The notes beneath the pieces are model-generated. The model had not been told where the DNA came from. It made no database searches and saw nothing but the letters and a program-made list of their open reading frames with translations. This document shows, piece after piece, positions 1 to 64,000 of a stretch of 64,000 bases of DNA (positions are counted from its first letter, which is position 1; every line of letters starts with the position of its first letter). Source of the stretch: an uncultured Acidobacteriota bacterium (GTDB lineage Bacteria; Acidobacteriota; Terriglobia; UBA7540); assembly GCA_963804995.1 (NCBI GenBank), contig CAWDSK010000003.1, positions 1,440,001-1,504,000 on the forward strand, written 5' to 3'. The translations under genes and the position numbers were made by a program.

Positions 1-591
1 CTGGATCTCCGCCCAATTCAGGGCCTCCAGCCAGTCCGATACCAGCCCGGGGTTTTCCGCATAGGCGTAGGAGAGCAGGTCCAGCCCTGCCCGGACGTGC
101 GCCGTGTCCAGCCCCACTGGACTCTCGTTCGGGAAGACCACGGTGTTCTCGCCCACTTTTCCCTGCAATTCCAGGAATTGGTCGCGGGGTGATTTGGAGG
201 AGGCGCCCCAAACGTTGCTCTTCCCCGCGAAGGTGAACATGTCGCCAAATTTTCGATTGTGCATTTCCTCGATGTTCCGCGGGATGTAATCGAGTAACCC
301 CGCCGCATCGTGGAACGGCCGGTCGATCAACCAGGTGGTCCACCACTCCTGCTTGTAAACAAAACCGTCAGCGTGGCGGATAATCTTCTCTTCCGCCGGC
401 GCTGATATGCCTTGAGTAATATCCAGCCGCTCGCCAATCGTCTTGCACACCAGGTCCAACCCGTTCTCAACAGTCACTTTTTCGCCGGTGACCAGTTCAA
501 TGAGTGGAATGTGCTGGATCAAATCAAAGACTGGAACGCGGTCAGGGAGTTCGTGCCGCAAAGTGCATTCGATGCGCTCGCGCGCTGTCAT
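1..591 (-). CDS. Uroporphyrinogen decarboxylase/MtaA-like (URO-D family) protein, 3' end beyond window edge
   Basis: Not in ORF track because it runs off the edge. Manual translation from ATG at 591: MTARERIECTLRHELPDRVPVFDLIQH..., open to base 1. The MTxRER...PDRVP start is typical of this family. Confidence 0.7.
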   Translation of the reverse strand, partial: MTARERIECTLRHELPDRVPVFDLIQHIPLIELVTGEKVTVENGLDLVCKTIGERLDITQGISAPAEEKIIRHADGFVYKQEWWTTWLIDRPFHDAAGLLDYIPRNIEEMHNRKFGDMFTFAGKSNVWGASSKSPRDQFLELQGKVGENTVVFPNESPVGLDTAHVRAGLDLLSYAYAENPGLVSDWLEALNWAEIQ

Positions 592-929
592 ACGATCTCG
601 GGGTAGTTTGCGCATGCTTTATCACCTCAGCAACAAGGTCGGACGGGAGTGGAGGCCGTACCGGTATCGGCCAGCGATTTCCTGAAAAGGTTTCAGCCAT
701 TGCTTTCCCCTTCCTGGCATGAAACGCGCAGGGTGAGATTCGCGGAGGCAGGAATCCGGTCGTCGGCAAAGCCCCGTCTACGGCGGGGGTAAAGGCGAAT
801 GAAAAAGTACTGAGACGGTTGCAGCCAGGGGCGAGTGTCCCCCCCTTGCAAGGGTTGAAGTCGAGGGTCAATCTGCAAGGGCGCGATCAATGCACCTCAT
901 GCCTGCGGCTCACAACACTCCAGCTCGCC

Positions 930-1928
930 TCAAGCCATGCAGGTCCCATGCGCATCGTCGAGGCCGTCGCGGTGCACGTGCAATCTCTCCTCCATCCCCC
1001 CGCGATTGGGCGCGAGCTTGCTGCGCACTTCTTCCATTTCCGCCGGAGTCATGGGCACGAAGTTGCGCGCGATCTCGATGTTATGCTCGAGCATCGCCAG
1101 CGTGGGCATTCCCACCACCGCGGCGCTGACCGGGAGGCTCATCGAGTAACGCAACAACATATCGATATCAGCTTTGGCAGGGGCATCATTACTGACCAGG
1201 AAATCCTGCCCCACCACTTTCATGGCAATCACGCCCATGTTCTTGCGCTTGGCCACGGGCAGGGCGACCTCTTCGAAATGGCCGTTCTTCGACCCGTTCA
1301 AGGCGAACTGCGTGCAATTCAGGTCGTGGCGCTCCAGGGCCTTGGCCAGAATCCTCCCGTCTCCATGGCAGCTCATGCCGATGAAGCGAGTCATCTTCTG
1401 GTCGCGGGCTTCCAGCAACCCTTTCAACGCGCCGTCGGGAGCTTCAATCTTCGCCAAGTCCTCTTCGCTTCCCAACTCGTGGATGTGCAGCAGGTCAACG
1501 TGGTCCACCTGTAAGCGCTTCAGGCTTTCCTCAAAACGCTTCATGAACCCATCGCGGGTGCGATCGGGAATTTTATCTGCCAGCCACACTTCATTGCGGC
1601 GCGTGGCCATTACTTTTCCCACCCAGGTCTCGCTCACGCCGTTGCCATACAAATAGGCGGTGTCAAGATAAGTAATGCCCAAGTCGATAGCGTGATTGAT
1701 GGCCTCGACTCCCTTATCTTCGTCTTTGTACATCAGCAGGCGACTGCCGCAGCCGAATGCCAGGATGGAAACTTTCGCGCCCGTCTGCCCTAACACGCGG
1801 TGCGGCAACTTGGTGCGGCGCGGGGGTTCAGCTTCCGCGAGGCTGGTCAAAAGTGGAAGGCTCGCCCCTGCCGCGGTACCCACTCCGAGACGCTCAAGAA
1901 ACTTTCTTCGGGAAAGATCATTGCTCAT
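930..1928 (-). CDS. Aldo/keto reductase with Tat signal peptide
   Basis: SRRKFL twin-arginine motif; LGQTG..VS.LAFG, GITYLDTAYLYG, SLKRLQVDHVDLLHIH, IGMSCH motifs; AAGGAG RBS before ATG 1928. Confidence 0.9.
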   Translation of the reverse strand: MSNDLSRRKFLERLGVGTAAGASLPLLTSLAEAEPPRRTKLPHRVLGQTGAKVSILAFGCGSRLLMYKDEDKGVEAINHAIDLGITYLDTAYLYGNGVSETWVGKVMATRRNEVWLADKIPDRTRDGFMKRFEESLKRLQVDHVDLLHIHELGSEEDLAKIEAPDGALKGLLEARDQKMTRFIGMSCHGDGRILAKALERHDLNCTQFALNGSKNGHFEEVALPVAKRKNMGVIAMKVVGQDFLVSNDAPAKADIDMLLRYSMSLPVSAAVVGMPTLAMLEHNIEIARNFVPMTPAEMEEVRSKLAPNRGGMEERLHVHRDGLDDAHGTCMA

Positions 1929-1976
1929 AGCCAACTCCTTTATGATTTCAAGTGTCAGTTCGTCATGAAAACTTTT

Positions 1977-2702
1977 TCAGTGCGTGGACGCCGGACGAAG
2001 CTGGAGGCCCCCCTGGGAGCAACCCGCATCCCCCGAAGTCAACTTGACGTCGGTGAAGTCCCCGGTTTCGTCGAACGATCCCAATCCAATCTGGCCGCAG
2101 GTAAACGTGCTGTCGTGGGTTGAGAAATAGGGCGTTCGATCGCCATCCACGTAAACCTCAATCAGGCCCGAGGTCACGTCCCTATGCAATCGTACGCTGT
2201 GCCAAGCCTTATCCGGAAGCGCCGCACGGTCCGGAATGGGAGGGATGCGTTTCCGAGGTTCACCATTAACAATAAAGATGCCGTTGTGCATGACCTTATC
2301 GGTGCCGGGATGCTCGGCCAGGTGAGCGTAATAGAAGTGCAGATCGTCGACGTAATTGAACACGATCATCATCGCTTCACTTTCGCGGCGCACCTCAGTT
2401 TCCAAATCAAAACTGCCGACCCGCGCTTTTCTCAGGAGCGCAAACTGCACCGGGCGGCGCGGCACTCCCGGCTCGCGACTTCTTTTCATGTGCAGGAAAT
2501 GCTGCGGCCCTTCAGACAGGATTTCCCAATCCTCCGGGTGCTGGAATTCCCAGGGGTCCAGTTTCCCGGAGGAGAAATCTTCGTAGAATTGGATTCTGCG
2601 TATTACCGGGGTGGCAGGAGTAAGAACGAGGGAAGCGGATACCGTCGAGGCCAGAACCAATAGTGCCAGGGATAGTAATGCCCACCAGGGTCTTACATGC
2701 AT
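1977..2702 (-). CDS. Secreted beta-sandwich (ConA/DUF1080-like) hypothetical protein
   Basis: Signal peptide; WHSVRL...IEVYVDG...GQIGLGSFD pattern. Confidence 0.6.
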   Translation of the reverse strand: MHVRPWWALLSLALLVLASTVSASLVLTPATPVIRRIQFYEDFSSGKLDPWEFQHPEDWEILSEGPQHFLHMKRSREPGVPRRPVQFALLRKARVGSFDLETEVRRESEAMMIVFNYVDDLHFYYAHLAEHPGTDKVMHNGIFIVNGEPRKRIPPIPDRAALPDKAWHSVRLHRDVTSGLIEVYVDGDRTPYFSTHDSTFTCGQIGLGSFDETGDFTDVKLTSGDAGCSQGGLQLRPASTH

Positions 2703-2812
2703 TCCAGACCACCTTCGCGCGTCGGACGCAATGTCCGCGCACGTATTTCGCGCTTATCCTAGTTCACCGGTGCGCGCCTGTCAACAACGCAGCGCCTAAC
2801 GACGGTCATTGA

Positions 2813-2866
2813 GTTGTAGCGGCGAGTTTACCTCGCCATATGGCGAGGTAAACTCGCCGCTACAAC
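2813..2866. repeat. 54-bp perfect palindrome, GTAG-type REP-like element
   Basis: gttgtagcggcgagtttacctcgccat-atggcgaggtaaactcgccgctacaac; related copies at 5390-5465, 54190-54260 and 58037-58107. Confidence 0.9.
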
Positions 2867-2889
2867 ATCAGATTGGCCCACTCCCCCCC

Positions 2890-3906
2890 TCAGGCCTGTT
2901 GCGGCAGGATTTGGACCTTCGTGGCGGTCCCAGCCGCCTGCACCTCAAAGGCTTTTTTAAACTCCGCCAGGGGAAATGCAGCGATGCGGAGTTTCTCCAA
3001 TCCCATCTGGGGCAGAAGGTGCACGGCCCGCTCATGGGTAAAGGGATTGATCAACGCGCCGACTACGGTGAGTTCGCCGGAAAAAATTTCGTAGGGCCGG
3101 ACGCTGGCCGTGGCATTCATGGGGGCAACACCGAACACCAGGATCGTCCCCCCACGGGCGGCGAGAGAAACCCCTTGCTCAAAGGTTCGAGAGCTGCCCA
3201 CGGCATCGATAACGGCGTCAAAGCCTTGCCCCTCGGTCGCGTCCGTTATGGCGGACTTCCAATCTGGATCCTGGGGGTCCAAAGCGCGATCGGCGCCAAA
3301 CGCCAAGGCATCCTGCCGGCGCAAGGCACCCGGCTCACTCACTACGATCAACCCTGCGCCCGCGAGCCGCGCCAATCGCATCAGCATCAGCCCAATCATT
3401 CCGGCGCCCAACACCACGACCGTAGACCCCGACACCAATCCCAGCTTGTCCATGCCGTGAATGCAACACGCCAGCGGCTCCGTGAGGCAGCCCACGCGAG
3501 GCTCAAGCGTGGTGGGCAGATGATAAACAACCTTCGCGGTTACGATTTGGCCCTCGGCAAACCCGCCGTTCATGTGGACGCCAAAACCCCGCAACTGAGG
3601 GCAGAGATGCTCGCGGCCCGTACGGCAAAAACGGCAGACGGTGCAAAAGGTATTGGGTTGGACCGTAACGAAATCACCCTCGCGAAAACCCTGCACGTCC
3701 GCTCCCACGGCGTCGACGAACCCGGCAACCTCGTGGCCTAGCACCACCGGTGGCGCTGCCGGAAACTCTCCGTGCAGAATGTGCGCGTCGGTCCCACAGA
3801 CCCCGACCGCCACAGGTCGAATCCGCACCTCGCCCGGTCCCGGATTGGGTGCGGGCAGCTCTTCCAAGCGCAAATCTTCGCGACCGTGGAAGCGGAGCCC
3901 TCTCAT
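2890..3906 (-). CDS. Zn-dependent alcohol/polyol dehydrogenase (MDR family)
   Basis: CGTD, GHE, CxxCxxC...C structural Zn site, GAGMIG; start may be 3906 or 3954. Confidence 0.9.
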   Translation of the reverse strand: MRGLRFHGREDLRLEELPAPNPGPGEVRIRPVAVGVCGTDAHILHGEFPAAPPVVLGHEVAGFVDAVGADVQGFREGDFVTVQPNTFCTVCRFCRTGREHLCPQLRGFGVHMNGGFAEGQIVTAKVVYHLPTTLEPRVGCLTEPLACCIHGMDKLGLVSGSTVVVLGAGMIGLMLMRLARLAGAGLIVVSEPGALRRQDALAFGADRALDPQDPDWKSAITDATEGQGFDAVIDAVGSSRTFEQGVSLAARGGTILVFGVAPMNATASVRPYEIFSGELTVVGALINPFTHERAVHLLPQMGLEKLRIAAFPLAEFKKAFEVQAAGTATKVQILPQQA

Positions 3907-4096
3907 TTTGGAGCCGAGGGGTCTAAGCCTTGAAGCATCAGCACAAGTAGTCATAGGTAATCCTTTTCTACAGGAAATGAATACAAATAGTAACCTGGTC
4001 CGTCACCATCCCAGGCTGTTCAAATTAGCAGGAAAGCGTCACACTTCATTCGGCTCCGCCGTCCCGCTGTTATGAAAATAGCCTGTGCTGAAGGCA

Positions 4097-4203
4097 CTTT
4101 GGAGTGCGGTCGCAGCAGCTACCGCCCTTTTCCTCCATCCTTTGCGCACTCGCGGCATGAACTACAGGCGGAAGGCGGTAGCTGCTGCGACCGCACTCCA
4201 AAG
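4097..4203. repeat. REP-like inverted repeat with 30-bp arms
   Basis: ctttggagtgcggtcgcagcagctaccgcc ... ggcggtagctgctgcgaccgcactccaaag; second copy at 49107-49216. Confidence 0.85.
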
Positions 4204-4253
4204 CGCTGCGCGCATTTTCATCATAAGGGGTGGCGCCGGAGGCGGCGGGGTGG

Positions 4254-5354
4254 TTACGCGAGCGCCCGCGCACCGCGCCGGGTCAAAGCCTTCCCCGCTC
4301 TGTCGAAGAGGTGTGCGGCCTGACAGCGGATTCGAAACGCCACGCGGTCACCGATGCGAATCGAAGTGTCACCGTCAGTCTGCACTATAAGCCTCTTTCC
4401 ATCCGGCAGCCCGGCGTGGAGATAAGCGCGTGGCCCGAGATGCTCCAGCGCGTCGATTTCGCCTTCGAGTTCACCTCCCGCTTCCACTGCCACGTGCTCA
4501 GGCCGAACCCCCAGCTTGATTCCCTCCCCTGGCTTCAACGCCTCGACGGGCGCCGGTACGGTCACACTCGCACCGTTTGAGAGGACCAGGCAAAGTTCGC
4601 GATCGCTCGCCGTTTTGACCACGGCGTCCAGAAGATTCATCTTGGGGGCGCCGATGAATCCGGCCACGAAGAGAGTCTCCGGATTCTGGTACAGCTCGAG
4701 TGGCGATCCCAATTGCTCAACTCTCCCTTCGTTGAGCACCACAATCCGGTCGGCCATGGTCATCGCTTCCAACTGGTCGTGCGTGACGTAGACCATCGTC
4801 GTCTTGAGTTCGCGGTGCAGGCGCACCAATTCCAGCCGCATCTGGGCTTGCAGCGCCGCATCAAGATTCGATAACGGCTCGTCGAGCAGGAAGGCTTTGG
4901 GCTGCCGCACCATGGCACGCCCAATCGCTACGCGCTGCAACTGCCCTCCGGAGAGCTGGCGCGGCTTGCGCTCGAGCAGCGGTTCCATCTCCAGGATGCG
5001 CGCGACGGCGCGAACCTTCTGCTCCCGTTCTTCCTTCGCAATGCCCGCCAGGCGCAAGCTGAAGCTCATGTTCTCCGCCACGGTCATGTGCGGGTACAGC
5101 GCGTAACTCTGAAACACCATGGCCAGGCCGCGCTGCGAAGGCGGCACATCCTGGGCGGCAGCGCCGTCAATCAGGACTGCGCCATCGCTGACCTCTTCCA
5201 ACCCGGCGATCATCCGCAGCAGAGTTGATTTGCCGCTCCCGGAAGGCCCCACGAAGGCGATGAATTCCCGGTCCTTGATCAGCAGATCAATGCCATGGAT
5301 TACCTCGTGAGCGCCAAATCTCTTCCGCACATTTTTCAACTCGATGGTCGCCAT
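4254..5354 (-). CDS. Polyol (sorbitol/mannitol) ABC transporter ATP-binding subunit, SmoK/MtlK-like
   Basis: [30 protein letters not shown]-terminal TOBE-like region. Confidence 0.92.
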
Positions 5355-5389
5355 TGCTCGGAAACTCCGGTAGTCGGTCAATTGGATAC

Positions 5390-5465
5390 TGTAGCGGCGA
5401 GTTTACCCCGTCATATTGTAGCGGCGATTTTACATCGCCATATGGCGAGGTAAACTCGCCGCTAC
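5390..5465. repeat. GTAG-type REP-like palindrome with duplicated left arm, inside the ABC operon
   Basis: Same family as 2813-2866. Confidence 0.85.
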
Positions 5466-5469
5466 GAAA

Positions 5470-6291
5470 TCACTTCACCGCACCAAACGAGAGGCCGCGT
5501 ACCAACTGCCGCTGGCTGAGCCATCCGAATATCAGGATGGGCGTGATCGATAACGTTGACGCCGCTGACAGCTTCGCCCAGAACAGGCCTTCGGGACTGG
5601 CGAAGGACGCCGTGAAGTTGGCCAGTGTGGCGGCCTTCACGGTGGTCAGGTTCAGACTCCAAAACGCCTCGTTCCAGCTAAGGATGATGGATAGCAGCGC
5701 CGTGGCGGCGATGCCGGGCGTGCACAAGGGCAACAGGACATGCACCAGTTCATCCCACGGCGACGCTCCGTCCATGCGGCTGGCCTCCAGGATCACCGCG
5801 GGCACTTCCCGGAAGAAGGTAAAGAGCATCCACACCACAATCGGCAGGACGCTGGCGCTATCAATCAGAATGAGCCCGGAGACCGTGTCCAGCAGGTGGA
5901 GATCGCGCCACAACAGGTAAATCGGAACCAGGACGCCCACCGCAGGCAACATTTTGGTCGAGAGCATCCAAAGCAGCATGTCCCGCGTGCGCCGCGTGGG
6001 GAAAAAGGCCATGCTGTAAGCCGCAGGGATGGCCAGCGCCAGGGCCAGCAGAGTCGACCCCAGAGAAACCAGGATGCTGTTTCTTGCGAACGCCACGTAG
6101 TCAGCCCGCTGCAGGACCGCGGCGTAATTCTCGAGGGTCGGCCGGAAGAGCAGCACGGGAGGTGTCGCAACCGCAGTGATCTCCGTCTTAAAGCTGGTCA
6201 GGAACATCCACAAGATCGGGAAAAACATTCCCAACCCGACGGCCCAACCGGCTATCGTCAAACCCCATCGCTGCTGCCAAGTGCTTCTCAA
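5470..6291 (-). CDS. Polyol ABC transporter permease, SmoG/MtlG-like
   Basis: EASRMDGA (EAA) loop, GLFWAKLSAAS, QLVRGLSFGAVK; likely TTG start overlapping the upstream stop (TTGA). Confidence 0.88.
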   Translation of the reverse strand: MRSTWQQRWGLTIAGWAVGLGMFFPILWMFLTSFKTEITAVATPPVLLFRPTLENYAAVLQRADYVAFARNSILVSLGSTLLALALAIPAAYSMAFFPTRRTRDMLLWMLSTKMLPAVGVLVPIYLLWRDLHLLDTVSGLILIDSASVLPIVVWMLFTFFREVPAVILEASRMDGASPWDELVHVLLPLCTPGIAATALLSIILSWNEAFWSLNLTTVKAATLANFTASFASPEGLFWAKLSAASTLSITPILIFGWLSQRQLVRGLSFGAVK

Positions 6292-7181
6292 CGGTAATCC
6301 TCCAGATTGCGCCCCACCACTCGCATGAAGAAAAAGGCGACGATATTCGCCAGGATGATGGCAATCACTCCGCCCGCGGAGGCGCGCCCTACGTCCCATC
6401 CCAATAACGCGTCGCGAAAGATCAGATAAGCGAGGTTCGTGGAAGCAAGCCCCGGGCCTCCGCCCGTCGTAACATAGATCTCCGCAAAGAGGCTGAGAAA
6501 GAAAATCGTTTCCATCATCGCTACGACTGACATGGGCCGCAGCAGATGAGGCAACTCAATGTGATAGAAAAGCGCCACAGGCCCCGCGCCATCCAGGCGG
6601 GCCGCCTCTTTCAGTTCCGGGTTCAGCGACTGCAGCGCCGGAAGCAGGATCAGCACCGCAAAAGGAGTCCACTCCCAACTGACAATCAGAGCGATAGAGA
6701 GCAGCGGGACGTGGGAGAAGAATTCGATGGTACCGAGCCCGCAGGAGCGGGTGATCCAGGCGAAGAGCCCGAACACCGGGTTCATCAGCATGTTCTTCCA
6801 GATCAATGCGCTCACCGTGGGCATGACGAAGAACGGGGCAATGACCAGCCAGCGGCAGAGGTTGCGTCCCGGAAAATCCTTATCCAGCAGAACGGAGAAG
6901 AGCGTCCCCCCTACCAGTGTGACCAGCAGAACCAGCCCCACCAGAAACAGGGTGTTGCCCATGGCCACCCAGAGGGCGCGGTTGGTGAGGAGAGAGCGGT
7001 AATTCTCCCAGCCGGCGAAGGCGCTTTTTCCGGGAAGCAGAAGGTTATAGCGCTCCCCGGAAAACCAGAGCGTCATCGCCAGAGGTACGATCATCCACAA
7101 AAACAAAAAGGCGACGCAGGGCGCAAGCAGCGGCGCTGTGCGAAAACGGCGGTGCGATTTTTCGAGGCTGATCCCGTTCAC
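6288..7181 (-). CDS. Polyol ABC transporter permease, SmoF/MtlF-like
   Basis: APFFVMPTVSALIWKNM, EAARLDGA, GGPGLASTNL. Confidence 0.9.
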   Translation of the reverse strand: MNGISLEKSHRRFRTAPLLAPCVAFLFLWMIVPLAMTLWFSGERYNLLLPGKSAFAGWENYRSLLTNRALWVAMGNTLFLVGLVLLVTLVGGTLFSVLLDKDFPGRNLCRWLVIAPFFVMPTVSALIWKNMLMNPVFGLFAWITRSCGLGTIEFFSHVPLLSIALIVSWEWTPFAVLILLPALQSLNPELKEAARLDGAGPVALFYHIELPHLLRPMSVVAMMETIFFLSLFAEIYVTTGGGPGLASTNLAYLIFRDALLGWDVGRASAGGVIAIILANIVAFFFMRVVGRNLEDYR

Positions 7182-8548
7182 TTCCGTTGCCTTCCTGCGA
7201 TGGCGCGTTCGGTGTCCGCCTGCGCCCGCGCCAACGCTTGCTCCACCGTCACCGTCCCTGCCAATGCCGCGCTGATTTCCTGGCCGACTTCCGTGCCGAT
7301 GGCCTGAAACTCCGGAATGCCCACGTACTGAATCCCCACGTAAGGAACCGGCAAGGCGCTGGGCTTCCGATAATCCGCGTTCAGAATCCCCTCGCGTACC
7401 AGCGTTGCAAAGGGGGCGGCGCGCTGGTATTCAGGATTATCGTAAGTGGATTGCCGCGAGCCCGGGGGGACCCACAGCCAGCCATACCGCTCCCCCACCC
7501 GGACAATGTAACTGCGGCTGGTTGCCCACTTGACGAACTGTTTGGCGAGGGCGCTGCGCGGGGACGAGGTGGGAATGGCCAGCGCCCAGCTCCACACCCA
7601 GGCCGCGCCGTTGGGAAATCTGGCGACGGGCATCTTGGCGAAACCCGTGGTCGTGGCGACGCGGCTCTGGCGCGAGTCCAGAAAATAGGGCGCGGCCGAA
7701 GTAGCGTCCACCCACATGGCGCAGTTGCCGTTGGCGAACAGGGCGCGGTTTTCGTTGTAGCCGTTGGTAATGGCCCCCGGCGGCCCGTAGTTGCGCAGCA
7801 AGTCGACATAAAAACTTACGGCTTCAATCCAAGCCGGACTGGTGAGCTGCGGTTGCCAGTCAAGGTCGAACCAACGGCCGCCAAACGTGTGGACAAGGGT
7901 GCTGACGTAGCTTGTGTTCTGCCCCCAGCCGGGCTCGCCGCGCAGGCAGATGCCGTAGACGCCGTGCTCCGGGTCATGCAGCTTTTCGGCAAACTGGCAG
8001 ATCTGCTCGTAACGGGGCGCGAGGGGCATTTCGATCCCGGCCTTTTGGAACAGGTCCTTGCGGTAGTAAGTAAAGCTGCTCTCTCCATAAAAGGGCGCCG
8101 CGTACATTTTCCCTTGATACGAAAGGCCCTGGCGGATCACCTGAAAGATGTCGTCATATCCATAGTCCGCGCCCAGGTCGTCCACAGCAACCAGCCAGCC
8201 GCGCTCTCCCCAGAGGGGGGCTTCGTAGGATCCGATGGTAATTACATCAAAGGTGTTGCTGCCGGTAGAAATATCTACCGTCAATCGTTGCCGCAGGACG
8301 TTCTCGCCCAGGACCACCCAATTCAATTTGACGCCATTCTGCTTTTCGAATTCCTTGGAAAGCTGCTGCATCAGGATCATGTCAGCGTTGTTCACGGTGG
8401 CAATGGTCAGCTCCGGCCGAGAAGGCGGCGGATAGAGAATCCACGCCAGCAGCGCCGCGCCCAGCAACAGTCCAAGTTTTTTCCAAGTCAGATTTGCGGA
8501 TGCCATGTCATTGTGATCGGCAGTCGTCCCACCCGCTGGCCAGGACAT
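7178..8548 (-). CDS. Polyol ABC transporter substrate-binding protein, SmoE/MtlE-like
   Basis: LTIATVNNADMI, ENVLRQR, PFYGESS, GICLRG.PGWG, MWVDAT, PYVGIQYVGIPEFQ; start could be 8506. Confidence 0.9.
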   Translation of the reverse strand: MSWPAGGTTADHNDMASANLTWKKLGLLLGAALLAWILYPPPSRPELTIATVNNADMILMQQLSKEFEKQNGVKLNWVVLGENVLRQRLTVDISTGSNTFDVITIGSYEAPLWGERGWLVAVDDLGADYGYDDIFQVIRQGLSYQGKMYAAPFYGESSFTYYRKDLFQKAGIEMPLAPRYEQICQFAEKLHDPEHGVYGICLRGEPGWGQNTSYVSTLVHTFGGRWFDLDWQPQLTSPAWIEAVSFYVDLLRNYGPPGAITNGYNENRALFANGNCAMWVDATSAAPYFLDSRQSRVATTTGFAKMPVARFPNGAAWVWSWALAIPTSSPRSALAKQFVKWATSRSYIVRVGERYGWLWVPPGSRQSTYDNPEYQRAAPFATLVREGILNADYRKPSALPVPYVGIQYVGIPEFQAIGTEVGQEISAALAGTVTVEQALARAQADTERAIAGRQRK

Positions 8549-8566
8549 AGCGGCCTCGCGCTGGTC

Positions 8567-8744
8567 GGCTGGCGCCCCGACGAGTCGGGGCGATTTCCCA
8601 ACCGGATTTGTGCGGGCCTGCGGCTCATCCCAGTGGGCTGATAGTACGGCGTGCGGTCGGAAAGTCTATCCGCGTCCAGCCCTTGCCTGAAGAGTGTCCC
8701 TTCGGAACATCGCAGACCCCCAAGTGCCGGGGTCTGCGCCAGCC
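8567..8744. repeat. ~180-bp REP doublet (REPIN/BIME-like), unoccupied copy of the intron target family
   Basis: Colinear with 9071-9080 joined to 10994-11170; ends cgcagacccccaagtgccggggtctgcgccagcc. Confidence 0.85.
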
Positions 8745-8772
8745 AGCGGCACTCGGATGACCATGAAGCTAG

Positions 8773-8906
8773 CCCTCTCCGTTGGGGAGAGGGTGGACCG
8801 CAACCGGCGCTTTCACCAGCCCGGGCGGGCCGGGCCTACGCCCGCCGAAGGGGCTCGGGCAATACCTAGACCACTTCGGCTTCGGCCCGCAGGCGGGTGA
8901 GGGGTC
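8773..8906. repeat. ccctctccc...gggagaggg/ggtgagggg palindromic family with nested ~63-bp insert
   Basis: Family members at ~16421-16556, 20823-20872, 21015-21147, 28494-28660, 30628-30720, 39660-39795 and 61947-62104. Confidence 0.8.
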
Positions 8907-9080
8907 ACTTCCAGGCCGGCCAGCGAACACTCGGACTTTTTTCATCAGCTTGCTCATCCGACTGCGAGCGGGAGTCTACATCACGGCGAGCACTGCTTGC
9001 AAATTCCATTCAAAGTGCCGATTATGAGCGGTGGCAACAGTACCGATGTTGGATATAACGTTGGTGTCCGACGGCTGGCG

Positions 9081-10993
9081 GTTGCGGTAGGGATACCGGT
9101 TACCCGGTACCCCCCGCACGGATCCGTACGTGCGCTGGTTAGCGCATACGGCTCTTATCTCGGATGTGTGGCGGCGAACCGTTGGGATGGCCAAGGATGC
9201 ACAACGTGCGGAGCAGGCAACCAGCAGGCCGCAAGCTTCCCCAGTCGGTCCCAGTTGAGGCGGTGGCGTTGACTGCGTTGACGCAGTTGTGTTCGCCACA
9301 GTCGGGTCAACCGTTCCCGAAAGATTCGCAGGCGGTCGAGGTTTCCCGGTACCGCGTGATAGTTGAAGTAGCCTTGCACGACCGACCGGAGCCATTTACC
9401 CGTATCCGCGATGGGATCGTGCCGACGCTGCCGGAGTTGTTGCTTGAGTTCCTGCAACTTCCCCCGCAGGCGCTTGCTGATCGTCTTCCGCTTCACGGTA
9501 AATTGCCCCCTCCGGTTCTTCCCGCTGATATGCGTGAAGCCCAGAAAGTCGAACGTCTCCGGCTTACCTTCTCCTCTCCGTTTCCGGTAAAGTTCGGCAA
9601 ACGGCCCGAACTCGATCCGGCGCGTTTTGTCAGGATGCAGTTCCAATCCAAACTTCCCCACCCGCTCCCGGAAATCCTCCAGAAAGCGGTCGGCTTCCGT
9701 CTGCGATTGGAATCCAAGGACCGTATCGTCGGCATACCGCACCACGACCACGTCTCCCCGGGCGTGCTTCTTGCGCCACGCCTGCACCCACAGGTCAAAG
9801 ACGTAGTGCAGATAGATATTCGCCAGCAGGGGCGAGACCACCGCCCCTTGTGGCGTACCCATCTCCGTCTCCGACCATTCGCCTTCCTCCCTCACCCCGG
9901 CTTTCAGCCATTTCTGGATGAGCCGGAGAATCCGGGGGTCGGCGACGCGATGCTGCACGAACTTGAGCATCCATTCGTGGGATATCGAATCGAAAAATCC
10001 ACGAATGTCCGCGTCAAGAACGTAGTTCACGTGCTTCACCGTGAGCGCGTACGAGAGCGCGTCCAGCGCTTGATGCTGGCTGCATCCCGGTCGAAAGCCA
10101 TACGAGAAGCCCAGAAAGTCTTCCTCGTAAATCGCATTGAGGATGGTGACCACGGCCTGTTGGACGATCTTGTCCTCCAGTGCCGCAACCCCCAACGGAC
10201 GTTGCCGCCCGTCGCCTTTCGGGATATACGCCCTTCGCGAGGGCTTCGCTCGGAATGCTCCGCGGTGGACCCGGCTGTGCAGATCGACGAGTCGACCTTC
10301 CAGCCCGCTTTCATACTCCTGCCACGTCATGCCGTCTACTCCCGGTGCAGCTTTTCGCTTCAAGGCGTAAAAGCTTTCCCGCAGCAGATCGACCGTTAAG
10401 TGGTGGAGCAAGGCCGTGAACTTCATCTCCCTGTGTTCCTTCGCGGCTTTCCGCACACCCGCGAGTCCCTGGGACACGCGTGCCCCGCTCTGTGTCGGGT
10501 GCGTGTTAGGCCAACGGGTGTTCTCCTTGATCAGCGGCCTTCCCTCCTCATTCTCCGCCAACGGCTTCCCGTCTTTGTTCAAATGATTCATCGGTACTGT
10601 TCCGCTGTCCGACTCCTCGAAAGCGTGCAGGCGGGCTGTACGGCCATCGCCTTTTCCCGCCGTCCGGCCACGATCTACGGCGGCCGGCGCCTCCGAGGTC
10701 TCCCGGTTCTCGTGCAGAAAGTGTCTAGGCGTGTCTGGGGTCTACGACTACGCAGGACTGTGCCGGAACTCGCGTTGGCGTCCCGGCCTCATGTTGCCTT
10801 CCGTTTAGTCTGAAAACGTCGGCGTCCTGATTGGACATTTTCGAAGCTCAATACCCAGCCCACCTATTCCCCTGTTTACGCTTCACCGTGCGCCTCACGA
10901 CGCCCAGCGCAAAACTCGGGGCCGAGTGGATCGCTGCTCCTTCCTCGTGAGAAATTTTCATTCTCTGCTTTCTGCCGGTTTATCCCGGCGCAC
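9081..10993 (-). mobile_element. Complete group II intron, 1913 nt
   Basis: 5' end GTGCG at 10993; domain V GAGCCGTATGCG...CGCACGTACGGATC and domain VI ending CCGCAAC at 9081; removing it restores a repeat matching the intact copy at 11137-11170. Confidence 0.95.
9155..10591 (-). CDS. ltrA: Group II intron reverse transcriptase/maturase, no C-terminal endonuclease domain
   Basis: APGVDG, RPLG, SYGFRPG, DIRGFFD, GTPQG..SPLLANIYL, RYADD, FDFLGF, X domain YFNYHAVPGN. Confidence 0.95.
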   Translation of the reverse strand: MNHLNKDGKPLAENEEGRPLIKENTRWPNTHPTQSGARVSQGLAGVRKAAKEHREMKFTALLHHLTVDLLRESFYALKRKAAPGVDGMTWQEYESGLEGRLVDLHSRVHRGAFRAKPSRRAYIPKGDGRQRPLGVAALEDKIVQQAVVTILNAIYEEDFLGFSYGFRPGCSQHQALDALSYALTVKHVNYVLDADIRGFFDSISHEWMLKFVQHRVADPRILRLIQKWLKAGVREEGEWSETEMGTPQGAVVSPLLANIYLHYVFDLWVQAWRKKHARGDVVVVRYADDTVLGFQSQTEADRFLEDFRERVGKFGLELHPDKTRRIEFGPFAELYRKRRGEGKPETFDFLGFTHISGKNRRGQFTVKRKTISKRLRGKLQELKQQLRQRRHDPIADTGKWLRSVVQGYFNYHAVPGNLDRLRIFRERLTRLWRTQLRQRSQRHRLNWDRLGKLAACWLPAPHVVHPWPSQRFAATHPR

Positions 10994-11170
10994 CAGACCC
11001 CGGTACTTGGGGGTCTGCGATTTCCCAACGGGACTTTTAAGGGCTTGCGGCTGATCCCAGTGGGCTGGTAGTAGGCATGCTGTCGGAGAGTCCACTTGTG
11101 CCAATCCCGTGCCGGAAGAATGTCCTTTCAGGAAATCGCAGACCCCCAAGTACCGGGGTCTGCGCCAGCC
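10994..11170. repeat. REP doublet whose left arm is interrupted by the intron
   Basis: Inverted hairpins at 10994-11024 and 11131-11170 around a spacer homologous to 8590-8710. Confidence 0.85.
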
Positions 11171-11205
11171 AGCCGCCATAATCCAGCGGACCGGGGAGAA
11201 TCGAA

Positions 11206-12231
11206 ATGCTTCGCGCCACCATGACCAGTCCGGGGAAAATCGAGTTTACGGAAGTGCCGAAGCCTTTACTCGGCGACCACGACGTTTTGTTGCGCATCCG
11301 CCGGATTGGAATCTGCGGGTCTGATATCCACGTTTATCACGGTAAACATCCGTACACTTCCTATCCGGTTGTGCAGGGCCACGAATTCTGCGGGGAGGTT
11401 GCGGAAATTGGCCCGAGCGTCCAATCCTTTCACAGAGGCGATCTGGCCACGGCTCCTCCGCAGATTGTTTGTGGCGAGTGCCTGCCTTGCCGCGAGGGGC
11501 GCTATCACATCTGCGAGCGCCTGAAGGTAATGGGGTTTCAAGCCCCGGGAGTTGCGCAGGAGTTCTTCTCCCTCCCGGAATCTGCCTTGTTGAAACTGCC
11601 GGCAGGGTTCACGCTGGAATCGGGCGCGCTGGTTGAGCCGACGGCGGTCGCGATCCATGCCGTGGGCCGGGCGGGCAGTGTGGCGGGACTGAACGTGCTC
11701 GTCCTGGGTGCGGGACCCATCGGTAACCTGGTCGCCCAGGTGGCACGGTGGCGCCATGCTCGACGGGTAGCGATATCCGACCTCAGCAACCCGCGCTTGG
11801 AAATCGCCCGGCAATGCGGAATCGAACACACCATTAATTCCCGCGAGGCTCCTCTCGAAAATTACGTGGCGGAGGTGTTCGGCTCGAATCGCGCGGACGT
11901 GGCCTTTGAATGCGTGGGGGCCGCCGAAACCGCGAACCAGGCCATCCACAACGTCAGAAAGGGTGGCACCATTGTCGTGGTGGGGGTGTTTGGCGATCGC
12001 CCCCAGGTTGACTTGGGACTGGTGCAGGATCGCGAGCTCGAGCTGCGAGGGACCTTGATGTACCAGCGCCAGGACTACGTGGAGGCGATTCGCTGCCTCA
12101 GCGAGGGAGGTATCACGGTTGGCCCCCTGCTGACCAGGACATTCCCCTTCCGCCAATACCCCGAGGCGTATGCCTTCATCGAGGACAACCGCGAGAAGGT
12201 CATGAAGGTCATGCTGGAGTTTGACGAGTAA
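11206..12231 (+). CDS. Zn-dependent sugar-alcohol dehydrogenase (MDR family)
   Basis: GICGSD, GHE, CGECLPC...C, GAGPIG; divergent from the polyol ABC operon. Confidence 0.9.
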   Translation: MLRATMTSPGKIEFTEVPKPLLGDHDVLLRIRRIGICGSDIHVYHGKHPYTSYPVVQGHEFCGEVAEIGPSVQSFHRGDLATAPPQIVCGECLPCREGRYHICERLKVMGFQAPGVAQEFFSLPESALLKLPAGFTLESGALVEPTAVAIHAVGRAGSVAGLNVLVLGAGPIGNLVAQVARWRHARRVAISDLSNPRLEIARQCGIEHTINSREAPLENYVAEVFGSNRADVAFECVGAAETANQAIHNVRKGGTIVVVGVFGDRPQVDLGLVQDRELELRGTLMYQRQDYVEAIRCLSEGGITVGPLLTRTFPFRQYPEAYAFIEDNREKVMKVMLEFDE

Positions 12232-12444
12232 GTTGAGCGGGGCGGAAAGAAAAACGGTGTATACTTTGACCGGGTAAAACGACCAGAAGGGATTTTCGGT
12301 CAAGACGTCAAGGACCTACGGACCAAAACACTATTGCGCGTGACCGTTCTCAGGCACATTTTGTCGCTCGCCCACCGCTATCCGCCTCTGTCTTCTGTCA
12401 AAGGCCTGATTCTCCAAGACTTCTCCCCAGTGCGAGGAAGCCCT

Positions 12445-14502
12445 ATGAACAGCAGTATTCGCTTATTCAGTTTTGTCATGCTTTGTACAGCTTTGTCAAC
12501 TTCACCGCGGCTTGTTGCCCAAGAACGGCCAGACCGGGATCCGTTTCTCCACTGGATGGATGAGATTGCGCAGCGGCAACTTCGCGATCGGGAAAACACG
12601 ATTGCCGCCATCCACACTGTGGCTGAGGCGGAGCACCGAAAGCAGTACGTCCGGGAAAAGCTAATCGAGATTCTGGGTGGCCTGCCAAACTACAGCGGTC
12701 CGCTGAACGCCAAGATCACGGGTCAAATTCAGGGGGACGGTTACACCATCGAGAAGGTAGTTTTCGAAAGCTTGCCAAACTTCTACGTGACGGCCAATGT
12801 CTATCGGCCGAACCAGCCCGGGCGCTACCCCGGTGTGCTGCTTCAAGCGGGCCATACGCAGGAGGGAAAGCCGGAGGATCAACGGCTGGCCGCTAATCTG
12901 GCTCTCAAGGGATATGTCGTGCTGGCTTTCGATCCCATCGGTCAAGGCGAAAGGGAGCAGACCTATGACCGGTTGACAGACCGGGCTGCCGCGGGGTGGT
13001 CCGTACCCGAGCACATTCAAGGGGGGGCGGAAGCCCAGCTTATCAATGAGGGCATGGGCCGCTGGTTCATTTGGGATGCCAAACGCGCGATCGACTATCT
13101 GGAAAGCCGCCCGGATGTGGACGCTTCACACCTGGGAGCCGCGGGTTGCTCCGGCGGTGGAGCCTTGACAACCTATATTGGCGCTCTCGATACGCGGCTT
13201 AAGGCAGTGGCGCCTTCCTGCTTCACTCAATCCATGCACGTGTTGTTTACCGGCCCTGACCCTGATTCCGAGATGAGCTTCCCGAAATCTCTCGTGAGTG
13301 GCCTGGATCACGCAGATTTTGCGGAATTGGCTGCTCCCACTCCCTGGCTGTTCCTCGCGACTGAGGGTGATTTCTTCACCCCCACGGGAGCCAAGATGGT
13401 TTATGACGAGGCCCGGCGCTGGTACGCGATTTACGGGGCGGAGGATAAAGTTCGCTACTTTGTGGGGCACGGCCCTCATGGCACACCGCTCGAAACCCGG
13501 CAAATCATGTACGAGTGGTTCAACCGCTGGCTCAAGAATGGCCAGGGGGATGACCATGAGCTGCCGGTACATCAGTACGCCAACTTTGAACTTCTGGCGA
13601 CGCCCACGGGTCATGTGGATGACTTGCCGGGTAGTCGTAAGGTCTATCAATTGATCATGGATGAGCTGCGTGCCAAGGAGCAGCCCGGAACAATTCCCGA
13701 TCTCTTGGCGGAGCTGCGAAAGTTGGGGGTCCCCACCGACGGTACTCCTCCCGATGTGAAGGTTGTCGATGATTCAAGAGTTCCCGAGGGCCGGCTTGAG
13801 CGCATCCGTTTTGAGAGTGAACCGGGCGTGGAGATTGGCGGAAAGCTCTACATTCCGGATTCCGCGGGGCGGAAGCCGGCAGTGCTGCTAGTGGCGGATG
13901 AATCCAGGAACTATTGGGTTCTGCCTACTGACGCGTTAGCTAAGAGGATGGCGAAGTTGGGGCGAGTCGTTCTCGAACTGGAGGTCCGTGACTCTCCGGG
14001 TGAACAAGGGCGGCCGTTTATCGGAAATTGGCAGACTAATGCCCGTGCCGATCAAATTGGGCGCAACCTTCCGGCGATGCGCGCGCATGACATTCTGCGT
14101 GGCATCGATGTGCTCACCGCACGCAGCGATGTTGACCCGGCCTCAATTCATGCGACTGCGCGGGATGCGAAGGGAGTTTGGCTCCTGCTGGCAGCAGCGA
14201 TGGACACCAGGATCAGCAAGATCTGGTTGGATAAGACCCCGTACAGTGTGCGGGAGGCTTTGAATCGGCCCATGAACGAAAACCTATTCGACGCGGTGAT
14301 TCCCGGCTTCGCGCTGCGTTGGGACTTGGAGGATCTGACCAAGGCTATGGGGAACCGTCCAGTGTTGTGGACCGACCCAAAGAACTGGCTGGGCAAGATT
14401 GTTCCTCTCGGTTCCACCTATCGGTACCGGTACGTGACTGGGGATACGACGGACCTGCTCAATGCACAAGACGACGAGATTATGGATGACTTCCTGAAGT
14501 GA
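12445..14502 (+). CDS. Secreted two-domain alpha/beta hydrolase (acetyl xylan esterase-like)
   Basis: Signal peptide; FES.P..YVTANVY.P, DPIGQGER, GCSGGG nucleophile elbow. Confidence 0.85.
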   Translation: MNSSIRLFSFVMLCTALSTSPRLVAQERPDRDPFLHWMDEIAQRQLRDRENTIAAIHTVAEAEHRKQYVREKLIEILGGLPNYSGPLNAKITGQIQGDGYTIEKVVFESLPNFYVTANVYRPNQPGRYPGVLLQAGHTQEGKPEDQRLAANLALKGYVVLAFDPIGQGEREQTYDRLTDRAAAGWSVPEHIQGGAEAQLINEGMGRWFIWDAKRAIDYLESRPDVDASHLGAAGCSGGGALTTYIGALDTRLKAVAPSCFTQSMHVLFTGPDPDSEMSFPKSLVSGLDHADFAELAAPTPWLFLATEGDFFTPTGAKMVYDEARRWYAIYGAEDKVRYFVGHGPHGTPLETRQIMYEWFNRWLKNGQGDDHELPVHQYANFELLATPTGHVDDLPGSRKVYQLIMDELRAKEQPGTIPDLLAELRKLGVPTDGTPPDVKVVDDSRVPEGRLERIRFESEPGVEIGGKLYIPDSAGRKPAVLLVADESRNYWVLPTDALAKRMAKLGRVVLELEVRDSPGEQGRPFIGNWQTNARADQIGRNLPAMRAHDILRGIDVLTARSDVDPASIHATARDAKGVWLLLAAAMDTRISKIWLDKTPYSVREALNRPMNENLFDAVIPGFALRWDLEDLTKAMGNRPVLWTDPKNWLGKIVPLGSTYRYRYVTGDTTDLLNAQDDEIMDDFLK

Positions 14503-15659
14503 TGACTCAAGTGCAGCAGGCAAAGCGTTCTCGAAGGATAGTGGGCGCAATGGCACCGGCGATATTGCTGGTGGCGGCGGCATCCGTGTTGACCTTACCG
14601 CCACAAAAAGGAATACAGGCGGGTGTGACCCAAGCCTCACTGGATGGGAAGGAAGGCGCCGCAGTAACAGAGCGGGCCGGGGGCAATCCGTTCGTCCCCA
14701 TTGTACTTTCTCAATCGGGGCCGTCCCCGTACCGCTTGGCATCGATGTCCACGCTGAGACTCACGATGACCGGGCACACCGACCGTGTTTTCAGTGTGGC
14801 CTGGAGCCCTGACGGCAAGCGCCTGGCGACGGGGAGTGCCGACGGCACCGCCAGGGTTTGGGATGCCAATAGCGGGAAGGAATTACTCGTCTTACGCGGC
14901 CACCCCGACTTTGTTTGGAGCGTTGCCTGGAGCCCTGACGGTACGCGCTTAGCCACCGCCAGCGAGGACAACACGGTGAAGGTTTGGGACGCCGCGAGCG
15001 GTATGGAATTGTCGACGTTGAGGGGCCACACCGAATCCGTCCAAAGTGTGGCATGGAGTCCAGATGGCAAGTTCTTGGCGACCGCTAGCCGTGATACCAC
15101 GGCGAAGGTGTGGGATGCCGCGAGTGGTAAGCTACTCCAGACCATGAAGGGCCACATTGACTACCTGTGGGACGTGGCCTGGAGCCCGGACGGCACGCGC
15201 TTGGCGACGGCCAGTTGGGATACCACGGCGAAGGTGTGGGACGCCGCTAGCGGCAAGCTTCTTGTGACCCTGACCGGCCACGTTGCAATTGTTTACTGCG
15301 TGGCTTGGAGTCCCGATGGCAAATTCCTGGCCACGACGAGTGACGATCACACCGTGAAGATCTGGGACGCGGAAAGCGGCAAGGAATTGCGCACCCTCAA
15401 CGGCCACGAGGGCTTTGTCTTGAGCGCGGCTTGGCGCCCTGACGGCAGGCTCCTGGCGACGGGCAGTGTTGACCACACCGTAAAACTATGGGATCCGAAG
15501 GATGGAAAGCTCCTGGATACCCTGGAGGGCCACGGCGGGGTCGTTTGGAAAGTGGCGTGGAGCCCGGATGGCTCGCGCCTGGCGACGGCCTGTGGAGACT
15601 TCAAGGTCAGAGTGTATAACGTCGGGGCCGGCAGTGCAGCGCGCACACCCGTAACTTAA
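14499..15659 (+). CDS. WD40 beta-propeller protein with N-terminal signal/anchor
   Basis: About seven 42-aa units GH...V.SVAWSPDG..LATxS.D.T.KVWD. Confidence 0.92.
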   Translation: MMTQVQQAKRSRRIVGAMAPAILLVAAASVLTLPPQKGIQAGVTQASLDGKEGAAVTERAGGNPFVPIVLSQSGPSPYRLASMSTLRLTMTGHTDRVFSVAWSPDGKRLATGSADGTARVWDANSGKELLVLRGHPDFVWSVAWSPDGTRLATASEDNTVKVWDAASGMELSTLRGHTESVQSVAWSPDGKFLATASRDTTAKVWDAASGKLLQTMKGHIDYLWDVAWSPDGTRLATASWDTTAKVWDAASGKLLVTLTGHVAIVYCVAWSPDGKFLATTSDDHTVKIWDAESGKELRTLNGHEGFVLSAAWRPDGRLLATGSVDHTVKLWDPKDGKLLDTLEGHGGVVWKVAWSPDGSRLATACGDFKVRVYNVGAGSAARTPVT

Positions 15660-15687
15660 TTTTGAAAAATCAGGCGCGGAGAGAATC

Positions 15688-16302
15688 ATGAGTCTTTCCC
15701 GAAGGCGGATGATGTATAGCCTGGCGGGCTTGGCAGGCATGACCCGGAATTTTACGGCCCTCCACGCTCACCATCACGCTCCGCGGTTTGGCAAGCGTGC
15801 CCTCGAAGCGTCTCTCGCCGCATCCGGCAGCATGGCGGACAAAGCTCCCGGCGTCAGCGGCCAGGGAGACATGAAATTCAAAGTTCTATACACATCTGAC
15901 CATCTTCCCCCCGAGGCCCAGAAAGCGCTGGTGAACGCGCATGGCGGGTTTGCCGTGGATCGCCGACCCGGGCATGACGAGGCTTATTTCGCCCTTCCCG
16001 GAGCAGGCATTCTCCAGATTAGTTCGGATTTTAAAACCATTAACCTGCTCAACACTCCGGATGAAATGCGCAAGGTAAACCTGCACGACACCAACATCTG
16101 GTACGACAAGGAGGGAACGCCTTACCTGGTTTTCCCCGCCAATAGTGAGGGTAAGATCTTCACCACCATGATTAAGGAAGACCTGGGATTGCCGAACTTC
16201 CTCCACATCCACAATGCCGCCCTACGGAAGATCGGGAGCAAGTTTTACATCCTGGCGCTGGCATGGAATCCCGGCGACTTCGCCATCCTGGAACAGGCCT
16301 GA
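15688..16302 (+). CDS. Tat-exported hypothetical protein, possibly an internally deleted beta-propeller
   Basis: SRRRMM twin-arginine motif; AHGGFAVD, HIHNA, WNPG motifs. Confidence 0.55.
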   Translation: MSLSRRRMMYSLAGLAGMTRNFTALHAHHHAPRFGKRALEASLAASGSMADKAPGVSGQGDMKFKVLYTSDHLPPEAQKALVNAHGGFAVDRRPGHDEAYFALPGAGILQISSDFKTINLLNTPDEMRKVNLHDTNIWYDKEGTPYLVFPANSEGKIFTTMIKEDLGLPNFLHIHNAALRKIGSKFYILALAWNPGDFAILEQA

Positions 16303-16735
16303 AGATCGGGGCGTTGGGTGGTGCATTTTGGAATGTATGTGACGGGCTGGCGCATCAGAGCGAGCCCAGCTCTGCGATTCACGTGTCTGACCTTGCCCGC
16401 TGATCATTGGGTGGTGAAGTAACCCCTCACCCGCCTGCGGACCGAAGCTGATGTTGTTTACATCTCACGGGTACCCCTTCGGTGGGCGTAGGCCCGTCGC
16501 GCTTCCCGATGAAGTACATCGGGACAGCACGCCACCCTCTCACCTCGGAGAGGGCTATGAATTCAACTTCTAACCCGCCGAACCCGTACGCGCTATGCTT
16601 GCTGACTGGAAGCCAACGCGTCCTCAGAAAGCACAGAGAGATAACATCCCACCGAACCAAGTCGTGCGTAGCGAGCATTCCCCCGCAACCTTCACGCCGG
16701 GCCAGGTTGACATTATGTCGATACCAAAAGAGTAC

Positions 16736-16764
16736 TTGACAGAGGTCAAAGTCAGGAGTATTCA
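16736..16764 (+). promoter_or_regulatory. Sigma70-like promoter overlapped by a TTGAC-N4-GTCAA palindrome
   Basis: TTGACA-17 nt-TATTCA upstream of the TonB receptor; ttgacagaggtcaa at 16736-16749. Confidence 0.5.
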
Positions 16765-16976
16765 TGTAGGCGGATAATCAAGACATACCCCTTCCGCCCA
16801 CCCCACACCGGTGGGCCCGCGATCGGGTTGAGGTTTGGTGTAGTCCACGTTTTAGGTTCACGAATCGGCGTGCAAGCGCCGAAGATGAAACGGTCCTCAG
16901 GTTAGTTTAACACTGCTTTTTGGTAGTCAACTTTATCGCGTCGGGTCTGGGTCACAATCGAAGGAGGACAATCATT

Positions 16977-19900
16977 ATGAGAAGGCTGAGCCTTCTATTT
17001 TTGCTTTTCTCTTTACCTCTCTTTTTCCTGGTTCCTGCAATGGCTCAAGATACGGCGAGCATAGTGGGAACCATCACCGATGCTTCCGGCGCGGCAATGC
17101 CGAACGTGAAAATAACCGTTGCCAACCCGGCCAAAGGTATCGACCGTCCTACCGAGTCAGATTCGGTCGGTGCGTTCAGAGTGGGATCTTTGCCTATCGG
17201 AACCTATTCGGTTACCGCCGAGGCGCCGGGATTCCAGAAGTACCTGCAAACCGACATCATTTTGGATATCGGCCAAGTTCAGCGCGTCGATGTGCAGATG
17301 ACAGTCGGAACCACCACGCAGGAAGTCACAGTAACCGGAAACGTGGTCAAGGTGCAGACGGACTCCGGCGAGCAGTCCTCGACCATCACCGGCAATCAGA
17401 TTCAAGCTCTGAACCTGAACGGCCGGCAGTTCGTGGGCCTGGCCACATTGGTGCCGGGCGCGGCCGTTAATAACGGCTACAACCCGACCGCCGTTGGTAA
17501 GAAGCTGCTGGCCTACATCGAGTTCAGCGGCAACCGCCATGACTACAATGACTGGCGGCAGGACGGCGGGAACATCTACAACTGGCAGGCGAACGGCAAC
17601 TTCCACACCACCCCCAGCCTGGATGCCATCGGGGAATTTAAGATTTCGACCTCGAACTTCGGCGCCGATATGGGCGCGCGCGCCGGCATCCTGGTGGAAA
17701 TGTCCACCAAGTCGGGTACGCGGGATTTCCACGGTGACGCGTACGACTATGTCCGCAACAACGTCATGGACGCCAACCCGTTCTTCACCAATCGTCAGAT
17801 CGGCGTCCAAAACGCCCCCAAAGTGCCCTTGAAGTGGAACGATTTCGGTTTCACTTTCGGTGGCCCACTCTACATCCCGGGTCACTACAACACCGACAAG
17901 ACCAAGACGTTCTTCTTCTATTCGCAAGAATGGCGGAAGGTGCGTGCCGGGACGGAACTCAGCGCCAACGCCCCCACGGCGCGCATGCGGGCTGGCGACT
18001 TCAGCGAGTGCGATCCGCTTTCTGTCAATCGCAACCCTCTCATCACCGGCTGCGGCTCCATCAACTCGGATGGATCTGTGGCGGACCTCCCGGTGGACCC
18101 CGCTACCGGCCAGTACTTTACGCGTGAGGGGAATGGGCTGGTGCCGGTCAGCACGCAAGCACAGACATTCCTGAACGCCTGGGTGCCGCTGCCCAATAGC
18201 GGGCCGATAGACTGGCTAAAATCCCCCAGCGTGCCCACCGAGTGGCGGCAAGAAATGATCCGTGTGGACCAGAACGTGGGGAGTAAAACGCGAATCTACG
18301 GACGTGCCACATGGGAAAAGTTTTTCGCCACCTTCGTTCCCGTTTTCTATACCAGCTCGTCTTATGATTCCATATCCAGCGTCTATGGTGGGCCCAGTTA
18401 CAACTGGGTGGGCCACGTTACACACACCTTTACGCCCACTATTGTGAATGACATCATGGTCCATTACGACATGTTCCACAACCAATGGGCTAACTCCGCG
18501 GGACCGAGCGCCGGCCCCAATGCGGTTAGCAAACCCTCCGACTGGTCGATGAAGTACCTCTTCGCGCCGAACGCCGCGCAACCGATTCTGCCCGGCATCA
18601 ACGTGTCGGACGACGTGATGAGCTTTTCGGAGGATTATGGTCCCCGACCCTACATCGCCAACGAACACAACTTCGAGTTGAAAGAGAACCTGGCGATTAC
18701 CAAGAGCAACCATTTCCTCAAGATGGGCTTCGATTACATGCAGATCGGGGACAACGACTGGAGCATCTACACGGTCATCAGCACCAACGCGACGACGCAA
18801 GGCGAGTTGGCGTTCAGCAATGGTTCCGCGGTCACTACGCATAACGCGCTCGCCGATATGGATCTGGGCCGGATTGCCACTTACGCGGAAACGTCTGCCA
18901 CCCGTGGCGGAGTGCCCATAGGGGGCTACCCGCACGGCAAGTACTTCCACTGGGCCCTGGAACCCTATTTCCAGGATGACTGGAGAGTAACCCGGCGCTT
19001 GACCCTCAACCTGGGCGTCCGGGCTTATTACCTTACCCGTTCGCATGATCAGTTGGGGGAAAATGACGTGGCGTTCGTACCCCAACAGTTCAACCAGGCG
19101 GTGCAGGCTCCCCTCATTTCGGTCAATGGTGCGGCGGTCGTCGCCCCTAATGCTGCCACCGGGCAGATTTACAACTTCACGATTTTCGGCAATGGCTTGG
19201 TGCAATGCGGGGTAGGGCAAATTGCCCGAGGCTGTCAGATTCAAGATGGCGTGCGGCCCACGCCACGTTTCGGGTTTGCTTATCAGCCTTTCAGCACCCC
19301 CAACACGGTAATCCGCGGCGGTTATGGGATGTTCTACGACCAGTTGACCACAAATGAACCCGGCGCGGAAGGCGTGGCCGGGAACGTTCCGGTCAACCTG
19401 GTCAGCAACGCCAGAGACATCATCGGTTACGGGTCGATCAGCCCCTCGGCTGCCGGTCCGGCCCCCTTCGCGATGATCACCGCCAACCAGCAGTATCCCC
19501 GCACCCAGCAGTTCAGCTTGGGCGTGCAGCACGAGTTCCGCTCGGACTGGCGCCTGAGTGTGAGCTATGTGGGGAATATCAGCCAACACCTCTCGCGCAC
19601 CCGGCAGTTCAATATGATCCCCATCGGCACTACCACCAAGACAGCTCCAGCCCTGGCGGGCACGCAGTATTGCGATGTAAACGGCGTCTGTGATGTGCAG
19701 GCAAGCATGATCAATGCCGCGCACCCGGCCGTTTTCTTCTACCCCTATCAGGGATGGGACACCATCGGTCTGACGGAGACCTCCGCAGCTTCCAACTACC
19801 ACTCCCTGCAATCGGAGTTGCGGCATAATTTTGGTCATGGCCTGACGATGCAGACCTCCTACACCTGGTCGCACATGATTGACGACGGCTCGAACTACGG

Positions 19901-20585
19901 CTCAGACCCGTTCGTGGACGACTCCAACATGCGTCGTTACTACGCCACTTCGAGTCTGGACCGCCGCCAGGTGTTCAACATGAACTACGTTTACGAATTG
20001 CCCTTCCTCAAGAACGCGTCGAACCATTATGTCAAGAACGCTTTCGGAGGTTGGCGAGTCAGCGGCATCACTAGCTTCTTCTCCGGACCGCCGGTGGACA
20101 TGGGCTGCATGCCTTCGGGCATGAGTACGGGGATTGGCGGGAACGCGTATTGCAACGCGCTAGCCCCGATCAAGGTCCAGAAAAGTGTGGGTAACCGTGC
20201 CCCGTACGGTCCTACTGCCAAATGGTGGGATCCGAGCCAGGTGGGCATGTTGTCCTTGGACCAACTACAAGCTAACGGCCAGTCAGGGATGTTCGGTTAT
20301 ATGGGCCGGAATATGTTACGTGGCCCCGGCCGCAACAACTGGGATGTTGCCCTGCACAAGGACTTCCTTATGCCTTGGTTCAACGGCGAACACTCCACCA
20401 TCCAATTCCGCTGGGAGACTTTCAACACCTTCAATCACACTCAGTGGAAAGGGTTCTCGTCCGGATGCAGCGGTTCAACTACGCCCGGGACCGCTTGTAC
20501 GGGCAGTGCCAACGCAAACACAGGTTTCGTGAGCAGTGACTGGGGTCCTCGGATCATGCAACTCGCGTTGAAGTACATCTTCTAG
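16977..20585 (+). CDS. Oar-like TonB-dependent receptor (carboxypeptidase-regulatory domain, plug, barrel)
   Basis: AAGGAGG RBS; GTITDASGA, LNGRQF, EFK...KSGT..FHG, N.FGFTFGGP, YFQDDWRV..RLTLNLG.R, C-terminal PRIMQLALKYIF. Confidence 0.93.
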   Translation: MRRLSLLFLLFSLPLFFLVPAMAQDTASIVGTITDASGAAMPNVKITVANPAKGIDRPTESDSVGAFRVGSLPIGTYSVTAEAPGFQKYLQTDIILDIGQVQRVDVQMTVGTTTQEVTVTGNVVKVQTDSGEQSSTITGNQIQALNLNGRQFVGLATLVPGAAVNNGYNPTAVGKKLLAYIEFSGNRHDYNDWRQDGGNIYNWQANGNFHTTPSLDAIGEFKISTSNFGADMGARAGILVEMSTKSGTRDFHGDAYDYVRNNVMDANPFFTNRQIGVQNAPKVPLKWNDFGFTFGGPLYIPGHYNTDKTKTFFFYSQEWRKVRAGTELSANAPTARMRAGDFSECDPLSVNRNPLITGCGSINSDGSVADLPVDPATGQYFTREGNGLVPVSTQAQTFLNAWVPLPNSGPIDWLKSPSVPTEWRQEMIRVDQNVGSKTRIYGRATWEKFFATFVPVFYTSSSYDSISSVYGGPSYNWVGHVTHTFTPTIVNDIMVHYDMFHNQWANSAGPSAGPNAVSKPSDWSMKYLFAPNAAQPILPGINVSDDVMSFSEDYGPRPYIANEHNFELKENLAITKSNHFLKMGFDYMQIGDNDWSIYTVISTNATTQGELAFSNGSAVTTHNALADMDLGRIATYAETSATRGGVPIGGYPHGKYFHWALEPYFQDDWRVTRRLTLNLGVRAYYLTRSHDQLGENDVAFVPQQFNQAVQAPLISVNGAAVVAPNAATGQIYNFTIFGNGLVQCGVGQIARGCQIQDGVRPTPRFGFAYQPFSTPNTVIRGGYGMFYDQLTTNEPGAEGVAGNVPVNLVSNARDIIGYGSISPSAAGPAPFAMITANQQYPRTQQFSLGVQHEFRSDWRLSVSYVGNISQHLSRTRQFNMIPIGTTTKTAPALAGTQYCDVNGVCDVQASMINAAHPAVFFYPYQGWDTIGLTETSAASNYHSLQSELRHNFGHGLTMQTSYTWSHMIDDGSNYGSDPFVDDSNMRRYYATSSLDRRQVFNMNYVYELPFLKNASNHYVKNAFGGWRVSGITSFFSGPPVDMGCMPSGMSTGIGGNAYCNALAPIKVQKSVGNRAPYGPTAKWWDPSQVGMLSLDQLQANGQSGMFGYMGRNMLRGPGRNNWDVALHKDFLMPWFNGEHSTIQFRWETFNTFNHTQWKGFSSGCSGSTTPGTACTGSANANTGFVSSDWGPRIMQLALKYIF

Positions 20586-20630
20586 ATCTGCTGGGAGAAT
20601 GCACTTCGTGTTTTTTAGTGGTTATTGAAG

Positions 20631-20672
20631 AATGCCCCGCCGGGCTTGCTGTTCCGGCGGGGCGTTTTGTTT
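20631..20672 (+). terminator. Rho-independent terminator
   Basis: gccccgccgg-10 nt-ccggcggggc followed by gttttgttt. Confidence 0.8.
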
Positions 20673-20689
20673 GTGGAGGACTCTTGCGA

Positions 20690-20810
20690 AGGACCCCGAA
20701 GGGGTCCAAGATAACTAGCCGTGGGTGCAACCTACGGAAGACTGTGCCCCTGGTGAACCCGACCCCGAAGGGGTCCGAGATCATTACAATTGTGGCCCCT
20801 CAAAGGGGCC
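20690..20810. repeat. REP-like cluster of gaccccgaaggggtc hairpins
   Basis: Three short palindromes (20692, 20761, ~20795). Confidence 0.65.
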
Positions 20811-20977
20811 GGACAAGCAAGAGCCCCCTCACCCGACCTCGTCCCTCGGCCACCCTCTCCCCTCGGAGAGGGATGGGGTCTGCTGGGTGCGCCTCCGGTG
20901 GTTGCTGGGGGCGCCGAACGTCGAAAACCCGACTGGCCATTGTACTCAGAGGCGGTCAGGCGTATGCTGACGGCCTA

Positions 20978-21184
20978 GTGTGGTGTCCCGGATAATATTT
21001 GACAAGGCTGTCCGACCCCCTCACCCCCCATCCCCTCTGTCGCCGCGGCGACCGAGGGGAGAGTTAATTCCCTTGCCCTCGCCCCTTTGGGGGAGAGGGT
21101 GGCTGGTCGAGGCGTTCTCATCAGCCGAGGCCAGACGGGTGAGGGGGTTCTACCCATTGTCAACTCTAGCACGGGACACCACAC
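20978..21184. mobile_element. MITE-like element with 13-bp terminal inverted repeats enclosing a palindromic repeat
   Basis: gtgtggtgtcccg ... cgggacaccacac. Confidence 0.6.
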
Positions 21185-21259
21185 GAGAATCAAAAAAGGA
21201 AATTCCGGCTTGCATCAAGTACCGTTATCCAGTGCGATTCAGGCAGGCGGAGCGAATTC

Positions 21260-22478
21260 ATGGCGGGTCCAATTCTCGGTGCAATTCTCCTCGCGGCGTT
21301 TCTGGCACCCCTGGTTCCTTCCCCCCAAACCGGTAGACAAAAGGAGCCAACGTCTGCGGGTCAAGCTGGGGAGATAAACAAACTTGCGAAGGACGCCACG
21401 GACGCCCTGCGCAAAGGTGATTACACAGCAGCCATCCCGCAACTGGAAAAGCTCACCGCGATGGCTCCTGATGTGCCCGAGTATCAGGCCGACCTGGGTA
21501 TGGCCTATTATTACGCCCGGCGTCCGCAAGATGCCGTCGCCGCGTGTCGCAAGGCTCTAAAGTTGAAACCTTCCCTCGCCATCGCCCACTATTACCTGGC
21601 GATCAGCCTTTCGGAAGCAGGGGATTGTGCCGGCGCGCTCCCACTCCTCGAAAAAGACTACCCGCGCCTCGAGGATCCTTCCTTACGTCGCGTCGTAGGG
21701 CTGGATGGTGCGCGATGCGCCATGGCGGTCGGTGAGCCCAACAAAGCAGTCAACTTCCTGCAATGGCTCAATCGCGATTTCGCCAAGGACCCGAGACGTC
21801 CTCTACCTGCGCACGGTTGTCTTTTCGGAGCTCTCCACTCGCGCCTCCGAAGAGTTGCTGCACGGCATGCCCGACTCCTATCAGGCGCGACGAATAAGGG
21901 CGGAAGTACTGGAAACGCAGGGAAGAATCTCTGAGGCATTTGATGAGTATCGCGCCATCCTCGCGATGGAACCCCAGTTGGCCGGGATTCACTATCACCT
22001 CGGCCGCTTGCTCCTGGCAGGCAAGCGCGATCCTGCAACGGAGGATGCGGCGCGAAGAGAATTTGAGGAGGAGTTGCGACTCAACGCGGCTGATGAGGGA
22101 GCTGAGTACGAACTGGGAGAATTGGCGCGGGAGGCTCAACAATGGGACGAGGCGATCGAGCATTTCGGACGCGCCGTCAAAATCGACCCGCGATTCTACC
22201 AGGCTCTCATTGGTTTGGGAAAATCCCTCCTTTCCGCGGGCCGCACGGCCGAGGCCATCGGGCCGTTGGAGAAAGCTGCAAGCGTCGCTCCTGATGAGGC
22301 GGTGGCACACTACCAACTGTCGTTTGCCTACCTCCGCGTAGGGCGGGAAGTAGAGGCGAAGAAGGAAATGGCGCTCTTCCAGGAAATCCAGGAGAGACAG
22401 GCACACGAGAAACAAGTGGTTCACCAGGGGGCCATGGACAGCATCACGCGGCCACAGATTCCTGAACCGCCGGAATAG
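21260..22478 (+). pseudogene. Secreted TPR protein with +1 frameshift at ~21794 (pseudogene or sequencing error)
   Basis: TPR units in ORFs 21260-21934 and 21705-22478; removing one A gives ...KDPDVLY... Confidence 0.8.
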
Positions 22479-22484
22479 ACCGAC

Positions 22485-22820
22485 GTTCTTTGCCGGAGCG
22501 AAGGACCTCCGTAGTTCCGGAGGCTGAGCAAAACGAACCGCATAAAGACACCACCAAGACACAAAGAAGAAACCGTGCGGCTGAGCGAACTACGGGGGTT
22601 CTTCGCCCCAACTGCGGGCTCAGAATGACAGGGTGGGTACGTCTTGACACTAACCAGGACGCGGTCCTGAACCTCTACGACTGCCCATTGTCCATCACTG
22701 TCATCCTGAGTTCCGGCGCTCTGTGCCGGGGCGAAGGACCTCCGTAGTTCCGGAGGAATGTGCGGAGCGGAAACTGCCGGGGTTCTTCGCCCAAACTGCG
22801 GGCTCAGAATGACAGGGTGG
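22485..22820. repeat. REP-like cluster (gcgaaggacctccgtagttccgga / ttcttcgccc.aactgcgggctcagaatgacagggtgggt) in tandem duplicate
   Basis: 22498-22640 approximately repeats as 22730-22822, between convergent genes. Confidence 0.8.
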
Positions 22821-22933
22821 GTAAGCAGGGGAATGAAGAAGGACGCGGTGCCCTCCATCTTAGCTTGGTTGCGCCAAGGTGGCTGCGTCGGGAGCGTGAA
22901 CGCTTCTGGTCCCGACGCGGCCAGCCTTGCCAC

Positions 22934-25048
22934 CTATCTCGCTTGGTCCATCTCCTGGGCGCCTTCGAGTGCCATGGGGTTGCGCGGATCGAGTGCAAGA
23001 GCGCGCTGGAAGGCTTCGCGCGCGCCTGCCCTATCTCCGCTCGCCAGGCACGCCGCACCGAGTTCGGCATACGCCTGAGGCTGCCGCGGATCGAACTGAA
23101 TCGTCTCCCGCATCAGCCGTTCGGCCTCCGCAAAACGTTTCAACCGGAGATACAGCAAGCCCAGGTTGAGCCTTAACGGCACGGCCCGCGGCGCCGCCGC
23201 CACCCCACGCTCGAGGAGAACAACCGCGTCCTGATAATGCTCCTGGCGCACCGCAGCTTCACCGAGCGCATTGAGCGCAAACACGTCTGTGGGGTCTAAC
23301 TTCAGCGCCTGCTTAAGCAGCACCTCCGCCTGGTCCAGCGTGCCATCGTCAAGCAGCAGAATCCCCAGCTCGCGCGGGGCGCGAGGGTTGGAGGGATCCA
23401 TCATGATGGCGCGCTGGTAGAGACGCTCGGCTTCCGCGCGATTGCCCAGCAGAGCTTCGGTATAGCCCAGCTCGATAGAGGCCGTGGCATAGTACGGCGC
23501 CGCCTGGAGCAGCCGGGCGTACGTGTCGCGCGCCTGCCGAATGTCGCCGCGCAAGAATTGGGTGGTACCGAGGTAATCGAGCGCCAACGGCTGCTGAGGG
23601 TCTTTTCCGAGCACCTCGCCGAGGAGGCGCGTCGCCGCGTCGTATTGACGCGTCCGGAGTGCCTGTACGGCGCGCAGCAGTTGCTCGTGTTCACCGACGC
23701 CTTCTTTAGGATCACGTCGCGAAGTTGTGAACGCCGGCGCTGCCGCCCCAGCCTCGCCCACATAGCCCAGGCTCGCAAACATCTCGGCGGTTTCCGCGCT
23801 CACAGGAGCGCGCGCCGACGAAGACTTCGCGGGAGTGTGCGTGCTGACCAAGGCTTCAAGCCGATCTCGCGCCGCATTGGCTACGGTCTGATGCGAGGAA
23901 TAATCGTTGTGCAACTCCCCCGGGTCGCGGTGCAGGTCATAAAGTTCCGGGTGCGGCGCTTGAATGTATTTGATCCCGTCCCAGGCGTCGGGCTGCGCCG
24001 CCGTCTGCGAGATCAGCGCCCGCAGCGGGTTCCAGCCCAGGTGCAACAGCGGGTACATCGTTTCCGCGTACACCGGATGGGGCTTCGGTTCTTCGCCGGA
24101 AATCAGGCTCCCGCCCAAGTCCGTCCCTTGCATGCTGGAAGGCACATGAAGTCCTGCAAGGCGGAGCAGGGTGGGCGCCAGGTCCACCAAGCTGACGCAG
24201 GTTTTTAAGTCTGCGGTCCGCACCGGAGAAGCCGGCTTCACAAGCAGGGGGACGTGAAGGGTCGAATCGTAGAGAAAGTAGCCGTGCGTCGATTCACCGT
24301 GGTCACCCAGCCCTTCGCCGTGGTCAGCGGTCAAAGCAATGACGCTCGAGTCATATATCCCCCGGCTGCGCAGGCCGGCAAACAACGTGCCCAGGGCTGA
24401 ATCGGTGTAGGCGATTTCGGCGTCGTAGGGGTGGGCGGCAAAGCGGGTGCGAAACGGCTCCGGGGTGCGATAGGGTTGATGCGGATCGTAAAAGTGCAGC
24501 CAGAGGAAGAACGGCTTGCCAGGGGATTTGCGGTCGAGCCACGCCAACGCCAGCCGCACCACCAAATCCGCCGGTCGCTTGATGTTAGGTAGGCCGGTGT
24601 CCTGCTCTGGGGTGGACCCACCAAAGCGATCATCGTAATCCTCGAAGCCCCGGTCCAGGCCGAAGCGCCTCAACAGCACGGGCGAGCCCAACACCGCCGC
24701 GGTCGTGTAACCGGCTCGTGAAAAATACTCGGCGAGAGTGGGAATGTCGTCCGGCAGACGAAAACCGGGCTGGTCGCGCACACCGTTGTAAAATGGATAA
24801 GTGCCCGTGAGCAGTGCCGCATGCGACGGCAGCGTCAACGGAACGGGTGCGTAGGCGTGCTCAAACTTAACCGATTCCTTGGCTAGCGCATCCATCGTCG
24901 GAGTCGCGGCGCCGCGGTATCCATAACAGGCGAGATGATCGGCACGAAGCGTGTCGATGGTAATCAGCAGAACGTCGCCGGCCGCTTTGGCCTGCGCGAC
25001 CGCGACCAAAGCGCAGAGGACCGGGAATACCATGCGGCTCCAGCGCAT
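22934..25048 (-). CDS. Sulfatase-like hydrolase with C-terminal TPR repeats
   Basis: LITIDTLRADH, TLPSH..LLTG, HFYDPH, TADHGEGLG.HGE.THG, TPR units. Confidence 0.9.
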   Translation of the reverse strand: MRWSRMVFPVLCALVAVAQAKAAGDVLLITIDTLRADHLACYGYRGAATPTMDALAKESVKFEHAYAPVPLTLPSHAALLTGTYPFYNGVRDQPGFRLPDDIPTLAEYFSRAGYTTAAVLGSPVLLRRFGLDRGFEDYDDRFGGSTPEQDTGLPNIKRPADLVVRLALAWLDRKSPGKPFFLWLHFYDPHQPYRTPEPFRTRFAAHPYDAEIAYTDSALGTLFAGLRSRGIYDSSVIALTADHGEGLGDHGESTHGYFLYDSTLHVPLLVKPASPVRTADLKTCVSLVDLAPTLLRLAGLHVPSSMQGTDLGGSLISGEEPKPHPVYAETMYPLLHLGWNPLRALISQTAAQPDAWDGIKYIQAPHPELYDLHRDPGELHNDYSSHQTVANAARDRLEALVSTHTPAKSSSARAPVSAETAEMFASLGYVGEAGAAAPAFTTSRRDPKEGVGEHEQLLRAVQALRTRQYDAATRLLGEVLGKDPQQPLALDYLGTTQFLRGDIRQARDTYARLLQAAPYYATASIELGYTEALLGNRAEAERLYQRAIMMDPSNPRAPRELGILLLDDGTLDQAEVLLKQALKLDPTDVFALNALGEAAVRQEHYQDAVVLLERGVAAAPRAVPLRLNLGLLYLRLKRFAEAERLMRETIQFDPRQPQAYAELGAACLASGDRAGAREAFQRALALDPRNPMALEGAQEMDQAR

Positions 25049-25331
25049 CAGCGAATACCCGCCATCGGCAACTCGGAGCTTTCAGCGAACCTGTCTTGGC
25101 TCGGCGTGAAATAGAGAGTCGCCTTCCGCTCTACGCTACTATATCCGGCCGCTGCGCAGCGCAAATTCTTAGCCCCCGGGTAGTGACCTCATTTGAACCG
25201 GAATTTCCATTTTGCCTTGCCGGCACCCGCTAGTATAATCCTGAGCGCCCCCGTTGGAACCGTTTTTTCATCCTTTACATCCGGAGCGACGCCGATTGCG
25301 CACGACAAGGCCAGCCCGCCTCTTCCGGTTT

Positions 25332-25448
25332 AAGGAAATGGCGCTCTTCCAAGAAATCCAGGAGAGACAAGCACACGAGAGACCAGTGATTCGCCAGGGG
25401 GCCATGGACAGCATCACGCGGCCACAGATTTCTGAACCGCCGGAATAG
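25332..25448 (+). pseudogene. 117-bp duplicate of the TPR gene 3' end (22362-22478)
   Basis: 7 mismatches in 117 bp by manual alignment. Confidence 0.85.
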
Positions 25449-25473
25449 CAAGCCCGGCGGGGCGTTTTGTTTT
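25437..25473 (+). terminator. Terminator-like hairpin related to 20631-20672
   Basis: ccgccgg-aatagcaagc-ccggcgg followed by ggcgttttgtttt. Confidence 0.55.
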
Positions 25474-25600
25474 CGGGAACCCTCTGGGGGGGGCCGCCCG
25501 AACAGAGTAAACATCATCGGGACGGGCTTTAATTCCGTGATCGGTTTTCCTCGAAAGAAGGGGGGAGGTTCTGGACTGTCCGGGGAGCCAACTCGATCCT

Positions 25601-26266
25601 TCACACCTCATCATCCCCGTTTACCTCAACCTCCTCGGACACACCGTTGCCCGTAGACATATTGAGGGGCTCGCCGGGAGGGATCAAGGACTTGCTCGCC
25701 GCCACTCCATCTGTGGCGGAGGCTCCCGCGCCACCGGTCAGCAGTCTATTCAGAAGCGCAACCTTAACGCGGTTCGATTCCACGAAGTCCACGCCCAGTG
25801 CCGTAAGTGCGGAAGCTGCGTTGTCCCCCAGGGTGATGTAATTCTTGCTCTTGAGGTACCACATCGTGAAGTGCAAATAATCGCGGGGAAACCCCATGCG
25901 CATTTCAACTTCGGCAAGTGAAACTTCCGGGGCATGGGGGGTTGTGCGGCGCTGCATATAGAGCACCGCGAGCACCGCCAACCGCCGGTTCAACTCCCCC
26001 TCGTGGATATCCATAAAATCAATCGAAGTGGAGAGCGGGGCCGGCTTGGGCGCCTGGTTTTTGTAAGTCGCATCGTATTGGGCGCGGCGCTCTGGATCGG
26101 ACAATACGTCATAGGCTTGCTTCAACAGGATGAATTTTTCAGGATCGCCCGTCTCCGGGTTGTCCGGGTGAAAGCGCCCCGCCAGAAATCGATAAACGCG
26201 TTGGATCGTGGTGAACTCGGCGTTGGGGCTGATTTGCAGGAATTCGTAGTAATCCGGGATTTTCAT
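25601..26266 (-). CDS. J-domain (DnaJ-like) protein
   Basis: DYYEFLQI...HPD...AYDVLSDPERRAQYD. Confidence 0.88.
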   Translation of the reverse strand: MKIPDYYEFLQISPNAEFTTIQRVYRFLAGRFHPDNPETGDPEKFILLKQAYDVLSDPERRAQYDATYKNQAPKPAPLSTSIDFMDIHEGELNRRLAVLAVLYMQRRTTPHAPEVSLAEVEMRMGFPRDYLHFTMWYLKSKNYITLGDNAASALTALGVDFVESNRVKVALLNRLLTGGAGASATDGVAASKSLIPPGEPLNMSTGNGVSEEVEVNGDDEV

Positions 26267-26341
26267 TTTGGCTCTTCGAGTTACTGGGAGTATACACCAC
26301 AGTGCCCTGCGGGTCCACGGGAGGGGGTTCCCGCCGCGCCT

Positions 26342-28444
26342 TTAGGGTTGGATGTTGGTCACGCCCTCTTGTCCAGGGTGGGGGAAATGTTTCTCATACC
26401 ACGCGATGCTGCGGTCGATGGCGTCCGCCAGGTGCCGAGTCTCGTCCAATCCGTGGCCCTCGCGCGGATAGCGCACAAAGATAGTTTCCACGCCCACATC
26501 CTTGAGGGCGATAAAGAACTGTTCGGAATCCGCGATGGGCACGTCCGCGTCGTTCTCACCATGCATAATCAGCGCCGGGGTGTGGACGCTTGCCACATGC
26601 TTCAGCGCGGAACGCTCCCAGGCGAAGTCCATCCAATTGCCCTGGTGCAGAAACTGGCCGAATTCCATCGCTTCAAATTGATTGGCATAGGTCAGGTAGT
26701 TAAAGCTGACCAGATTCGCCACCCCGCGGATGGGCACCGCGGCCTTGAACTCATTCGTCTGGGTGATGAGCCACATGGTCAACTGGCCGCCGTAACTCGT
26801 GCCTTCGAGGCCCATGCGCTCCCGGTCGAGCCACAGATAGCGGCGCAGCGCGGCGCTGACTCCGTAAAGCACGTCCTGGGCTTCATTTCCGTTCTGATCA
26901 CCCAGGACCGCGTCCATGAACTGCTGGCCGTAACCCGCGGAGCCCCGATAGTTCACTTGCAACACGGCCCAGCCGCGCGCGGCGTAAATCTGATTCTTGA
27001 TGGTGAAGGCCGGTCCGCTCTGGGCGTGGGGACCGCCATGCAGGCTCACAATGAGCGGATGCTTGGGAGCAAGCGCCATATCGGGCAGCCCTGCGGTGAT
27101 GCCCAGGGGCTTGGTAAAAAAAGCTTCCACCTCGTATTTATTATCGTTGCTGATGAAGGTGAAGGGCTCAACCTCCGCAATTTTCTTGTGGGCGAGAACT
27201 TCGGCGTTCAAGTCGGTCAGCCTCTCGGCAGGCGCGGCGCCGGTTTGGAGATACAGCTCGGCCATGTCGCGCGGAGTTGTGAGGGCATAGGCAATGGTGC
27301 CACCTTTGCCTACTGACCACCCGCCGACGGTGCCAAGCTCAGCCACCACAACCTGCGGCGCACCCGCCGAACCAGACACGGAAATCGGCAGGCGAGCCAA
27401 GTGAATGCTGCCGCGTTCTTCCTTGGTGAAATAAACCGCGTTGCCCTCCGGAGACCACTGCGGCAACCCCTGGCGGGTGTCAATCCCCGACCCGATTTCG
27501 CGGCGATGGCTGCCGTCGGAATCCATAATCCAGACGTGGCTGGCTGCCGCAATCATGCTCGCGGTAGTCTCCTGGTTCGTCAGCCCACGCCGGTTGGCGG
27601 AGAAGGCAATACGTTTTCTATCCGGTGACCAACGCGGAGCATACTCGCAACTTTCCGTGGCCGTCAGGCGGCGGACTCCTCCATCCGTAACCTTAACCGA
27701 AAACAGGTCGTAATTAAGAAACTCGTCTCGGTTAGGTTCGTGGTTCGAAACAAAGAGGATCTCCTTTCCATCCGGCGACCAGTCGATGGAATGCTCATCG
27801 GTAGTCCCCTGAGTCAACTGGCGAACTTGCCGGGTGGTGATGTCGGCCACGAAGATGTGCATTCGGCGGTTGTCATTGAAATGGGTCATGCCTTCCGTCA
27901 TCGTGGGCTTGTAAAGGTAGCGCGTGATCACCATGGGGTCGCCCGTGGCCTCAGCCGTCTCAGGCCCCGGAGTCGAAGAGATGAAGGCAATCTGCTTGCT
28001 ATCGGGCGACCACGTGACGAGTGCCCCCTGGCCAGGAAGCGGTGAATTTGAGCCTGTGGCCGGAGCGATAAACGTTGCGCTGGAGCCGTCCGCATGCGCC
28101 ACCCAGAGCCCTGCCTGATCGCCCGTGCTGCCAAAATAGGCCAGCCACTTGGAATCCTGCGACCACACCGGCGTTGCTCCCTTTTCTTGGCTGAGGACTG
28201 TAGTCTTGCGGCTCGCGAGGTCCATAATCCACACCTGCGAATAGGGCCGTCCGGGGCGATCGAACCTCGTCACGGTGTAAGCGACGCGCTGATTGTCAGG
28301 AGATAATGCCACCTCGCCCACCGAACGGAAGCGGTAGAGGTCAGCCGTCCCGAGACCTTGCGCCCGTAGGGGAGCGGTCAACACCAGGCTCGCGAGCAAG
28401 GCAATGAATGGAATCGGAATTTTCCCGACAAGTCGCGGTTGCAT
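26342..28444 (-). CDS. S9 family peptidase (dipeptidyl aminopeptidase/acylaminoacyl peptidase)
   Basis: Signal peptide, PD40-like WSPD repeats, HGGPH, NYRGS.GYG, GTSYGG, HGEND..VP, YPREGHG. Confidence 0.93.
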   Translation of the reverse strand: MQPRLVGKIPIPFIALLASLVLTAPLRAQGLGTADLYRFRSVGEVALSPDNQRVAYTVTRFDRPGRPYSQVWIMDLASRKTTVLSQEKGATPVWSQDSKWLAYFGSTGDQAGLWVAHADGSSATFIAPATGSNSPLPGQGALVTWSPDSKQIAFISSTPGPETAEATGDPMVITRYLYKPTMTEGMTHFNDNRRMHIFVADITTRQVRQLTQGTTDEHSIDWSPDGKEILFVSNHEPNRDEFLNYDLFSVKVTDGGVRRLTATESCEYAPRWSPDRKRIAFSANRRGLTNQETTASMIAAASHVWIMDSDGSHRREIGSGIDTRQGLPQWSPEGNAVYFTKEERGSIHLARLPISVSGSAGAPQVVVAELGTVGGWSVGKGGTIAYALTTPRDMAELYLQTGAAPAERLTDLNAEVLAHKKIAEVEPFTFISNDNKYEVEAFFTKPLGITAGLPDMALAPKHPLIVSLHGGPHAQSGPAFTIKNQIYAARGWAVLQVNYRGSAGYGQQFMDAVLGDQNGNEAQDVLYGVSAALRRYLWLDRERMGLEGTSYGGQLTMWLITQTNEFKAAVPIRGVANLVSFNYLTYANQFEAMEFGQFLHQGNWMDFAWERSALKHVASVHTPALIMHGENDADVPIADSEQFFIALKDVGVETIFVRYPREGHGLDETRHLADAIDRSIAWYEKHFPHPGQEGVTNIQP

Positions 28445-28461
28445 ATGTTCCCCTCCGGTCG

Positions 28462-28751
28462 GTAGTGTCCTAGTTTGGGAAAAAGCCCCAAATGACCCCT
28501 CGCCCGTCCCGCCCCGGCTGATGAAAACGCCGGCTGCGGTCCACCCTCTCCCCTCGGAGAGGGCGGTTGCTCAAGGTAAGGTGCGGCGCCGGAGCCACCC
28601 TGAGATCATAGCCTTCTCCCTAGGGGAGAAGGTGGCTGACGTAGGAGGCCGGATGAGGGGTTACTTACAGCCGCAGGGCGTCGAAACAATTTGCAACTTA
28701 TAAAAAATTCAAAAACCATTAACCCGGCGCTACGTCAAACTAGGACACTAC
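28462..28751. mobile_element. MITE-like element with 16-bp perfect terminal inverted repeats
   Basis: gtagtgtcctagtttg ... caaactaggacactac, enclosing a ccctctccc-family doublet. Confidence 0.7.
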
Positions 28752-28913
28752 TCTCCGGTCAGCGCCCCTTGAGAGATGGAATTGGTCGACCATGTTAAAT
28801 GCGCGGCGGGATTCCGGTCAATCCAAAGGTGGAAGCTTGTGGCAAGCGAAGTGTGGCCAAGCCGCATTAGCCCGGATTTCTCATCACGGGTTTGGAAGAG
28901 CGGTGCTACCGGC

Positions 28914-29453
28914 TCATGACTCCTGCCCGCCCTGGAGGCGGCCGATGGTTATGAAAACTACAGAAGGCACTAGGAAAACGAGGATCATCTTCAAATCATC
29001 CGGCACCTGAGGTCCGGACTCTGGCATGTCACCTCCATCGGGTACGGCCTTATTGTGGTGGTTGGGGTCGTAACGAATCGGCAGTGGCGAACCTGGCGGG
29101 TGCTGTGCAACCCACCGGCGCATCAGGGCCGCCTCTTGTGCGGAATACGTAACGCGCGAGCGGAGGCTCGTCGTCACTTCTTCACCGTCCACGGTATAGC
29201 GCAGGCCGGATTCGATGCGCCAGACATATCGCGAGCTGCTGTGCCGACCTCGGGCTAGATCCCGTTGAACGAATTGCTGGGTGATGGTGGCAACCACGCT
29301 GGGCCATTTCGCCTGCCGGCTTTCCTGGTAGGTGTCGATGGCGATTTTGACGATTGACACCAGAGTGCAAAGGGCAAAGAAGTAACCCAGCACCGTTGCC
29401 CATCCAAGTGACCGGCCTGGCTTGCCGCGTCGCAGCACTATTTCCATGTCCAA
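28914..29453 (-). CDS. DUF3592-like membrane protein
   Basis: Two TM segments around WPSV.ATI...RYTVDG...IRYDP. Confidence 0.7.
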   Translation of the reverse strand: MDMEIVLRRGKPGRSLGWATVLGYFFALCTLVSIVKIAIDTYQESRQAKWPSVVATITQQFVQRDLARGRHSSSRYVWRIESGLRYTVDGEEVTTSLRSRVTYSAQEAALMRRWVAQHPPGSPLPIRYDPNHHNKAVPDGGDMPESGPQVPDDLKMILVFLVPSVVFITIGRLQGGQES

Positions 29454-29507
29454 ACCCTTAACAAACTCACTAAATCCGGCTTATTTGTGACGAGTCTATG
29501 GCGCTGT

Positions 29508-29519
29508 GCAATCGATTGC
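29508..29519. promoter_or_regulatory. LacI-type operator-like palindrome
   Basis: gcaatcgattgc, upstream of the DUF3592-like gene. Confidence 0.35.
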
Positions 29520-29632
29520 GTTACGGCATACTTTCAGCCCACCTAATATTGAGAATATAAATCCAATTCGCTCCCTCTGTGCACGATTTCTTTTTCGGGA
29601 GGGTCATCACCGCCGCTTTCGATTTCGGCCGC

Positions 29633-30382
29633 CTACCGGTTCATTCCTGCGAACACGGTTTTCACGGTCTCAGGGTGGGTGGCAGCAACCAGTTTCTTGG
29701 CGTCTCCGATGGCGATTTCGTCGCCGCCGATTTCGAGCTCCCTCATGGTCTCCGCGATGAAGGCTTCAAGGGGCATAGGCGGGGGGCCACCGGCCGTCTT
29801 GCGGGGCCCGCCCAGCTCGGTACCGACATAGGGGGGAATCAACTCCAGCACCTTCACTCCCGAAGCTTTCAACTGGTGGCGCAAGGAGAGGGTAAAGGAA
29901 TGAACGGCGGCCTTCGAAGCGCAATAGACGGGAAAGCGCGCCAGGGGAACAAATGCCAGGCCGGAGGAAACGTTGACCAGCACGGCGTTCGCTTGCCGGG
30001 TCAAATGCGGAAGGAACTCGGCCGCCACTCGAATCACTCCCAACACGTTGGTATTGATCTCGTCGAGCAGCCCTTCCTCATCGAGCGGCATGCCCGGAGC
30101 GAGCTCCAGCCTCCGCTGCACGCCGGCGTTGTTAAACACGCAGTTAAGGGATGGGAACTCCGCCACAATTCTTCTGGCGACGCTCCGAATTGCCACGGGG
30201 TCGCGCACATCAAGCCTGAAGTAGCGCATGCCTGGGCACGCCGCCGCGATTTCCTGGAGGCGATCCTCACGCCGTCCACTGATAATGACCTGGTTTCCCA
30301 GCTTATGAAAAGCCTCAGCCAGACCCTTACCAATCCCCGACGTGCCGCCAGTAATGAAGATAGTGTTCGCGTGCATTTGCAT
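29633..30382 (-). CDS. Short-chain dehydrogenase/reductase (DltE-like)
   Basis: ITGGTSGIG, NNAG, VSSGLAFVP, YCASKAA. Confidence 0.92.
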   Translation of the reverse strand: MQMHANTIFITGGTSGIGKGLAEAFHKLGNQVIISGRREDRLQEIAAACPGMRYFRLDVRDPVAIRSVARRIVAEFPSLNCVFNNAGVQRRLELAPGMPLDEEGLLDEINTNVLGVIRVAAEFLPHLTRQANAVLVNVSSGLAFVPLARFPVYCASKAAVHSFTLSLRHQLKASGVKVLELIPPYVGTELGGPRKTAGGPPPMPLEAFIAETMRELEIGGDEIAIGDAKKLVAATHPETVKTVFAGMNR

Positions 30383-30773
30383 GGATTCATCTCCAGATGC
30401 GCTGAACGAGAACCTGTCTTGGCCCGAGCTTTGCGGCCTCGAACCACAGGCCCGATGAGGATATACCAGATTTCTCACCACATGATTGGAAGGGTGAGGC
30501 TGAAGTCATCGCCTAACAACAGAACTTGTGAACTTGAAGGACAGATTCGCCGAGAGTTTCAATCTTGAATTGAGGTTTGTGTGACTGGCCCTGGGCCCCC
30601 GGAAGGGGATGAAAACCAGAAATCATAGCCCTCTCCCGTGGGGTCGCAGATCCGCCGCGGCAGAAGAGGGTGGCGCGCTGCCGACGCTTTCACCAGTCGG
30701 AGTGAAACAGGTGAGGGGTTACTTGGTCTCTTTGGGCAATCTCCGCCCCTCGCCGGCAAATGGAAACATCAGG

Positions 30774-30829
30774 CGTATCCCGTACCCCGTATCCCGTGTC
30801 CCGTACCCCGTATCCCGTGTCCCGAATCC
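30774..30829. repeat. Tandem heptamer repeat, 8 units
   Basis: cgtatcc/cgtaccc/cgtgtcc units; a similar heptamer run lies at ~33480-33514. Confidence 0.85.
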
Positions 30830-30847
30830 CCGAACAAAGGTCCAGCG

Positions 30848-33232
30848 CTACTTTGCGGGCAACGCAAATGCAACGATATTGGGACCGATGGCCGCGGCCA
30901 CAAACTGTTTCCCGCCAACTGTATAAGTCATCGGAGAAGCCTTGTTTTCCCCATTCGTCACAAAGTGCCACAAAGACTTGCCGTTGCGTTCATCCATGGC
31001 CACAAAATCTCCATCCGGGATACTGTAGAAGATCAGGCCACCCGCAGTCGCCAACAATCCCGCGTCCCGTTTGCCCTCTGCAGTTCCGATTTGCGGCTGC
31101 TCCCAAACCAGTTGGCCAGTTTCAATATTAAGGGCGCGCACGTACTTCTTGGCAGGCTCCTCTGGAGGAGGTTTTTTCTTCCAGTCGCCGGAAGAAAGTA
31201 GGGCCACGCACTTCTCAATCGCCACGAAATAGTAGAGCCGAGTTTTTGGGCTGAAGGCGCTGGAATTCCAATTCGCAGCGGTTTCCGGACAGCTTTCGTC
31301 GGTTTCCTCAAGCAACTGAGGGCGGCCGTCGGGGCCAATCCCGCTCGCCCAAGTGATCCTGTTTATGAAAGGCTTGGCCAGCAGGACCTTGCCGTTCGTC
31401 CGGTCGAGCACATAGAAGAACCCGTTGCGATTGGCGAGAATCAGAATTTTCCGGTCTTCTCCACGATAGCGTGTGTCGACCAAAACCGCCGGCTCCGTCG
31501 CGTCCCAAACGTGAACATCATGAGGAGTGAATTGGTAGTACCACTTTATTTCGCCGGTATCGGGATTGAGAGCCAGGACGCAATCCGTGTAAAGGTTGTC
31601 GCCCATGCGATCGCGGCCGTTGGTCCCGGGAAAAGGAGTGGCGGTGGTCCAGTACAATGTATCGGTTTCCCCGTCATACGACCCAGTGACCCAGGTGGAT
31701 CCGCCTCCCTCTTTCGGTTCAGGGCCCTGCCAGGTTTCAATACCGGGCTCACCCTTGGCGGGGACGGTCCAGCGTCTCCACACGCGCTCGCCCGTATCGA
31801 CGTTGTAGGCGGAGATAAAACCGCGAATCCCCCAGTCAGCCCCCGCCACGCCCCCAATCACCACGTTCTTAACCACCAAGGGCGCCACGGTTGATCCGTA
31901 ATGCTGAGGCTCATCAACCATGTTCTGGTCCCAGACCACTCTGCCTGTGGTACGATTCAGGGCGATGAGGTGAGCGTCGTCGGTGCACATGAACACCTTG
32001 TCTCCGGAGATCGCGACACCGCGGTTCGTACCAAGCGACATATCCCCCACCAGTCCCCGGCTGCGCGGTCGGGTAAATTCCCAAATCTCCCGCCCCGTTC
32101 GGGCATCCAGCGCGAAGACCCGCAACGCCCCGGTGATATACATGACGCCGTCGGCTACCAGGGGTGTCGTTTCGAGGCCAAAGTACTTCATGTTCTCGTT
32201 AAAGTAGGCCGTGTCGGGGAGCAGATTCCTCCACAGCGGAACCGTGAAGATCCACTTCGGCTCAAGTTGATTTACGTTGGTCGTGTTGATCTGATTCAGC
32301 TCACTGTAACGGTTGGCATTGAGAGTTCCGTTGTAGGTCAACCAGTCACCTGGCTTCGGATGCAGGATGCGAGCGAAGTCAATGTCGCCTTCCTGATGGG
32401 AAGCGGTGGGGGCCAGAACGCCGGGCTTAACGCCGGTCAAGCGGCTGAGGTAAGCGATGAGATTTTGCAGTTCCTCCGGCGTGGCTGCAACCGGCGGCAT
32501 GACCGCTCCCTTTTCTTCCTGGATTGAAGCAATCTGCCCCGGCTCGAGCAGGTGCAACTTTCCCTGCAGGTCTTCCACCCGGATATCAAAATTGGTCCGG
32601 CTCCGGGCGAAGCCTCGAATGGCCTTTCCATCCCGCAAGTGCACGGTGACCAGCTCGTAGCCAGGGGTGATGCGCGTATCGGGTTTCGCCAAGGTTGATT
32701 GTATTTCCGCAAGCGTCAATTCATGTCCCAGGCTCAACAAGTCCGGTCCGATTGGAGACCCGTGGCCTGAAACCATGTGGCAGGAACCGCATTTCCCTCT
32801 GCCGAAGAAGAACTGCTCACCCGCTGCGGTGTCGCCGGGCACGTTGCTATCTGCCGCCTGGGCATTCAGGGAGCGCACAAATGCGGCGAGGGCGTCGAGT
32901 TGTGCGTCGGGAAGGTCAAAAGGCGGCATGCCGGTGTTGGGAATCCCGTTCTTGATGGTGTTCCGAATCCGCTGACCGCCCCGGCCACGCAGTCGGCGGT
33001 CCCCGGCCAGTGGTGGGCCTTGGTCCGTACCCCGGGCATCAGCGCCATGACAACCAATGCAGTTTTCCGAAAATACTTTCTGGCCGAGAGCCAGATCCGC
33101 CGGCGCGGCAGGAGGGTTCTGCCCCCAGAGGAGCGAGGGGCTGAGGGCCAGCGCGAGGATTGCTGCACTCAGTCCCATGCATCGAGCGCGGCCAAAAGCG
33201 ATTGAGTCATTCTTGTTCATCATGTTTGTCAT
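30848..33232 (-). CDS. PQQ-type beta-propeller dehydrogenase with two N-terminal cytochrome c domains
   Basis: CIGCH and CGSCH heme motifs; WLTYNG...RYS.L.QI, ETTPLV.DG, NRG, NRNGFFYVLDR, ASPMTY; start uncertain (33223-33262). Confidence 0.88.
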   Translation of the reverse strand: MTNMMNKNDSIAFGRARCMGLSAAILALALSPSLLWGQNPPAAPADLALGQKVFSENCIGCHGADARGTDQGPPLAGDRRLRGRGGQRIRNTIKNGIPNTGMPPFDLPDAQLDALAAFVRSLNAQAADSNVPGDTAAGEQFFFGRGKCGSCHMVSGHGSPIGPDLLSLGHELTLAEIQSTLAKPDTRITPGYELVTVHLRDGKAIRGFARSRTNFDIRVEDLQGKLHLLEPGQIASIQEEKGAVMPPVAATPEELQNLIAYLSRLTGVKPGVLAPTASHQEGDIDFARILHPKPGDWLTYNGTLNANRYSELNQINTTNVNQLEPKWIFTVPLWRNLLPDTAYFNENMKYFGLETTPLVADGVMYITGALRVFALDARTGREIWEFTRPRSRGLVGDMSLGTNRGVAISGDKVFMCTDDAHLIALNRTTGRVVWDQNMVDEPQHYGSTVAPLVVKNVVIGGVAGADWGIRGFISAYNVDTGERVWRRWTVPAKGEPGIETWQGPEPKEGGGSTWVTGSYDGETDTLYWTTATPFPGTNGRDRMGDNLYTDCVLALNPDTGEIKWYYQFTPHDVHVWDATEPAVLVDTRYRGEDRKILILANRNGFFYVLDRTNGKVLLAKPFINRITWASGIGPDGRPQLLEETDESCPETAANWNSSAFSPKTRLYYFVAIEKCVALLSSGDWKKKPPPEEPAKKYVRALNIETGQLVWEQPQIGTAEGKRDAGLLATAGGLIFYSIPDGDFVAMDERNGKSLWHFVTNGENKASPMTYTVGGKQFVAAAIGPNIVAFALPAK

Positions 33233-33533
33233 GGGCTGAAAACGCTGAGGGGGAAATTCCAATCACGCGCCCGCCGGACGTTACCCCCTCTGGCGACGCT
33301 GACATCCAAGAAGCTTGTTTAACTTTTGCCCTGTATTCCTTAGGCTAACGGCAACCCGACTACACGAAACTAGCTCCGTTTTTTTGAGACTCGTAGTATC
33401 CGCAGCCTATTAAGGCCTTGTCAAGCGGAAACCCGGGTGTCGGGTAAAGACGAGACTCAACATTGGCTAGCTGCAGGTCAAATTCCGGGTTCCGAGTTTC
33501 GAATTTCGAGTTTCGCCCCTGACACCTGATTCT

Positions 33534-34983
33534 CTAACCCGCGCCCAGACCCACGCCGTTAAGCTCGCTCGTGTCCATGGTTCCATCGGTGATATGGAAA
33601 ATCCCCGGGAGTTTCTTCTCCCAGCCGGCATTGGCAGAGGGGATGAACTGACGGGCGTTAGCTTCAATCGCAGCCACGCCGGGCACGTGGGCGGAAAGGC
33701 TGGCGGATTGGACCAGCGAGGCTCCCGGGCAAGTGAGGTCCTGCACGCAGAGAAACATTTTGTATTTCTGTGCCGCCGCGGCAATCAACAGCGACTCGCT
33801 CTGCCCTTTGCAGGTTTTCATCGCCACACCCGTGTAACCCACCTCTCGCGCCAGCCGCAACCGATCGAGTCCGGTCAGTGATTCGTCAATGACCACCGGC
33901 TTCAGTTTCGCGGCTTCGAACATCACGTTTTGCCGGTTGTGCTCGAGATCGCGCGCTGTCGGTTGTTCAACATATTGAATGCGGTCATAGGTCCGGGAGG
34001 ATTTCTCCTTCACCTGGTGGAGAAAATCCAGCAGGTAAGCGACGTTCTTGCATCGCTCGTTGAAGTCCAGCGAAAAGACCCACTGATTGACGCCGCGCTT
34101 GTGCTCCGCCTCCTCCACCACCCGGCCAATGGCGTGCACCCGGTCCACATCCCAATTCAGATTGTCGCCATCCAGCTTGATTTTAAAATGGGTCAGGCCG
34201 TTGTAGGGGATCCATTCCGCCAGGGTTTCCGGAAGCCCGTCGTTGATGGGTTTCTTGACGTCGGAAGCGACCAGAGGGTCAACCGCTCCGATCAAATGGT
34301 ACATGGGCATGCGAGGCCGCGGTTCTTTCAGGAGGTAGTGATCGAGTTGCTCGCCCTTGAATTCCGGACCATTGTAGTGCGCAAGGTCATAGGACATGAA
34401 TTCCGGGCCATACGTGTGGTAGCAGTTCAGGTGATGGACTTTGCCAAACGCGTCGTGTACGGCGGCATCAAAGGGGCTGGCGGTGACCAGCATGCAGAGC
34501 TTGGGAATGGGCTCCGCCAATTTCATTTCATTCGAGACGTCCGCAGCCGCCTGAAGGTACGCCGGCGCCAAAGCCCAATTGATGTCGATGGGGTGACCCG
34601 CCTTCGGGTAAGCGGCGGTGATCTTGGAAATACGTTCGGCCAGCGCTTTCATGGCCTCCAAGGTAGTTTCGGACGACACGACGGCAGAAGGAAAGGACCA
34701 GATATTGCCGAGGGGCATGGCGCCAAACCCTTGGGCGGTGTGACCACCCACGGTGCGCACCGTGCAGTTTACGGTTATGACCGTTGAGTGCGTAACCACC
34801 CTGCCGCCGAACTTCAGGGGCGTCCGCAGGACATAATCGTCATACTTGTAAGTGACGCTCTCAATGCGGATGTCAGTAGGCTTGGGAGTGACGAAACGTG
34901 AATTGCCAATCGCACGAGCTGAAGCCATAAGCGGTGCACCCAGGGCCGCGCGGAGGAATCCGCGACGGTCAGAATTCTGCATT
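33534..34983 (-). CDS. Enolase superfamily (mandelate racemase-like) protein with Tat signal
   Basis: DRRGFL; KIKL, DFNE, YVEQP, IDES, K.CKG, QDL. Confidence 0.85.
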
Positions 34984-35275
34984 TTGAAAACCTCCCGAAG
35001 AAACATTCTGACCTAATTCCTGTTGCAGGCGATAACTATATTTGGCCACTACCAAGCTGTGGTCAAAGGCGAACGCCCTGAACTGTGGCGCCCCATTTTC
35101 GGATTTTTTTGATGTTCTACTCCGGGACCTGGGTTATTCATTCTTTGATGATCTGCGCCTCAGAGTGGGATATTCTTCAGGGCTCGGAGCCATGCGATCG
35201 TTTTGATAACATATTTACGCGCGATACAAGACTTGAATCCGGCGAGGTTGATTATTCTGATGAGGAGGCGCGCCC

Positions 35276-38011
35276 ATGCCCAGGAAGCGAAATGGAACAA
35301 AGTACAAGCGTCGAGACTTTCTGAAAAAAGTCGCGGTGAGCGGAGCCTTGGCGACAACATCCAGCGGCTTGCCTGCCGCAGCCAAAGCGGCGAAGCCTTC
35401 GCGTGCGCAGGGGGTTTCCGGGCTGAACGCTCCCCGGGCATCCGACTCCGCAATCAATTACCCACGAGCGTTCACTGGTCCTCATCTGAAGACAATCGCT
35501 TTCCCCCTCGGTGGGATTGGTACCGGCACTATTTCGCTTGGCGGGCGGGGGCAACTGCGTGACTGGGAAATTTTCAATCGGCCCGACAAGGGTAACTCTC
35601 CCAAATACGCCTTTGCTGCTGTTTGGGCACAGGCCGAAGGCAGACAACCGGTAGCTCGGGTCCTGGAAGTGCAGCTTACGCCCCCCTACGAAGGAAGCTC
35701 CGGCCTGGGGGCGAACAACGTCCCGGGCCTGCCCCGGCTGGAAAGTGCCACGTTCACCGGTGCTTATCCTTTCGCGCGCCTTCAATTTCAGGACGCCAGC
35801 TTCCCTCTCGGCATAGAACTTGAGGCGTTCAACCCGCTGGTCCCCTTGGACGTTGAAGCCTCAGCCCTGCCCGTCGCCATCCTGCGCTATACCCTCAAGA
35901 ATCCGCAATCGGTACCGGTCAAAGTGGGTTTGGCGTGGAGCCTGGAGAACCCCGTGGGCAAAGAGGGAAGGCAGACCGCCTTTCGGCAAAATGAGGCGGT
36001 GGCGGGGTTGTATATGGACAACCCTTTCCTGCCCGCTCAAGATCCGCTTAAAGGGTCCATCGTGCTTGGAGTTATGGGTGGGGACGCGGCACGTATCAGT
36101 TACCTGCGAGGATGGAAGAGGGCGGCGTGGTGGGATGGGCCGCTGACCTTCTGGGATGACTTTTCAGCCGACGGCGCACTGGAAAGCGGCTCACCTGCGC
36201 TCAGCCCGGTGGGGTCACTTGCCACCACTCAATCCATCCCCGCGGGTGGCGCCGCGTCTGTCACCTTTTTCCTGAGCTGGCACTTTCCCAACCGCACGCC
36301 TGAACGTTGCGGGTGGGAGGCAGCAAGCGACGAGGACAAGAAACTAGTGGTCGGAAATGCCTATTGCCAGCGCTTCAAGGACGCCTGGGAAGTGGCTCAG
36401 TTCCTCGCGCGTGAACTTCCTAAGCTCGAGGGCCGGACCCGTAAGTTTGCGGAGGCGGTTGAATCTTCCACGCTGCCGCCGGTCGCGCTGGATGCGGCAA
36501 TGAGCAATCTTTCCACCCTGCGCACCGCCACGGCTTTCCGTACGGCCGACGGCGAGTTCCACGGCTTCGAGGGCTGCGACGATGTAAGTGGATGCTGCCA
36601 CGGTAACTGCACGCACGTCTGGAATTACGAGCAGGCCATGGCAAATGTCTTCCCCTCCCTGGCACATTCGGTCCGTGAGTCGGAATTCCTGCGCAATACC
36701 GCCGCCAACGGGTTTATGGGATTTCGCTCCTACCTCCCTGATGGCAAGAAGATATTTGAGACAGCCGCCGCGGACGGGCAGATGGGTTGCCTGATGAAGC
36801 TTTATCGTGATTGGCAGCTTTCCGGCGACACGGAATGGCTGCGGCGCCTTTGGCCGAGCGCCAAACGCGCCCTGGAATTCGCGTGGGTTCAATATGGCTG
36901 GGATGGCGACCGTGACGGTGTGATGGAGGGCGTCCAGCACAACACGTACGATGTGGAGTTTTACGGCCCCAACCCTCTCTGCGGCGTGTGGTACCTCGGC
37001 GCTTTGCGGGCGGGAGAGGAGATGGCGCGGGCCCTGGGGGATGAGGTCTCCGCGCGGGAGTACCGGCGCCTTTTTGAGGGCGGCTCGAAGTGGATCGATG
37101 CCAACCTCTTCAATGGGCAGTTCTACATTCAGAAGGTGGTCGGCCGGCCCGCCGCACAGGTTCTCCCGGAATTCTGCGGCGGCGATGGCGCGGCCAACCC
37201 CGAATCGCCCGATTACCAGATGGGTGAGGCCTGCTTGTGCGACCAGTTGTTGGGACAGTACATGGCTCACCTGGTGGGCTTGGGTTACCTGCTGGACGAA
37301 GACCATGTGCGCACCACGGTTCAATCCATTTACCGAAATAACTACAGGCCTACTCTGACCCACCACGAATGTGTGCAACGGACTTACGCTCTGAACGACG
37401 AGGGGGGTGTACTGGTCGCAACCTATCCTTTGGGGAAGCGGCCGGAGATTCCATTTCCCTATTTCGCTGAGGTCTGGAGCGGCATCGAATATCAGTTTGC
37501 CACGCACCTGATTTGCGAGGGCATGACAGAGGCGGGACTGGCCATCGTGGAAACGGTTCGTCGCCGTCACGATGGCGAGCGCCGCAATCCCTGGAATGAG
37601 CCGGAATGCGGCCACCATTATGCACGCCCCATGGCAAGTTGGGCGCTCGTGATTGCCTTGAGCGGCTTCCATTATTCCGGCGTGGAAGGAAAGTTAACTC
37701 TGATTCCGCGCGTTGCTGACTCGAACTTTCGCTCGTTCTGGACGGCCCCCTCGGGCTGGGGAAGCTTGGCGCAGTCACGTTCGGCCGGCAGCCTCGACAC
37801 GCAGGTTACTGCGGAGGAAGGTTCGCTGACCGTTCGCAGGCTTGTGCTGGGTCGCAATGGCCAGGGAGGGCTGAAGAACGTTTCGGCAACGCTGGGTGGT
37901 GAAACGGTCGAGGCCGAGCTGCGCCAGCAAGGAAAAGAGCGGCTCATAACTTTCCGAAGGGAACTGCGCCTCGTTCCCAATCGTCCCCTTGTTATAAATC
38001 TGAAGGCGTGA
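35276..38011 (+). CDS. GH116 glycoside hydrolase with Tat signal
   Basis: KRRDFL; FPLGGIGTG, GFEG...GNCTHVWNY, AADGQ, QHNTYD, WNEPECGHHYAR. Confidence 0.92.
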   Translation: MPRKRNGTKYKRRDFLKKVAVSGALATTSSGLPAAAKAAKPSRAQGVSGLNAPRASDSAINYPRAFTGPHLKTIAFPLGGIGTGTISLGGRGQLRDWEIFNRPDKGNSPKYAFAAVWAQAEGRQPVARVLEVQLTPPYEGSSGLGANNVPGLPRLESATFTGAYPFARLQFQDASFPLGIELEAFNPLVPLDVEASALPVAILRYTLKNPQSVPVKVGLAWSLENPVGKEGRQTAFRQNEAVAGLYMDNPFLPAQDPLKGSIVLGVMGGDAARISYLRGWKRAAWWDGPLTFWDDFSADGALESGSPALSPVGSLATTQSIPAGGAASVTFFLSWHFPNRTPERCGWEAASDEDKKLVVGNAYCQRFKDAWEVAQFLARELPKLEGRTRKFAEAVESSTLPPVALDAAMSNLSTLRTATAFRTADGEFHGFEGCDDVSGCCHGNCTHVWNYEQAMANVFPSLAHSVRESEFLRNTAANGFMGFRSYLPDGKKIFETAAADGQMGCLMKLYRDWQLSGDTEWLRRLWPSAKRALEFAWVQYGWDGDRDGVMEGVQHNTYDVEFYGPNPLCGVWYLGALRAGEEMARALGDEVSAREYRRLFEGGSKWIDANLFNGQFYIQKVVGRPAAQVLPEFCGGDGAANPESPDYQMGEACLCDQLLGQYMAHLVGLGYLLDEDHVRTTVQSIYRNNYRPTLTHHECVQRTYALNDEGGVLVATYPLGKRPEIPFPYFAEVWSGIEYQFATHLICEGMTEAGLAIVETVRRRHDGERRNPWNEPECGHHYARPMASWALVIALSGFHYSGVEGKLTLIPRVADSNFRSFWTAPSGWGSLAQSRSAGSLDTQVTAEEGSLTVRRLVLGRNGQGGLKNVSATLGGETVEAELRQQGKERLITFRRELRLVPNRPLVINLKA

Positions 38012-38211
38012 GCCCCTTTCGCTGGCGCCACGATGGGGCTCACAAAGTGGCAGGCTTCCCTTGGTTCGTAGGCTAAGGTCATAAGCCGAATCTTCTCGCT
38101 CTGGGCGGGAAAAGGTATTCGAGCCGCGCGCCAATGCCTCGGAGTAGTGATACTATCTCGCGGGGATGGCTTGATCACTGGGTTGCGGCTCCACCGCGCT
38201 AAGCTACCTGC

Positions 38212-39570
38212 TTGTTGGAAATCGCGAAGGACATCGTGGTGATTAATTCCAATCCGAAACCGACCGTGGTGCGAAAGAGAATCCTCGCCATCCTCGTGCT
38301 CTTCAGCCTTTTCTGTTATCTGCTCAGGATGAACATCTCGGTCGCGCAGCAGTTCATGGTCCCTGAGTTGGGATTGAGCGACATTCAAGTCGGTCAAATC
38401 TTCAGCGCGTTCATGGTGGGGTACGCACTGTTCCAAGTTCCCACCGGCGTTTGGGGAGATCGCAAAGGCCCGCGCTTCGTCCTGGCTGTGGCAATGCTGA
38501 GCTGGGGTGTCATGTCTTTGCTGACGGGGCTTATACCCGGACTCGTGGTGCGGGGTGCAGCCGCCGCCTTCATCTCCTTGTTGATTTTGCGCTTCCTGTT
38601 GGGCGTGGGAGAAGCCGCGATGTATCCGGTGGCGGGCCGGGTGGTAGCCAACTGGATGCCCGTCCAGGAACATGCGTTCTCGAACGCGGTGGTGATGGCT
38701 GGTAATACGGTCGGCTCGGCCCTGGCGCCGCCGCTGATTGCCTACCTGATGCAGAACTTCGGCTGGCGATTCTCTTTTTACCTGACAGGCTTCTTCCCTT
38801 TTGGCCTCGCGCTGCTGTGGTGGTGGCAAGCCCGCGATCACCCGGAGCAACACCCCGCAGTGAACCAGCAGGAACTCGCCCTGATTGCGGGTGGTCGGAA
38901 GGCAACGAGCGCAATGAGTCACGCTTCCTCCTGGTGGGCCTTGTGCAGGAATTGGAATATCGTGTTTCTTTGCCTGAGTTACTTTCTCACCAGCTACGTC
39001 ATGTTCGTCTTTGTATTTTGGCTGTACAAATACTTCGTGGACGTGCGGAAGTTTACGGTCATGGGTGGGGGTTGGGCCCTCAGCCTGCCCTTTGTAGTGG
39101 CCACGGTGGCGCTGCCGTCGATCGGCTACCTGAGTGACCGTCTCGCAGCCCGCCGGGGAGCCCTTACCGGACGCCGGACAGTGGCGATGGGCTGTTTGGT
39201 GTTTTGCGGGCTCATGCTGCTCGCGGGAGCGGAGGCCACCAGACCTTGGATGGCAGTCGCCACCATCTCGCTGAGCGTCGCCTTCCTGTTCAGCACCGAG
39301 GGCCCCTATTGGTCGACGATCATCAGGCTGGCAGGCCCGAATGCCGGCGCCGCGGGTGGCCTGATGAATATGGTGGGCAATCTCGGTGGTGCGGTTTCGA
39401 CTGCGGTGGTGCCGTTCCTGGTGCATATGATGGGTTGGCTCGGGGCGCTCGCCAGCGCATCGCTCTCGGCCTTCATCGGTGCGGCCTTCTGGCTGCTCAT
39501 CCGCGCTGACTCCAAATTGCCGGTTGAGACGTTGAGCGGGACAGAGGCGACCGCGGGAGCAGCAAGTTGA
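38212..39570 (+). CDS. MFS transporter, anion:cation symporter-like (sugar-acid type)
   Basis: RMNISVA, GYALFQVPTG.WGDR.GPR, RFLLGVGEA..YP; start uncertain (38212-38267). Confidence 0.88.
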   Translation: MLEIAKDIVVINSNPKPTVVRKRILAILVLFSLFCYLLRMNISVAQQFMVPELGLSDIQVGQIFSAFMVGYALFQVPTGVWGDRKGPRFVLAVAMLSWGVMSLLTGLIPGLVVRGAAAAFISLLILRFLLGVGEAAMYPVAGRVVANWMPVQEHAFSNAVVMAGNTVGSALAPPLIAYLMQNFGWRFSFYLTGFFPFGLALLWWWQARDHPEQHPAVNQQELALIAGGRKATSAMSHASSWWALCRNWNIVFLCLSYFLTSYVMFVFVFWLYKYFVDVRKFTVMGGGWALSLPFVVATVALPSIGYLSDRLAARRGALTGRRTVAMGCLVFCGLMLLAGAEATRPWMAVATISLSVAFLFSTEGPYWSTIIRLAGPNAGAAGGLMNMVGNLGGAVSTAVVPFLVHMMGWLGALASASLSAFIGAAFWLLIRADSKLPVETLSGTEATAGAAS

Positions 39571-39914
39571 ACTGTCGAACCCAAGCCGACGAACCGTATT
39601 AGCTCCAATGCTGTTCACTTATGACCTCTCAGGGAGAATGTTTCGTGCTTGAACTAGAACCCCCTCACCCCCGGCCCCTCCCCCAAAGGGGCGAGGGGAG
39701 AGTTGATTTGAATATACTGCCCTCGCCCCCTTGGGGGAGAGGGTGGACCGTCGCCGGCGTTTTCATCAGCCGGGGCGGGACGGGTGAGGGGGTCACCCAG
39801 TAGCATATTGAGAAAACATTTCCGGAAGCCTCTTGAGTGAACAGTATTGCTATTTGCGCGAACTTGTCTTGGTTTTGACCGCCAGAAGAAATCGATAAAA
39901 CGGGGTGAATATTC

Positions 39915-41358
39915 ATGAAGGGCCAAGCGATCGGTGAACATGCGGACATTGCGTTGAGAATGCTTACACTTCCGCAAATTGAAAAAATTCATCAGGCGAC
40001 GCTCGATATTCTGGAGCGGACTGGGGTCCAGGTGCGTGATGCTGAGGCACTCGCGCTCTTGAAACGAGCGGACGCGAGCATCGAGGGCGAGCGGGTTCGC
40101 ATGCAAGCCCAGCTTGTGGAACGCGCCCTTCGGACGGCCCCGCGAAGCATCCCGATTTACAACCGCAGCGGTGAACCGGCCATGTGTCTTGAAGGTTGGA
40201 AATCCTATTTTGGCACGGGGTCTGACTGCCCCAGCGCGATCGACCCGGATACAAACGCGCATCGACCGAGCACCAAGGCCGATGTCGGCCGCATCGCGCA
40301 ACTCTGCGATAAGTTGCCCAACATCGACTTCTGTATGTCGATGGGCATTGCTTGGGACGTCAGCACGGTGACGAGTTTTGTGCACCAGTTTGACGCCATG
40401 GCACGCCACACCTCGAAACCTTTGGTCTACACCGCTCAGGACGTAGACGAACATGCGCGACATCCTGGGGCTCGCTGAGATCGTCGTGGATGGCGGCAGC
40501 CGTGAGCTTGAGGAGCGTCCCCGCTACATTCATTACAATGAGCCGATCAGCCCCTTGCACCACAGTCCCAACGGGTTGGCCAAGCTCCTGTTCTGCGCCG
40601 AGCATAAGATTCCGATGATCTACATCGGCAGCCCCATGATGGGAGCCTCCGCGCCCGCGACCATGGCGGGGTGTATCGCTTTGGCGAATGCGGAAGCGCT
40701 GTCGGGTCTGGTGATTCATCAGATGAAGAATCCGGGCGCTCCGTTTGTGTTCGGCGCTGACGCCACGCTGATGGACATGCGCACCGCCATCTTTGCTTAT
40801 GGCGCGCCGGAATTGCAGATCATGAACATCGCCTTCGCTGATCTTGCGCACCACTATCATTTGCCCTTCTTCTGCATTGCGGGGGCCACGGATTCCAAGG
40901 TGCTGGACGCTCAGGCCGGAGCGGAAATGGCGGCCTCCCTGCTGGTGAGCGCGCTCAACGGCTGCAACCTGATTCACGACGTGGGGTATTTGGAAAGTGG
41001 ACTGTGCTGCTCGATTGAAAGCGTGGTCATGGCAGATGAGATTATCGGCATGGTCAAACGCTACCGCAGCGGGTTCGAGATCAGCTCCGAGACGCTGGCT
41101 CTGGACATCATCGACGAGGTCGGCCCGCAAAAGGATTACCTCGGCCACGCGCACACAGCCGAGCATTTCCGGAAAGAGGCGTGGTATCCCGAAGTGTTTG
41201 ACCGCGGGAGGTATGAAAGCTGGTTGGAAACCGGAGGCGAACCCATCGAGGCGCCGCTTCGCAGGAGGGCGCTCAAACTTCTTGCCACCGCCGAGCCGCA
41301 GACCTTTACAACGGGTCAAATGGTAGCAATGGAGCATATTCTGACGCAAAGAGGTTAA
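39915..41358 (+). pseudogene. MttB-superfamily (trimethylamine methyltransferase-like, non-pyrrolysine) gene with +1 frameshift at ~40450
   Basis: IEKIHQATLDILERTGV; ISPL, MGASAP.TMAG, NAEALSG, DMRT, GAPE, TDSK..DAQAG.E, GYLESG; split into ORFs 39915-40478 and 40453-41358. Confidence 0.85.
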
Positions 41359-41404
41359 TATTGGGGATCTATCCCTAAGCCCAAAAGTACCCGAAACCTG
41401 GAAC

Positions 41405-41665
41405 CTAACCCCTTTTATTTTCATAAACATCTTAGAAAGCCAACTATAACTATCGTATTTTCAATAATATGGTAGAAAGCCGAAAATCAGACATTTTTTC
41501 TATACTTGTTTTCAACAACATAGTTAAACATACCTTCATTTTTACCCCCCGCGTTTTGGATCCCCCAAGCCGACCCATCCTGCTAACTGGTTTAATTGCA
41601 ATGGCTTGACAATTTTGGCAAGTCACCGTGAATTCTACTAAGCGCCTTTATTATCATCAACATAG
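41405..41665. repeat. AT-rich element with repeated TTT(A/G)TTTTCA-NN-AACAT units
   Basis: Units at 41414, 41454, 41505 and 41647; related element at 53955-54100. Confidence 0.65.
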
Positions 41666-41825
41666 TCTGAGGAAAACTTTTCCCTTTCCCGCCATAACAT
41701 TTCAAACCACTTCTTCCCCCACCCCATTTCCCAGCCACGAATCCCACATCTCTAAAGCTTCCATCCTATGTTGGTGGCTTTTGCGTGGGCCGATAGTGGT
41801 GTCATTTACTGTGCCACGGGCGGGA

Positions 41826-41959
41826 GAAGCTGTGAAAGAATCCCTGAACGAACAAAAGCATCTCGCGCCGAGACGCAGAGGCGCAGAGAAAACAAATCAG
41901 TTATTAAATCTCTGCGCCTCAGCGGCTCTGCGCGAGATTATCTATTTTTTCACAGCTTC
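41826..41959. mobile_element. MITE-like element with gaagctgtgaaa terminal inverted repeats
   Basis: gaagctgtgaaa ... tttcacagcttc; related copy at 48231-48353. Confidence 0.65.
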
Positions 41960-42199
41960 GGACGCCCGTGGCACTTCCTAATGACACCACCACCCACCGG
42001 GCTCGCAAAAAAGTTGGAATCTCCCATTCTCCCCATGAACTGCGCGTTGGGAAGTGTGAGCCTGATTTCCCCAGCAAGTTTCGGGTACCTCGGTGGCGGA
42101 CTGCCTCGCAACAAAACAATTCTCCACTTAATAGCCTAACAGGGGCCCGGCCATTGTCAAGAGAGATATCTATACATGGGCTACCGGTAGCCCAAATCG

Positions 42200-42319
42200 T
42201 AAAGGAGGAGCGGGAACGATCAGGGCGTGCCAGTGGTCCGGCATGAATACGTAACCGGTAAGGAGGAACTTCCCACGTGTACGTACGCCCCTAATCGCAC
42301 CCGCCAGGCCCTTCGCCAT
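42200..42319 (-). pseudogene. Fragment of a REP-associated tyrosine (Y1/HUH) transposase
   Basis: Translates ...RGKFLLTGYVFMPDHWHALIVP, matching the YVxMPDHxH signature. Confidence 0.75.
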
Positions 42320-42480
42320 AGGGGGAGTCGCCGCGGCGACCCGTCCCCTGGTTCTGCTGCACCATGCGGAACGCCGGGTAGGGCAACCTGTCCCGACGAA
42401 GTCGGGAGCCCTACCCCTACATCGCGTAGTCGCATTCACCCGTTCGAGCGGCGCCTGAGGTGGTGTGACCCGGAGGTGGC
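42319..42480. repeat. ~160-bp REP-containing direct repeat, copy 1 (copy 2 at 43194-43351)
   Basis: gcggaacgccgggtagggcaacctgtcccg.cgaagtcgggagccctacccctacatc...gtgtgacccggaggtggc. Confidence 0.85.
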
Positions 42481-42617
42481 AACGTATCGCAACGGGTCCA
42501 TCTTGAATCATTGGCGAGGACGGAGCTTTCCAACCTGAAAAGCGAAACGCCCGGCATCTTCCGCTGACCTGTTCAACGGAGTTGCTTCGGAGCTGCTTTT
42601 CCCGTATTCTGGGAGCC

Positions 42618-42857
42618 ATGGAAATACATTTCACCCCCGAGCAGGAAGCGCAGCTTGCGCAAATCGCCAGTGATGCAGGCACCGACGCCGAGCAGTTAGC
42701 GAAGGGTGCCGTATTGCGTCTGCTTGCGGGAGATACTGGTTTCCGTGCAGTACCTCCCGGCAGTGTGGTTGCCGAGATGCGTGCGTTACGCGCCCGCGTC
42801 AAACCTGACCCCGAAGGCTGGACAACGCGCGATTACGTCCACTACGGTCGCCGCTAG
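42618..42857 (+). CDS. Antitoxin partner of a PIN toxin (VapB-like)
   Basis: MEIHFTPEQEAQL...RDYVHYGRR; abuts the PIN gene (TAG-ATG). Confidence 0.7.
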   Translation: MEIHFTPEQEAQLAQIASDAGTDAEQLAKGAVLRLLAGDTGFRAVPPGSVVAEMRALRARVKPDPEGWTTRDYVHYGRR

Positions 42858-43067
42858 ATGCCTCTGGTCGTCGATGCTTCCGTTGCCCTTGCCTGGGCTT
42901 TGCCCGATGAAAGCAGCGCCTATGCCGACGCCGTTTTAGCCGTCGCTGAGCGGGAAGGTTTACGTGTCCCCGAGCTTTGGGCGCGGGAAAGACTGACCCT
43001 TGCCACTCTCGATACGGCGATGCGCAAGGCTGCCGAACAATCCGGGGTGACGATTTTCCGGCAGTAA
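42858..43067 (+). pseudogene. vapC: VapC/PIN toxin with internal in-frame deletion
   Basis: N-terminal VVDASVALAW..PDE joins C-terminal LATLD..MRKAA in only 69 aa. Confidence 0.75.
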
Positions 43068-43071
43068 GCAG

Positions 43072-43163
43072 GTAGCTATCACGGTCAATTCGCCTTTGGA
43101 TTTGACCGTCGGTTCGTCGTCGAAGGAAAAGCGCACCTTCACGAAAGTATTGACCGTGGCTAC
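43072..43163. repeat. ~90-bp REP-like element (gtagc..cacggtcaa...ttgaccgtggctac); second copy at 43346-43433
   Basis: Direct comparison of the two copies. Confidence 0.8.
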
Positions 43164-43441
43164 GCGCTATTTGGTGATCGAGTTGCTCAAGGCGTAGGGG
43201 GACGGCTCGCCGCCCCCTGGTTCCCCATTCACCTTGCGGAACGCCGGGTAGGGCAACCTGTCCCGGCGAAGTCGGGAGCCCTACCCCTACATCTCGTACT
43301 TGCCTTCACCGGTTCGAACGGCGCCTGAGGCTGTGTGACCCGGAGGTGGCCACGGCCAATTCGTCTTGGGAATTGACCGTAGGTTCGTCATCGAAGGAAA
43401 AGCTTACGGCCACATAAGCAGTGACCGTGGCTGCCTGCCGG

Positions 43442-43786
43442 CTACGGTTCATTTAGGAGCGATTGCACTTCGCGGCGCAGGGTGGGCAGATTGGTTTCAA
43501 GGACGCCCCAAACCACTTCATCGGAGACGAAAGCGTAACCATGAATCAGCCGGTTGCGAAAGGCGACGATCCGGCGGCAGTCGCTAACATGCTGAGTGAG
43601 GTCAGGGTACAGGCGGAGGGCTTGATTGAGGGCCTCCCCCATGATTTCGAATTGTCGCTCCACCGCCGATCTCAGAAGAGCGTCCGCAGTATAGTCAGTA
43701 AAGGCTTTACCACGCGTGAACTGAGTGAGCAGGTCACAAGCCTGAGCGATATCGAACAGGTACTTGCGCACTTCAAGCGGCAACAT
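43442..43786 (-). CDS. HEPN (DUF86/HepT-like) toxin
   Basis: AVERQFEIMGEA, RNRLIHGY (R-x4-H-x-Y). Confidence 0.9.
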   Translation of the reverse strand: MLPLEVRKYLFDIAQACDLLTQFTRGKAFTDYTADALLRSAVERQFEIMGEALNQALRLYPDLTQHVSDCRRIVAFRNRLIHGYAFVSDEVVWGVLETNLPTLRREVQSLLNEP

Positions 43787-44084
43787 AAAGCTGTACCTGG
43801 GTCTTTTCGATCGCCTGCCGAAAATAGGGATTGCGAATCGGGCCGGGTTCAATTAACTCAATGGGCACGCCAAAAAGCCGCTCCAGGTCCTCTTGCAGTC
43901 CAAAGAAATTGTCCGCATGCTGACCAGGACGTACCGGCTGGAACTCGACAAGGAAATCAAGGTCGCTGGACGCGGGGTCGAACCCACCGCTCGCTGCCGA
44001 GCCAAACAGAGCCAGGCGACGCACGCCGCGGTTGTTGCACAGCGCCACCAGATCCTTGAGCTTTTCTTGCACAACCGCCGTCAT
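43773..44084 (-). CDS. MNT nucleotidyltransferase antitoxin
   Basis: LFGSA...SDLDFLVEF, NPYF; overlaps the HEPN gene start. Confidence 0.9.
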   Translation of the reverse strand: MTAVVQEKLKDLVALCNNRGVRRLALFGSAASGGFDPASSDLDFLVEFQPVRPGQHADNFFGLQEDLERLFGVPIELIEPGPIRNPYFRQAIEKTQVQLYVAA

Positions 44085-44352
44085 CGCTCCCTCTTTCCCT
44101 ATCATACCTCAGTTCGCGGCATGAATATTGTTTTGCCAAGGGTTCGCTGCCAGAAATAACAAACGTGGCGCGGACCTGTTTTGTGAGCCCACGGCACTCG
44201 GGCGTAACCGAACCGAAAGCCGCAGAGCTTGAAATGCGGCTCTGATGTTATGAAAGCGGCGATGCCTCCTCGGGTGCCGCTAAACTGGAGGTGGTCCAGT
44301 TTAGCGGGCCCTCGGGTTCAGACCGAGAGTTTTGCATCGAGGAGACAAAGCG

Positions 44353-45453
44353 ATGAAGAAGAGTATAACGCCCATTGGAACGCCGGTGGGAGTGGATGTT
44401 CACAAGCGTCGTTGCCAGGTGGTGGAGCTTGATCACGGAGAGATTAAGGCACGGAAGTCGATCGCCAACACGCGGGAGGAGTGGCTGGAGATGTTGACGG
44501 AACTTCCTCCCGACGCCGAGATCGGCCTGGAGGTGAGCACGGCAGGCTACTTTGCCATGAGCGTGCTGGAAGAGGCGGGGTGGCGAGGGCGCGCGCACTG
44601 GGTGCACACGGCGGGGATCGACAGCAACCGCCGGCAGAAGAATGATCGTTTAGATGCCGAGCGGCTGGCGCGCAAGCTCGCCGCGCACCATCTGGATCCA
44701 CTGCCGGAGGCGTGGTTTCCGCCGCCGGAGATTCGCGCCCTGCGTCTGCGCGCACGCCAGCGCTGCTGGTTGGCCCTGCTGCGCACCAAAGCCAAGAATC
44801 ACCTGCAAAGCTTGCTGGGGATGCATGGCTTGCAGGCGCCGGGGACCGACCCGTTCGGAGCGGCCGGGGAGAAGTGGCTGGCGGAACAGACCTTGCCGAT
44901 GCCCTTGGGCGAAAGCATCCCTCAGATCCAACGCCTGCTGCAGTTCCTGGAGGAGGAGATCGGAATCAGTGAGAAGTACTTGCAGGCGGTGGACGGACAA
45001 TTCCCCGAGTTGGCGCTGCTGCGCACAATCCCCAGCATCGGCCCCATCCTGTCCCCGGTGATTTGGAGTGAGATCGGCACGATCGAGCGGTTTCGTTCCG
45101 CCAAGGCCTTGGCCAACGCTACGGGGCTCGTCTCCAGCTTTTACGACAGCGGGGAAGTGAAGGTGTCGGGTCCCATCACCCGCCAGGGATCGCGCTGGCT
45201 GCGCTGGGCCTTCGTCACCGCCGCCCATGTCGCGATTCCATACCCCCATCCTTTCGCGCGGCGCTACCACCGCCTGCGCCGCAGCAAGAAACCCAACGTG
45301 GCCAAGGCCGCCATCGCGCACTCCTTGGCGCGTTGTGCGTATGGAGTTTTGAAGCACGGCTGCCCTTATCGGGAAGACCGTTGGGGCCGCCAAGTCGGCG
45401 TACTGGAGCAGGAAGCCCGTGCTGGCGCTAGGTACACCAAGACCGCGCTCTGA
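44353..45453 (+). CDS. IS110-family transposase/recombinase
   Basis: RuvC-like GVDVHK, GLEVS, KNDRLDA; TIPSIG; YDSG catalytic Ser region; ITRQGSRWLRWA. Confidence 0.95.
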   Translation: MKKSITPIGTPVGVDVHKRRCQVVELDHGEIKARKSIANTREEWLEMLTELPPDAEIGLEVSTAGYFAMSVLEEAGWRGRAHWVHTAGIDSNRRQKNDRLDAERLARKLAAHHLDPLPEAWFPPPEIRALRLRARQRCWLALLRTKAKNHLQSLLGMHGLQAPGTDPFGAAGEKWLAEQTLPMPLGESIPQIQRLLQFLEEEIGISEKYLQAVDGQFPELALLRTIPSIGPILSPVIWSEIGTIERFRSAKALANATGLVSSFYDSGEVKVSGPITRQGSRWLRWAFVTAAHVAIPYPHPFARRYHRLRRSKKPNVAKAAIAHSLARCAYGVLKHGCPYREDRWGRQVGVLEQEARAGARYTKTAL

Positions 45454-45960
45454 TAGGGACCTGCTCCCGAACAACCTCATGGGGACCAGGACAACCTGGC
45501 TAGCCCGTAGAGATGAAAGGGACCGAACCGACTCAGCAAACTCGCATGGCAAGAGCAAGAACCCAACGCCCACGGGGCCGTGCTTCATCCCCGGCAGGCG
45601 GCGGGGAGCCAACCCTCCCCGCCCCCCGGGCTCTACATAAAGGAGGAACGACTATAACTTGGAATAATTCTATAAGATAATACGTACAGAATGGCAGCCG
45701 ACGGCGAAGTCGGCAACCCGCCACTTTGCCGATGGGGTCCGGCGCGTTTTTCAGGCATGGGGAAGCTGTGCCCAGAGCTTGGGAGGGGGGCGACCGCAGG
45801 CCGCCCCGGCGTCGTTTCCATCAGCCTCCGACCGGCTATTCCTCAGCGGGTTGCTCGCCAGCAGAGCCCGCCTCCGCTTCACCGGCTGCAGGCCATTCTG
45901 AAGTCGAAGGGGGAAGTTTGTCAAAGGCAATTAAGAAATTCAAAAAATCGGCTTGACACG
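45454..45960 (+). ncRNA. Putative bridge/seek RNA-encoding region of the IS element
   Basis: Downstream position as in IS1111-type elements; contains AGAGATGA (45509-45516), identical to the predicted circle junction. Confidence 0.45.
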
Positions 45961-46004
45961 GCATCGCGGTTTCAGAGATGCGCCAGCCCGCCAGCAGAAA
46001 GTTC

Positions 46005-46033
46005 TTGACAGTAACAAACGTAAGTAGTAGGTT
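46005..46033 (+). promoter_or_regulatory. Sigma70-like promoter for the blaI/blaR1-like pair
   Basis: TTGACA-17 nt-TAGGTT; spacer resembles a degenerate BlaI box. Confidence 0.55.
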
Positions 46034-46054
46034 CACACACGGAGATAGTAGGGT

Positions 46055-46441
46055 ATGGCGCTACCTAAGTTGACAAGACTGGAATTGCAGATCATGGAAG
46101 CCCTCTGGGATCGGGACCGGGCCTCGATCCGGGAGATTCAGGAAACATTTCCTGCCAACGATAGGCCCGCGTATACGACCGTACAGACCACCGTGTACCG
46201 CTTGGAAGCCAAAAAAGCGGTCCGCCGAGTCAGGAAGATCAGCAACGCACACATCTTTGAAGCCGTGGTATCGCGCAACGCAGCGCAACGCAGACTCATC
46301 GATGATCTGCTGGGATTGTTTGGCGGTCGGACACAGCCGATCATGGCGCACCTGATCGAATCCGGCAAGCTCACCCTCGACGATGTCCGGGAAGCGGAGA
46401 GATATCTCCGCGCACTTGCGAGGAAGGGCGAATCGCGATGA
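46055..46441 (+). CDS. BlaI/MecI/CopY family repressor
   Basis: LTRLELQIMEALW, AYTTVQT.V.RLE.K, LFGG. Confidence 0.92.
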   Translation: MALPKLTRLELQIMEALWDRDRASIREIQETFPANDRPAYTTVQTTVYRLEAKKAVRRVRKISNAHIFEAVVSRNAAQRRLIDDLLGLFGGRTQPIMAHLIESGKLTLDDVREAERYLRALARKGESR

Positions 46442-48145
46442 TCAATGCACTCTCGTCGGTGACGTGGATGGTCCTGGGGCCCTTCGCCAACCATCTTTGG
46501 CAATCGACTCTTTGTGCTGTCGTGGCAGGTCTGGTGACCCTCGCACTAAGAAGCAACCGCGCCCAGGTTCGTTACTGGCTCTGGCTCATTGCAACCGTCA
46601 AGTTCCTAGTACCCTTTGCGTTGTTGATTTGGGTCGCCAGCCACCTGGCGTTCCGCTCCGCTCCCACAGTCCCGCAACCTGGCCTGTCCTTTGCGGTGCA
46701 AGAGATCACCCAACCTTTCGCCTCACCCGTTGCTCCATCCCCGGGTGCTCAATCCGCTCCCGACCAGGTCGCGGTTAATCCGATTCGGGCCCTTTTATTG
46801 GTTGTGTGGTTTTGTGGATGCGTCGCTGTCCTATTTAACTTGTGCGTGCGTTGGCGGCGGGTCAATACAGCGGTCAAAGCAAGTCTTCCATTGCAGGAAG
46901 GCCGTGAAGTCGAGGCCCTTCATCGTTTTCGTTCGACCGCCGGAATACAGAACAAAATCGACCTGCGGTCCTCTCCCGCACATTTGGAGCCTGGGGTCCT
47001 CGGAATCTGGCGACCAGTTTTGCTCCTGCCCGCAGGCATCTCAGAGCGCTTGGCGGATGACCAGTTGGAGGCAATTATCGGACACGAGGCCTGTCATGTC
47101 CGCCGTCGCGACAACTTGGCCTCAGCAGTTCAGATGGCAGTGGGAGCCATCTTCTGGTTCTACCCTTTAGTGTGGTGGATGGGAAGGCGTCTTATTGACG
47201 AACGAGAGCGTGCCTGCGACGAAGAGGTGTTGCGACTGGGCTGCAAACCGCAGGTATACGCTGAAAGCATCCTGCACGTCTGCAAGTACTACCTGGAGTC
47301 ACCCCTGGTCTGTGTGGCCGGGGTAACTGGCTCAGATCTTAAGAAGCGTATGGAGAGAATTATGAATCATCGTGTCCCGAAGAAGCTGGATTTTGCGCGA
47401 AAGCTATTGCTCGTTGCCGTCGGGACAGCACTGTTTGCCGTCGTGATGGCTTGTACTAACCAGTTCCGTGACGAGTTTTCTGGGAAGTTAAAACCGGGTT
47501 GGCAATGGATCGACCCCCGAGGCGATAGTTCGATGAGCCTGGACGCACGCGACGGATTCCTGCGAATCACAGTCACCGGTTATCACGATCTATGGCCGGC
47601 GAATCGCAACTTTAACGCCCCCAGACTAATGCGTAAGGTAGAGGGAGATTTCATAATAGAGACGAAGATAGCTGGCCCGAGCCGCTGGTGTGGGGGCCTT
47701 CTAGTGTGGAAAGATGAGAACAATTACGTGCGGTTTGATCGCGGGATTCATTTTAGGAACGAATTGAGCCTCGAGAGTGCTATCAATGGAAAGTTTAAGT
47801 CCCTGGCCCGCGATTATGCAGCCGGTGATCCTACGTGGTTGCGCGTGGCACGCAAGGGATCAACGTTCACAGCAGCCTACAGTTTTAATGGTGTCGAGTG
47901 GCTGCCGCTGAAACGCCTCTGGACCTTGTTTGGGTTTAAAAAACAGCCCCCGGCAGGTCGAGGACGGCCGGAGCATGTTAGCAGAGGAAGATCTCATCTT
48001 TGAGCCGGGTGTGAGTTCCACTGAAATGACTGCAGACGGTCCCCTCCTGGTCGGTGTCAGCGGGCTCGTCCCCGCGGTTGCCCCCCCGATAGGGCTGAAG
48101 CAGACGGTGACGGACTACGATTACTTCGCGATTCTCAAACCGTGA
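46438..48145 (+). CDS. BlaR1-like M56 peptidase with C-terminal DUF1349/ConA-like sensor, apparent +1 frameshift at ~47940
   Basis: NHLWQST, HEACH, ERERACDE, LKKRMERIM; C-terminal DEF....PGWQW, NAPRL; final strands LLVGV...DYF lie in ORF 47930-48145. Confidence 0.82.
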
Positions 48146-48404
48146 TCTCGGGTGTGGGGTTACCTAAACGGTGTGTCTACTGCTTTCGCACTTTTTCTGG
48201 TATCTCCGTTTGGGGCGCAGACTTTGATTCGAAGCCGTGAGGTAATAGACCCTTCTCACCAAAGAGGCGCGGAGGCACGGATATTTGAAGAGCGAAGGCC
48301 TTTTCTCTGTGTCTCCGCGCCTCTGCGTTTGAGATAGCAATCCCTCACAGCTTGAAAAACCCGAGAGCCGTCATTTGCCCGACCTGTTCCCCACGGAAGC
48401 GGAG

Positions 48405-48716
48405 TTACATGTGGGTATCGCTTGCGCCTGCGGCCTTGAGGGTTTGGATAAAGTCCTCCGCCGGGGCGAAATCAATCCCGCGCTGCTCGATCAGCTTGGC
48501 GCCCGACTCGTCTCCGAATCCGTCCCGCACGATGTTACTGACCTGCTCCTGGGTAAAAGGCTTTGCCGGGCTGGAGATCGCTGTCGTAGCGCTGACCTTG
48601 AGGTCAGCACATGCCGACCTGAAGGTCGGCGCTACAATTTTCTGGTGCGCCCTCAGGGGCAGCGTCAGAATCATGGGTATGACGAGGATGAGCAGGAATA
48701 ATCGGGGCCGCATCGG
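48405..48716 (-). pseudogene. Truncated secreted protein N-terminus with an in-frame REP insertion
   Basis: Signal peptide, then KPFTQEQV...IEQRGIDF.P..DF...LK.AGA and an early stop; palindrome at 48586-48635 lies inside the frame. Confidence 0.6.
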
Positions 48717-49106
48717 CACCTCCCGAAAGCGGGAATCGAACGACGTGTGGGCATTCTACCACGGGAGGTTCACGCATTCTGATTCCTGCACCAGGGCTCC
48801 GCCAGACAGGTTGAAGAGACCCCTCACTCGCCCTCCTACGTCGGGCACGAAGGAAGACTGCAGGATGCGGAGAGAGTGTATGCAAATTTGGAAGCGGAGA
48901 TCGATCGCCTCAAGCCGGAGATGGAATCCCTGGTGAGCGGCGGAATGGCTTCCGGCTCCTTGGTGCTGCATGGCGTCGGGCATTCATAGACCGCGCTTCC
49001 CCGCCCCGCCCGCCCTTCACCTCACAAGTGAGGGGCCCGGCTGAGGGCCAACACTCTTCACTTGGTTGTTGTCACGGATTAGGAAATCTAATTGCGGGCG
49101 AAGCCC

Positions 49107-49216
49107 GCTTTGGACTGCGGTAGCAGCAGCTACCGCTTTGCTTTCCACTCGCCTTGCACATTTGCCGTATGGACTGAAAGCGGAAGGCGGTAGCTGCTGC
49201 GACCGCAGTCCAAAGC
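49107..49216. repeat. REP-like inverted repeat, same family as 4097-4203
   Basis: gctttggactgcggtagcagcagctaccgc ... gcggtagctgctgcgaccgcagtccaaagc. Confidence 0.85.
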
Positions 49217-49266
49217 GCTTCGCGCAGGTCCAGAGCAAAACGCGCGTTGAGTGAAAAGTAGGGGGC

Positions 49267-50076
49267 TCAGGGCTTGGCCAGCTTCTTCTCCAGTTGCCGG
49301 GCCTGGGCGTTAAGATCGCTCAACTGGCGAAGGTCATCGTCCGCCAGGGAGATGATGTTTTGGATGCGGGCCAAAGCCTCGCTGTTGAAGCCGCCGGGAT
49401 TCGGATTGCGGCTTGAATCCAGCATGCCGCTCATGGCGGTGAACTGACTGGTAATATCCCGATAGCGGCGCATGATCGAGGTCAAATAGACCTCGCGACG
49501 CTGATCCACGTCTTGCAGGCTCGAGGCCGCGCGGCGAAATTCAGCGGTGTGGTCAGAACCCTCCGGGTTTTCGCCCCGCAACTTGGCTCTCTCCGCCTCC
49601 AGAGCTGCCACGCGCTCCCGTGATGCCTGTACGTCAGCTTGCGCGGTGTCGAGTTCCTTTTGCAAGGCGTCGAGGCGGCCCTGCCAATCGGCTTGCAGCT
49701 TCCGATCATGCTCCTCGGCACTGGCAAGCGCCTTCGTGTGTTCTGCTGTAGAGGCAGCCAGTTGAGTTTGGAGCCCGGTAATCTCAGTACGTGCTTCGCC
49801 GAGGTCATTGGTGAGTTGTTGGATCGTAGCGTCACGCTTGGCGAGCATCGCGCCTTCATTACCATCCGGAGTCAGCGTTTCCGTCGATACGGGCGCCTGC
49901 TGAAGCTCGTGTTGCCGCAAGGTCTCCCGAAGCTCACCCAGGGATTTTGCATCCGCCTCGTGCTGACGCCGCAAGCTCGAGAGTTGTCGCCACTGAAAGA
50001 AGTCCACCCCCGCCGCACCCAACAGGGCAAGGGCCAGAACCAGGATAAGGTTGAGTTGCAATCGCCAGGGCCGCAT
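49267..50076 (-). CDS. Membrane-anchored long coiled-coil protein
   Basis: One N-terminal TM helix, then heptad-rich Q/E/R/L/A sequence; AGGAGG RBS. Confidence 0.8.
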   Translation of the reverse strand: MRPWRLQLNLILVLALALLGAAGVDFFQWRQLSSLRRQHEADAKSLGELRETLRQHELQQAPVSTETLTPDGNEGAMLAKRDATIQQLTNDLGEARTEITGLQTQLAASTAEHTKALASAEEHDRKLQADWQGRLDALQKELDTAQADVQASRERVAALEAERAKLRGENPEGSDHTAEFRRAASSLQDVDQRREVYLTSIMRRYRDITSQFTAMSGMLDSSRNPNPGGFNSEALARIQNIISLADDDLRQLSDLNAQARQLEKKLAKP

Positions 50077-50080
50077 GGGC

Positions 50081-51019
50081 TTATCCTCCTTTCGGATGGA
50101 AGCGCGTACGCCAGGAGAGGCGCAGATCTGTGTCATGGCATGGAGCGCTTAAATGGATTTGGGCGTTGTAGAAAAGCTTGGGGGGCAGCTCCAGGGTTAC
50201 CCTCCAAGCGCTCGATATTCGCGCGAACGTGGCAGCGATCGCATCCGGAATTTCGCCCACGGACCGGCAGATGCTGGCTCTGCCGCCCGTAGCGTCAGCC
50301 AGCGTCTCCAGACCATTTTGGTAGATGAGGTTGAGGCGATCCTGCCGGTAATTGAGATGAACCACAAACAGTGGCGCCTCAAGCGAGCCCTCATCCTGCA
50401 CGAGCTTCGCGATCTTCTCCTGCACCAGCGACCCGGGAAAGCGCCGGCTGAGATCATGGGGATCACTCTGATTGATGACGGGATTCGTGTAGTCCTCACG
50501 ATACCTGTAGATACTGCCGTCGGTAACGTAGAGGACGGCGACGCGCACGGGAGCCTTGCGCAGTAGCGCGTCCGCAAGCGAAAGCGCCTCCGGCACGGTT
50601 TCCAGCAATCCCGGCTCACCATTATTGGGAAGAGCATGCAGGGCGTCGAGCAACGGCTGGCGATTCGCCCCGGGGTCGGCCAATACGTGCAGCCCATCCT
50701 GGTCACGCAGGAGGCCCACCCAGGCGTTCTGAGGCAACTTGGAGATTTGCGCAGTGACCGCTTGCTTGGCGGCATCGATCAGCGAAAGGTCACCCGTGAG
50801 GTCGAAGATCACCAGAATGATTTGATCGCTGGTTGGACCTAGCTGCTCCGTGACGGGCACCGCCTTGCCGTTCAAGGTGGCCTCGAACTTCGCCGCAGGC
50901 TCGCAATCATTTCCCTCCACCCAGGCCGGAATGGAAATACTGGCCGCTTGGGCGTAGACGGCGGTTGGCATGGAAAGCGCCAAGAGTAGAGCCGCGAGAA
51001 AGACACCGAAGCGAGACAT
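50081..51019 (-). CDS. Secreted VWA-like domain protein
   Basis: Signal peptide; ILVIFDLTGD (degenerate MIDAS), VLYVTDG, L..LA.ATGG; TAATG overlap with upstream gene. Confidence 0.65.
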   Translation of the reverse strand: MSRFGVFLAALLLALSMPTAVYAQAASISIPAWVEGNDCEPAAKFEATLNGKAVPVTEQLGPTSDQIILVIFDLTGDLSLIDAAKQAVTAQISKLPQNAWVGLLRDQDGLHVLADPGANRQPLLDALHALPNNGEPGLLETVPEALSLADALLRKAPVRVAVLYVTDGSIYRYREDYTNPVINQSDPHDLSRRFPGSLVQEKIAKLVQDEGSLEAPLFVVHLNYRQDRLNLIYQNGLETLADATGGRASICRSVGEIPDAIAATFARISSAWRVTLELPPKLFYNAQIHLSAPCHDTDLRLSWRTRFHPKGG

Positions 51020-53814
51020 TAGAAGCTGAACTTTAGCCCCAGTTGCACGACGCGTCCACCATGCGAGCCGATGATCTTGCCGGCATCAACGTTGGGTGCG
51101 TCAGCGGGGCCGATGTTGGGATCGGGATAGTTCCAGTTGCCGTGATTCAAAAAGTTGAAAGCTGTAGCCGTGAACTCCAGAGCGCGATCGCTTCCCATGC
51201 GCAGGCGCTTACCCAGGCTGACATCCATGGAATTGAAGCCTGGCCCTAACAGGTCAGGCTCCGTGCGGGGGCCGTTGCCCAGGGTGAAGTCAGGTGGCTG
51301 ATCGAAGGCCGCGGGGTTATACCACCCGGACGGCCCCGGACTTGCCACGTGCGGGTCGACACCCGGCACCACGTTGACGTTCAGGGTGGTCAGCACGCCT
51401 CCCGTGTTGTTGAATTCCGGATGCAGGCCCAGGGGTGTTCCGTCGTTCCAGTAAGCCGTGCCGCTCAGCGACCAGCCACTCAGCAGCGCTCCGCCCAGGC
51501 CGGGAAAATGGAGCCAGGGCTGGTCGGCGCCAAAGGGCAGCTCATAAATATAACTTAGTTGTAAATACTGAGGCGTGTTATACGACGTTAACGCCCAATC
51601 GTTACGAAAGTTGAGGAAATCCTGGTTCCCATAAGGTCCCGAATAGTCGTCGAGCTGCTTCGAGAATTCGTAGTAAGCCGTGAAGGTGAGCCCGAAAGAG
51701 GCGCGCTTCTCTAACCTGACAAAGCCGGAATCCCGCTGGTACCGGCCTGCCGGGTAGAGACCGTAAACGTCGAAACCCCAGAACTGCGGGTAGGGTTGCA
51801 GGGTTTCCCGGAAGGTTTGGGTATAGAGCGCGTCCCCGTAACTCAGGTTGCTGGGGTTGATGGCATTGGGGTTGGCGGCCGCGTTGCCCACCAGGGTGTC
51901 CCGGCCGTAGGTGTGGTGAGCCCCCGCCGAAACCACCAGGGAGAAGGGTATCTCACGCTCGACAGATAGCACCGCCGATTGATAGACGGGCTCCCGCTTC
52001 GACAAATCAATGAAATCCGCCGTCGTATTGTCGGCAGCCGAGGGGCTGAGATCCGGCAGCGGCATGCCCAGCGGCGGCAGGGGGGCCGCGAGGTTGAGCG
52101 CGGGACTGAGCTGAGTGTTCGGTGAGATGAAGGTTTGGCGGGCGTTAAAACCCTGCGTGCCCCACTGGCCGTCGTAAATTGGAACCTGGGTGTGCCAGCG
52201 GTCGAAGGAAGCCCGCACCACGGTTTTGGGATTGCCGCGGGGGTTCCAGGTGATTCCCACACTGGGGTCGAGATCGTAATTGGTAGGGCGCAACCCGCGA
52301 GAAATCCCGCCCACCCCAGCGAATACCAAGGCGCCGGGAAGCCCGTTCGAAGGGTCAATCACCACGGGATCGATGGTGCTTTGACGATTGTACTTCTCTA
52401 CCCGCGGTGTATGGAGATTGAAGGTAAGACTGGCGTTCACGATCAAGTTCTTCGAGAGCGCGTACTTGTCACCCATCGTAAGGGAATCATTGGAGTGACG
52501 AAAATAGGAGGGCGAGGTGATGAATGTGCGTTCCGCATAGGCCGGCAGGCCCAATAGAAAGCTTGCAAAGGGATATCCGGTGTCGATGATCCCCGGCAGG
52601 CTGGTGATATCCGCTGAGAATTGGAACTCGCCGGAGGGGTAGGCCGCATTGAACGAATTTACCGCGTAGTGAAAGAGTTCAGCCGTCAACCGCAAGGAGT
52701 GTTTGCCCTTTTGGGCCGACAGCTCGTCGCGAAGGTCGAGCCAAATATGGGCGTTGCGAGTGTCCGGATATCCCGTGCCCATGGAAAGATAGTCGCCGAG
52801 TTGATAATTTGGGAAGGCGGCTTGAGTATTGGCTCCCGACTGCACCACGCCGGAACTTGCCGTCAGGCTTACAGAGTTGACGGTCTTGGAGCTGGCTGTA
52901 TAAACGTAGTCGAGCTCCGTGCGCCACGTGGAAAAATGTTGTTCCGGCGCCGTGGGGCTCGCGAGGTTCGGAAAGTACTTGGCGGAGCTCAGAAAACCTC
53001 TGGAAATCGTGGTGAGCAAGGTCAGCCGGTGCCGGTCGCCAAAAGGATGGTCAAGCTTGGCAATGATTCCGTCCGCAGTGTCTAATTGCGGGGCATTGAC
53101 GAAGTAGTTGTTTTGAAAAAACGGCCCGATGTCGGTGTTGGGCGCAGGATAAAGGGATAAAGCCTGCTGGACGTTCGCGGCCAGGCGGGAGGACGGAATA
53201 ATGTTTCCGGGAAACTGCGAACGCAAGTACTGAAGGTTGGTCGTCGAGACCGCCTGGGTCGGATCGTAAGCCGGATTGGGAGTAGTCGCGTTCGGGTCAT
53301 AAATGGGCAGCGGCAGGCCGGCTTCGTCCACCGTTTGCGAGAAATCACCCTGGCGTTCCGCCATCGTGGGGACGGTGTGCAACGAGGCACGGAAGATACT
53401 TTCGCGGACGCCTTCGTAAGACACCATGAAGAAGGTGTTACCGGGTTTCGCCATCAGATGGGGGATGAAGAGGGGGCCGCCCACATTGAATCCGAATTGG
53501 TTGCGGCGTAGAGGAGAGTTGCTCTCGCCATTTTGCCTCACTTCGTGGGGAATGGCATCGAGCACATCGTTCCGGAAGTTTTCATAGAGGCGGCCGTGCC
53601 AAAGCATCTTCTTGGCGCGTTGTTGTTGTACAGAGGGAGGACTGTCAGGGCGCATCCCTAAATCGCGGGTCAGGACCTTGAATTCGCCAGCCGCTTCCGC
53701 CAGGGGGTCAGGCTGCTTGGTGAGAGAGGGGCCGCCGTCCAGCGCCGCCAGGGGCAACGCGACGGTGAGTACAGTGAGGGCCAGCCACCAAAACCATCGA
53801 ACCAAAGTTCTCAT
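51019..53814 (-). CDS. Oar-type outer-membrane beta-barrel lacking the N-terminal domain and most of the plug
   Basis: HG.LYE.FRN.VLDA about 50 aa after the signal peptide; NQFGFNVGGP, VPT.AER.GDFS, C-terminal RVVQLGLKFSF. Confidence 0.85.
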   Translation of the reverse strand: MRTLVRWFWWLALTVLTVALPLAALDGGPSLTKQPDPLAEAAGEFKVLTRDLGMRPDSPPSVQQQRAKKMLWHGRLYENFRNDVLDAIPHEVRQNGESNSPLRRNQFGFNVGGPLFIPHLMAKPGNTFFMVSYEGVRESIFRASLHTVPTMAERQGDFSQTVDEAGLPLPIYDPNATTPNPAYDPTQAVSTTNLQYLRSQFPGNIIPSSRLAANVQQALSLYPAPNTDIGPFFQNNYFVNAPQLDTADGIIAKLDHPFGDRHRLTLLTTISRGFLSSAKYFPNLASPTAPEQHFSTWRTELDYVYTASSKTVNSVSLTASSGVVQSGANTQAAFPNYQLGDYLSMGTGYPDTRNAHIWLDLRDELSAQKGKHSLRLTAELFHYAVNSFNAAYPSGEFQFSADITSLPGIIDTGYPFASFLLGLPAYAERTFITSPSYFRHSNDSLTMGDKYALSKNLIVNASLTFNLHTPRVEKYNRQSTIDPVVIDPSNGLPGALVFAGVGGISRGLRPTNYDLDPSVGITWNPRGNPKTVVRASFDRWHTQVPIYDGQWGTQGFNARQTFISPNTQLSPALNLAAPLPPLGMPLPDLSPSAADNTTADFIDLSKREPVYQSAVLSVEREIPFSLVVSAGAHHTYGRDTLVGNAAANPNAINPSNLSYGDALYTQTFRETLQPYPQFWGFDVYGLYPAGRYQRDSGFVRLEKRASFGLTFTAYYEFSKQLDDYSGPYGNQDFLNFRNDWALTSYNTPQYLQLSYIYELPFGADQPWLHFPGLGGALLSGWSLSGTAYWNDGTPLGLHPEFNNTGGVLTTLNVNVVPGVDPHVASPGPSGWYNPAAFDQPPDFTLGNGPRTEPDLLGPGFNSMDVSLGKRLRMGSDRALEFTATAFNFLNHGNWNYPDPNIGPADAPNVDAGKIIGSHGGRVVQLGLKFSF

Positions 53815-53954
53815 TTGGACTTCCAACCACCTCGAATATATACTTCGGCCCTTAACGTCGCAAGCTTTCGGAGAATACGGTAGTGGCGCCAGTACATTCC
53901 AGCACTCATTCGCATCGATAGTTTCTTCCCTATTCTTCCCCTAATTTTTATCAA

Positions 53955-54100
53955 CTCCCTTTCTTTTCATAAACATTCTAGGTTAGCAGCGATAAGTAGT
54001 TTATTTTTGTGCAACATTCAAGGTTCAGAGTGAATTTGCGCCAAGTCAATTTTCTATCTGATTTATTTTCATCAACATTCAAGGTTATACCTGCATTTTA
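53955..54100. repeat. AT-rich element with three ...TTTTCA-NN-AACATTC-NA-GGTT units
   Basis: Units at ~53960, 54001 and 54062; ends ataCCtgCATTTT like the 41530 copy. Confidence 0.65.
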
Positions 54101-54429
54101 ACATCCTATTTTCATTCGGAATGCCATCAAGGGGGGGATTTAAAGGGTTATGGGACTTGCCGAGTCCCCCAGGTAGTGGTGCAGTTTGATGTAGAGGCGT
54201 TCATCCCGATCTGATCGGGACGCCGCCATATGGCGAGGTAAACTCGCCGCTACAACATCAAACTGCGCGCCTGCCATCCCCCAACTTCATTCGACAATTT
54301 TGCCACCTGGGCGTATATCTGTTTTTTTCTCTTTAAGGGGATCGCCACAACCTAAACGATGATTGCCGTCCAGGCGCACGAGTCTGCCGACCGTTGGTAG
54401 CTCGGCCGCCACCCAATTCATTTTCGGGG

Positions 54430-54520
54430 GGAGTACTGCCGGAAACCGCGGCCGAAATCGGGGACGTGCAGGTTCGCAATAAGGGAACGCTGGGCGGGAG
54501 TCGGGCAACGGCTCATCCTG
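54430..54520 (+). pseudogene. Short remnant of a CoxM/xanthine dehydrogenase FAD-binding subunit
   Basis: VLPETAAEIGDVQVRNKGTLGGS..TAH matches the IGDxQVRNxGTxGG motif. Confidence 0.65.
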
Positions 54521-54664
54521 GGCGCCGCCCGGCAAATCGTGAATCACTTCTTCACCACGTTCTCAAAGGAAGTCCAACAGTCATCACTCCAACCAGATTC
54601 TGACGTACACGGACAGGCTTGAGGGCGGCGAGCGGCCAGCCCCTTGATGCCCCGCGCAAAAATC

Positions 54665-55825
54665 TTACCCCGCTTGCTGCGAAACCAGGCGCAGGCGCTC
54701 CCCGATGATTTTTGCCGCGGAAGGACATCCGCGAACGAACCCGTAAAAGGGGCCAAAGTCCTGGGAAGCTACCAAGCCCGTCAAGAACAGTCCGGGCACA
54801 CTGGTTTGGAAATCCTCGTTGAGGATGGGGTAGCCGCCATGAACTTTCAGATGAGACAGGATGGTGGCCTTGGAGAGGTAGGGCACTTGACGCATATTGA
54901 CGTGATAGCCGGTGGCCAGGATGATGTGGTCCACTTCTACTGTTTCCCCATCCGTAAGGCGCACGCTCAGGCCTCCGTCGGGTAAGACTTTCGAGCCCTC
55001 GACGCTCCGATGGGGCCAGAGTTTGACATTGGGTTTGCTGACGCGCGGAGCGAGCCAGGGTTCCAATTTCAAACGCCCCTCGGCCCAGAAACGCTTTTCA
55101 ATCGCCTCTCTCTCCTTGGGGGGCAAATGGCGGTACCAACCGCGCACCCTGACCGTCAAATCCATCAGGGGATCAACCCAGGTCCAGTCCGACGCCGTAA
55201 ACAGCGGGGTGTCATGTCGATAAACGAGGTGCACTTCCTTGACGCCGGCCTCTGTCATCAGCGCTGCCCATTCGAAAGCGCTCTGGCGGCCCCCAACGAT
55301 GAGGCACCGCAGGTCGCGCAGCGCTTCAAAGTTCACCGTCTCACAGGAATGCGTAAAGCGGCCTGCGGGGAGCTTCGCAACCAGGTCAGCGGGGACATTC
55401 CGGAAAAAGTTCAGCCCAGGCGCGGCCAACACGTTTTTTGCGATCACGGCTTCACCGCTGTCGAAGAAGGCCTCGAACTCGCCATGGCGCCTTTCCAACC
55501 TCCGCACGTAGGAAGGGATGGTCTTGATACCAACCTCTTTGATAAACCAGTCAACGTACTCAACGTACAAGTTCACCGAGATGGGATCCACCTGCGCCGG
55601 CTTCAGGCCCTTCGTATCCAGGAAGCGCTCAAAGGTGTGGATCTCCAGCGCATCCATGTGCCAGTTGGAGCCGGAGCGCAGATGCATACCTTTGGGCATG
55701 CGGTTCCGCCAGAATTCCATGGGCTTGCCCAGAATGGCGAAGTCAATTCCGAGGTGCTTCGCATAAGCCGCGGTGGCAAGCCCGTAAGGTCCCGCGCCAA
55801 TGATAAGCAGTTGCTTCCTCGCCAT
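54665..55825 (-). CDS. FAD/NAD(P)-dependent oxidoreductase
   Basis: IIGAGPYGL, MPKGM.LRS, VGGRQSA.E, LATGY, TSVPGLF..G. Confidence 0.88.
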   Translation of the reverse strand: MARKQLLIIGAGPYGLATAAYAKHLGIDFAILGKPMEFWRNRMPKGMHLRSGSNWHMDALEIHTFERFLDTKGLKPAQVDPISVNLYVEYVDWFIKEVGIKTIPSYVRRLERRHGEFEAFFDSGEAVIAKNVLAAPGLNFFRNVPADLVAKLPAGRFTHSCETVNFEALRDLRCLIVGGRQSAFEWAALMTEAGVKEVHLVYRHDTPLFTASDWTWVDPLMDLTVRVRGWYRHLPPKEREAIEKRFWAEGRLKLEPWLAPRVSKPNVKLWPHRSVEGSKVLPDGGLSVRLTDGETVEVDHIILATGYHVNMRQVPYLSKATILSHLKVHGGYPILNEDFQTSVPGLFLTGLVASQDFGPFYGFVRGCPSAAKIIGERLRLVSQQAG

Positions 55826-56121
55826 AGGATTGATTGCCCCCTGGGCGCAAGCGCCAGCACAAGTTGCTCCATGCTTACGGCCTGATACAGTTGTAAGGTT
55901 TTGAGCGGTTGACCGCTCGCCGATGCGGACACCTCATTCTAAGTCATCCCGCAAATTTCCGAAAGAGGTTATGTATTATTTCTGTAGGCCAGCACAGAAC
56001 AAGTAACCGAAGAGGTATTGGGGGTCTAACCCGGGTTCCCGCCGGTGAGTGGAAGGGTGCGGTGGCTGGCTTGTCACGGATCCCGCCGCACTCCCCCCGT
56101 GCGACGCTGCTGGAAAATCGG

Positions 56122-56232
56122 CAGTGGTGCAGTTTGGTTTTTTGTAGCAGCGGTCGGAGTTTACCCCGCAGGAGCGGGGACCGCCGAATTCGCCAACGGC
56201 GATCAGAGATCGCCGCTACAGCAAACTGTGCC
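56122..56232. repeat. agtggtgcagtttg-bounded element enclosing a GTAG palindrome; related to 54174-54268
   Basis: Shared left end agtggtgcagtttg and right end caaactg. Confidence 0.55.
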
Positions 56233-56432
56233 GCCACCGGAAAATCCGCACATTCGAGGGTGATGGGGATAGAATTGTAGAGACCGCGAGGCGCGGCCCC
56301 GCTCCGCCCAAGCAACCCGGTCGCCTGGTTGAGAAATCCAAGCAAGTGGAAACGGACGGCGGAAATGACAACAGCGATCTAACCAACGCTTACGGCTGTC
56401 CGAAGGACTCCATACGAGGTAGAAAGGTGAAC

Positions 56433-57743
56433 ATGCTGGAGCACCCTGTAAACTCAGCAGTGAAGCACAACGTGAACTCGTCTCGTGTGGCGACGGTTGT
56501 CACCTTACTGGCGACGTTGCTTTTTCTGCACCCGGCTGCATCATCCTGGGGTGCGGCTAATGGCAAGCCACTCGCGGCGGGGGCGGCCACCCTTCCCGCG
56601 GGAACCATCCTCTACTTGCACCTCAAGAATGCGGTCAGCACCAAGACTTCGAAGCCAGGACAAGCCACAACTGCCAGCTTGGTGCGCGAAGTGGCAGCGC
56701 AGGGGGGAATAGCCATCCCTCTCGGCTCGACGTTGAACGGTACCATTGAGAAATGCGCCCAGCCGTCCACGTCGACGGAGCGGGCCCAGCTCCTGCTGAA
56801 TTTTGGCCAGATCTCGATCCCGGGCGAGGGGACCTTCAACGTGAAAGGGCGCGTCAGCGAAGTCAGCAACGCGCGAGAATCGCTGCTCGCGGACGGGACC
56901 ATCGTGGGAGTTCAGGAGAGCGAAGCTCCGGCCTCGCTGCTGGGTGGAGCTTTGGCTAAACTTGGCCAGATGGATCCCTCCATTAACGACCAGATCCAGA
57001 AGCAAAAGATCGGTCAGGTCAACACCGCGATCGAATATCCCGCGGGCGCCGATTTTCAGTTCACACTCACCGAGCCTCTGACGGTGAGGCAGCTCCTCGC
57101 GTCCTCAGGACCGGGCCGGCTTCCGTCTGACCTGCGAGGTGCCGTCGAGAACGTCCTCGGCAATGCTCCCCAGCGTGCCGTAAGCAAAGACCAGAAGCCT
57201 GGCGACCCGATTAACCTGGTCTTTGTGGGTACCGCGCAAGAGATCAGACAAGCCTTCACTCAGGCCGGCTGGACTGAGCCCAAGAAGAAGAACCAGCAAT
57301 CCATTTGGAAGACCGCCCAGGCCGTGATCAACGATGAAGGGTATGGCATGGCCCCGGTTTCCGACCTCTACTGTTACGGGCGGAAAGAAGATATCGCCTT
57401 TGAGAAGACCCTCAACACCTTCAACAAACGCCACCACCTGCGGCTGTGGCAAACACAGGCGAACGCCCCCGACGGCCGCCCCATCTGGTTGGCCGCCGCA
57501 ACCCACGATATCGGTATCGATGTCCACCCTGGAGTCGTTTCACACGCTACCGACCCCAATCTCGATGACGAGCGCACGCAGGTGGGCGCTGACCTGGTTG
57601 CGGCGCAGGCGGTTATGGCCGCCGAACCCGTGGCCCCCCCCAACCCTTTGAGCAGCGGCATGACCGCCACCGGTGGGCAGTGGCATACCGATGGTAGGCT
57701 GCTGGTAATTGACGTGAAGGCCGGTGCGGCGGCGTCCCTGTAA
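56433..57743 (+). CDS. Secreted protein with N-terminal TrbI-like beta domain and C-terminal LssY_C domain
   Basis: LPAGT.L...VST; PGDPINLVFVG, APVSDLY..GR.ED.AF, RHHLRLW, W..AATHD.G. Confidence 0.8.
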   Translation: MLEHPVNSAVKHNVNSSRVATVVTLLATLLFLHPAASSWGAANGKPLAAGAATLPAGTILYLHLKNAVSTKTSKPGQATTASLVREVAAQGGIAIPLGSTLNGTIEKCAQPSTSTERAQLLLNFGQISIPGEGTFNVKGRVSEVSNARESLLADGTIVGVQESEAPASLLGGALAKLGQMDPSINDQIQKQKIGQVNTAIEYPAGADFQFTLTEPLTVRQLLASSGPGRLPSDLRGAVENVLGNAPQRAVSKDQKPGDPINLVFVGTAQEIRQAFTQAGWTEPKKKNQQSIWKTAQAVINDEGYGMAPVSDLYCYGRKEDIAFEKTLNTFNKRHHLRLWQTQANAPDGRPIWLAAATHDIGIDVHPGVVSHATDPNLDDERTQVGADLVAAQAVMAAEPVAPPNPLSSGMTATGGQWHTDGRLLVIDVKAGAAASL

Positions 57744-58002
57744 GACCGAGAGTGGCCACGGGCGGAAACAAATTAGGCAGCGCTAATCTTCGTGCGGGAT
57801 GGCATCCCGTGCACCACCCGGTGGACACTTCGCCCACTACAAATCTCCTCAAGTTTATCTGTGCCTGGCCGATAGAGATAACAGTGGCATAACCCGCCAG
57901 CGCGGCTGATTGACCCGCCCAATGGCAGCGCTGAGCCCTTGGCGGCAAGTTCGACGACCCCTTCGCCCCGACGAACACCCCTTGCCGCCAAGGCACCCTC
58001 CT

Positions 58003-58130
58003 CTAGCAGGCTGTTGAAGAACCCTTACGGTGCGAAGTAGCGGCGGGTTTACCCCGCCATATCGCCAACGATTTCAACCGCGGATGGCGGGGTAAACCCG
58101 CCGCTACGTCGTTTTTCATCAGCCTGCTAG
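58003..58130. mobile_element. MITE-like element (ctagcaggctg.tgaa ends) enclosing a GTAG REP doublet
   Basis: ctagcaggctgttgaagaac ... gtttttcatcagcctgctag. Confidence 0.7.
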
Positions 58131-58231
58131 AAATCTCCACCCCACGCACCCGTAGCCGGTCAGCCTCCAAGTGCGACTTATTTCCAAAGCATCTGATTGT
58201 GCCCATTTTGGGAACATGGTAAGATGGGCGG

Positions 58232-58555
58232 GTGCGCGTCATCGCCCGGAATACGCTCGTTCGGTTCATCGAGAATTTGACCGGCCATAGGGATCATCGC
58301 GCCGTCAAAACCGCACTGGACGCTTGGTTCCACGAAGCCAGGCAGGCGGAATGGAAAAAACCGGCCGATGTGAAAAAGTATTATGGATACGCCAGCCTCG
58401 TGGGGACTGACCGGGTGGTCTTTAATATCAAGGGGAACGACTATCGCCTGGTCACTGCCATCGACTACCGTCGCGGTATTGTATCTATTAAATGGCTGGG
58501 CAGCCATAGGGAGTACGACAAGATAGATGCGAGGACGGTGCAATATGCTGATTAA
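58232..58555 (+). CDS. higB: HigB toxin
   Basis: MRVIA...W..P.DVK, RVVFNIKGNDYRLV, GSH.EYDKID. Confidence 0.92.
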   Translation: MRVIARNTLVRFIENLTGHRDHRAVKTALDAWFHEARQAEWKKPADVKKYYGYASLVGTDRVVFNIKGNDYRLVTAIDYRRGIVSIKWLGSHREYDKIDARTVQYAD

Positions 58556-58922
58556 ACCCATCAAGACTGAAGCCGATCATGCGGCGGCGCTCCACGAAAT
58601 CGAACGCCTTTGGGGAGCGGAGGAGCGGACTTCAGAGGGAGATCGACTGGAGGTCTTGACAACTCTGGTCGAGGCCTACGAGCAGGCACATTTTCCTATG
58701 GATGCTCCCGACCCCATTGAGGCCATAAAGTTCCGGCTGGAGCAGCAGGGAGCGGATAAGAAGACGCTGATCGGCGTGATCGGCAATCGGACGCGAGTTT
58801 ACGAAGTGCTTCGCCGGGATCGGCCCCTGTCATTGGGCATGATCCGCCGGCTGAATCAGACCTTGAATATTCCCGCCGAGGTCCTGATTCGCCCGGTCCG
58901 CAAACGTAAACGAACCGCGTAG
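58545..58922 (+). CDS. higA: HigA antitoxin (HTH)
   Basis: IKPIKTEADH, LVEAYE, PDPIEAIKFRLEQ, LSL.MIRRL. Confidence 0.92.
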   Translation: MLIKPIKTEADHAAALHEIERLWGAEERTSEGDRLEVLTTLVEAYEQAHFPMDAPDPIEAIKFRLEQQGADKKTLIGVIGNRTRVYEVLRRDRPLSLGMIRRLNQTLNIPAEVLIRPVRKRKRTA

Positions 58923-59144
58923 TTATCTGCTATCGTTCTGGCAGCAATAGTGGGAAACGCCGACACGGGAGGTCGTAAACCCAACGAAACAGGGTCTGCG
59001 CCGGCCAGCGTAGCGAAGCCGCGCCAGCCGTGCCGAGGGCGGTGCGTCAGTTTTAATCCAAATTGAACCATTATCCCCACGCTGCATCGTCTCGCTCCGC
59101 CCAAAATCTGTTAGAATGACTATTCGGGCTACTCAGCAGAAGAC

Positions 59145-59510
59145 ATGCGCATCGCCATCCGATTCCTGGCCATTCTGACCATTGCCGCGCTTTTTGCACC
59201 CGGCGTGCGCTGGGTGGCCGTACGCGATGGCGGGGAATCGTGTTCTCCCGTGGTCTGCATGTGCCCAAACCATCACCAGGGCACTTCCGGCCAGACGATG
59301 CCCTGTTGCGCGGGTAAAGGCGGGCAGTGTGGACTCGATTCGCCTGACAGCGTCATCAACTCCCTTCTCAGCAACCTGATCTTTGTTCCCACGGAGCATC
59401 ACTTGTCGCGCCCCTTGAAGCTCTGGGCTCCCCACCCAGTGGCGGCCAGTTCGAACCTCTTACCCTCACACGATCAACCTCTTGACCAGCCTCCGCGCCC
59501 CACTCTCTGA
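59145..59510 (+). CDS. Small exported Cys/His-rich protein ending in a Pro-Pro-Arg motif (DUF2946-like)
   Basis: Signal-like N-terminus; C..VCMCPNHH...MPCC...C; C-terminal PLDQPPRPTL. Confidence 0.65.
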   Translation: MRIAIRFLAILTIAALFAPGVRWVAVRDGGESCSPVVCMCPNHHQGTSGQTMPCCAGKGGQCGLDSPDSVINSLLSNLIFVPTEHHLSRPLKLWAPHPVAASSNLLPSHDQPLDQPPRPTL

Positions 59511-59647
59511 TTCCTCATTGAAAACCATTTTGCGCGCCTTCTGTCGCAGGAAAAGGTGAAGGACCCTAGGACATCATCAGATGTCCGTGGTTACGGAATC
59601 GTCCGCGCCCGGCGCTCAATTCATATCCATACTTTCACGAGGTGCAC

Positions 59648-61852
59648 ATGAGGCAGAGGGTTCAATTTGCCGCGCTGCTGGGCTTACTAATTTCCTCGGC
59701 AGCGCTGGCCACAGATTCGGGACAGGTCCGGGGAGTCGTTCACGATCCTCAGCACCGTCCCATCGCGGGCGCGACGGTGACCCTTCACGCTCAATCCTCT
59801 TCCTGGTCTGCGGCCACTCAATCCGATTCCGAGGGCGAATTCCACTTTGCCAACGTGCCAGTCGGGGACTACACCGTGAACGCCACGGCGCCGGGATTCA
59901 GCGCTCAGGAGCAATCCATTTCCGTGGTCGTGGGGAAGTCGCCCGTCTTCCATTTTCCTCTGGAGATTGCCGCGTCGCGCCAGGTGGTGGAGGTCACGGA
60001 CCAGGAAAGCAGGCTCAAGACGCAATCCTCCACGGTGCAGACCATGGTCTCAACCCAGGAGATCGCCCACACCGCCGGCGCTGACCAGACCAACAGCCTG
60101 GCCATGATCACCGACTTCACCCCTGGGGCTTACGTGGTTCACGACATGCTTCACATGCGCGAAGGGCACCAGGTGAACTGGTTTTTCGACGGCATTCCGG
60201 TGATCAACACCAGCATCGCTACCAACGTGGCGCCTTTGATCAATCCCAAAAACGTGGAATCGCTCGAGGTCGAACGCGGCGGCTACTCCAGTGAATATGG
60301 CGACCGAACTTACGGGTTTTTCAATGTGGTTACGCCTTCGGGATTCGATCGCAATCGACAGGCGGAGTTGGTCACGTCCTACGGCAACTTCCACACGACG
60401 GACGACCAGTTGAGCTTCGGCAATCACACGGAACGCTTTGCCTACTACGCCAGCGTGGATGTTAATCGCTCTGACCTGGGCCTGACCACACCCACCTCCG
60501 CAGTGATTCACGATCAGGACAGCGGACTGGGTGGGTTTTTGTCATTGCTCTACAACGCCTCGCCGCACGATCAGGTGCGCTGGATCGCCTCCTTGCGCAG
60601 CGACCATTACGCTATCCCCAATGACGCGGATGCCCAGGCGCAAGGCATTCGCGATCTCGATTTGGAAAGCGATGACCTACTAGGCTTCCAATGGGTTCAT
60701 ACCGCACCCGCAGGGTTGATCCTTACGGTTTCCCCCTACTTACACTTCAACAGCGCCCACTTCCTGGGTGGACCCGGAGACACACCCACAATCCTGAACG
60801 AGAACAGCCGATCAGACTACGTGGGGGTGCGGGCCATGCTCCAGGCACTCAAGAAGCGTCACAACGCACGTGTCGGTATCGAGAGTTGGGGGCAACGCAA
60901 CAACGCTCTGTTCAACTTGACCGCTAATCCTGGCACCCAGATGCTTCACCAACAGGAGATGCACTGGGGGAGCACGGAGTCACTATTTGCGGAGGACACG
61001 TACCGGCCGACCTCCTGGCTCACGCTGGATGGCGGAATCCGGCTGGTTCATTACGGTGGGCTGCTCAGTGAGAATGCGGTGGACCCGCGCCTGGGCGGTG
61101 GCATCCGCATCCCGCATCTCGGGTGGACAGTGCGTGGTTACTACGCCTACTACTATCAACCACCACCCCTGGATAGCTTGACCGGCCCGCTGCTGGGTTT
61201 CGCCTTACAACAAGGGGTTAGCTTCACTCCTCTGCCGGGCGAGCGCGACATCCAGCATGACGTCGGCCTCACCGTGCCTTTCGGCGAGTGGATGCTGGAT
61301 GTTGATAACTACCACACCAATGCCCGCAATTTCCTGGACCACGACGAGGTGGGCAACTCCGACATCTTCGTCCCACTTACCGACGTCGCGGCACTCATCA
61401 GCGGCACGGAGATCACCCTGCGCACGCCGGAACTTTGGGGCCATGCGCGATTGCGGATCGCCTACGCGAACGCCGTGGGGAAGGGGCTCGGCCCCATCAC
61501 GGGAGGCCTGATCGAGTACGCGCCCACTAGTTACTTCTACCTCGATCACGACCAGCGCAACGGCTTCAGCACCGTGCTTCCGCTTAAGCTGCCACGCGGT
61601 TTCTGGGCCACACCCAGCGTCAATTTCGGCTCCGGCTTCGTGAACGGGAACGGTCCCGCACATTTGCCCCCACACACCACGGCGGATCTGGCCATGGGCA
61701 AGGACTTTGGAGAGAAGTGGTCATGTTCCCTGAACGGGACCAATGTGCTGAACAGCCGCTTTCTGCTGGACACCAGCAACACGTTTGGGGGAACCCACAC
61801 CGTAAACCCACGGCAGATTTATCTTGAGGTGCGGTACCGGTTCCACTACTAA
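59648..61852 (+). CDS. TonB-dependent receptor, probably metal uptake
   Basis: GVVHDPQ..PI.GA domain, HDMLH.R.GH, GG...EYGDR, C-terminal PRQIYLEVRYRFHY. Confidence 0.9.
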   Translation: MRQRVQFAALLGLLISSAALATDSGQVRGVVHDPQHRPIAGATVTLHAQSSSWSAATQSDSEGEFHFANVPVGDYTVNATAPGFSAQEQSISVVVGKSPVFHFPLEIAASRQVVEVTDQESRLKTQSSTVQTMVSTQEIAHTAGADQTNSLAMITDFTPGAYVVHDMLHMREGHQVNWFFDGIPVINTSIATNVAPLINPKNVESLEVERGGYSSEYGDRTYGFFNVVTPSGFDRNRQAELVTSYGNFHTTDDQLSFGNHTERFAYYASVDVNRSDLGLTTPTSAVIHDQDSGLGGFLSLLYNASPHDQVRWIASLRSDHYAIPNDADAQAQGIRDLDLESDDLLGFQWVHTAPAGLILTVSPYLHFNSAHFLGGPGDTPTILNENSRSDYVGVRAMLQALKKRHNARVGIESWGQRNNALFNLTANPGTQMLHQQEMHWGSTESLFAEDTYRPTSWLTLDGGIRLVHYGGLLSENAVDPRLGGGIRIPHLGWTVRGYYAYYYQPPPLDSLTGPLLGFALQQGVSFTPLPGERDIQHDVGLTVPFGEWMLDVDNYHTNARNFLDHDEVGNSDIFVPLTDVAALISGTEITLRTPELWGHARLRIAYANAVGKGLGPITGGLIEYAPTSYFYLDHDQRNGFSTVLPLKLPRGFWATPSVNFGSGFVNGNGPAHLPPHTTADLAMGKDFGEKWSCSLNGTNVLNSRFLLDTSNTFGGTHTVNPRQIYLEVRYRFHY

Positions 61853-62151
61853 CCTGGCGCCGGCAGCGCTGTAGAGGAGCGCCTCACCTGCCCTCCTTCG
61901 TCGTGGGCCGTCTCTCCAAGGGTAGGGGTGGATTTTGCGATTCCTAGCCCTCTCCGAGGGGTCGCAGATTCCGCCGCGGCGGGGAGAGGGTGTCCCGCGG
62001 CTGGCGCTCTTACCAGCCGGCGCGGGACGGGCCTACGCCCACCGAAGGGACACCTGAGAGCAGTAAACAACCTCAGCTTCGGCCCGCAGGCGGGTGAGGG
62101 GTCCCTTCTTATGTGGTGCGGACCTGATATGATGGGGGTGGGAGGTCTACG

Positions 62152-63039
62152 ATGCGTGCGCAGAGGTTAATGGCATGGCTCGCGGGCTTTGGCCTGCTCT
62201 TCGCTCTAACTTCCTGCCACACGCAGCCGCCCTTGCCGCAGCAGCGCTTCGAGGTGAAGGGCAAAGTGGTTGCGGTCGACAAGAGCGGCGGCACGGTGAC
62301 GCTCGAGCACGAAGAGATCCCGGGCTACATGGCTGCCATGACCATGGCCTACTCACTCAAGGATAAGTGGGCTTTTGATGTTTTGAAGCCGGGCCAGAGC
62401 GTGCACGCCACCCTGGTAGTCGCGACCGATCACGCCTGGCTGGAAGGGATCGTGGTCACCGAGGAGGCGAAGCCGGAGAGCACTTCGCTCGCGCCGCCCC
62501 AGGCTCTTCGCCCTCCCGAAACGGGCGCGGCTGTCCCGGACTTCCACCTCTTCAATCAAGACGGCAAGACCATCGACCTCCATCAATACCACGGCAAAGT
62601 TCTGCTGCTGACCTTCATCTACACGCGCTGCCCGCTTCCCGACTATTGCCCATTGATGAGCAAGAACTTTGCGAAGATCCGGGACGAACTGCATCGCGAC
62701 AACTCCCTGCCGGGTTCCATGCACCTGTTGAGCATCAGCCTTGACCCCGACTACGATACGCCCGCCGTCCTGCGCGCCTACGGGCTGGAATGCGTGGGCA
62801 AATCCGCAAGCGACCCGTTCAAGGATTGGGAGTTTGCCAGTGGGACCCCGGAGCAGGTTAGGAAGCTGGCGGAGTTTTTTGGCTTGAGCTACTGGAACGA
62901 CCACGACCAGATCGTGCACGCCCTGGTCACAGCGCTCATTGGCCCGGACGGAAAAGTGCGGAAGATTTATCCCGGCAACCAATGGCAGCCCGCTGATGTG
63001 CTGGGTGACTTGCGCAACCTGAAAGGGACTCGCGGATAA
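62152..63039 (+). CDS. Lipoprotein with CusF-like Cu-binding domain fused to a SCO domain
   Basis: Lipobox LTSC; HEEIPGYMAAMTM; FIYTRCPLPDYCP; IVH. Confidence 0.9.
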   Translation: MRAQRLMAWLAGFGLLFALTSCHTQPPLPQQRFEVKGKVVAVDKSGGTVTLEHEEIPGYMAAMTMAYSLKDKWAFDVLKPGQSVHATLVVATDHAWLEGIVVTEEAKPESTSLAPPQALRPPETGAAVPDFHLFNQDGKTIDLHQYHGKVLLLTFIYTRCPLPDYCPLMSKNFAKIRDELHRDNSLPGSMHLLSISLDPDYDTPAVLRAYGLECVGKSASDPFKDWEFASGTPEQVRKLAEFFGLSYWNDHDQIVHALVTALIGPDGKVRKIYPGNQWQPADVLGDLRNLKGTRG

Positions 63040-63111
63040 CCCGCATATCGTCCTTCGAGCGAACTGCCACGCGCCTCGGCGGCGCTGCCGTAGCCACCCT
63101 ACGGTCTACCG

Positions 63112-63221
63112 TAACCACCCCGGCGCTCTGAGCGCCACCCCTCCTAAATCAGGAGGGGAGTTGCATAGGAACTCCCCTCCTCAGATGAGGAGGGGTGGCG
63201 CGCCAAGCGCCGGGGTGGTGC
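63112..63221. repeat. REP-like doublet
   Basis: accaccccggcgc...cccctcct...aggagggg twice, ending gcgccggggtggt. Confidence 0.7.
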
Positions 63222-63306
63222 TGACAGAATTAAGTGGTCGTGCTGACAATGACACCGCCAACAATTTTTTCTGTCAGCCCTAAAGCCCCGCCCTTCAAGG
63301 GAACCC

Positions 63307-64000
63307 TCAAGCCCCCCGGCGGATGATCGGCTTCAGATCGTGCGGTGGGGGCGTGAACATATTCTTCGCGGTCAGCCCGCACTCCTTCGCCATTTGAATG
63401 CTGTACCCTAATCGGCCCACCTCTTCCCCGTGGGTATTGGAGCCAAACGAAAGTTTGAGTCCCGCGGTCTTGGCTTTCAAAATGAATTTCTTGCTGGGCA
63501 CTTTATAGGCACAACTGATTTCCATGGCGATGGTGTGCCGGCGGGCGGTCTCAATCACCTTTTCCATGCGCTCATTCGTCCAGAGCGCGCCGTAATCGTG
63601 CAGGATGTCGTCAGGCAGGAACGTGGCATGGGCAAGGATATCAAGCGGCTCCACGTTCATCACCTGAAGAGTGAAGGCTACGTATCGCTCCATGAAATCC
63701 TGCGCGTCGGTGATCACGGCTTCGGGCGTCCAGAGCTTGATCAGCCTGCCGTCTTTGTCGGGGAAGTTGAGCGCGTCGGAGAGAACATAATCCAACCGGG
63801 CGATCATTTCCTTTGAGAACATCTTCGCCCAGGTCAGTCCCCCGCCCTGCATGCCGCGATAGACCGGCTGGCCCTCCCAACGCGCCAGGTATTGCTCGAT
63901 GTCCGCGTCGGTCTTCATGCCTTCACCCACTCCGCCATGTTCCGCGACGCCAACTTTGACCCCACGCTGGCGCGCCAACTGCAAGACGTGCTCGATGGTC
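63307..64000 (-). CDS. PHP-domain (histidinol phosphatase-like) protein, 5' end beyond window
   Basis: GVAEHG, DILAH, AMEIS, FGSNTH; frame open to the window edge. Confidence 0.8.
   Translation of the reverse strand, partial: TIEHVLQLARQRGVKVGVAEHGGVGEGMKTDADIEQYLARWEGQPVYRGMQGGGLTWAKMFSKEMIARLDYVLSDALNFPDKDGRLIKLWTPEAVITDAQDFMERYVAFTLQVMNVEPLDILAHATFLPDDILHDYGALWTNERMEKVIETARRHTIAMEISCAYKVPSKKFILKAKTAGLKLSFGSNTHGEEVGRLGYSIQMAKECGLTAKNMFTPPPHDLKPIIRRGA

Follow-up and report, generated by a model that had tools for sequence, protein, structure and literature searches.

A group II intron and an IS110-family element inserted at equivalent junctions of related REP hairpins in an acidobacterial genome

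Two unrelated RNA-guided mobile elements, a group II intron and an IS110-family element, interrupt REP hairpins within a 64,000-nt window (the whole stretch of DNA that was analyzed) of the genome of an uncultured acidobacterium. The first-pass annotation placed both insertions at the equivalent nucleotide, which prompts us to ask whether the two families have converged on one address and whether they compete for it. The element ends and REP junctions that it proposed were borne out: both excisions rejoin a REP hairpin with its foot, and the two empty REPs that it described are present (Table 1).

Table 1. Features of the two elements and of the neighboring REPs in the window
Feature	Position	Strand	Remarks
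Degenerate REP	8567..8592	-	CTGG foot and shortened hairpin; left member of empty inverted doublet
Empty intron-type REP (GGTCTG-CG-CCAG)	8711..8744	+	DNA fold -12.3 kcal/mol
3' exon of intron	9073..9080	-	Last 2 bp of REP stem and foot CCAG (complement of CTGG); +1 C is IBS3
Group II intron	9081..10993	-	1913 nt; endonuclease-minus
Intron domains V-VI	9081..9156	-	Rfam RF00029, 39.2 bits, E 1.5e-5
Intron RT/maturase ORF	9155-10591	-	478 aa; YADD; TIGR04416, 342.7 bits (cut-off 300)
EBS1 (CAGACU)	10807..10812	-	Domain I d3 loop; pairs RGTCTG; invariant in 38/38 copies
5' exon of intron	10994..11019	-	REP hairpin; its 3' arm is IBS1 (GGTCTG)
Empty inverted partner REP	11137..11170	+	Identical to intron-occupied REP
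Left half of IS target	44221..44244	+	GCTCTG-variant REP hairpin; ends in TG core
IS110-family, IS1111-group element	44245-45980	+	1736 nt including one TG core
Left sub-terminal inverted repeat of IS	44251..44266	+	From sequence
DEDD/Tnp recombinase	44353..45453	+	366 aa; DEDD RuvC-like and Tnp20; NCBIfam IS110 above cut-off
Right-target guide GCUGGCGC	45421..45428	+	Complement of right flank CGCCAGC
Left-target guide and core (GCUCUG)	45447..45452	+	Identical to left flank, hence pairs bottom strand
Candidate left-donor guide AGAGAUGA	45509..45516	+	Matches end-to-end junction of IS; conserved in relatives
TTGACA, candidate -35 box	45953..45958	+	From sequence
Right sub-terminal inverted repeat of IS	45960..45974	+	From sequence
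Right half of IS target	45981..45988	+	CG and CCAG foot

The intron starts with GTGCG and finishes with AAC (10993 to 9081, minus strand). Its 5' exon terminates in GGGGTCTG (10994), its 3' exon opens with CGCCAGCC (9080), and the exon boundaries allow no alternative register. The element has a domain I and domain V-VI fold, a GUGYG start, an AY end, and a reverse transcriptase (RT)/maturase in domain IV, as expected of a group II intron. The Rfam D1-D4-6 model scored 170 bits, and the score for domains V-VI falls just below Rfam's 40-bit cutoff. A Pfam search found no endonuclease domain in the RT/maturase, whose closest plasmid relatives (57 to 61%) carry no class label. The shortened EBS1 and the terminator or attC site of class C (IIC) introns are not found here; EBS1 has 6 nt, and the REP stems lack a U-run. 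The whole genome contains 38 full copies with 22 of 1914 alignment columns variable, a near-identity that would imply recent mobility.

The repeats, hairpins with a GTAG or CTGG foot, belong to a superfamily of GTAG-type REPs in this acidobacterial genus. The genome has 685 empty hairpin-CG-foot sites, compared with 64 in a reversed-genome control. The foot is GTAG in 465 of them and CTGG in 116, the latter falling outside the GTAG REP variants listed in the accessible part of PMC3733652. An inverted partner lies within 330 nt of 24 of the 38 intron-occupied REPs, and the empty doublet in the window is a paralog of the intron-bearing one (11017-11092 matches 8590-8666 at 84%). Two other IS families of this genome insert into REP hairpins with duplication of the entire hairpin. 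The repeats could in principle be scars or ends left by one element rather than a host REP family, with the junction a by-product, a reading that we consider extremely improbable. Nothing was found in its support: the empty sites are of many variants, and the ends of neither element resemble the hairpin. Furthermore, 5 of 14 Y1_Tnp matches are located among such REPs, and their flanks are specific to a variant. The census and this association of REP variants with RAYT-like genes therefore refute it.

The IS, flanked by GCGGCTCTG on the left and CGCCAGCC on the right, is one of four copies in the genome (two intact, one interrupted by an IS630 element, and one frameshifted). All four follow GCTCTG and precede CGCCAGC, and the proposed ends held in comparisons with paralogous and homologous copies. 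Assignment to the IS1111 group is indicated by sub-terminal repeats that are alike at 14 of 15 to 16 positions, by noncoding ends of 527 nt on the right and 108 nt on the left, and by a guide in which the top-strand match lies 5' of the bottom-strand match, the order given in the accessible text of PMC11187229. The terminal extensions are 6 bp on the left and 4 bp on the right plus the 2-nt core; those of the IS1111 group are 7 (or 6) and 3 bp. In a circular intermediate, the TTGACA near the right end would be oriented toward the left one; contigs of four public runs of relatives contained no circle joint. A TG core is duplicated at both junctions (44243-44244 and 45979-45980), so that the sequence by itself locates the IS within a 2-nt core rather than at one nucleotide. 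The junctions are equivalent in all copies, but the claim of an equivalent nucleotide holds only if the IS is cut 3' of its TG core in the manner of IS621. A sister IS in this genome sits one base nearer the REP foot.

The guide of the IS can be read from its target-binding loop (45421-45452). The last 15 codons of the recombinase ORF overlap this loop, and the stop codon uses the core TG of the guide. The loop covaries with the target in 80 distinct guide/site rows from relatives (117 loci, 6 of them left out as duplicate, mis-oriented, or frameshifted, and 104 with the loop; the mis-called right flanks of L063, L076, and L108 were blanked). The left guide matched the observed flank at 3.46 of 4 positions (n = 68 rows; permuted mean, 2.04; maximum of 2000 permutations, 2.49), and the right guide matched over a run of 6.13 of 7 (n = 61; permuted, 3.85; maximum, 4.72), in rows that are related and so do not form an independent test. 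The foot CTAC or CCAG is encoded by 76 of the 80 guide rows and RGTCTG|CGC by 8. Target classes are interleaved in a FastTree recombinase tree (69 of the 80 rows); for example, L078 and L080 are sisters with different targets, and L127 and L128 are nested in a GCTAC clade. Guide and flank mismatch in part in L078, L091, and L077, and L010 of genome G001 is off-guide: it encodes GGTCTG|CGCTAC, yet both right flanks seen are TGCTAC. The geometry and order of the guides agree with those of IS621 and the IS1111 seekRNAs.

No right donor guide was found, and no Rfam family matched the right end. Two other segments were rejected as guides: the variable stretch 45770-45790 contains CAGAGC but does not track the target across relatives, and CGCCAGCAGAGC at 45856 is identical in the sister IS, which has another target. 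Contigs of two RNA runs, like all the public runs from relatives only (best share, 0.32), span 45407/45425 to 45599/45605, the extent of the predicted guide RNA. One of these has a depth of 55.8, compared with 2 to 6 for ORF contigs; neither the level nor the ends of an RNA can be read from contigs, which give no more than a weak hint of guide-RNA expression.

Target choice by the intron is equally legible. All 38 copies lie at hairpin-YG^CGC[CT]A, with CGC[CT]A downstream in each, and RGTCYG precedes all 37 copies with a full flank, the remaining copy being cut by a contig end. EBS1-IBS1 pairing is perfect or wobble in 33 of these 37, and four have one mismatch (GGTCCG). EBS1 covaries with the target in relatives: CGGACU in G005, CAGACC in G026, UGGCUA in G027, and CAGAGC in G005 and G017. 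The CAGAGC form is also found in an intron relic of the present genome (C1:441118), located after a GCTCTG hairpin. These results agree with the first-pass proposal that both elements are RNA-guided and target one REP superfamily.

The intron sits on the foot side only, with 38 sites occupied and none of 165 mirror-arm sites that have an identical RGTCTG^CG. On the G-rich strand, 25 of 61 sites with a hairpin were occupied versus 2 of 23 without one (P = 0.004), a preference that may stem from the surrounding sequence or from loss of insertions in genes rather than from structure. Orientation is biased, with 34 of 40 introns on the locally G-rich strand and 36 of 38 by whole-contig skew, a strand call based on a weak GC skew. 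Occupancy is 41% on the G-rich strand versus 7% on the other, and empty GGTCTG REPs are depleted on the G-rich strand (25/105) while GGTCCG REPs are not (54/109). The empty inverted partner in the window lies on the C-rich (lagging-like) strand, rarely used by the intron. Reading of the foot is lineage specific, because many intron relatives target non-REP DNA and a REP foot is absent from the sites of one of three G026 copies and of five G005 copies whose EBS1 is CAGACU. A sister lineage (UGGCUA) inserts on the opposite strand of the REP.

Insertions of both elements thus fall at a common junction, YG^CGC[CT]A in 38 of 38 introns and GCTCTG^CGCCAG in all of the four IS copies that make up the sample from this genome. 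The proposed convergence is also evident at the family level: the IS relatives L081, L083, and L096, with both ends seen, occupy GGTCTG^CGCTAC, the commonest target of the intron. The suggestion that the site is contested did not hold for the active elements of this genome. The intron uses RGTCYG REPs and the IS uses GCTCTG REPs; the IS variant is found at none of 37 intron sites and the intron variant at none of 4 IS sites. Because of a guide difference at the -5 base, the site is at present partitioned rather than contested. What the two elements have in common here is an address format more than competition for sites. Intron relics in this genome carry EBS1 or flanks for IS variants. The suggested role of the REP site as a safe harbor is plausible.

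The two guide-programmable families have probably settled independently on the REP hairpin/foot boundary, each being retargeted among variants. In the intron ribonucleoprotein, EBS1 pairs with six bases in the 3' arm of the stem, and EBS3 would pair with the C that follows. The intron would further need the foot-side CGC[CT]A, probably read by protein, would prefer a hairpin upstream, and would have the lagging-strand template as its substrate for reverse splicing. For the IS, the recombinase would use a 3' bridge/seek RNA, with recombination at the fixed TG core; the left guide of this RNA reads the bottom strand of that stem arm, and the right guide reads CG and the foot. By analogy with IS621, from which the cut site is borrowed, the first nick would fall 3' of TG, the bond that the intron attacks. 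In both cases the inserted element has the hairpin upstream of it and the foot downstream. A meeting at one bond may come about because this is the short part of a REP that combines conservation with asymmetry, its only TG constrains the IS, and the intron lineage mostly needs the +1 C. Insertion by either would destroy the joined target for the other, so that sites would be first come, first served.

It might also be that REPs are simply abundant and harmless and that the common bond is a coincidence of register by chance alone, an unlikely but realistic account. Among words of seven bases, 10 are present in 93% or more of 105 GGTCTG REPs and 34 in 60% or more (14 with the +1 C), so that, with a REP set defined around the junction, the odds of a bond match are roughly 1 in 10 to 1 in 34, which the 2-nt core doubles. 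The one-base offset of the sister IS, the UGGCUA intron on the other strand, and the entry of the two other IS families by whole-hairpin duplication fit chance as well. However, the unused mirror arm and the foot read by nearly all IS guides indicate that both elements are tied to the foot side, not placed at random.

Selection could instead fix the bond, with the near-intact hairpin left upstream and parted from the tetranucleotide that RAYT needs; this would insulate the element from host transcription and spare REP function, and site competition would then push the guides apart (character displacement). Such selection seems rather unlikely. The same polarity in both families, an equivalent YG^CG register in five of six REP-targeting EBS1 types, and intron filling of 41% of suitably oriented sites are consistent with it. 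So are the full partition in this genome (G000), where dead intron relics lie at both IS variants (C1:441118 and C5:460087), and the situation in G005, in which six introns use CG-core variants closed to the IS and a frameshifted IS encodes GGTCTG|CGCTAC. However, in this small set of genomes, G027 has an IS guided to ACCGTG|GCTAC plus an intron in that REP type, the EBS1 types are probably one clade rather than independent events, and, with 4 occupied and 22 empty among about 26 sites that match its guide perfectly, the IS of the present genome is not limited by sites. The broader proposition that the retroelement and bridge-recombinase families co-diversified with one host repeat family, retargeting their guides while selection kept the bond and competition for filled sites parted the guides within a genome, is likewise doubtful. 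If it were true, REP homing would be a fourth target class of bacterial group II introns, and the pair would be a natural system for guide-RNA competition.

On the preferred reading of independent settlement, sequence reveals two chemically unrelated RNA-guided machines that read the same 12 to 14 bases within a repeat, and it identifies the guides of both, which have been reprogrammed in nature. This provides ready guide/target panels for a TG-core IS1111 recombinase and likewise for an intron that lacks an endonuclease and seems to read hairpin and foot. It makes testable the competition among repeat-targeting elements, the way in which an intron uses an IBS1 buried in a stem, and the possibility that about 40 intron copies can be tolerated in one cell because REPs act as sinks for them.

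The literature searched, with few subscription papers and no supplements, contained no REP-homing intron and no REP site common to an intron and an IS110 element. Two of nine P. putida introns are listed as REP-associated in the accessible part of PMC1525189. IS110 elements that target REPs are described in the available text of PMC11208160, PMC11208158, PMC1525189, and bioRxiv 10.64898/2026.03.19.712850 (IS621, ISPa11, ISPpu9, and ISPpu10), and ISPpu9 and ISPpu10 use one position in P. putida REPs. As far as those texts go, the present IS resembles them in its left and right target guides, duplicated 2-nt core, and stem-loop 5' of the core, but differs in its TG rather than CT core, a guide in the right end that overlaps the ORF end, natural retargeting over at least 10 REP variants, and a site shared with an intron. 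The class D introns RmInt1 and RmInt2 (PMC5894124, in part) are also endonuclease-minus, with a multicopy target, lagging-strand template bias, and recognition of 3' exon bases, but their targets are IS elements. Class C introns that follow terminators likewise insert just 3' of a hairpin in many copies, whereas here IBS1 lies inside the stem, pairs over six bases, and lacks a U-run; the accessible portion of that review (PMC4424553) names three specificities (homing sites, terminators, and attC), REP not among them. In Streptococcus agalactiae, GBSi1 and IS1548 have been described as intron and IS alternatives in one region, but according to the available text of PMC2875397 about 88 bp separate their sites, and IS1548 falls outside the IS110 family. 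A further parallel is attC, which hosts both group IIC-attC introns and IS1111-attC elements (ISPa21, ISPst6, and ISKpn4). The accessible parts of PMC3001079 and PMC11187229 are silent on whether these share a bond. There too, one multicopy site of folded DNA receives both an IS1111-type element and a group II intron, which enter near one and the same end in a common orientation; the present case differs in having a REP as the site, an intron whose full 6-nt EBS1 covaries with its target, and junctions that fall at one dinucleotide.

The first-pass annotation had placed a group II intron and an IS110-family insertion sequence (IS) at the same junction in repeated hairpins (REPs). On re-examination the junctions of both elements read the same way, and the shared REP junction is real. 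However, placement of the IS at a single nucleotide held only in part: the junction sequences are as described, but TG is present at both IS junctions, and the position of the IS is therefore resolved to a two-base core. The intron matched group II domains I and V-VI and encodes an RT/maturase in which a domain search found no endonuclease domain. Membership of the IS in the IS1111 group follows from its DEDD and Tnp20 domains, its sub-terminal inverted repeats, and the length of its right end. Relatives with named records come from Acidobacteriota, mostly Terriglobia.

Features of the window, in order of position
Feature	Position	Strand	Description
Group II intron	10993..9081	minus	1913 nt, between GGGGTCTG and CGCCAGCC
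Partner REP	11137-11170		identical to the occupied REP
HepT/nucleotidyltransferase toxin-antitoxin-like pair	43442-44105	minus	left of the IS
IS	44245-45980	plus	between GCGGCTCTG and CGCCAGCC
Stem-loop	about 45405-45470		two variable segments
Target-binding loop	45406-45453	plus	inside the recombinase ORF
Right-target guide	45421-45428	plus	complement of right flank
Left-target guide and core	45447-45452	plus	same as left flank plus core
Conserved hairpin motif	45827-45888	plus	IS right end
BlaI/BlaR1-like pair	46055-48003	plus	right of the IS

Scanning the window's genome for a hairpin ending YG-CG plus a tetranucleotide foot located 685 empty sites, versus 64 in a reversed-genome control. 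The foot was GTAG at 465 of these sites and CTGG, on the other strand, at 116. Named for the six bases that precede the junction, the variants were GGTCCG (109), GGACCG (106), GGTCTG (105), ACTCTG (69), GCCCTG (38), CACCCG (37), GCTCTG (30), and AGTCTG (17); an additional type ending TG-G-CTAC had 110 copies. Five of 14 Y1 transposase matches lie amid the repeats, beside GCTCTG/GCCCTG, ACTCTG, or GGTCTG variants, which identifies the repeats as REPs with their RAYTs. Two other IS families (10 and 7 copies; those of contig positions C1:581168 and C1:533405) enter hairpins and duplicate the hairpin whole, and several of the duplicated hairpins are REPs. The target of a 1390-bp family with 6 copies is another palindromic repeat.

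The genome contains 38 full copies of the intron, plus 2 halves located where contigs end; 22 of 1914 columns are variable. The 3' exon was CGC[CT]A in 38/38 full copies (CGCTAC 23, CGCCAG 13, others 2), and the 5' exon was GGTCTG in 32, GGTCCG in 4, AGTCTG in 1, and a contig end in 1. An invariant domain I loop, UCAGACU, supplies the guide EBS1 CAGACU. With 2061 occurrences of RGTCTGC genome-wide, EBS1 plus one base is insufficient to account for the choice of site. The mirror arm of each REP also presents RGTCTG^CG, yet none of 165 was occupied, indicating that the intron reads the foot side. Of the sites on the G-rich strand, those with hairpin plus foot were occupied in 25 of 61 cases and those lacking a hairpin in 2 of 23; occupancy on the opposite strand was 6/91. 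The intron sense strand is the locally G-rich one in 34 of 40 copies. Among empty REPs, GGTCTG was depleted on the G-rich strand (25/105) but GGTCCG was not (54/109), and the partner REP, which is on the disfavored strand, is empty. This pattern resembles that of RmInt1, which the accessible part of PMC5894124 describes as reverse-splicing into the lagging-strand template, with the qualification that the skew here is weak. Intron copies occur in tandem and REP units recur around introns (C6:2168571-2172663, C7:1-3889, and C3:1076894-1078809), which suggests that REP units were amplified together with or following intron insertion. Three further group II intron families (C1:25682, C1:98198, and C9:153945, with 6, 3, and 1 copies) had targets in which no resemblance to these REPs was seen.

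All four copies of the window IS were in GCTCTG^CGCCAGC. The other four of the genome's eight IS110 recombinases belong to a sister lineage (58% identical, ends alike), found in CCGTG^GCTACC in 4/4, one base closer to a GTAG foot. No strand bias was apparent among the eight (3/8). Relatives found within the genus or in metagenomes keep the ends and the TG core. Alignment of the region downstream of the ORF revealed the stem-loop, whose variable segments covary with the flanks over 80 distinct, mutually related guide/site entries. The left guide matched its flank at 3.46 of 4 positions (n=68; permuted 2.04, maximum 2.49) and the right guide at 6.13 of 7 (n=61; permuted 3.85, maximum 4.72). In three single target switches (loci L120, L087, and L152) the odd target was paired with a correspondingly odd guide, and there were also misses (L010, L078, L091, and L077). 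A CTAC or CCAG foot was read by 76/80 guides. The recombinase tree shows the target classes interleaved, which indicates that the IS was retargeted repeatedly.

The guide order is that of IS1111 seekRNAs, in which, according to the portion of PMC11187229 available, the top-strand match comes first. In IS621, the left guide pairs with the bottom strand and the right guide with the top strand, and cleavage of the top strand falls 3' of the core (PMC11208158, in part). If this geometry applies to the window IS, its first nick would fall at TG^CG, the same strand and bond as intron splicing. The guide encodes the last 15 recombinase residues, and the stop codon uses its core TG, so that retargeting alters the protein tail; the sister ORF ends ahead of the loop. 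The hairpin motif at the right end recurs in four public runs, on many unrelated contigs, and had no Rfam match. One IS copy carries an IS630 element between the target-binding loop and donor guide (L002:1498-2596; C3:1380797-1381895), which probably inactivates its guide RNA.

The suggestion was that the site is shared and possibly contested; use of the site overlaps at the family level but not for the active elements of the window's genome. None of 37 intron sites there had GCTCTG and none of 4 IS sites had RGTCYG, because the guides differ at -5. An explanation by selection on the bond itself, together with competitive displacement, partly overlaps with the other readings, and we consider it improbable. 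Three related IS copies (L081, L083, and L096; recombinase 87-88% identical) are in GGTCTG^CGCTAC with matching guides, and RGTCTG|CGC is encoded by 8/80 guides, among them that of L127, which specifies the very site of the window intron. In the window's genome, a truncated intron at C1:441118 has EBS1 CAGAGC and is located after a GCTCTG hairpin, and an intron fragment (C5:460087) is preceded by the GTAG strand of the REP that the sister IS uses. In relative G027, an intron whose EBS1 is UGGCUA (3 five-prime ends) shares one REP type with an IS guided to ACCGTG|GCTAC, their junctions flanking the same TG/CA pair, one on each side. In relative G005, six EBS1 CGGACU introns occupy CG-core variants, and the guide of a frameshifted IS addresses GGTCTG|CGCTAC; in G026, GGTCTG holds the intron and GCTAC types hold the IS. 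A strict rule is contradicted by five G005 introns whose EBS1 is CAGACU, and by many of the more distant introns, all of which are away from REP feet.

The intron at L038 (relative G028) has EBS1 CAUACG and 3' exon CGCCAC, which fit a CGTATG-CG-CCAC REP variant counted 14 times in the window's genome; its contig ends before the 5' flank. An intron sub-lineage starts with GA[AT]AGCG rather than GTGCG (L187-L197 and L201 in G005, L176-L190 in G001, and C1:441118) and, since many copies share that start, probably represents a mobile form whose 5' end is non-canonical. One member, L197, is 651 nt, ORF-less, and within a REP.

The stem arm has a single conserved TG, which adjoins the foot. The IS is bound to its TG core and reads the foot, and the intron is confined to the foot side. 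In principle, 10 to 34 conserved seven-base registers are open to the intron, 14 of them with C at +1. Given these limited registers and the foot-side constraint, a chance match between the two elements (roughly 3-15%) is unlikely yet not remarkable. Plain coincidence, again partly overlapping with the other readings, gains from the fact that the register can move, as it has in the sister IS as well as in the UGGCUA intron, but we regard it as rather unlikely. Given these constraints, convergence on a hairpin/foot boundary that is conserved and asymmetric is probable and is favored over the two other explanations. In both protein families there are earlier examples of a hairpin being read from this side: a stem-loop lying 5' of the target benefits ISPpu10 about twofold (bioRxiv 10.64898/2026.03.19.712850, in part), and insertion behind hairpins is known for class C introns (accessible text of PMC4424553).

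The occurrence of IS110 elements in REPs is well established. A REP-homing intron, or an intron/IS110 pair at one REP bond, was not found in the main texts searched, which included few subscription papers. This analysis adds the IS guide and its natural reprogramming across REP variants that the intron also uses, together with the partition within one genome and the overlap in its relatives. The closest precedent in the material seen is the attC site, which class C introns and IS1111 elements alike target (PMC3001079, in part).

Follow-up and report, generated by a model that had tools for sequence, protein, structure and literature searches.

A class E group II intron that occupies one position in RAYT-associated REPs of an acidobacterial genome

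Class E group II introns described from bacteria include Kl.pn.I5, which supplementary data of PMC3522654 assign to class E1, S.me.I4 from S. meliloti GR4, given as class E in PMC5894124, and Cl.be.I2 (PMC3753933). In the account of PMC3753933, EBS2 of class E is dispensable for splicing and its role in homing is only proposed, and a moderate strand bias is described for class E introns in PMC8919778. For RmInt1 and RmInt2, PMC5894124 and PMC4615759 describe the lagging-strand template as the preferred pathway; according to the same sources, RmInt2 inserts into the two inverted repeats of ISRm17 and hence always has a site on the lagging template. In a table of PMC1525189, 2 of the 9 group II intron copies of P. 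putida are marked as REP-associated. Our literature search for group II introns that home into REPs, which mostly did not extend to subscription journals, found none; the closest cases were IS elements that target REPs, the P. putida table entry, and RmInt2 in the inverted repeats of an IS.

The window, that is, the whole stretch of 64,000 nucleotides analyzed here, belongs to an uncultured Acidobacteriota bacterium (assembly GCA_963804995.1, contig CAWDSK010000003.1). It contains a group II intron (Table 1) flanked by a gene for a sugar ABC-transporter binding protein and a zinc dehydrogenase gene. The hallmarks of group II are present, namely, 5' GUGYG and 3' AY ends, the domain V AGC triad, the domain VI bulged A, and a domain I model; on the minus strand, the termini read GTGCG at 10993 and GCAAC at 9081. 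An earlier sequence-only reading had recognized this element but extended it to 11000, a figure that counts seven exon bases. The same reading had noted a reverse transcriptase (RT) without an endonuclease (En) domain, in agreement with Pfam and NCBIfam scans of the 478-amino-acid product, in which HNH is absent, RVT_1 is the sole Pfam domain, and TIGR04416 scores 342.7 bits (NCBIfam cut-off, 300). The ORF is situated in domain IV, and its stop codon extends into domain V. The generic model RF00029 stayed below its gathering score for this intron, and domains V and VI were therefore read from the fold. A scan of positions 8500-11300 found no promoter, and the exon-exon joint was not seen in four public runs (of 20 listed), which consist of contigs only and leave the locus flanks uncovered; the two RNA runs among them are mostly from relatives. 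A DNA contig of run X1 joins 9178 to 10451, corresponding to a 1272-nt deletion in the ORF, and relatives of ~650 nt without ORF were found at L169, L077 (second intron), L202, and L167, the last of which occupies the same REP site. These short relatives and the X1 deletion form are probably non-autonomous derivatives. In L014, L024, L167, L164, and L086, one or two additional nucleotides precede the usual 5' start (GAAAGCG, GTAAGCG, GATAGCG), as judged from EBS1 pairing.

Table 1. Coordinates of the intron, its functional elements, and the REPs at the locus
Feature	Position	Strand	Basis
Class E (IIE) group II intron, length 1913 nt	9081..10993	-	Ends from junction alignment of all copies; class from RT tree and Rfam
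RT/maturase ORF, 478 aa, YADD, no endonuclease domain	9155..10591	-	Pfam, NCBIfam
Domain I core, Rfam group-II-D1D4-6 (RF02005), 170 bits, E 1.9e-49	10738..10958	-	Rfam match
EBS1, CAGACU	10807..10812	-	Co-variation with IBS1
Probable EBS2, UGUCC	10833..10837	-	Register test in relatives; occupied-REP enrichment; pairs target -9 to -13
Candidate EBS3 G (coordination loop), would pair +1 C	10801..10802	-	Rfam structure; +1 is C in 39/39 copies
Domain V with AGC triad	9121..9154	-	Fold; conserved in relatives
Domain VI, bulged A at 9088 (position -8)	9084..9119	-	Fold
5' exon: hairpin part of interrupted REP; IBS1 GGTCTG 10999-10994; IBS2 region 11002-11006 in loop	10994..11019	-	
3' exon: foot of interrupted REP, CGCCAGCC (GGCTGGCG on + strand)	9073..9080	-	
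Vacant inverted partner REP of same REPIN-like pair; junction 11162/11163; disfavoured orientation	11137..11170	+	
Vacant REP of second, related REPIN-like element (about 8570-8750); junction 8736/8737; disfavoured orientation	8711..8744	+	

By sequence comparison, the intron is a member of class E, expected to work like RmInt2, and not of class C. Its RT is 57% identical to those of Kl.pn.I5 and of the disrupted class E intron of pRmeGR4b (the S.me.I4 piece), and 34-35% identical to class D, A, and CL1 references and to a C-type reference. In a quick maximum-likelihood tree of 92 proteins, made without bootstrap, with long branches flagged and with no class F row, it forms a clade with Kl.pn.I5 and S.me.I4 (SH-aLRT 99), apart from D, A, CL1, and the C-type reference. 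Moreover, the Rfam model RF02005 was matched by the window intron and by 2/2 class E references and by 0/5 other references. Class C identity was rejected, with the intron-encoded protein outside clade C and the IIC domain I models (RF02001/RF01998) not matched. Three further multi-copy RT families are present in the same genome (C9:154739, C6:296931, and C3:1126646, plus copies), with 32-37% identity and a position outside class E in the tree.

The intron splits a REP between its GTAG/CTGG foot and its hairpin, and when it is removed in silico, the left arm of an inverted pair of 178 bp is re-formed, the right arm of which is 11137-11170. Using a strict pattern, we found 216 vacant sites of this REP in the genome, where the feet on the other strand are GTAGCG (176) or CTGGCG (31), followed by the palindrome; contig C6 contains 56 matches to the pattern, as against 0 after shuffling of C6. 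An inverted partner is located within 400 bp of 13 of the 38 occupied REPs. Two RAYT genes (L011 and L012), one per REP subtype, directly adjoin intron-bearing REPs, and the encoded proteins reach 116 and 111 bits against NF047646 (REP-associated tyrosine transposase; cut-off, 80). Ten more Y1 matches, scanned as partial stretches, were IS200-like or under the RAYT cut-off. Because it combines a palindrome with a GTAG-type foot, occurs in many extragenic copies, and adjoins RAYT genes, the target repeat is identified as a RAYT-associated REP. Since the insertion parts foot from hairpin, the REP concerned can probably no longer serve as a substrate of RAYT. At 8771-8910, between the intron and the ABC operon, the window carries a second, unrelated palindromic repeat of the type CCCTCTCC...GGGAGAGGG...GGGTGAGGGG, which, judging by its very high contig depth in all four public runs, belongs to a widespread family.

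In the 7.55-Mb genome there are 40 matches more than 99.6% identical to the intron, 38 of them full length and 2 cut by contig ends, a count that may be a few too high since 4 copies touch contig ends and 2 share both flanks. The copies amount to 75 kb, or 1% of the genome, and the ORF is intact in 37 of the 38 full-length ones. RGTCYG, itself located behind a CRGAC arm, precedes all 38 copies with a readable 5' flank (at least 30 nt), and CGCYA follows all 39 copies for which a 3' flank is available. Every readable junction is at the same base of a RAYT-associated REP, so that the homing into REP arms proposed by the sequence-only reading extends to all readable junctions of the 40 copies. 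The sequences of these copies document a recent burst to about 40. The 9 variants shared among them form a mosaic, with 27 of 36 pairs failing the four-gamete test. Gene conversion or polishing noise both fit this mosaic, and the copy genealogy does not demonstrate multiple active donors. Three copies (C3:1520741, C9:287203, and C6:499684 of G000) have a 5' flank of one REP subtype and a 3' flank of the other; swapped flank types were counted in 2/21 type-A occupied against 0/135 vacant REPs, and these copies reflect either recombination between intron copies or mis-joins. In G000 C7:1-3886, two copies 69 bp apart occupy successive units of a tandem REP array, and from L064:1098-3011 onward a relative carries two intron copies head-to-tail.

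The copies at contig ends, the two with identical flanks, the mosaic variants, and the few swapped flank types could all be accommodated if introns inserted broadly and only REP copies persisted, if they were spread passively by RAYT or duplication, or if they were assembly artefacts. We nevertheless consider this set of explanations very improbable. Flanks past the REP differ among nearly all copies and comprise two subtypes and many loop variants, relatives in G002, G005, and G026 occupy the same REP site, and the harmless non-REP matches described below remain empty. Furthermore, selection would hardly yield a fixed base, a preference for EBS-matched variants, or a 28:1 strand bias.

EBS1 was assigned by co-variation in a set built from 79 related loci and same-genus genomes, which gave 62 introns with at least 16 exon bases after identical rows were merged, two false or tandem rows were dropped, four 5' ends were shifted by 2 nt, and rows failing the domain I pattern (e.g., L015-L020, L023, L105) were excluded. 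Over 26 distinct hexamers, EBS1 and IBS1 form on average 5.69 of 6 pairs, as compared to 2.86 ± 0.22 when shuffled, and none of 10,000 shuffles was as high, which settles the position; slid registers gave 2.1-2.7 pairs. The RF02005 alignment likewise sets this loop at the EBS1 stem-loop position, and EBS1 is therefore where the sequence-only reading had placed it. The loop, U-CAGACU, is closed by the stem CGUUU (10818-10814)/AAACG (10806-10802), and CAGACU pairs with the last six exon bases through five Watson-Crick pairs and one G-U pair. The U at 10813 is the delta position and is U in 62/62 relatives. Following GAAA, an unpaired segment is complementary to the exon starting at -9 or -10 (3 and 10 of 10,000 shuffles as good), and UGUCC within it is the probable EBS2, like EBS1 in domain Id, which would pair with -9 to -13 in the REP loop. 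EBS3 is probably the G at 10801 or 10802, but co-variation among relatives did not fix its position, as neither G varies appreciably; among the 42 non-REP relatives, 88% have C at +1, with exceptions.

In the folded REP, IBS1 and the splice site are within the stem, with -6 to -1 being 0% unpaired and -6 to +2 paired, and the stretch from -15 to -9 is unpaired in 37/37 targets. In the precursor RNA, the 5' exon hairpin averages -14.4 kcal/mol, against -6.3 kcal/mol for the EBS1-IBS1 duplex. Splicing must thus compete with the hairpin, and, as is evident from the burst, some copies at least succeed in this.

The copies are strongly biased in orientation. On six contigs (C3-C8), 28 of 29 copies read in the G-rich direction, as do 65 of 172 vacant REPs (p 6e-10), under a replication polarity inferred from weak skews at four-fold sites and KOPS-like octamers (C3, C4, and C6 minus; C5, C7, and C8 plus), with which the single 16S motif agrees and which the tRNA strand counts on C3 and C6 do not support. 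Contigs C1, C2, and C9, with 11 copies and 44 vacant REPs, are outside this count; when local skew was used for all contigs, the favoured direction was found in 32/40 copies versus 87/216 vacant REPs. The G-rich parental strand is the lagging-strand template. This bias fits reverse splicing into single-stranded DNA at forks, in line with the background that the sequence-only reading gave for endonuclease-minus introns. Among REPs of ideal sequence, 20/37 are occupied in the favoured orientation and 1/47 in the other. The two vacant targets that the sequence-only reading had counted within 400 bp of the intron do exist, 170 and 344 bp from its ends, but they are poor targets, since both have the opposite orientation. 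The plus strand of C5 carries 33 of the 72 tRNA genes called in the genome, probably as a tRNA array.

We then compared occupied and vacant REPs; since REP variants are related to each other, all p values for occupancy overstate. A T at -2, which makes a Watson-Crick pair with EBS1, is present in 34/38 occupied versus 118/216 vacant REPs (p 2.5e-5). The EBS2 score averages 3.76 in occupied and 3.09 in vacant REPs (p 9e-6; slid registers reach p 0.025 at best), and when the comparison is restricted to -2T REPs on the favoured strand the enrichment has a p value of 0.055. REPs with a short, 9-nt spacing account for 0/38 occupied and 31/216 vacant sites (p 0.007), and all 4 occupied sites with an EBS1 mismatch carry 4 EBS2 pairs (p 0.005). 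Other genomes show a corresponding match of guide and target. In G026, where EBS1 is CAGACC, 3/3 copies are at GGTCTG, as compared to 122 GGTCCG and 24 GGTCTG among vacant REPs (p 0.005), and relatives with EBS1 CGGACU occupy GGNCCG sites. In the latter type, a mismatch at -4 was observed in 5/6 sites, the corresponding count for vacant REPs of G005 being 10/41 (p 0.009, with non-independent sites), an excess that is not explained by best pairing. Hairpin strength was no predictor of occupancy (p 0.23 and 0.73), AA at -15/-14 was not enriched in occupied relative to vacant REPs (p 0.38), and there was no clear pattern of orientation to neighbouring genes, with the upstream gene co-oriented in 22/36 occupied and 101/214 vacant cases.

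Several of these observations would be expected if structure assisted insertion, a reading to which we give limited credence. The hairpin would extrude on the lagging template and show IBS2 and the AA motif in its loop, EBS2 would dock there first, and EBS1, as a mimic of the 5' arm, would then invade the stem; the hairpin would raise efficiency without being strictly required. The exact coincidence of the loop with -15 to -9 in every occupied target, the disuse of short REPs, the four EBS2 pairs at sites with an EBS1 mismatch, and the preference of the CGGACU type for mismatch-weakened stems all point in this direction. Against this, an IBS2 at -9 to -13, or shifted outward by one base, is what the family ordinarily has, in unstructured targets as well, short REPs shift or lose IBS2 as well, so that sequence explains their disuse, occupied and vacant hairpins have similar energies, and the EBS2 enrichment is marginal within the favoured-strand -2T REPs.

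Judged by sequence, homing into REPs is confined to a small subclade, and most relatives have another EBS1 and unstructured targets. Outside this REP family are 48 of the 62 relatives, with a mean junction fold of -3.0 against -12.0 kcal/mol; the 14 set aside by eye as REP-type include the hairpin-less L130 and L024. REP users in the tree are the window intron, L021, L022, and L094 (support 86), plus L014, and the REP sites of L105 and L167 are known by flank only. The homologues L013, L015, L016, L023, and L030, with 81-85% amino-acid identity, are in non-REP sites, and the site of L156, a same-type copy in G026, has neither the 5' arm of the REP nor the CGCYA foot. The proposal that the intron is specialized for REPs therefore holds for the copies in its own genome, the readable junctions of which are all in REPs, but not for all close homologues. 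This speaks in part against the sequence-only reading, which had named close homologues in non-REP sites as grounds for its refutation. Non-REP relatives, too, carry an A-rich tract, with 50-79% A from -15 through -12.

This survey also bears on the comparison with class C introns drawn by the sequence-only reading, in which a stem-loop would be recognized in place of EBS2. The fact that all targets in the own genome are hairpins would agree with such a specialist, as would a distant family member located six bases behind another palindrome, a long hairpin (L091:1050-1107). The idea is, however, largely refuted and hardly credible: the RT tree and the Rfam model place the intron in class E, its EBS1 comprises six bases, an EBS2 signal is present, the insertion is within the stem and not downstream of it, and only 3/42 non-REP relatives have a junction fold below -6 kcal/mol. 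Another distant family member, L164, is next to or within another palindromic repeat; together, L091 and L164 suggest repeated capture of palindromic repeats.

The remaining evidence on the role of structure comes from sites other than REPs. On the favoured strand and outside ORFs, 0/17 non-REP matches to EBS1, EBS3, and RCR are occupied, versus 20/37 REP sites (p 5e-5), with an outside-ORF filter that rests on crude ORF calls of 70-81% coverage. EBS pairing alone leaves this exclusivity for REPs unexplained, which counts for the loop-first docking described above, as does an upstream fold with z below -2 in 8/47 non-REP relatives; the hairpin-less site of L156 counts against it. Requiring AA at -15/-14 leaves 14 non-REP sites, which among the matches listed are mostly degenerate REPs. 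Since this requirement removes nearly all non-REP sites, sequence and structure models are inseparable in this genome.

Taken together, these data make it probable that this is an ordinary En-minus class E intron, the exon-binding sequences of which were retargeted to a multi-copy, non-coding REP, and in our best reading specificity is mainly a matter of sequence and the hairpin is not obligatory. The empty non-REP matches count against this reading, as does the combination of a fully paired IBS1 with an unpaired -15 to -9 stretch, which would be a coincidence under a pure-sequence model. By analogy with RmInt1 and RmInt2, an RNP of excised intron RNA and RT-maturase would reverse-splice into the REP at the stage when the latter, in single-stranded form, serves as lagging-strand template. 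EBS1 would pair with -1 to -6, EBS2 with -9 to -13, and EBS3 with +1, the protein would probably read the A-rich stretch from -15 to -12, and the nascent lagging-strand 3' end would prime the cDNA. REPs would provide some 250 harmless intergenic sites and, because they occur in both orientations, each inverted pair always presents an arm on the favoured strand.

A more far-reaching proposal, which we put forward only tentatively and regard as doubtful, is that this class E intron is a dedicated REP/RAYT parasite. It would combine the REP-loop toehold for EBS2 and stem invasion by EBS1 with hairpin-throttled splicing, host-tracking guides, and recurrent capture. In that case, EBS1 would be a copy of the 5' arm of the REP itself, the guides would shift with the REP variant of each host, the hairpin in the precursor RNA (about -14 kcal/mol versus -6 for EBS1-IBS1) would throttle splicing, and L014, L164, and L091 would represent independent REP captures. 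If true, this would be a mechanism not described for any intron class.

Retargeting to REPs, as preferred here, offers a non-class-C intron a route to very high copy number without gene damage, by capturing repeats that are replenished by RAYT, another selfish system. EBS2 complementarity predicts occupancy in this genome, whereas a homing role is only proposed in PMC3753933, and with natural target variants numbering about 40 occupied and 216 vacant, this single genome is a ready-made specificity map for class E. With IBS1 in a stable stem, the handling of structured single-stranded DNA by an En-minus RNP becomes directly testable. Forty near-identical copies of 1.9 kb are also substrates for rearrangement and break assemblies.

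Among known systems, Kl.pn.I5 and S.me.I4 share with this intron an RF02005 domain I, a length of about 1.9 kb, the lack of an En domain, and the layout of EBS1, the probable EBS2, and the candidate EBS3. In contrast to Kl.pn.I5, for which PMC3522654 gives two copies and no spare host sites, there are about 40 copies and more than 200 vacant sites here, and IBS1 is buried in a hairpin stem. The S. meliloti introns RmInt1 and RmInt2 (class D, En-minus) resemble it, as described in PMC4615759 and PMC5894124, in their multi-copy target, the use of EBS1/2/3 (with EBS2 probable and EBS3 a candidate here), a distal 5' exon base near -15, and the lagging-template bias. They differ in class (34% RT identity and a different Rfam model), in targeting an IS rather than a 30-bp palindromic REP, and in having four- to six-fold fewer copies. 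Class C (IIC) introns, inserted after terminators or in attC, are likewise En-minus and, in the account of PMC4424553, have stem-loop targets, a strand bias, and intergenic proliferation. However, they have no EBS2, their EBS1 is short, and their insertion point is downstream of the hairpin, whereas the window intron has six EBS1 pairs and a probable EBS2 and inserts into the 3' arm of the stem. Finally, the REP-targeting elements ISPpu9, ISPpu10, ISPa11, ISPsy8, and ISRm22 are comparable in that all copies are at a fixed REP base, as described in PMC1525189, but these encode DNA transposases, whereas the intron is an RNA-guided retroelement, the guides of which track REP variants.
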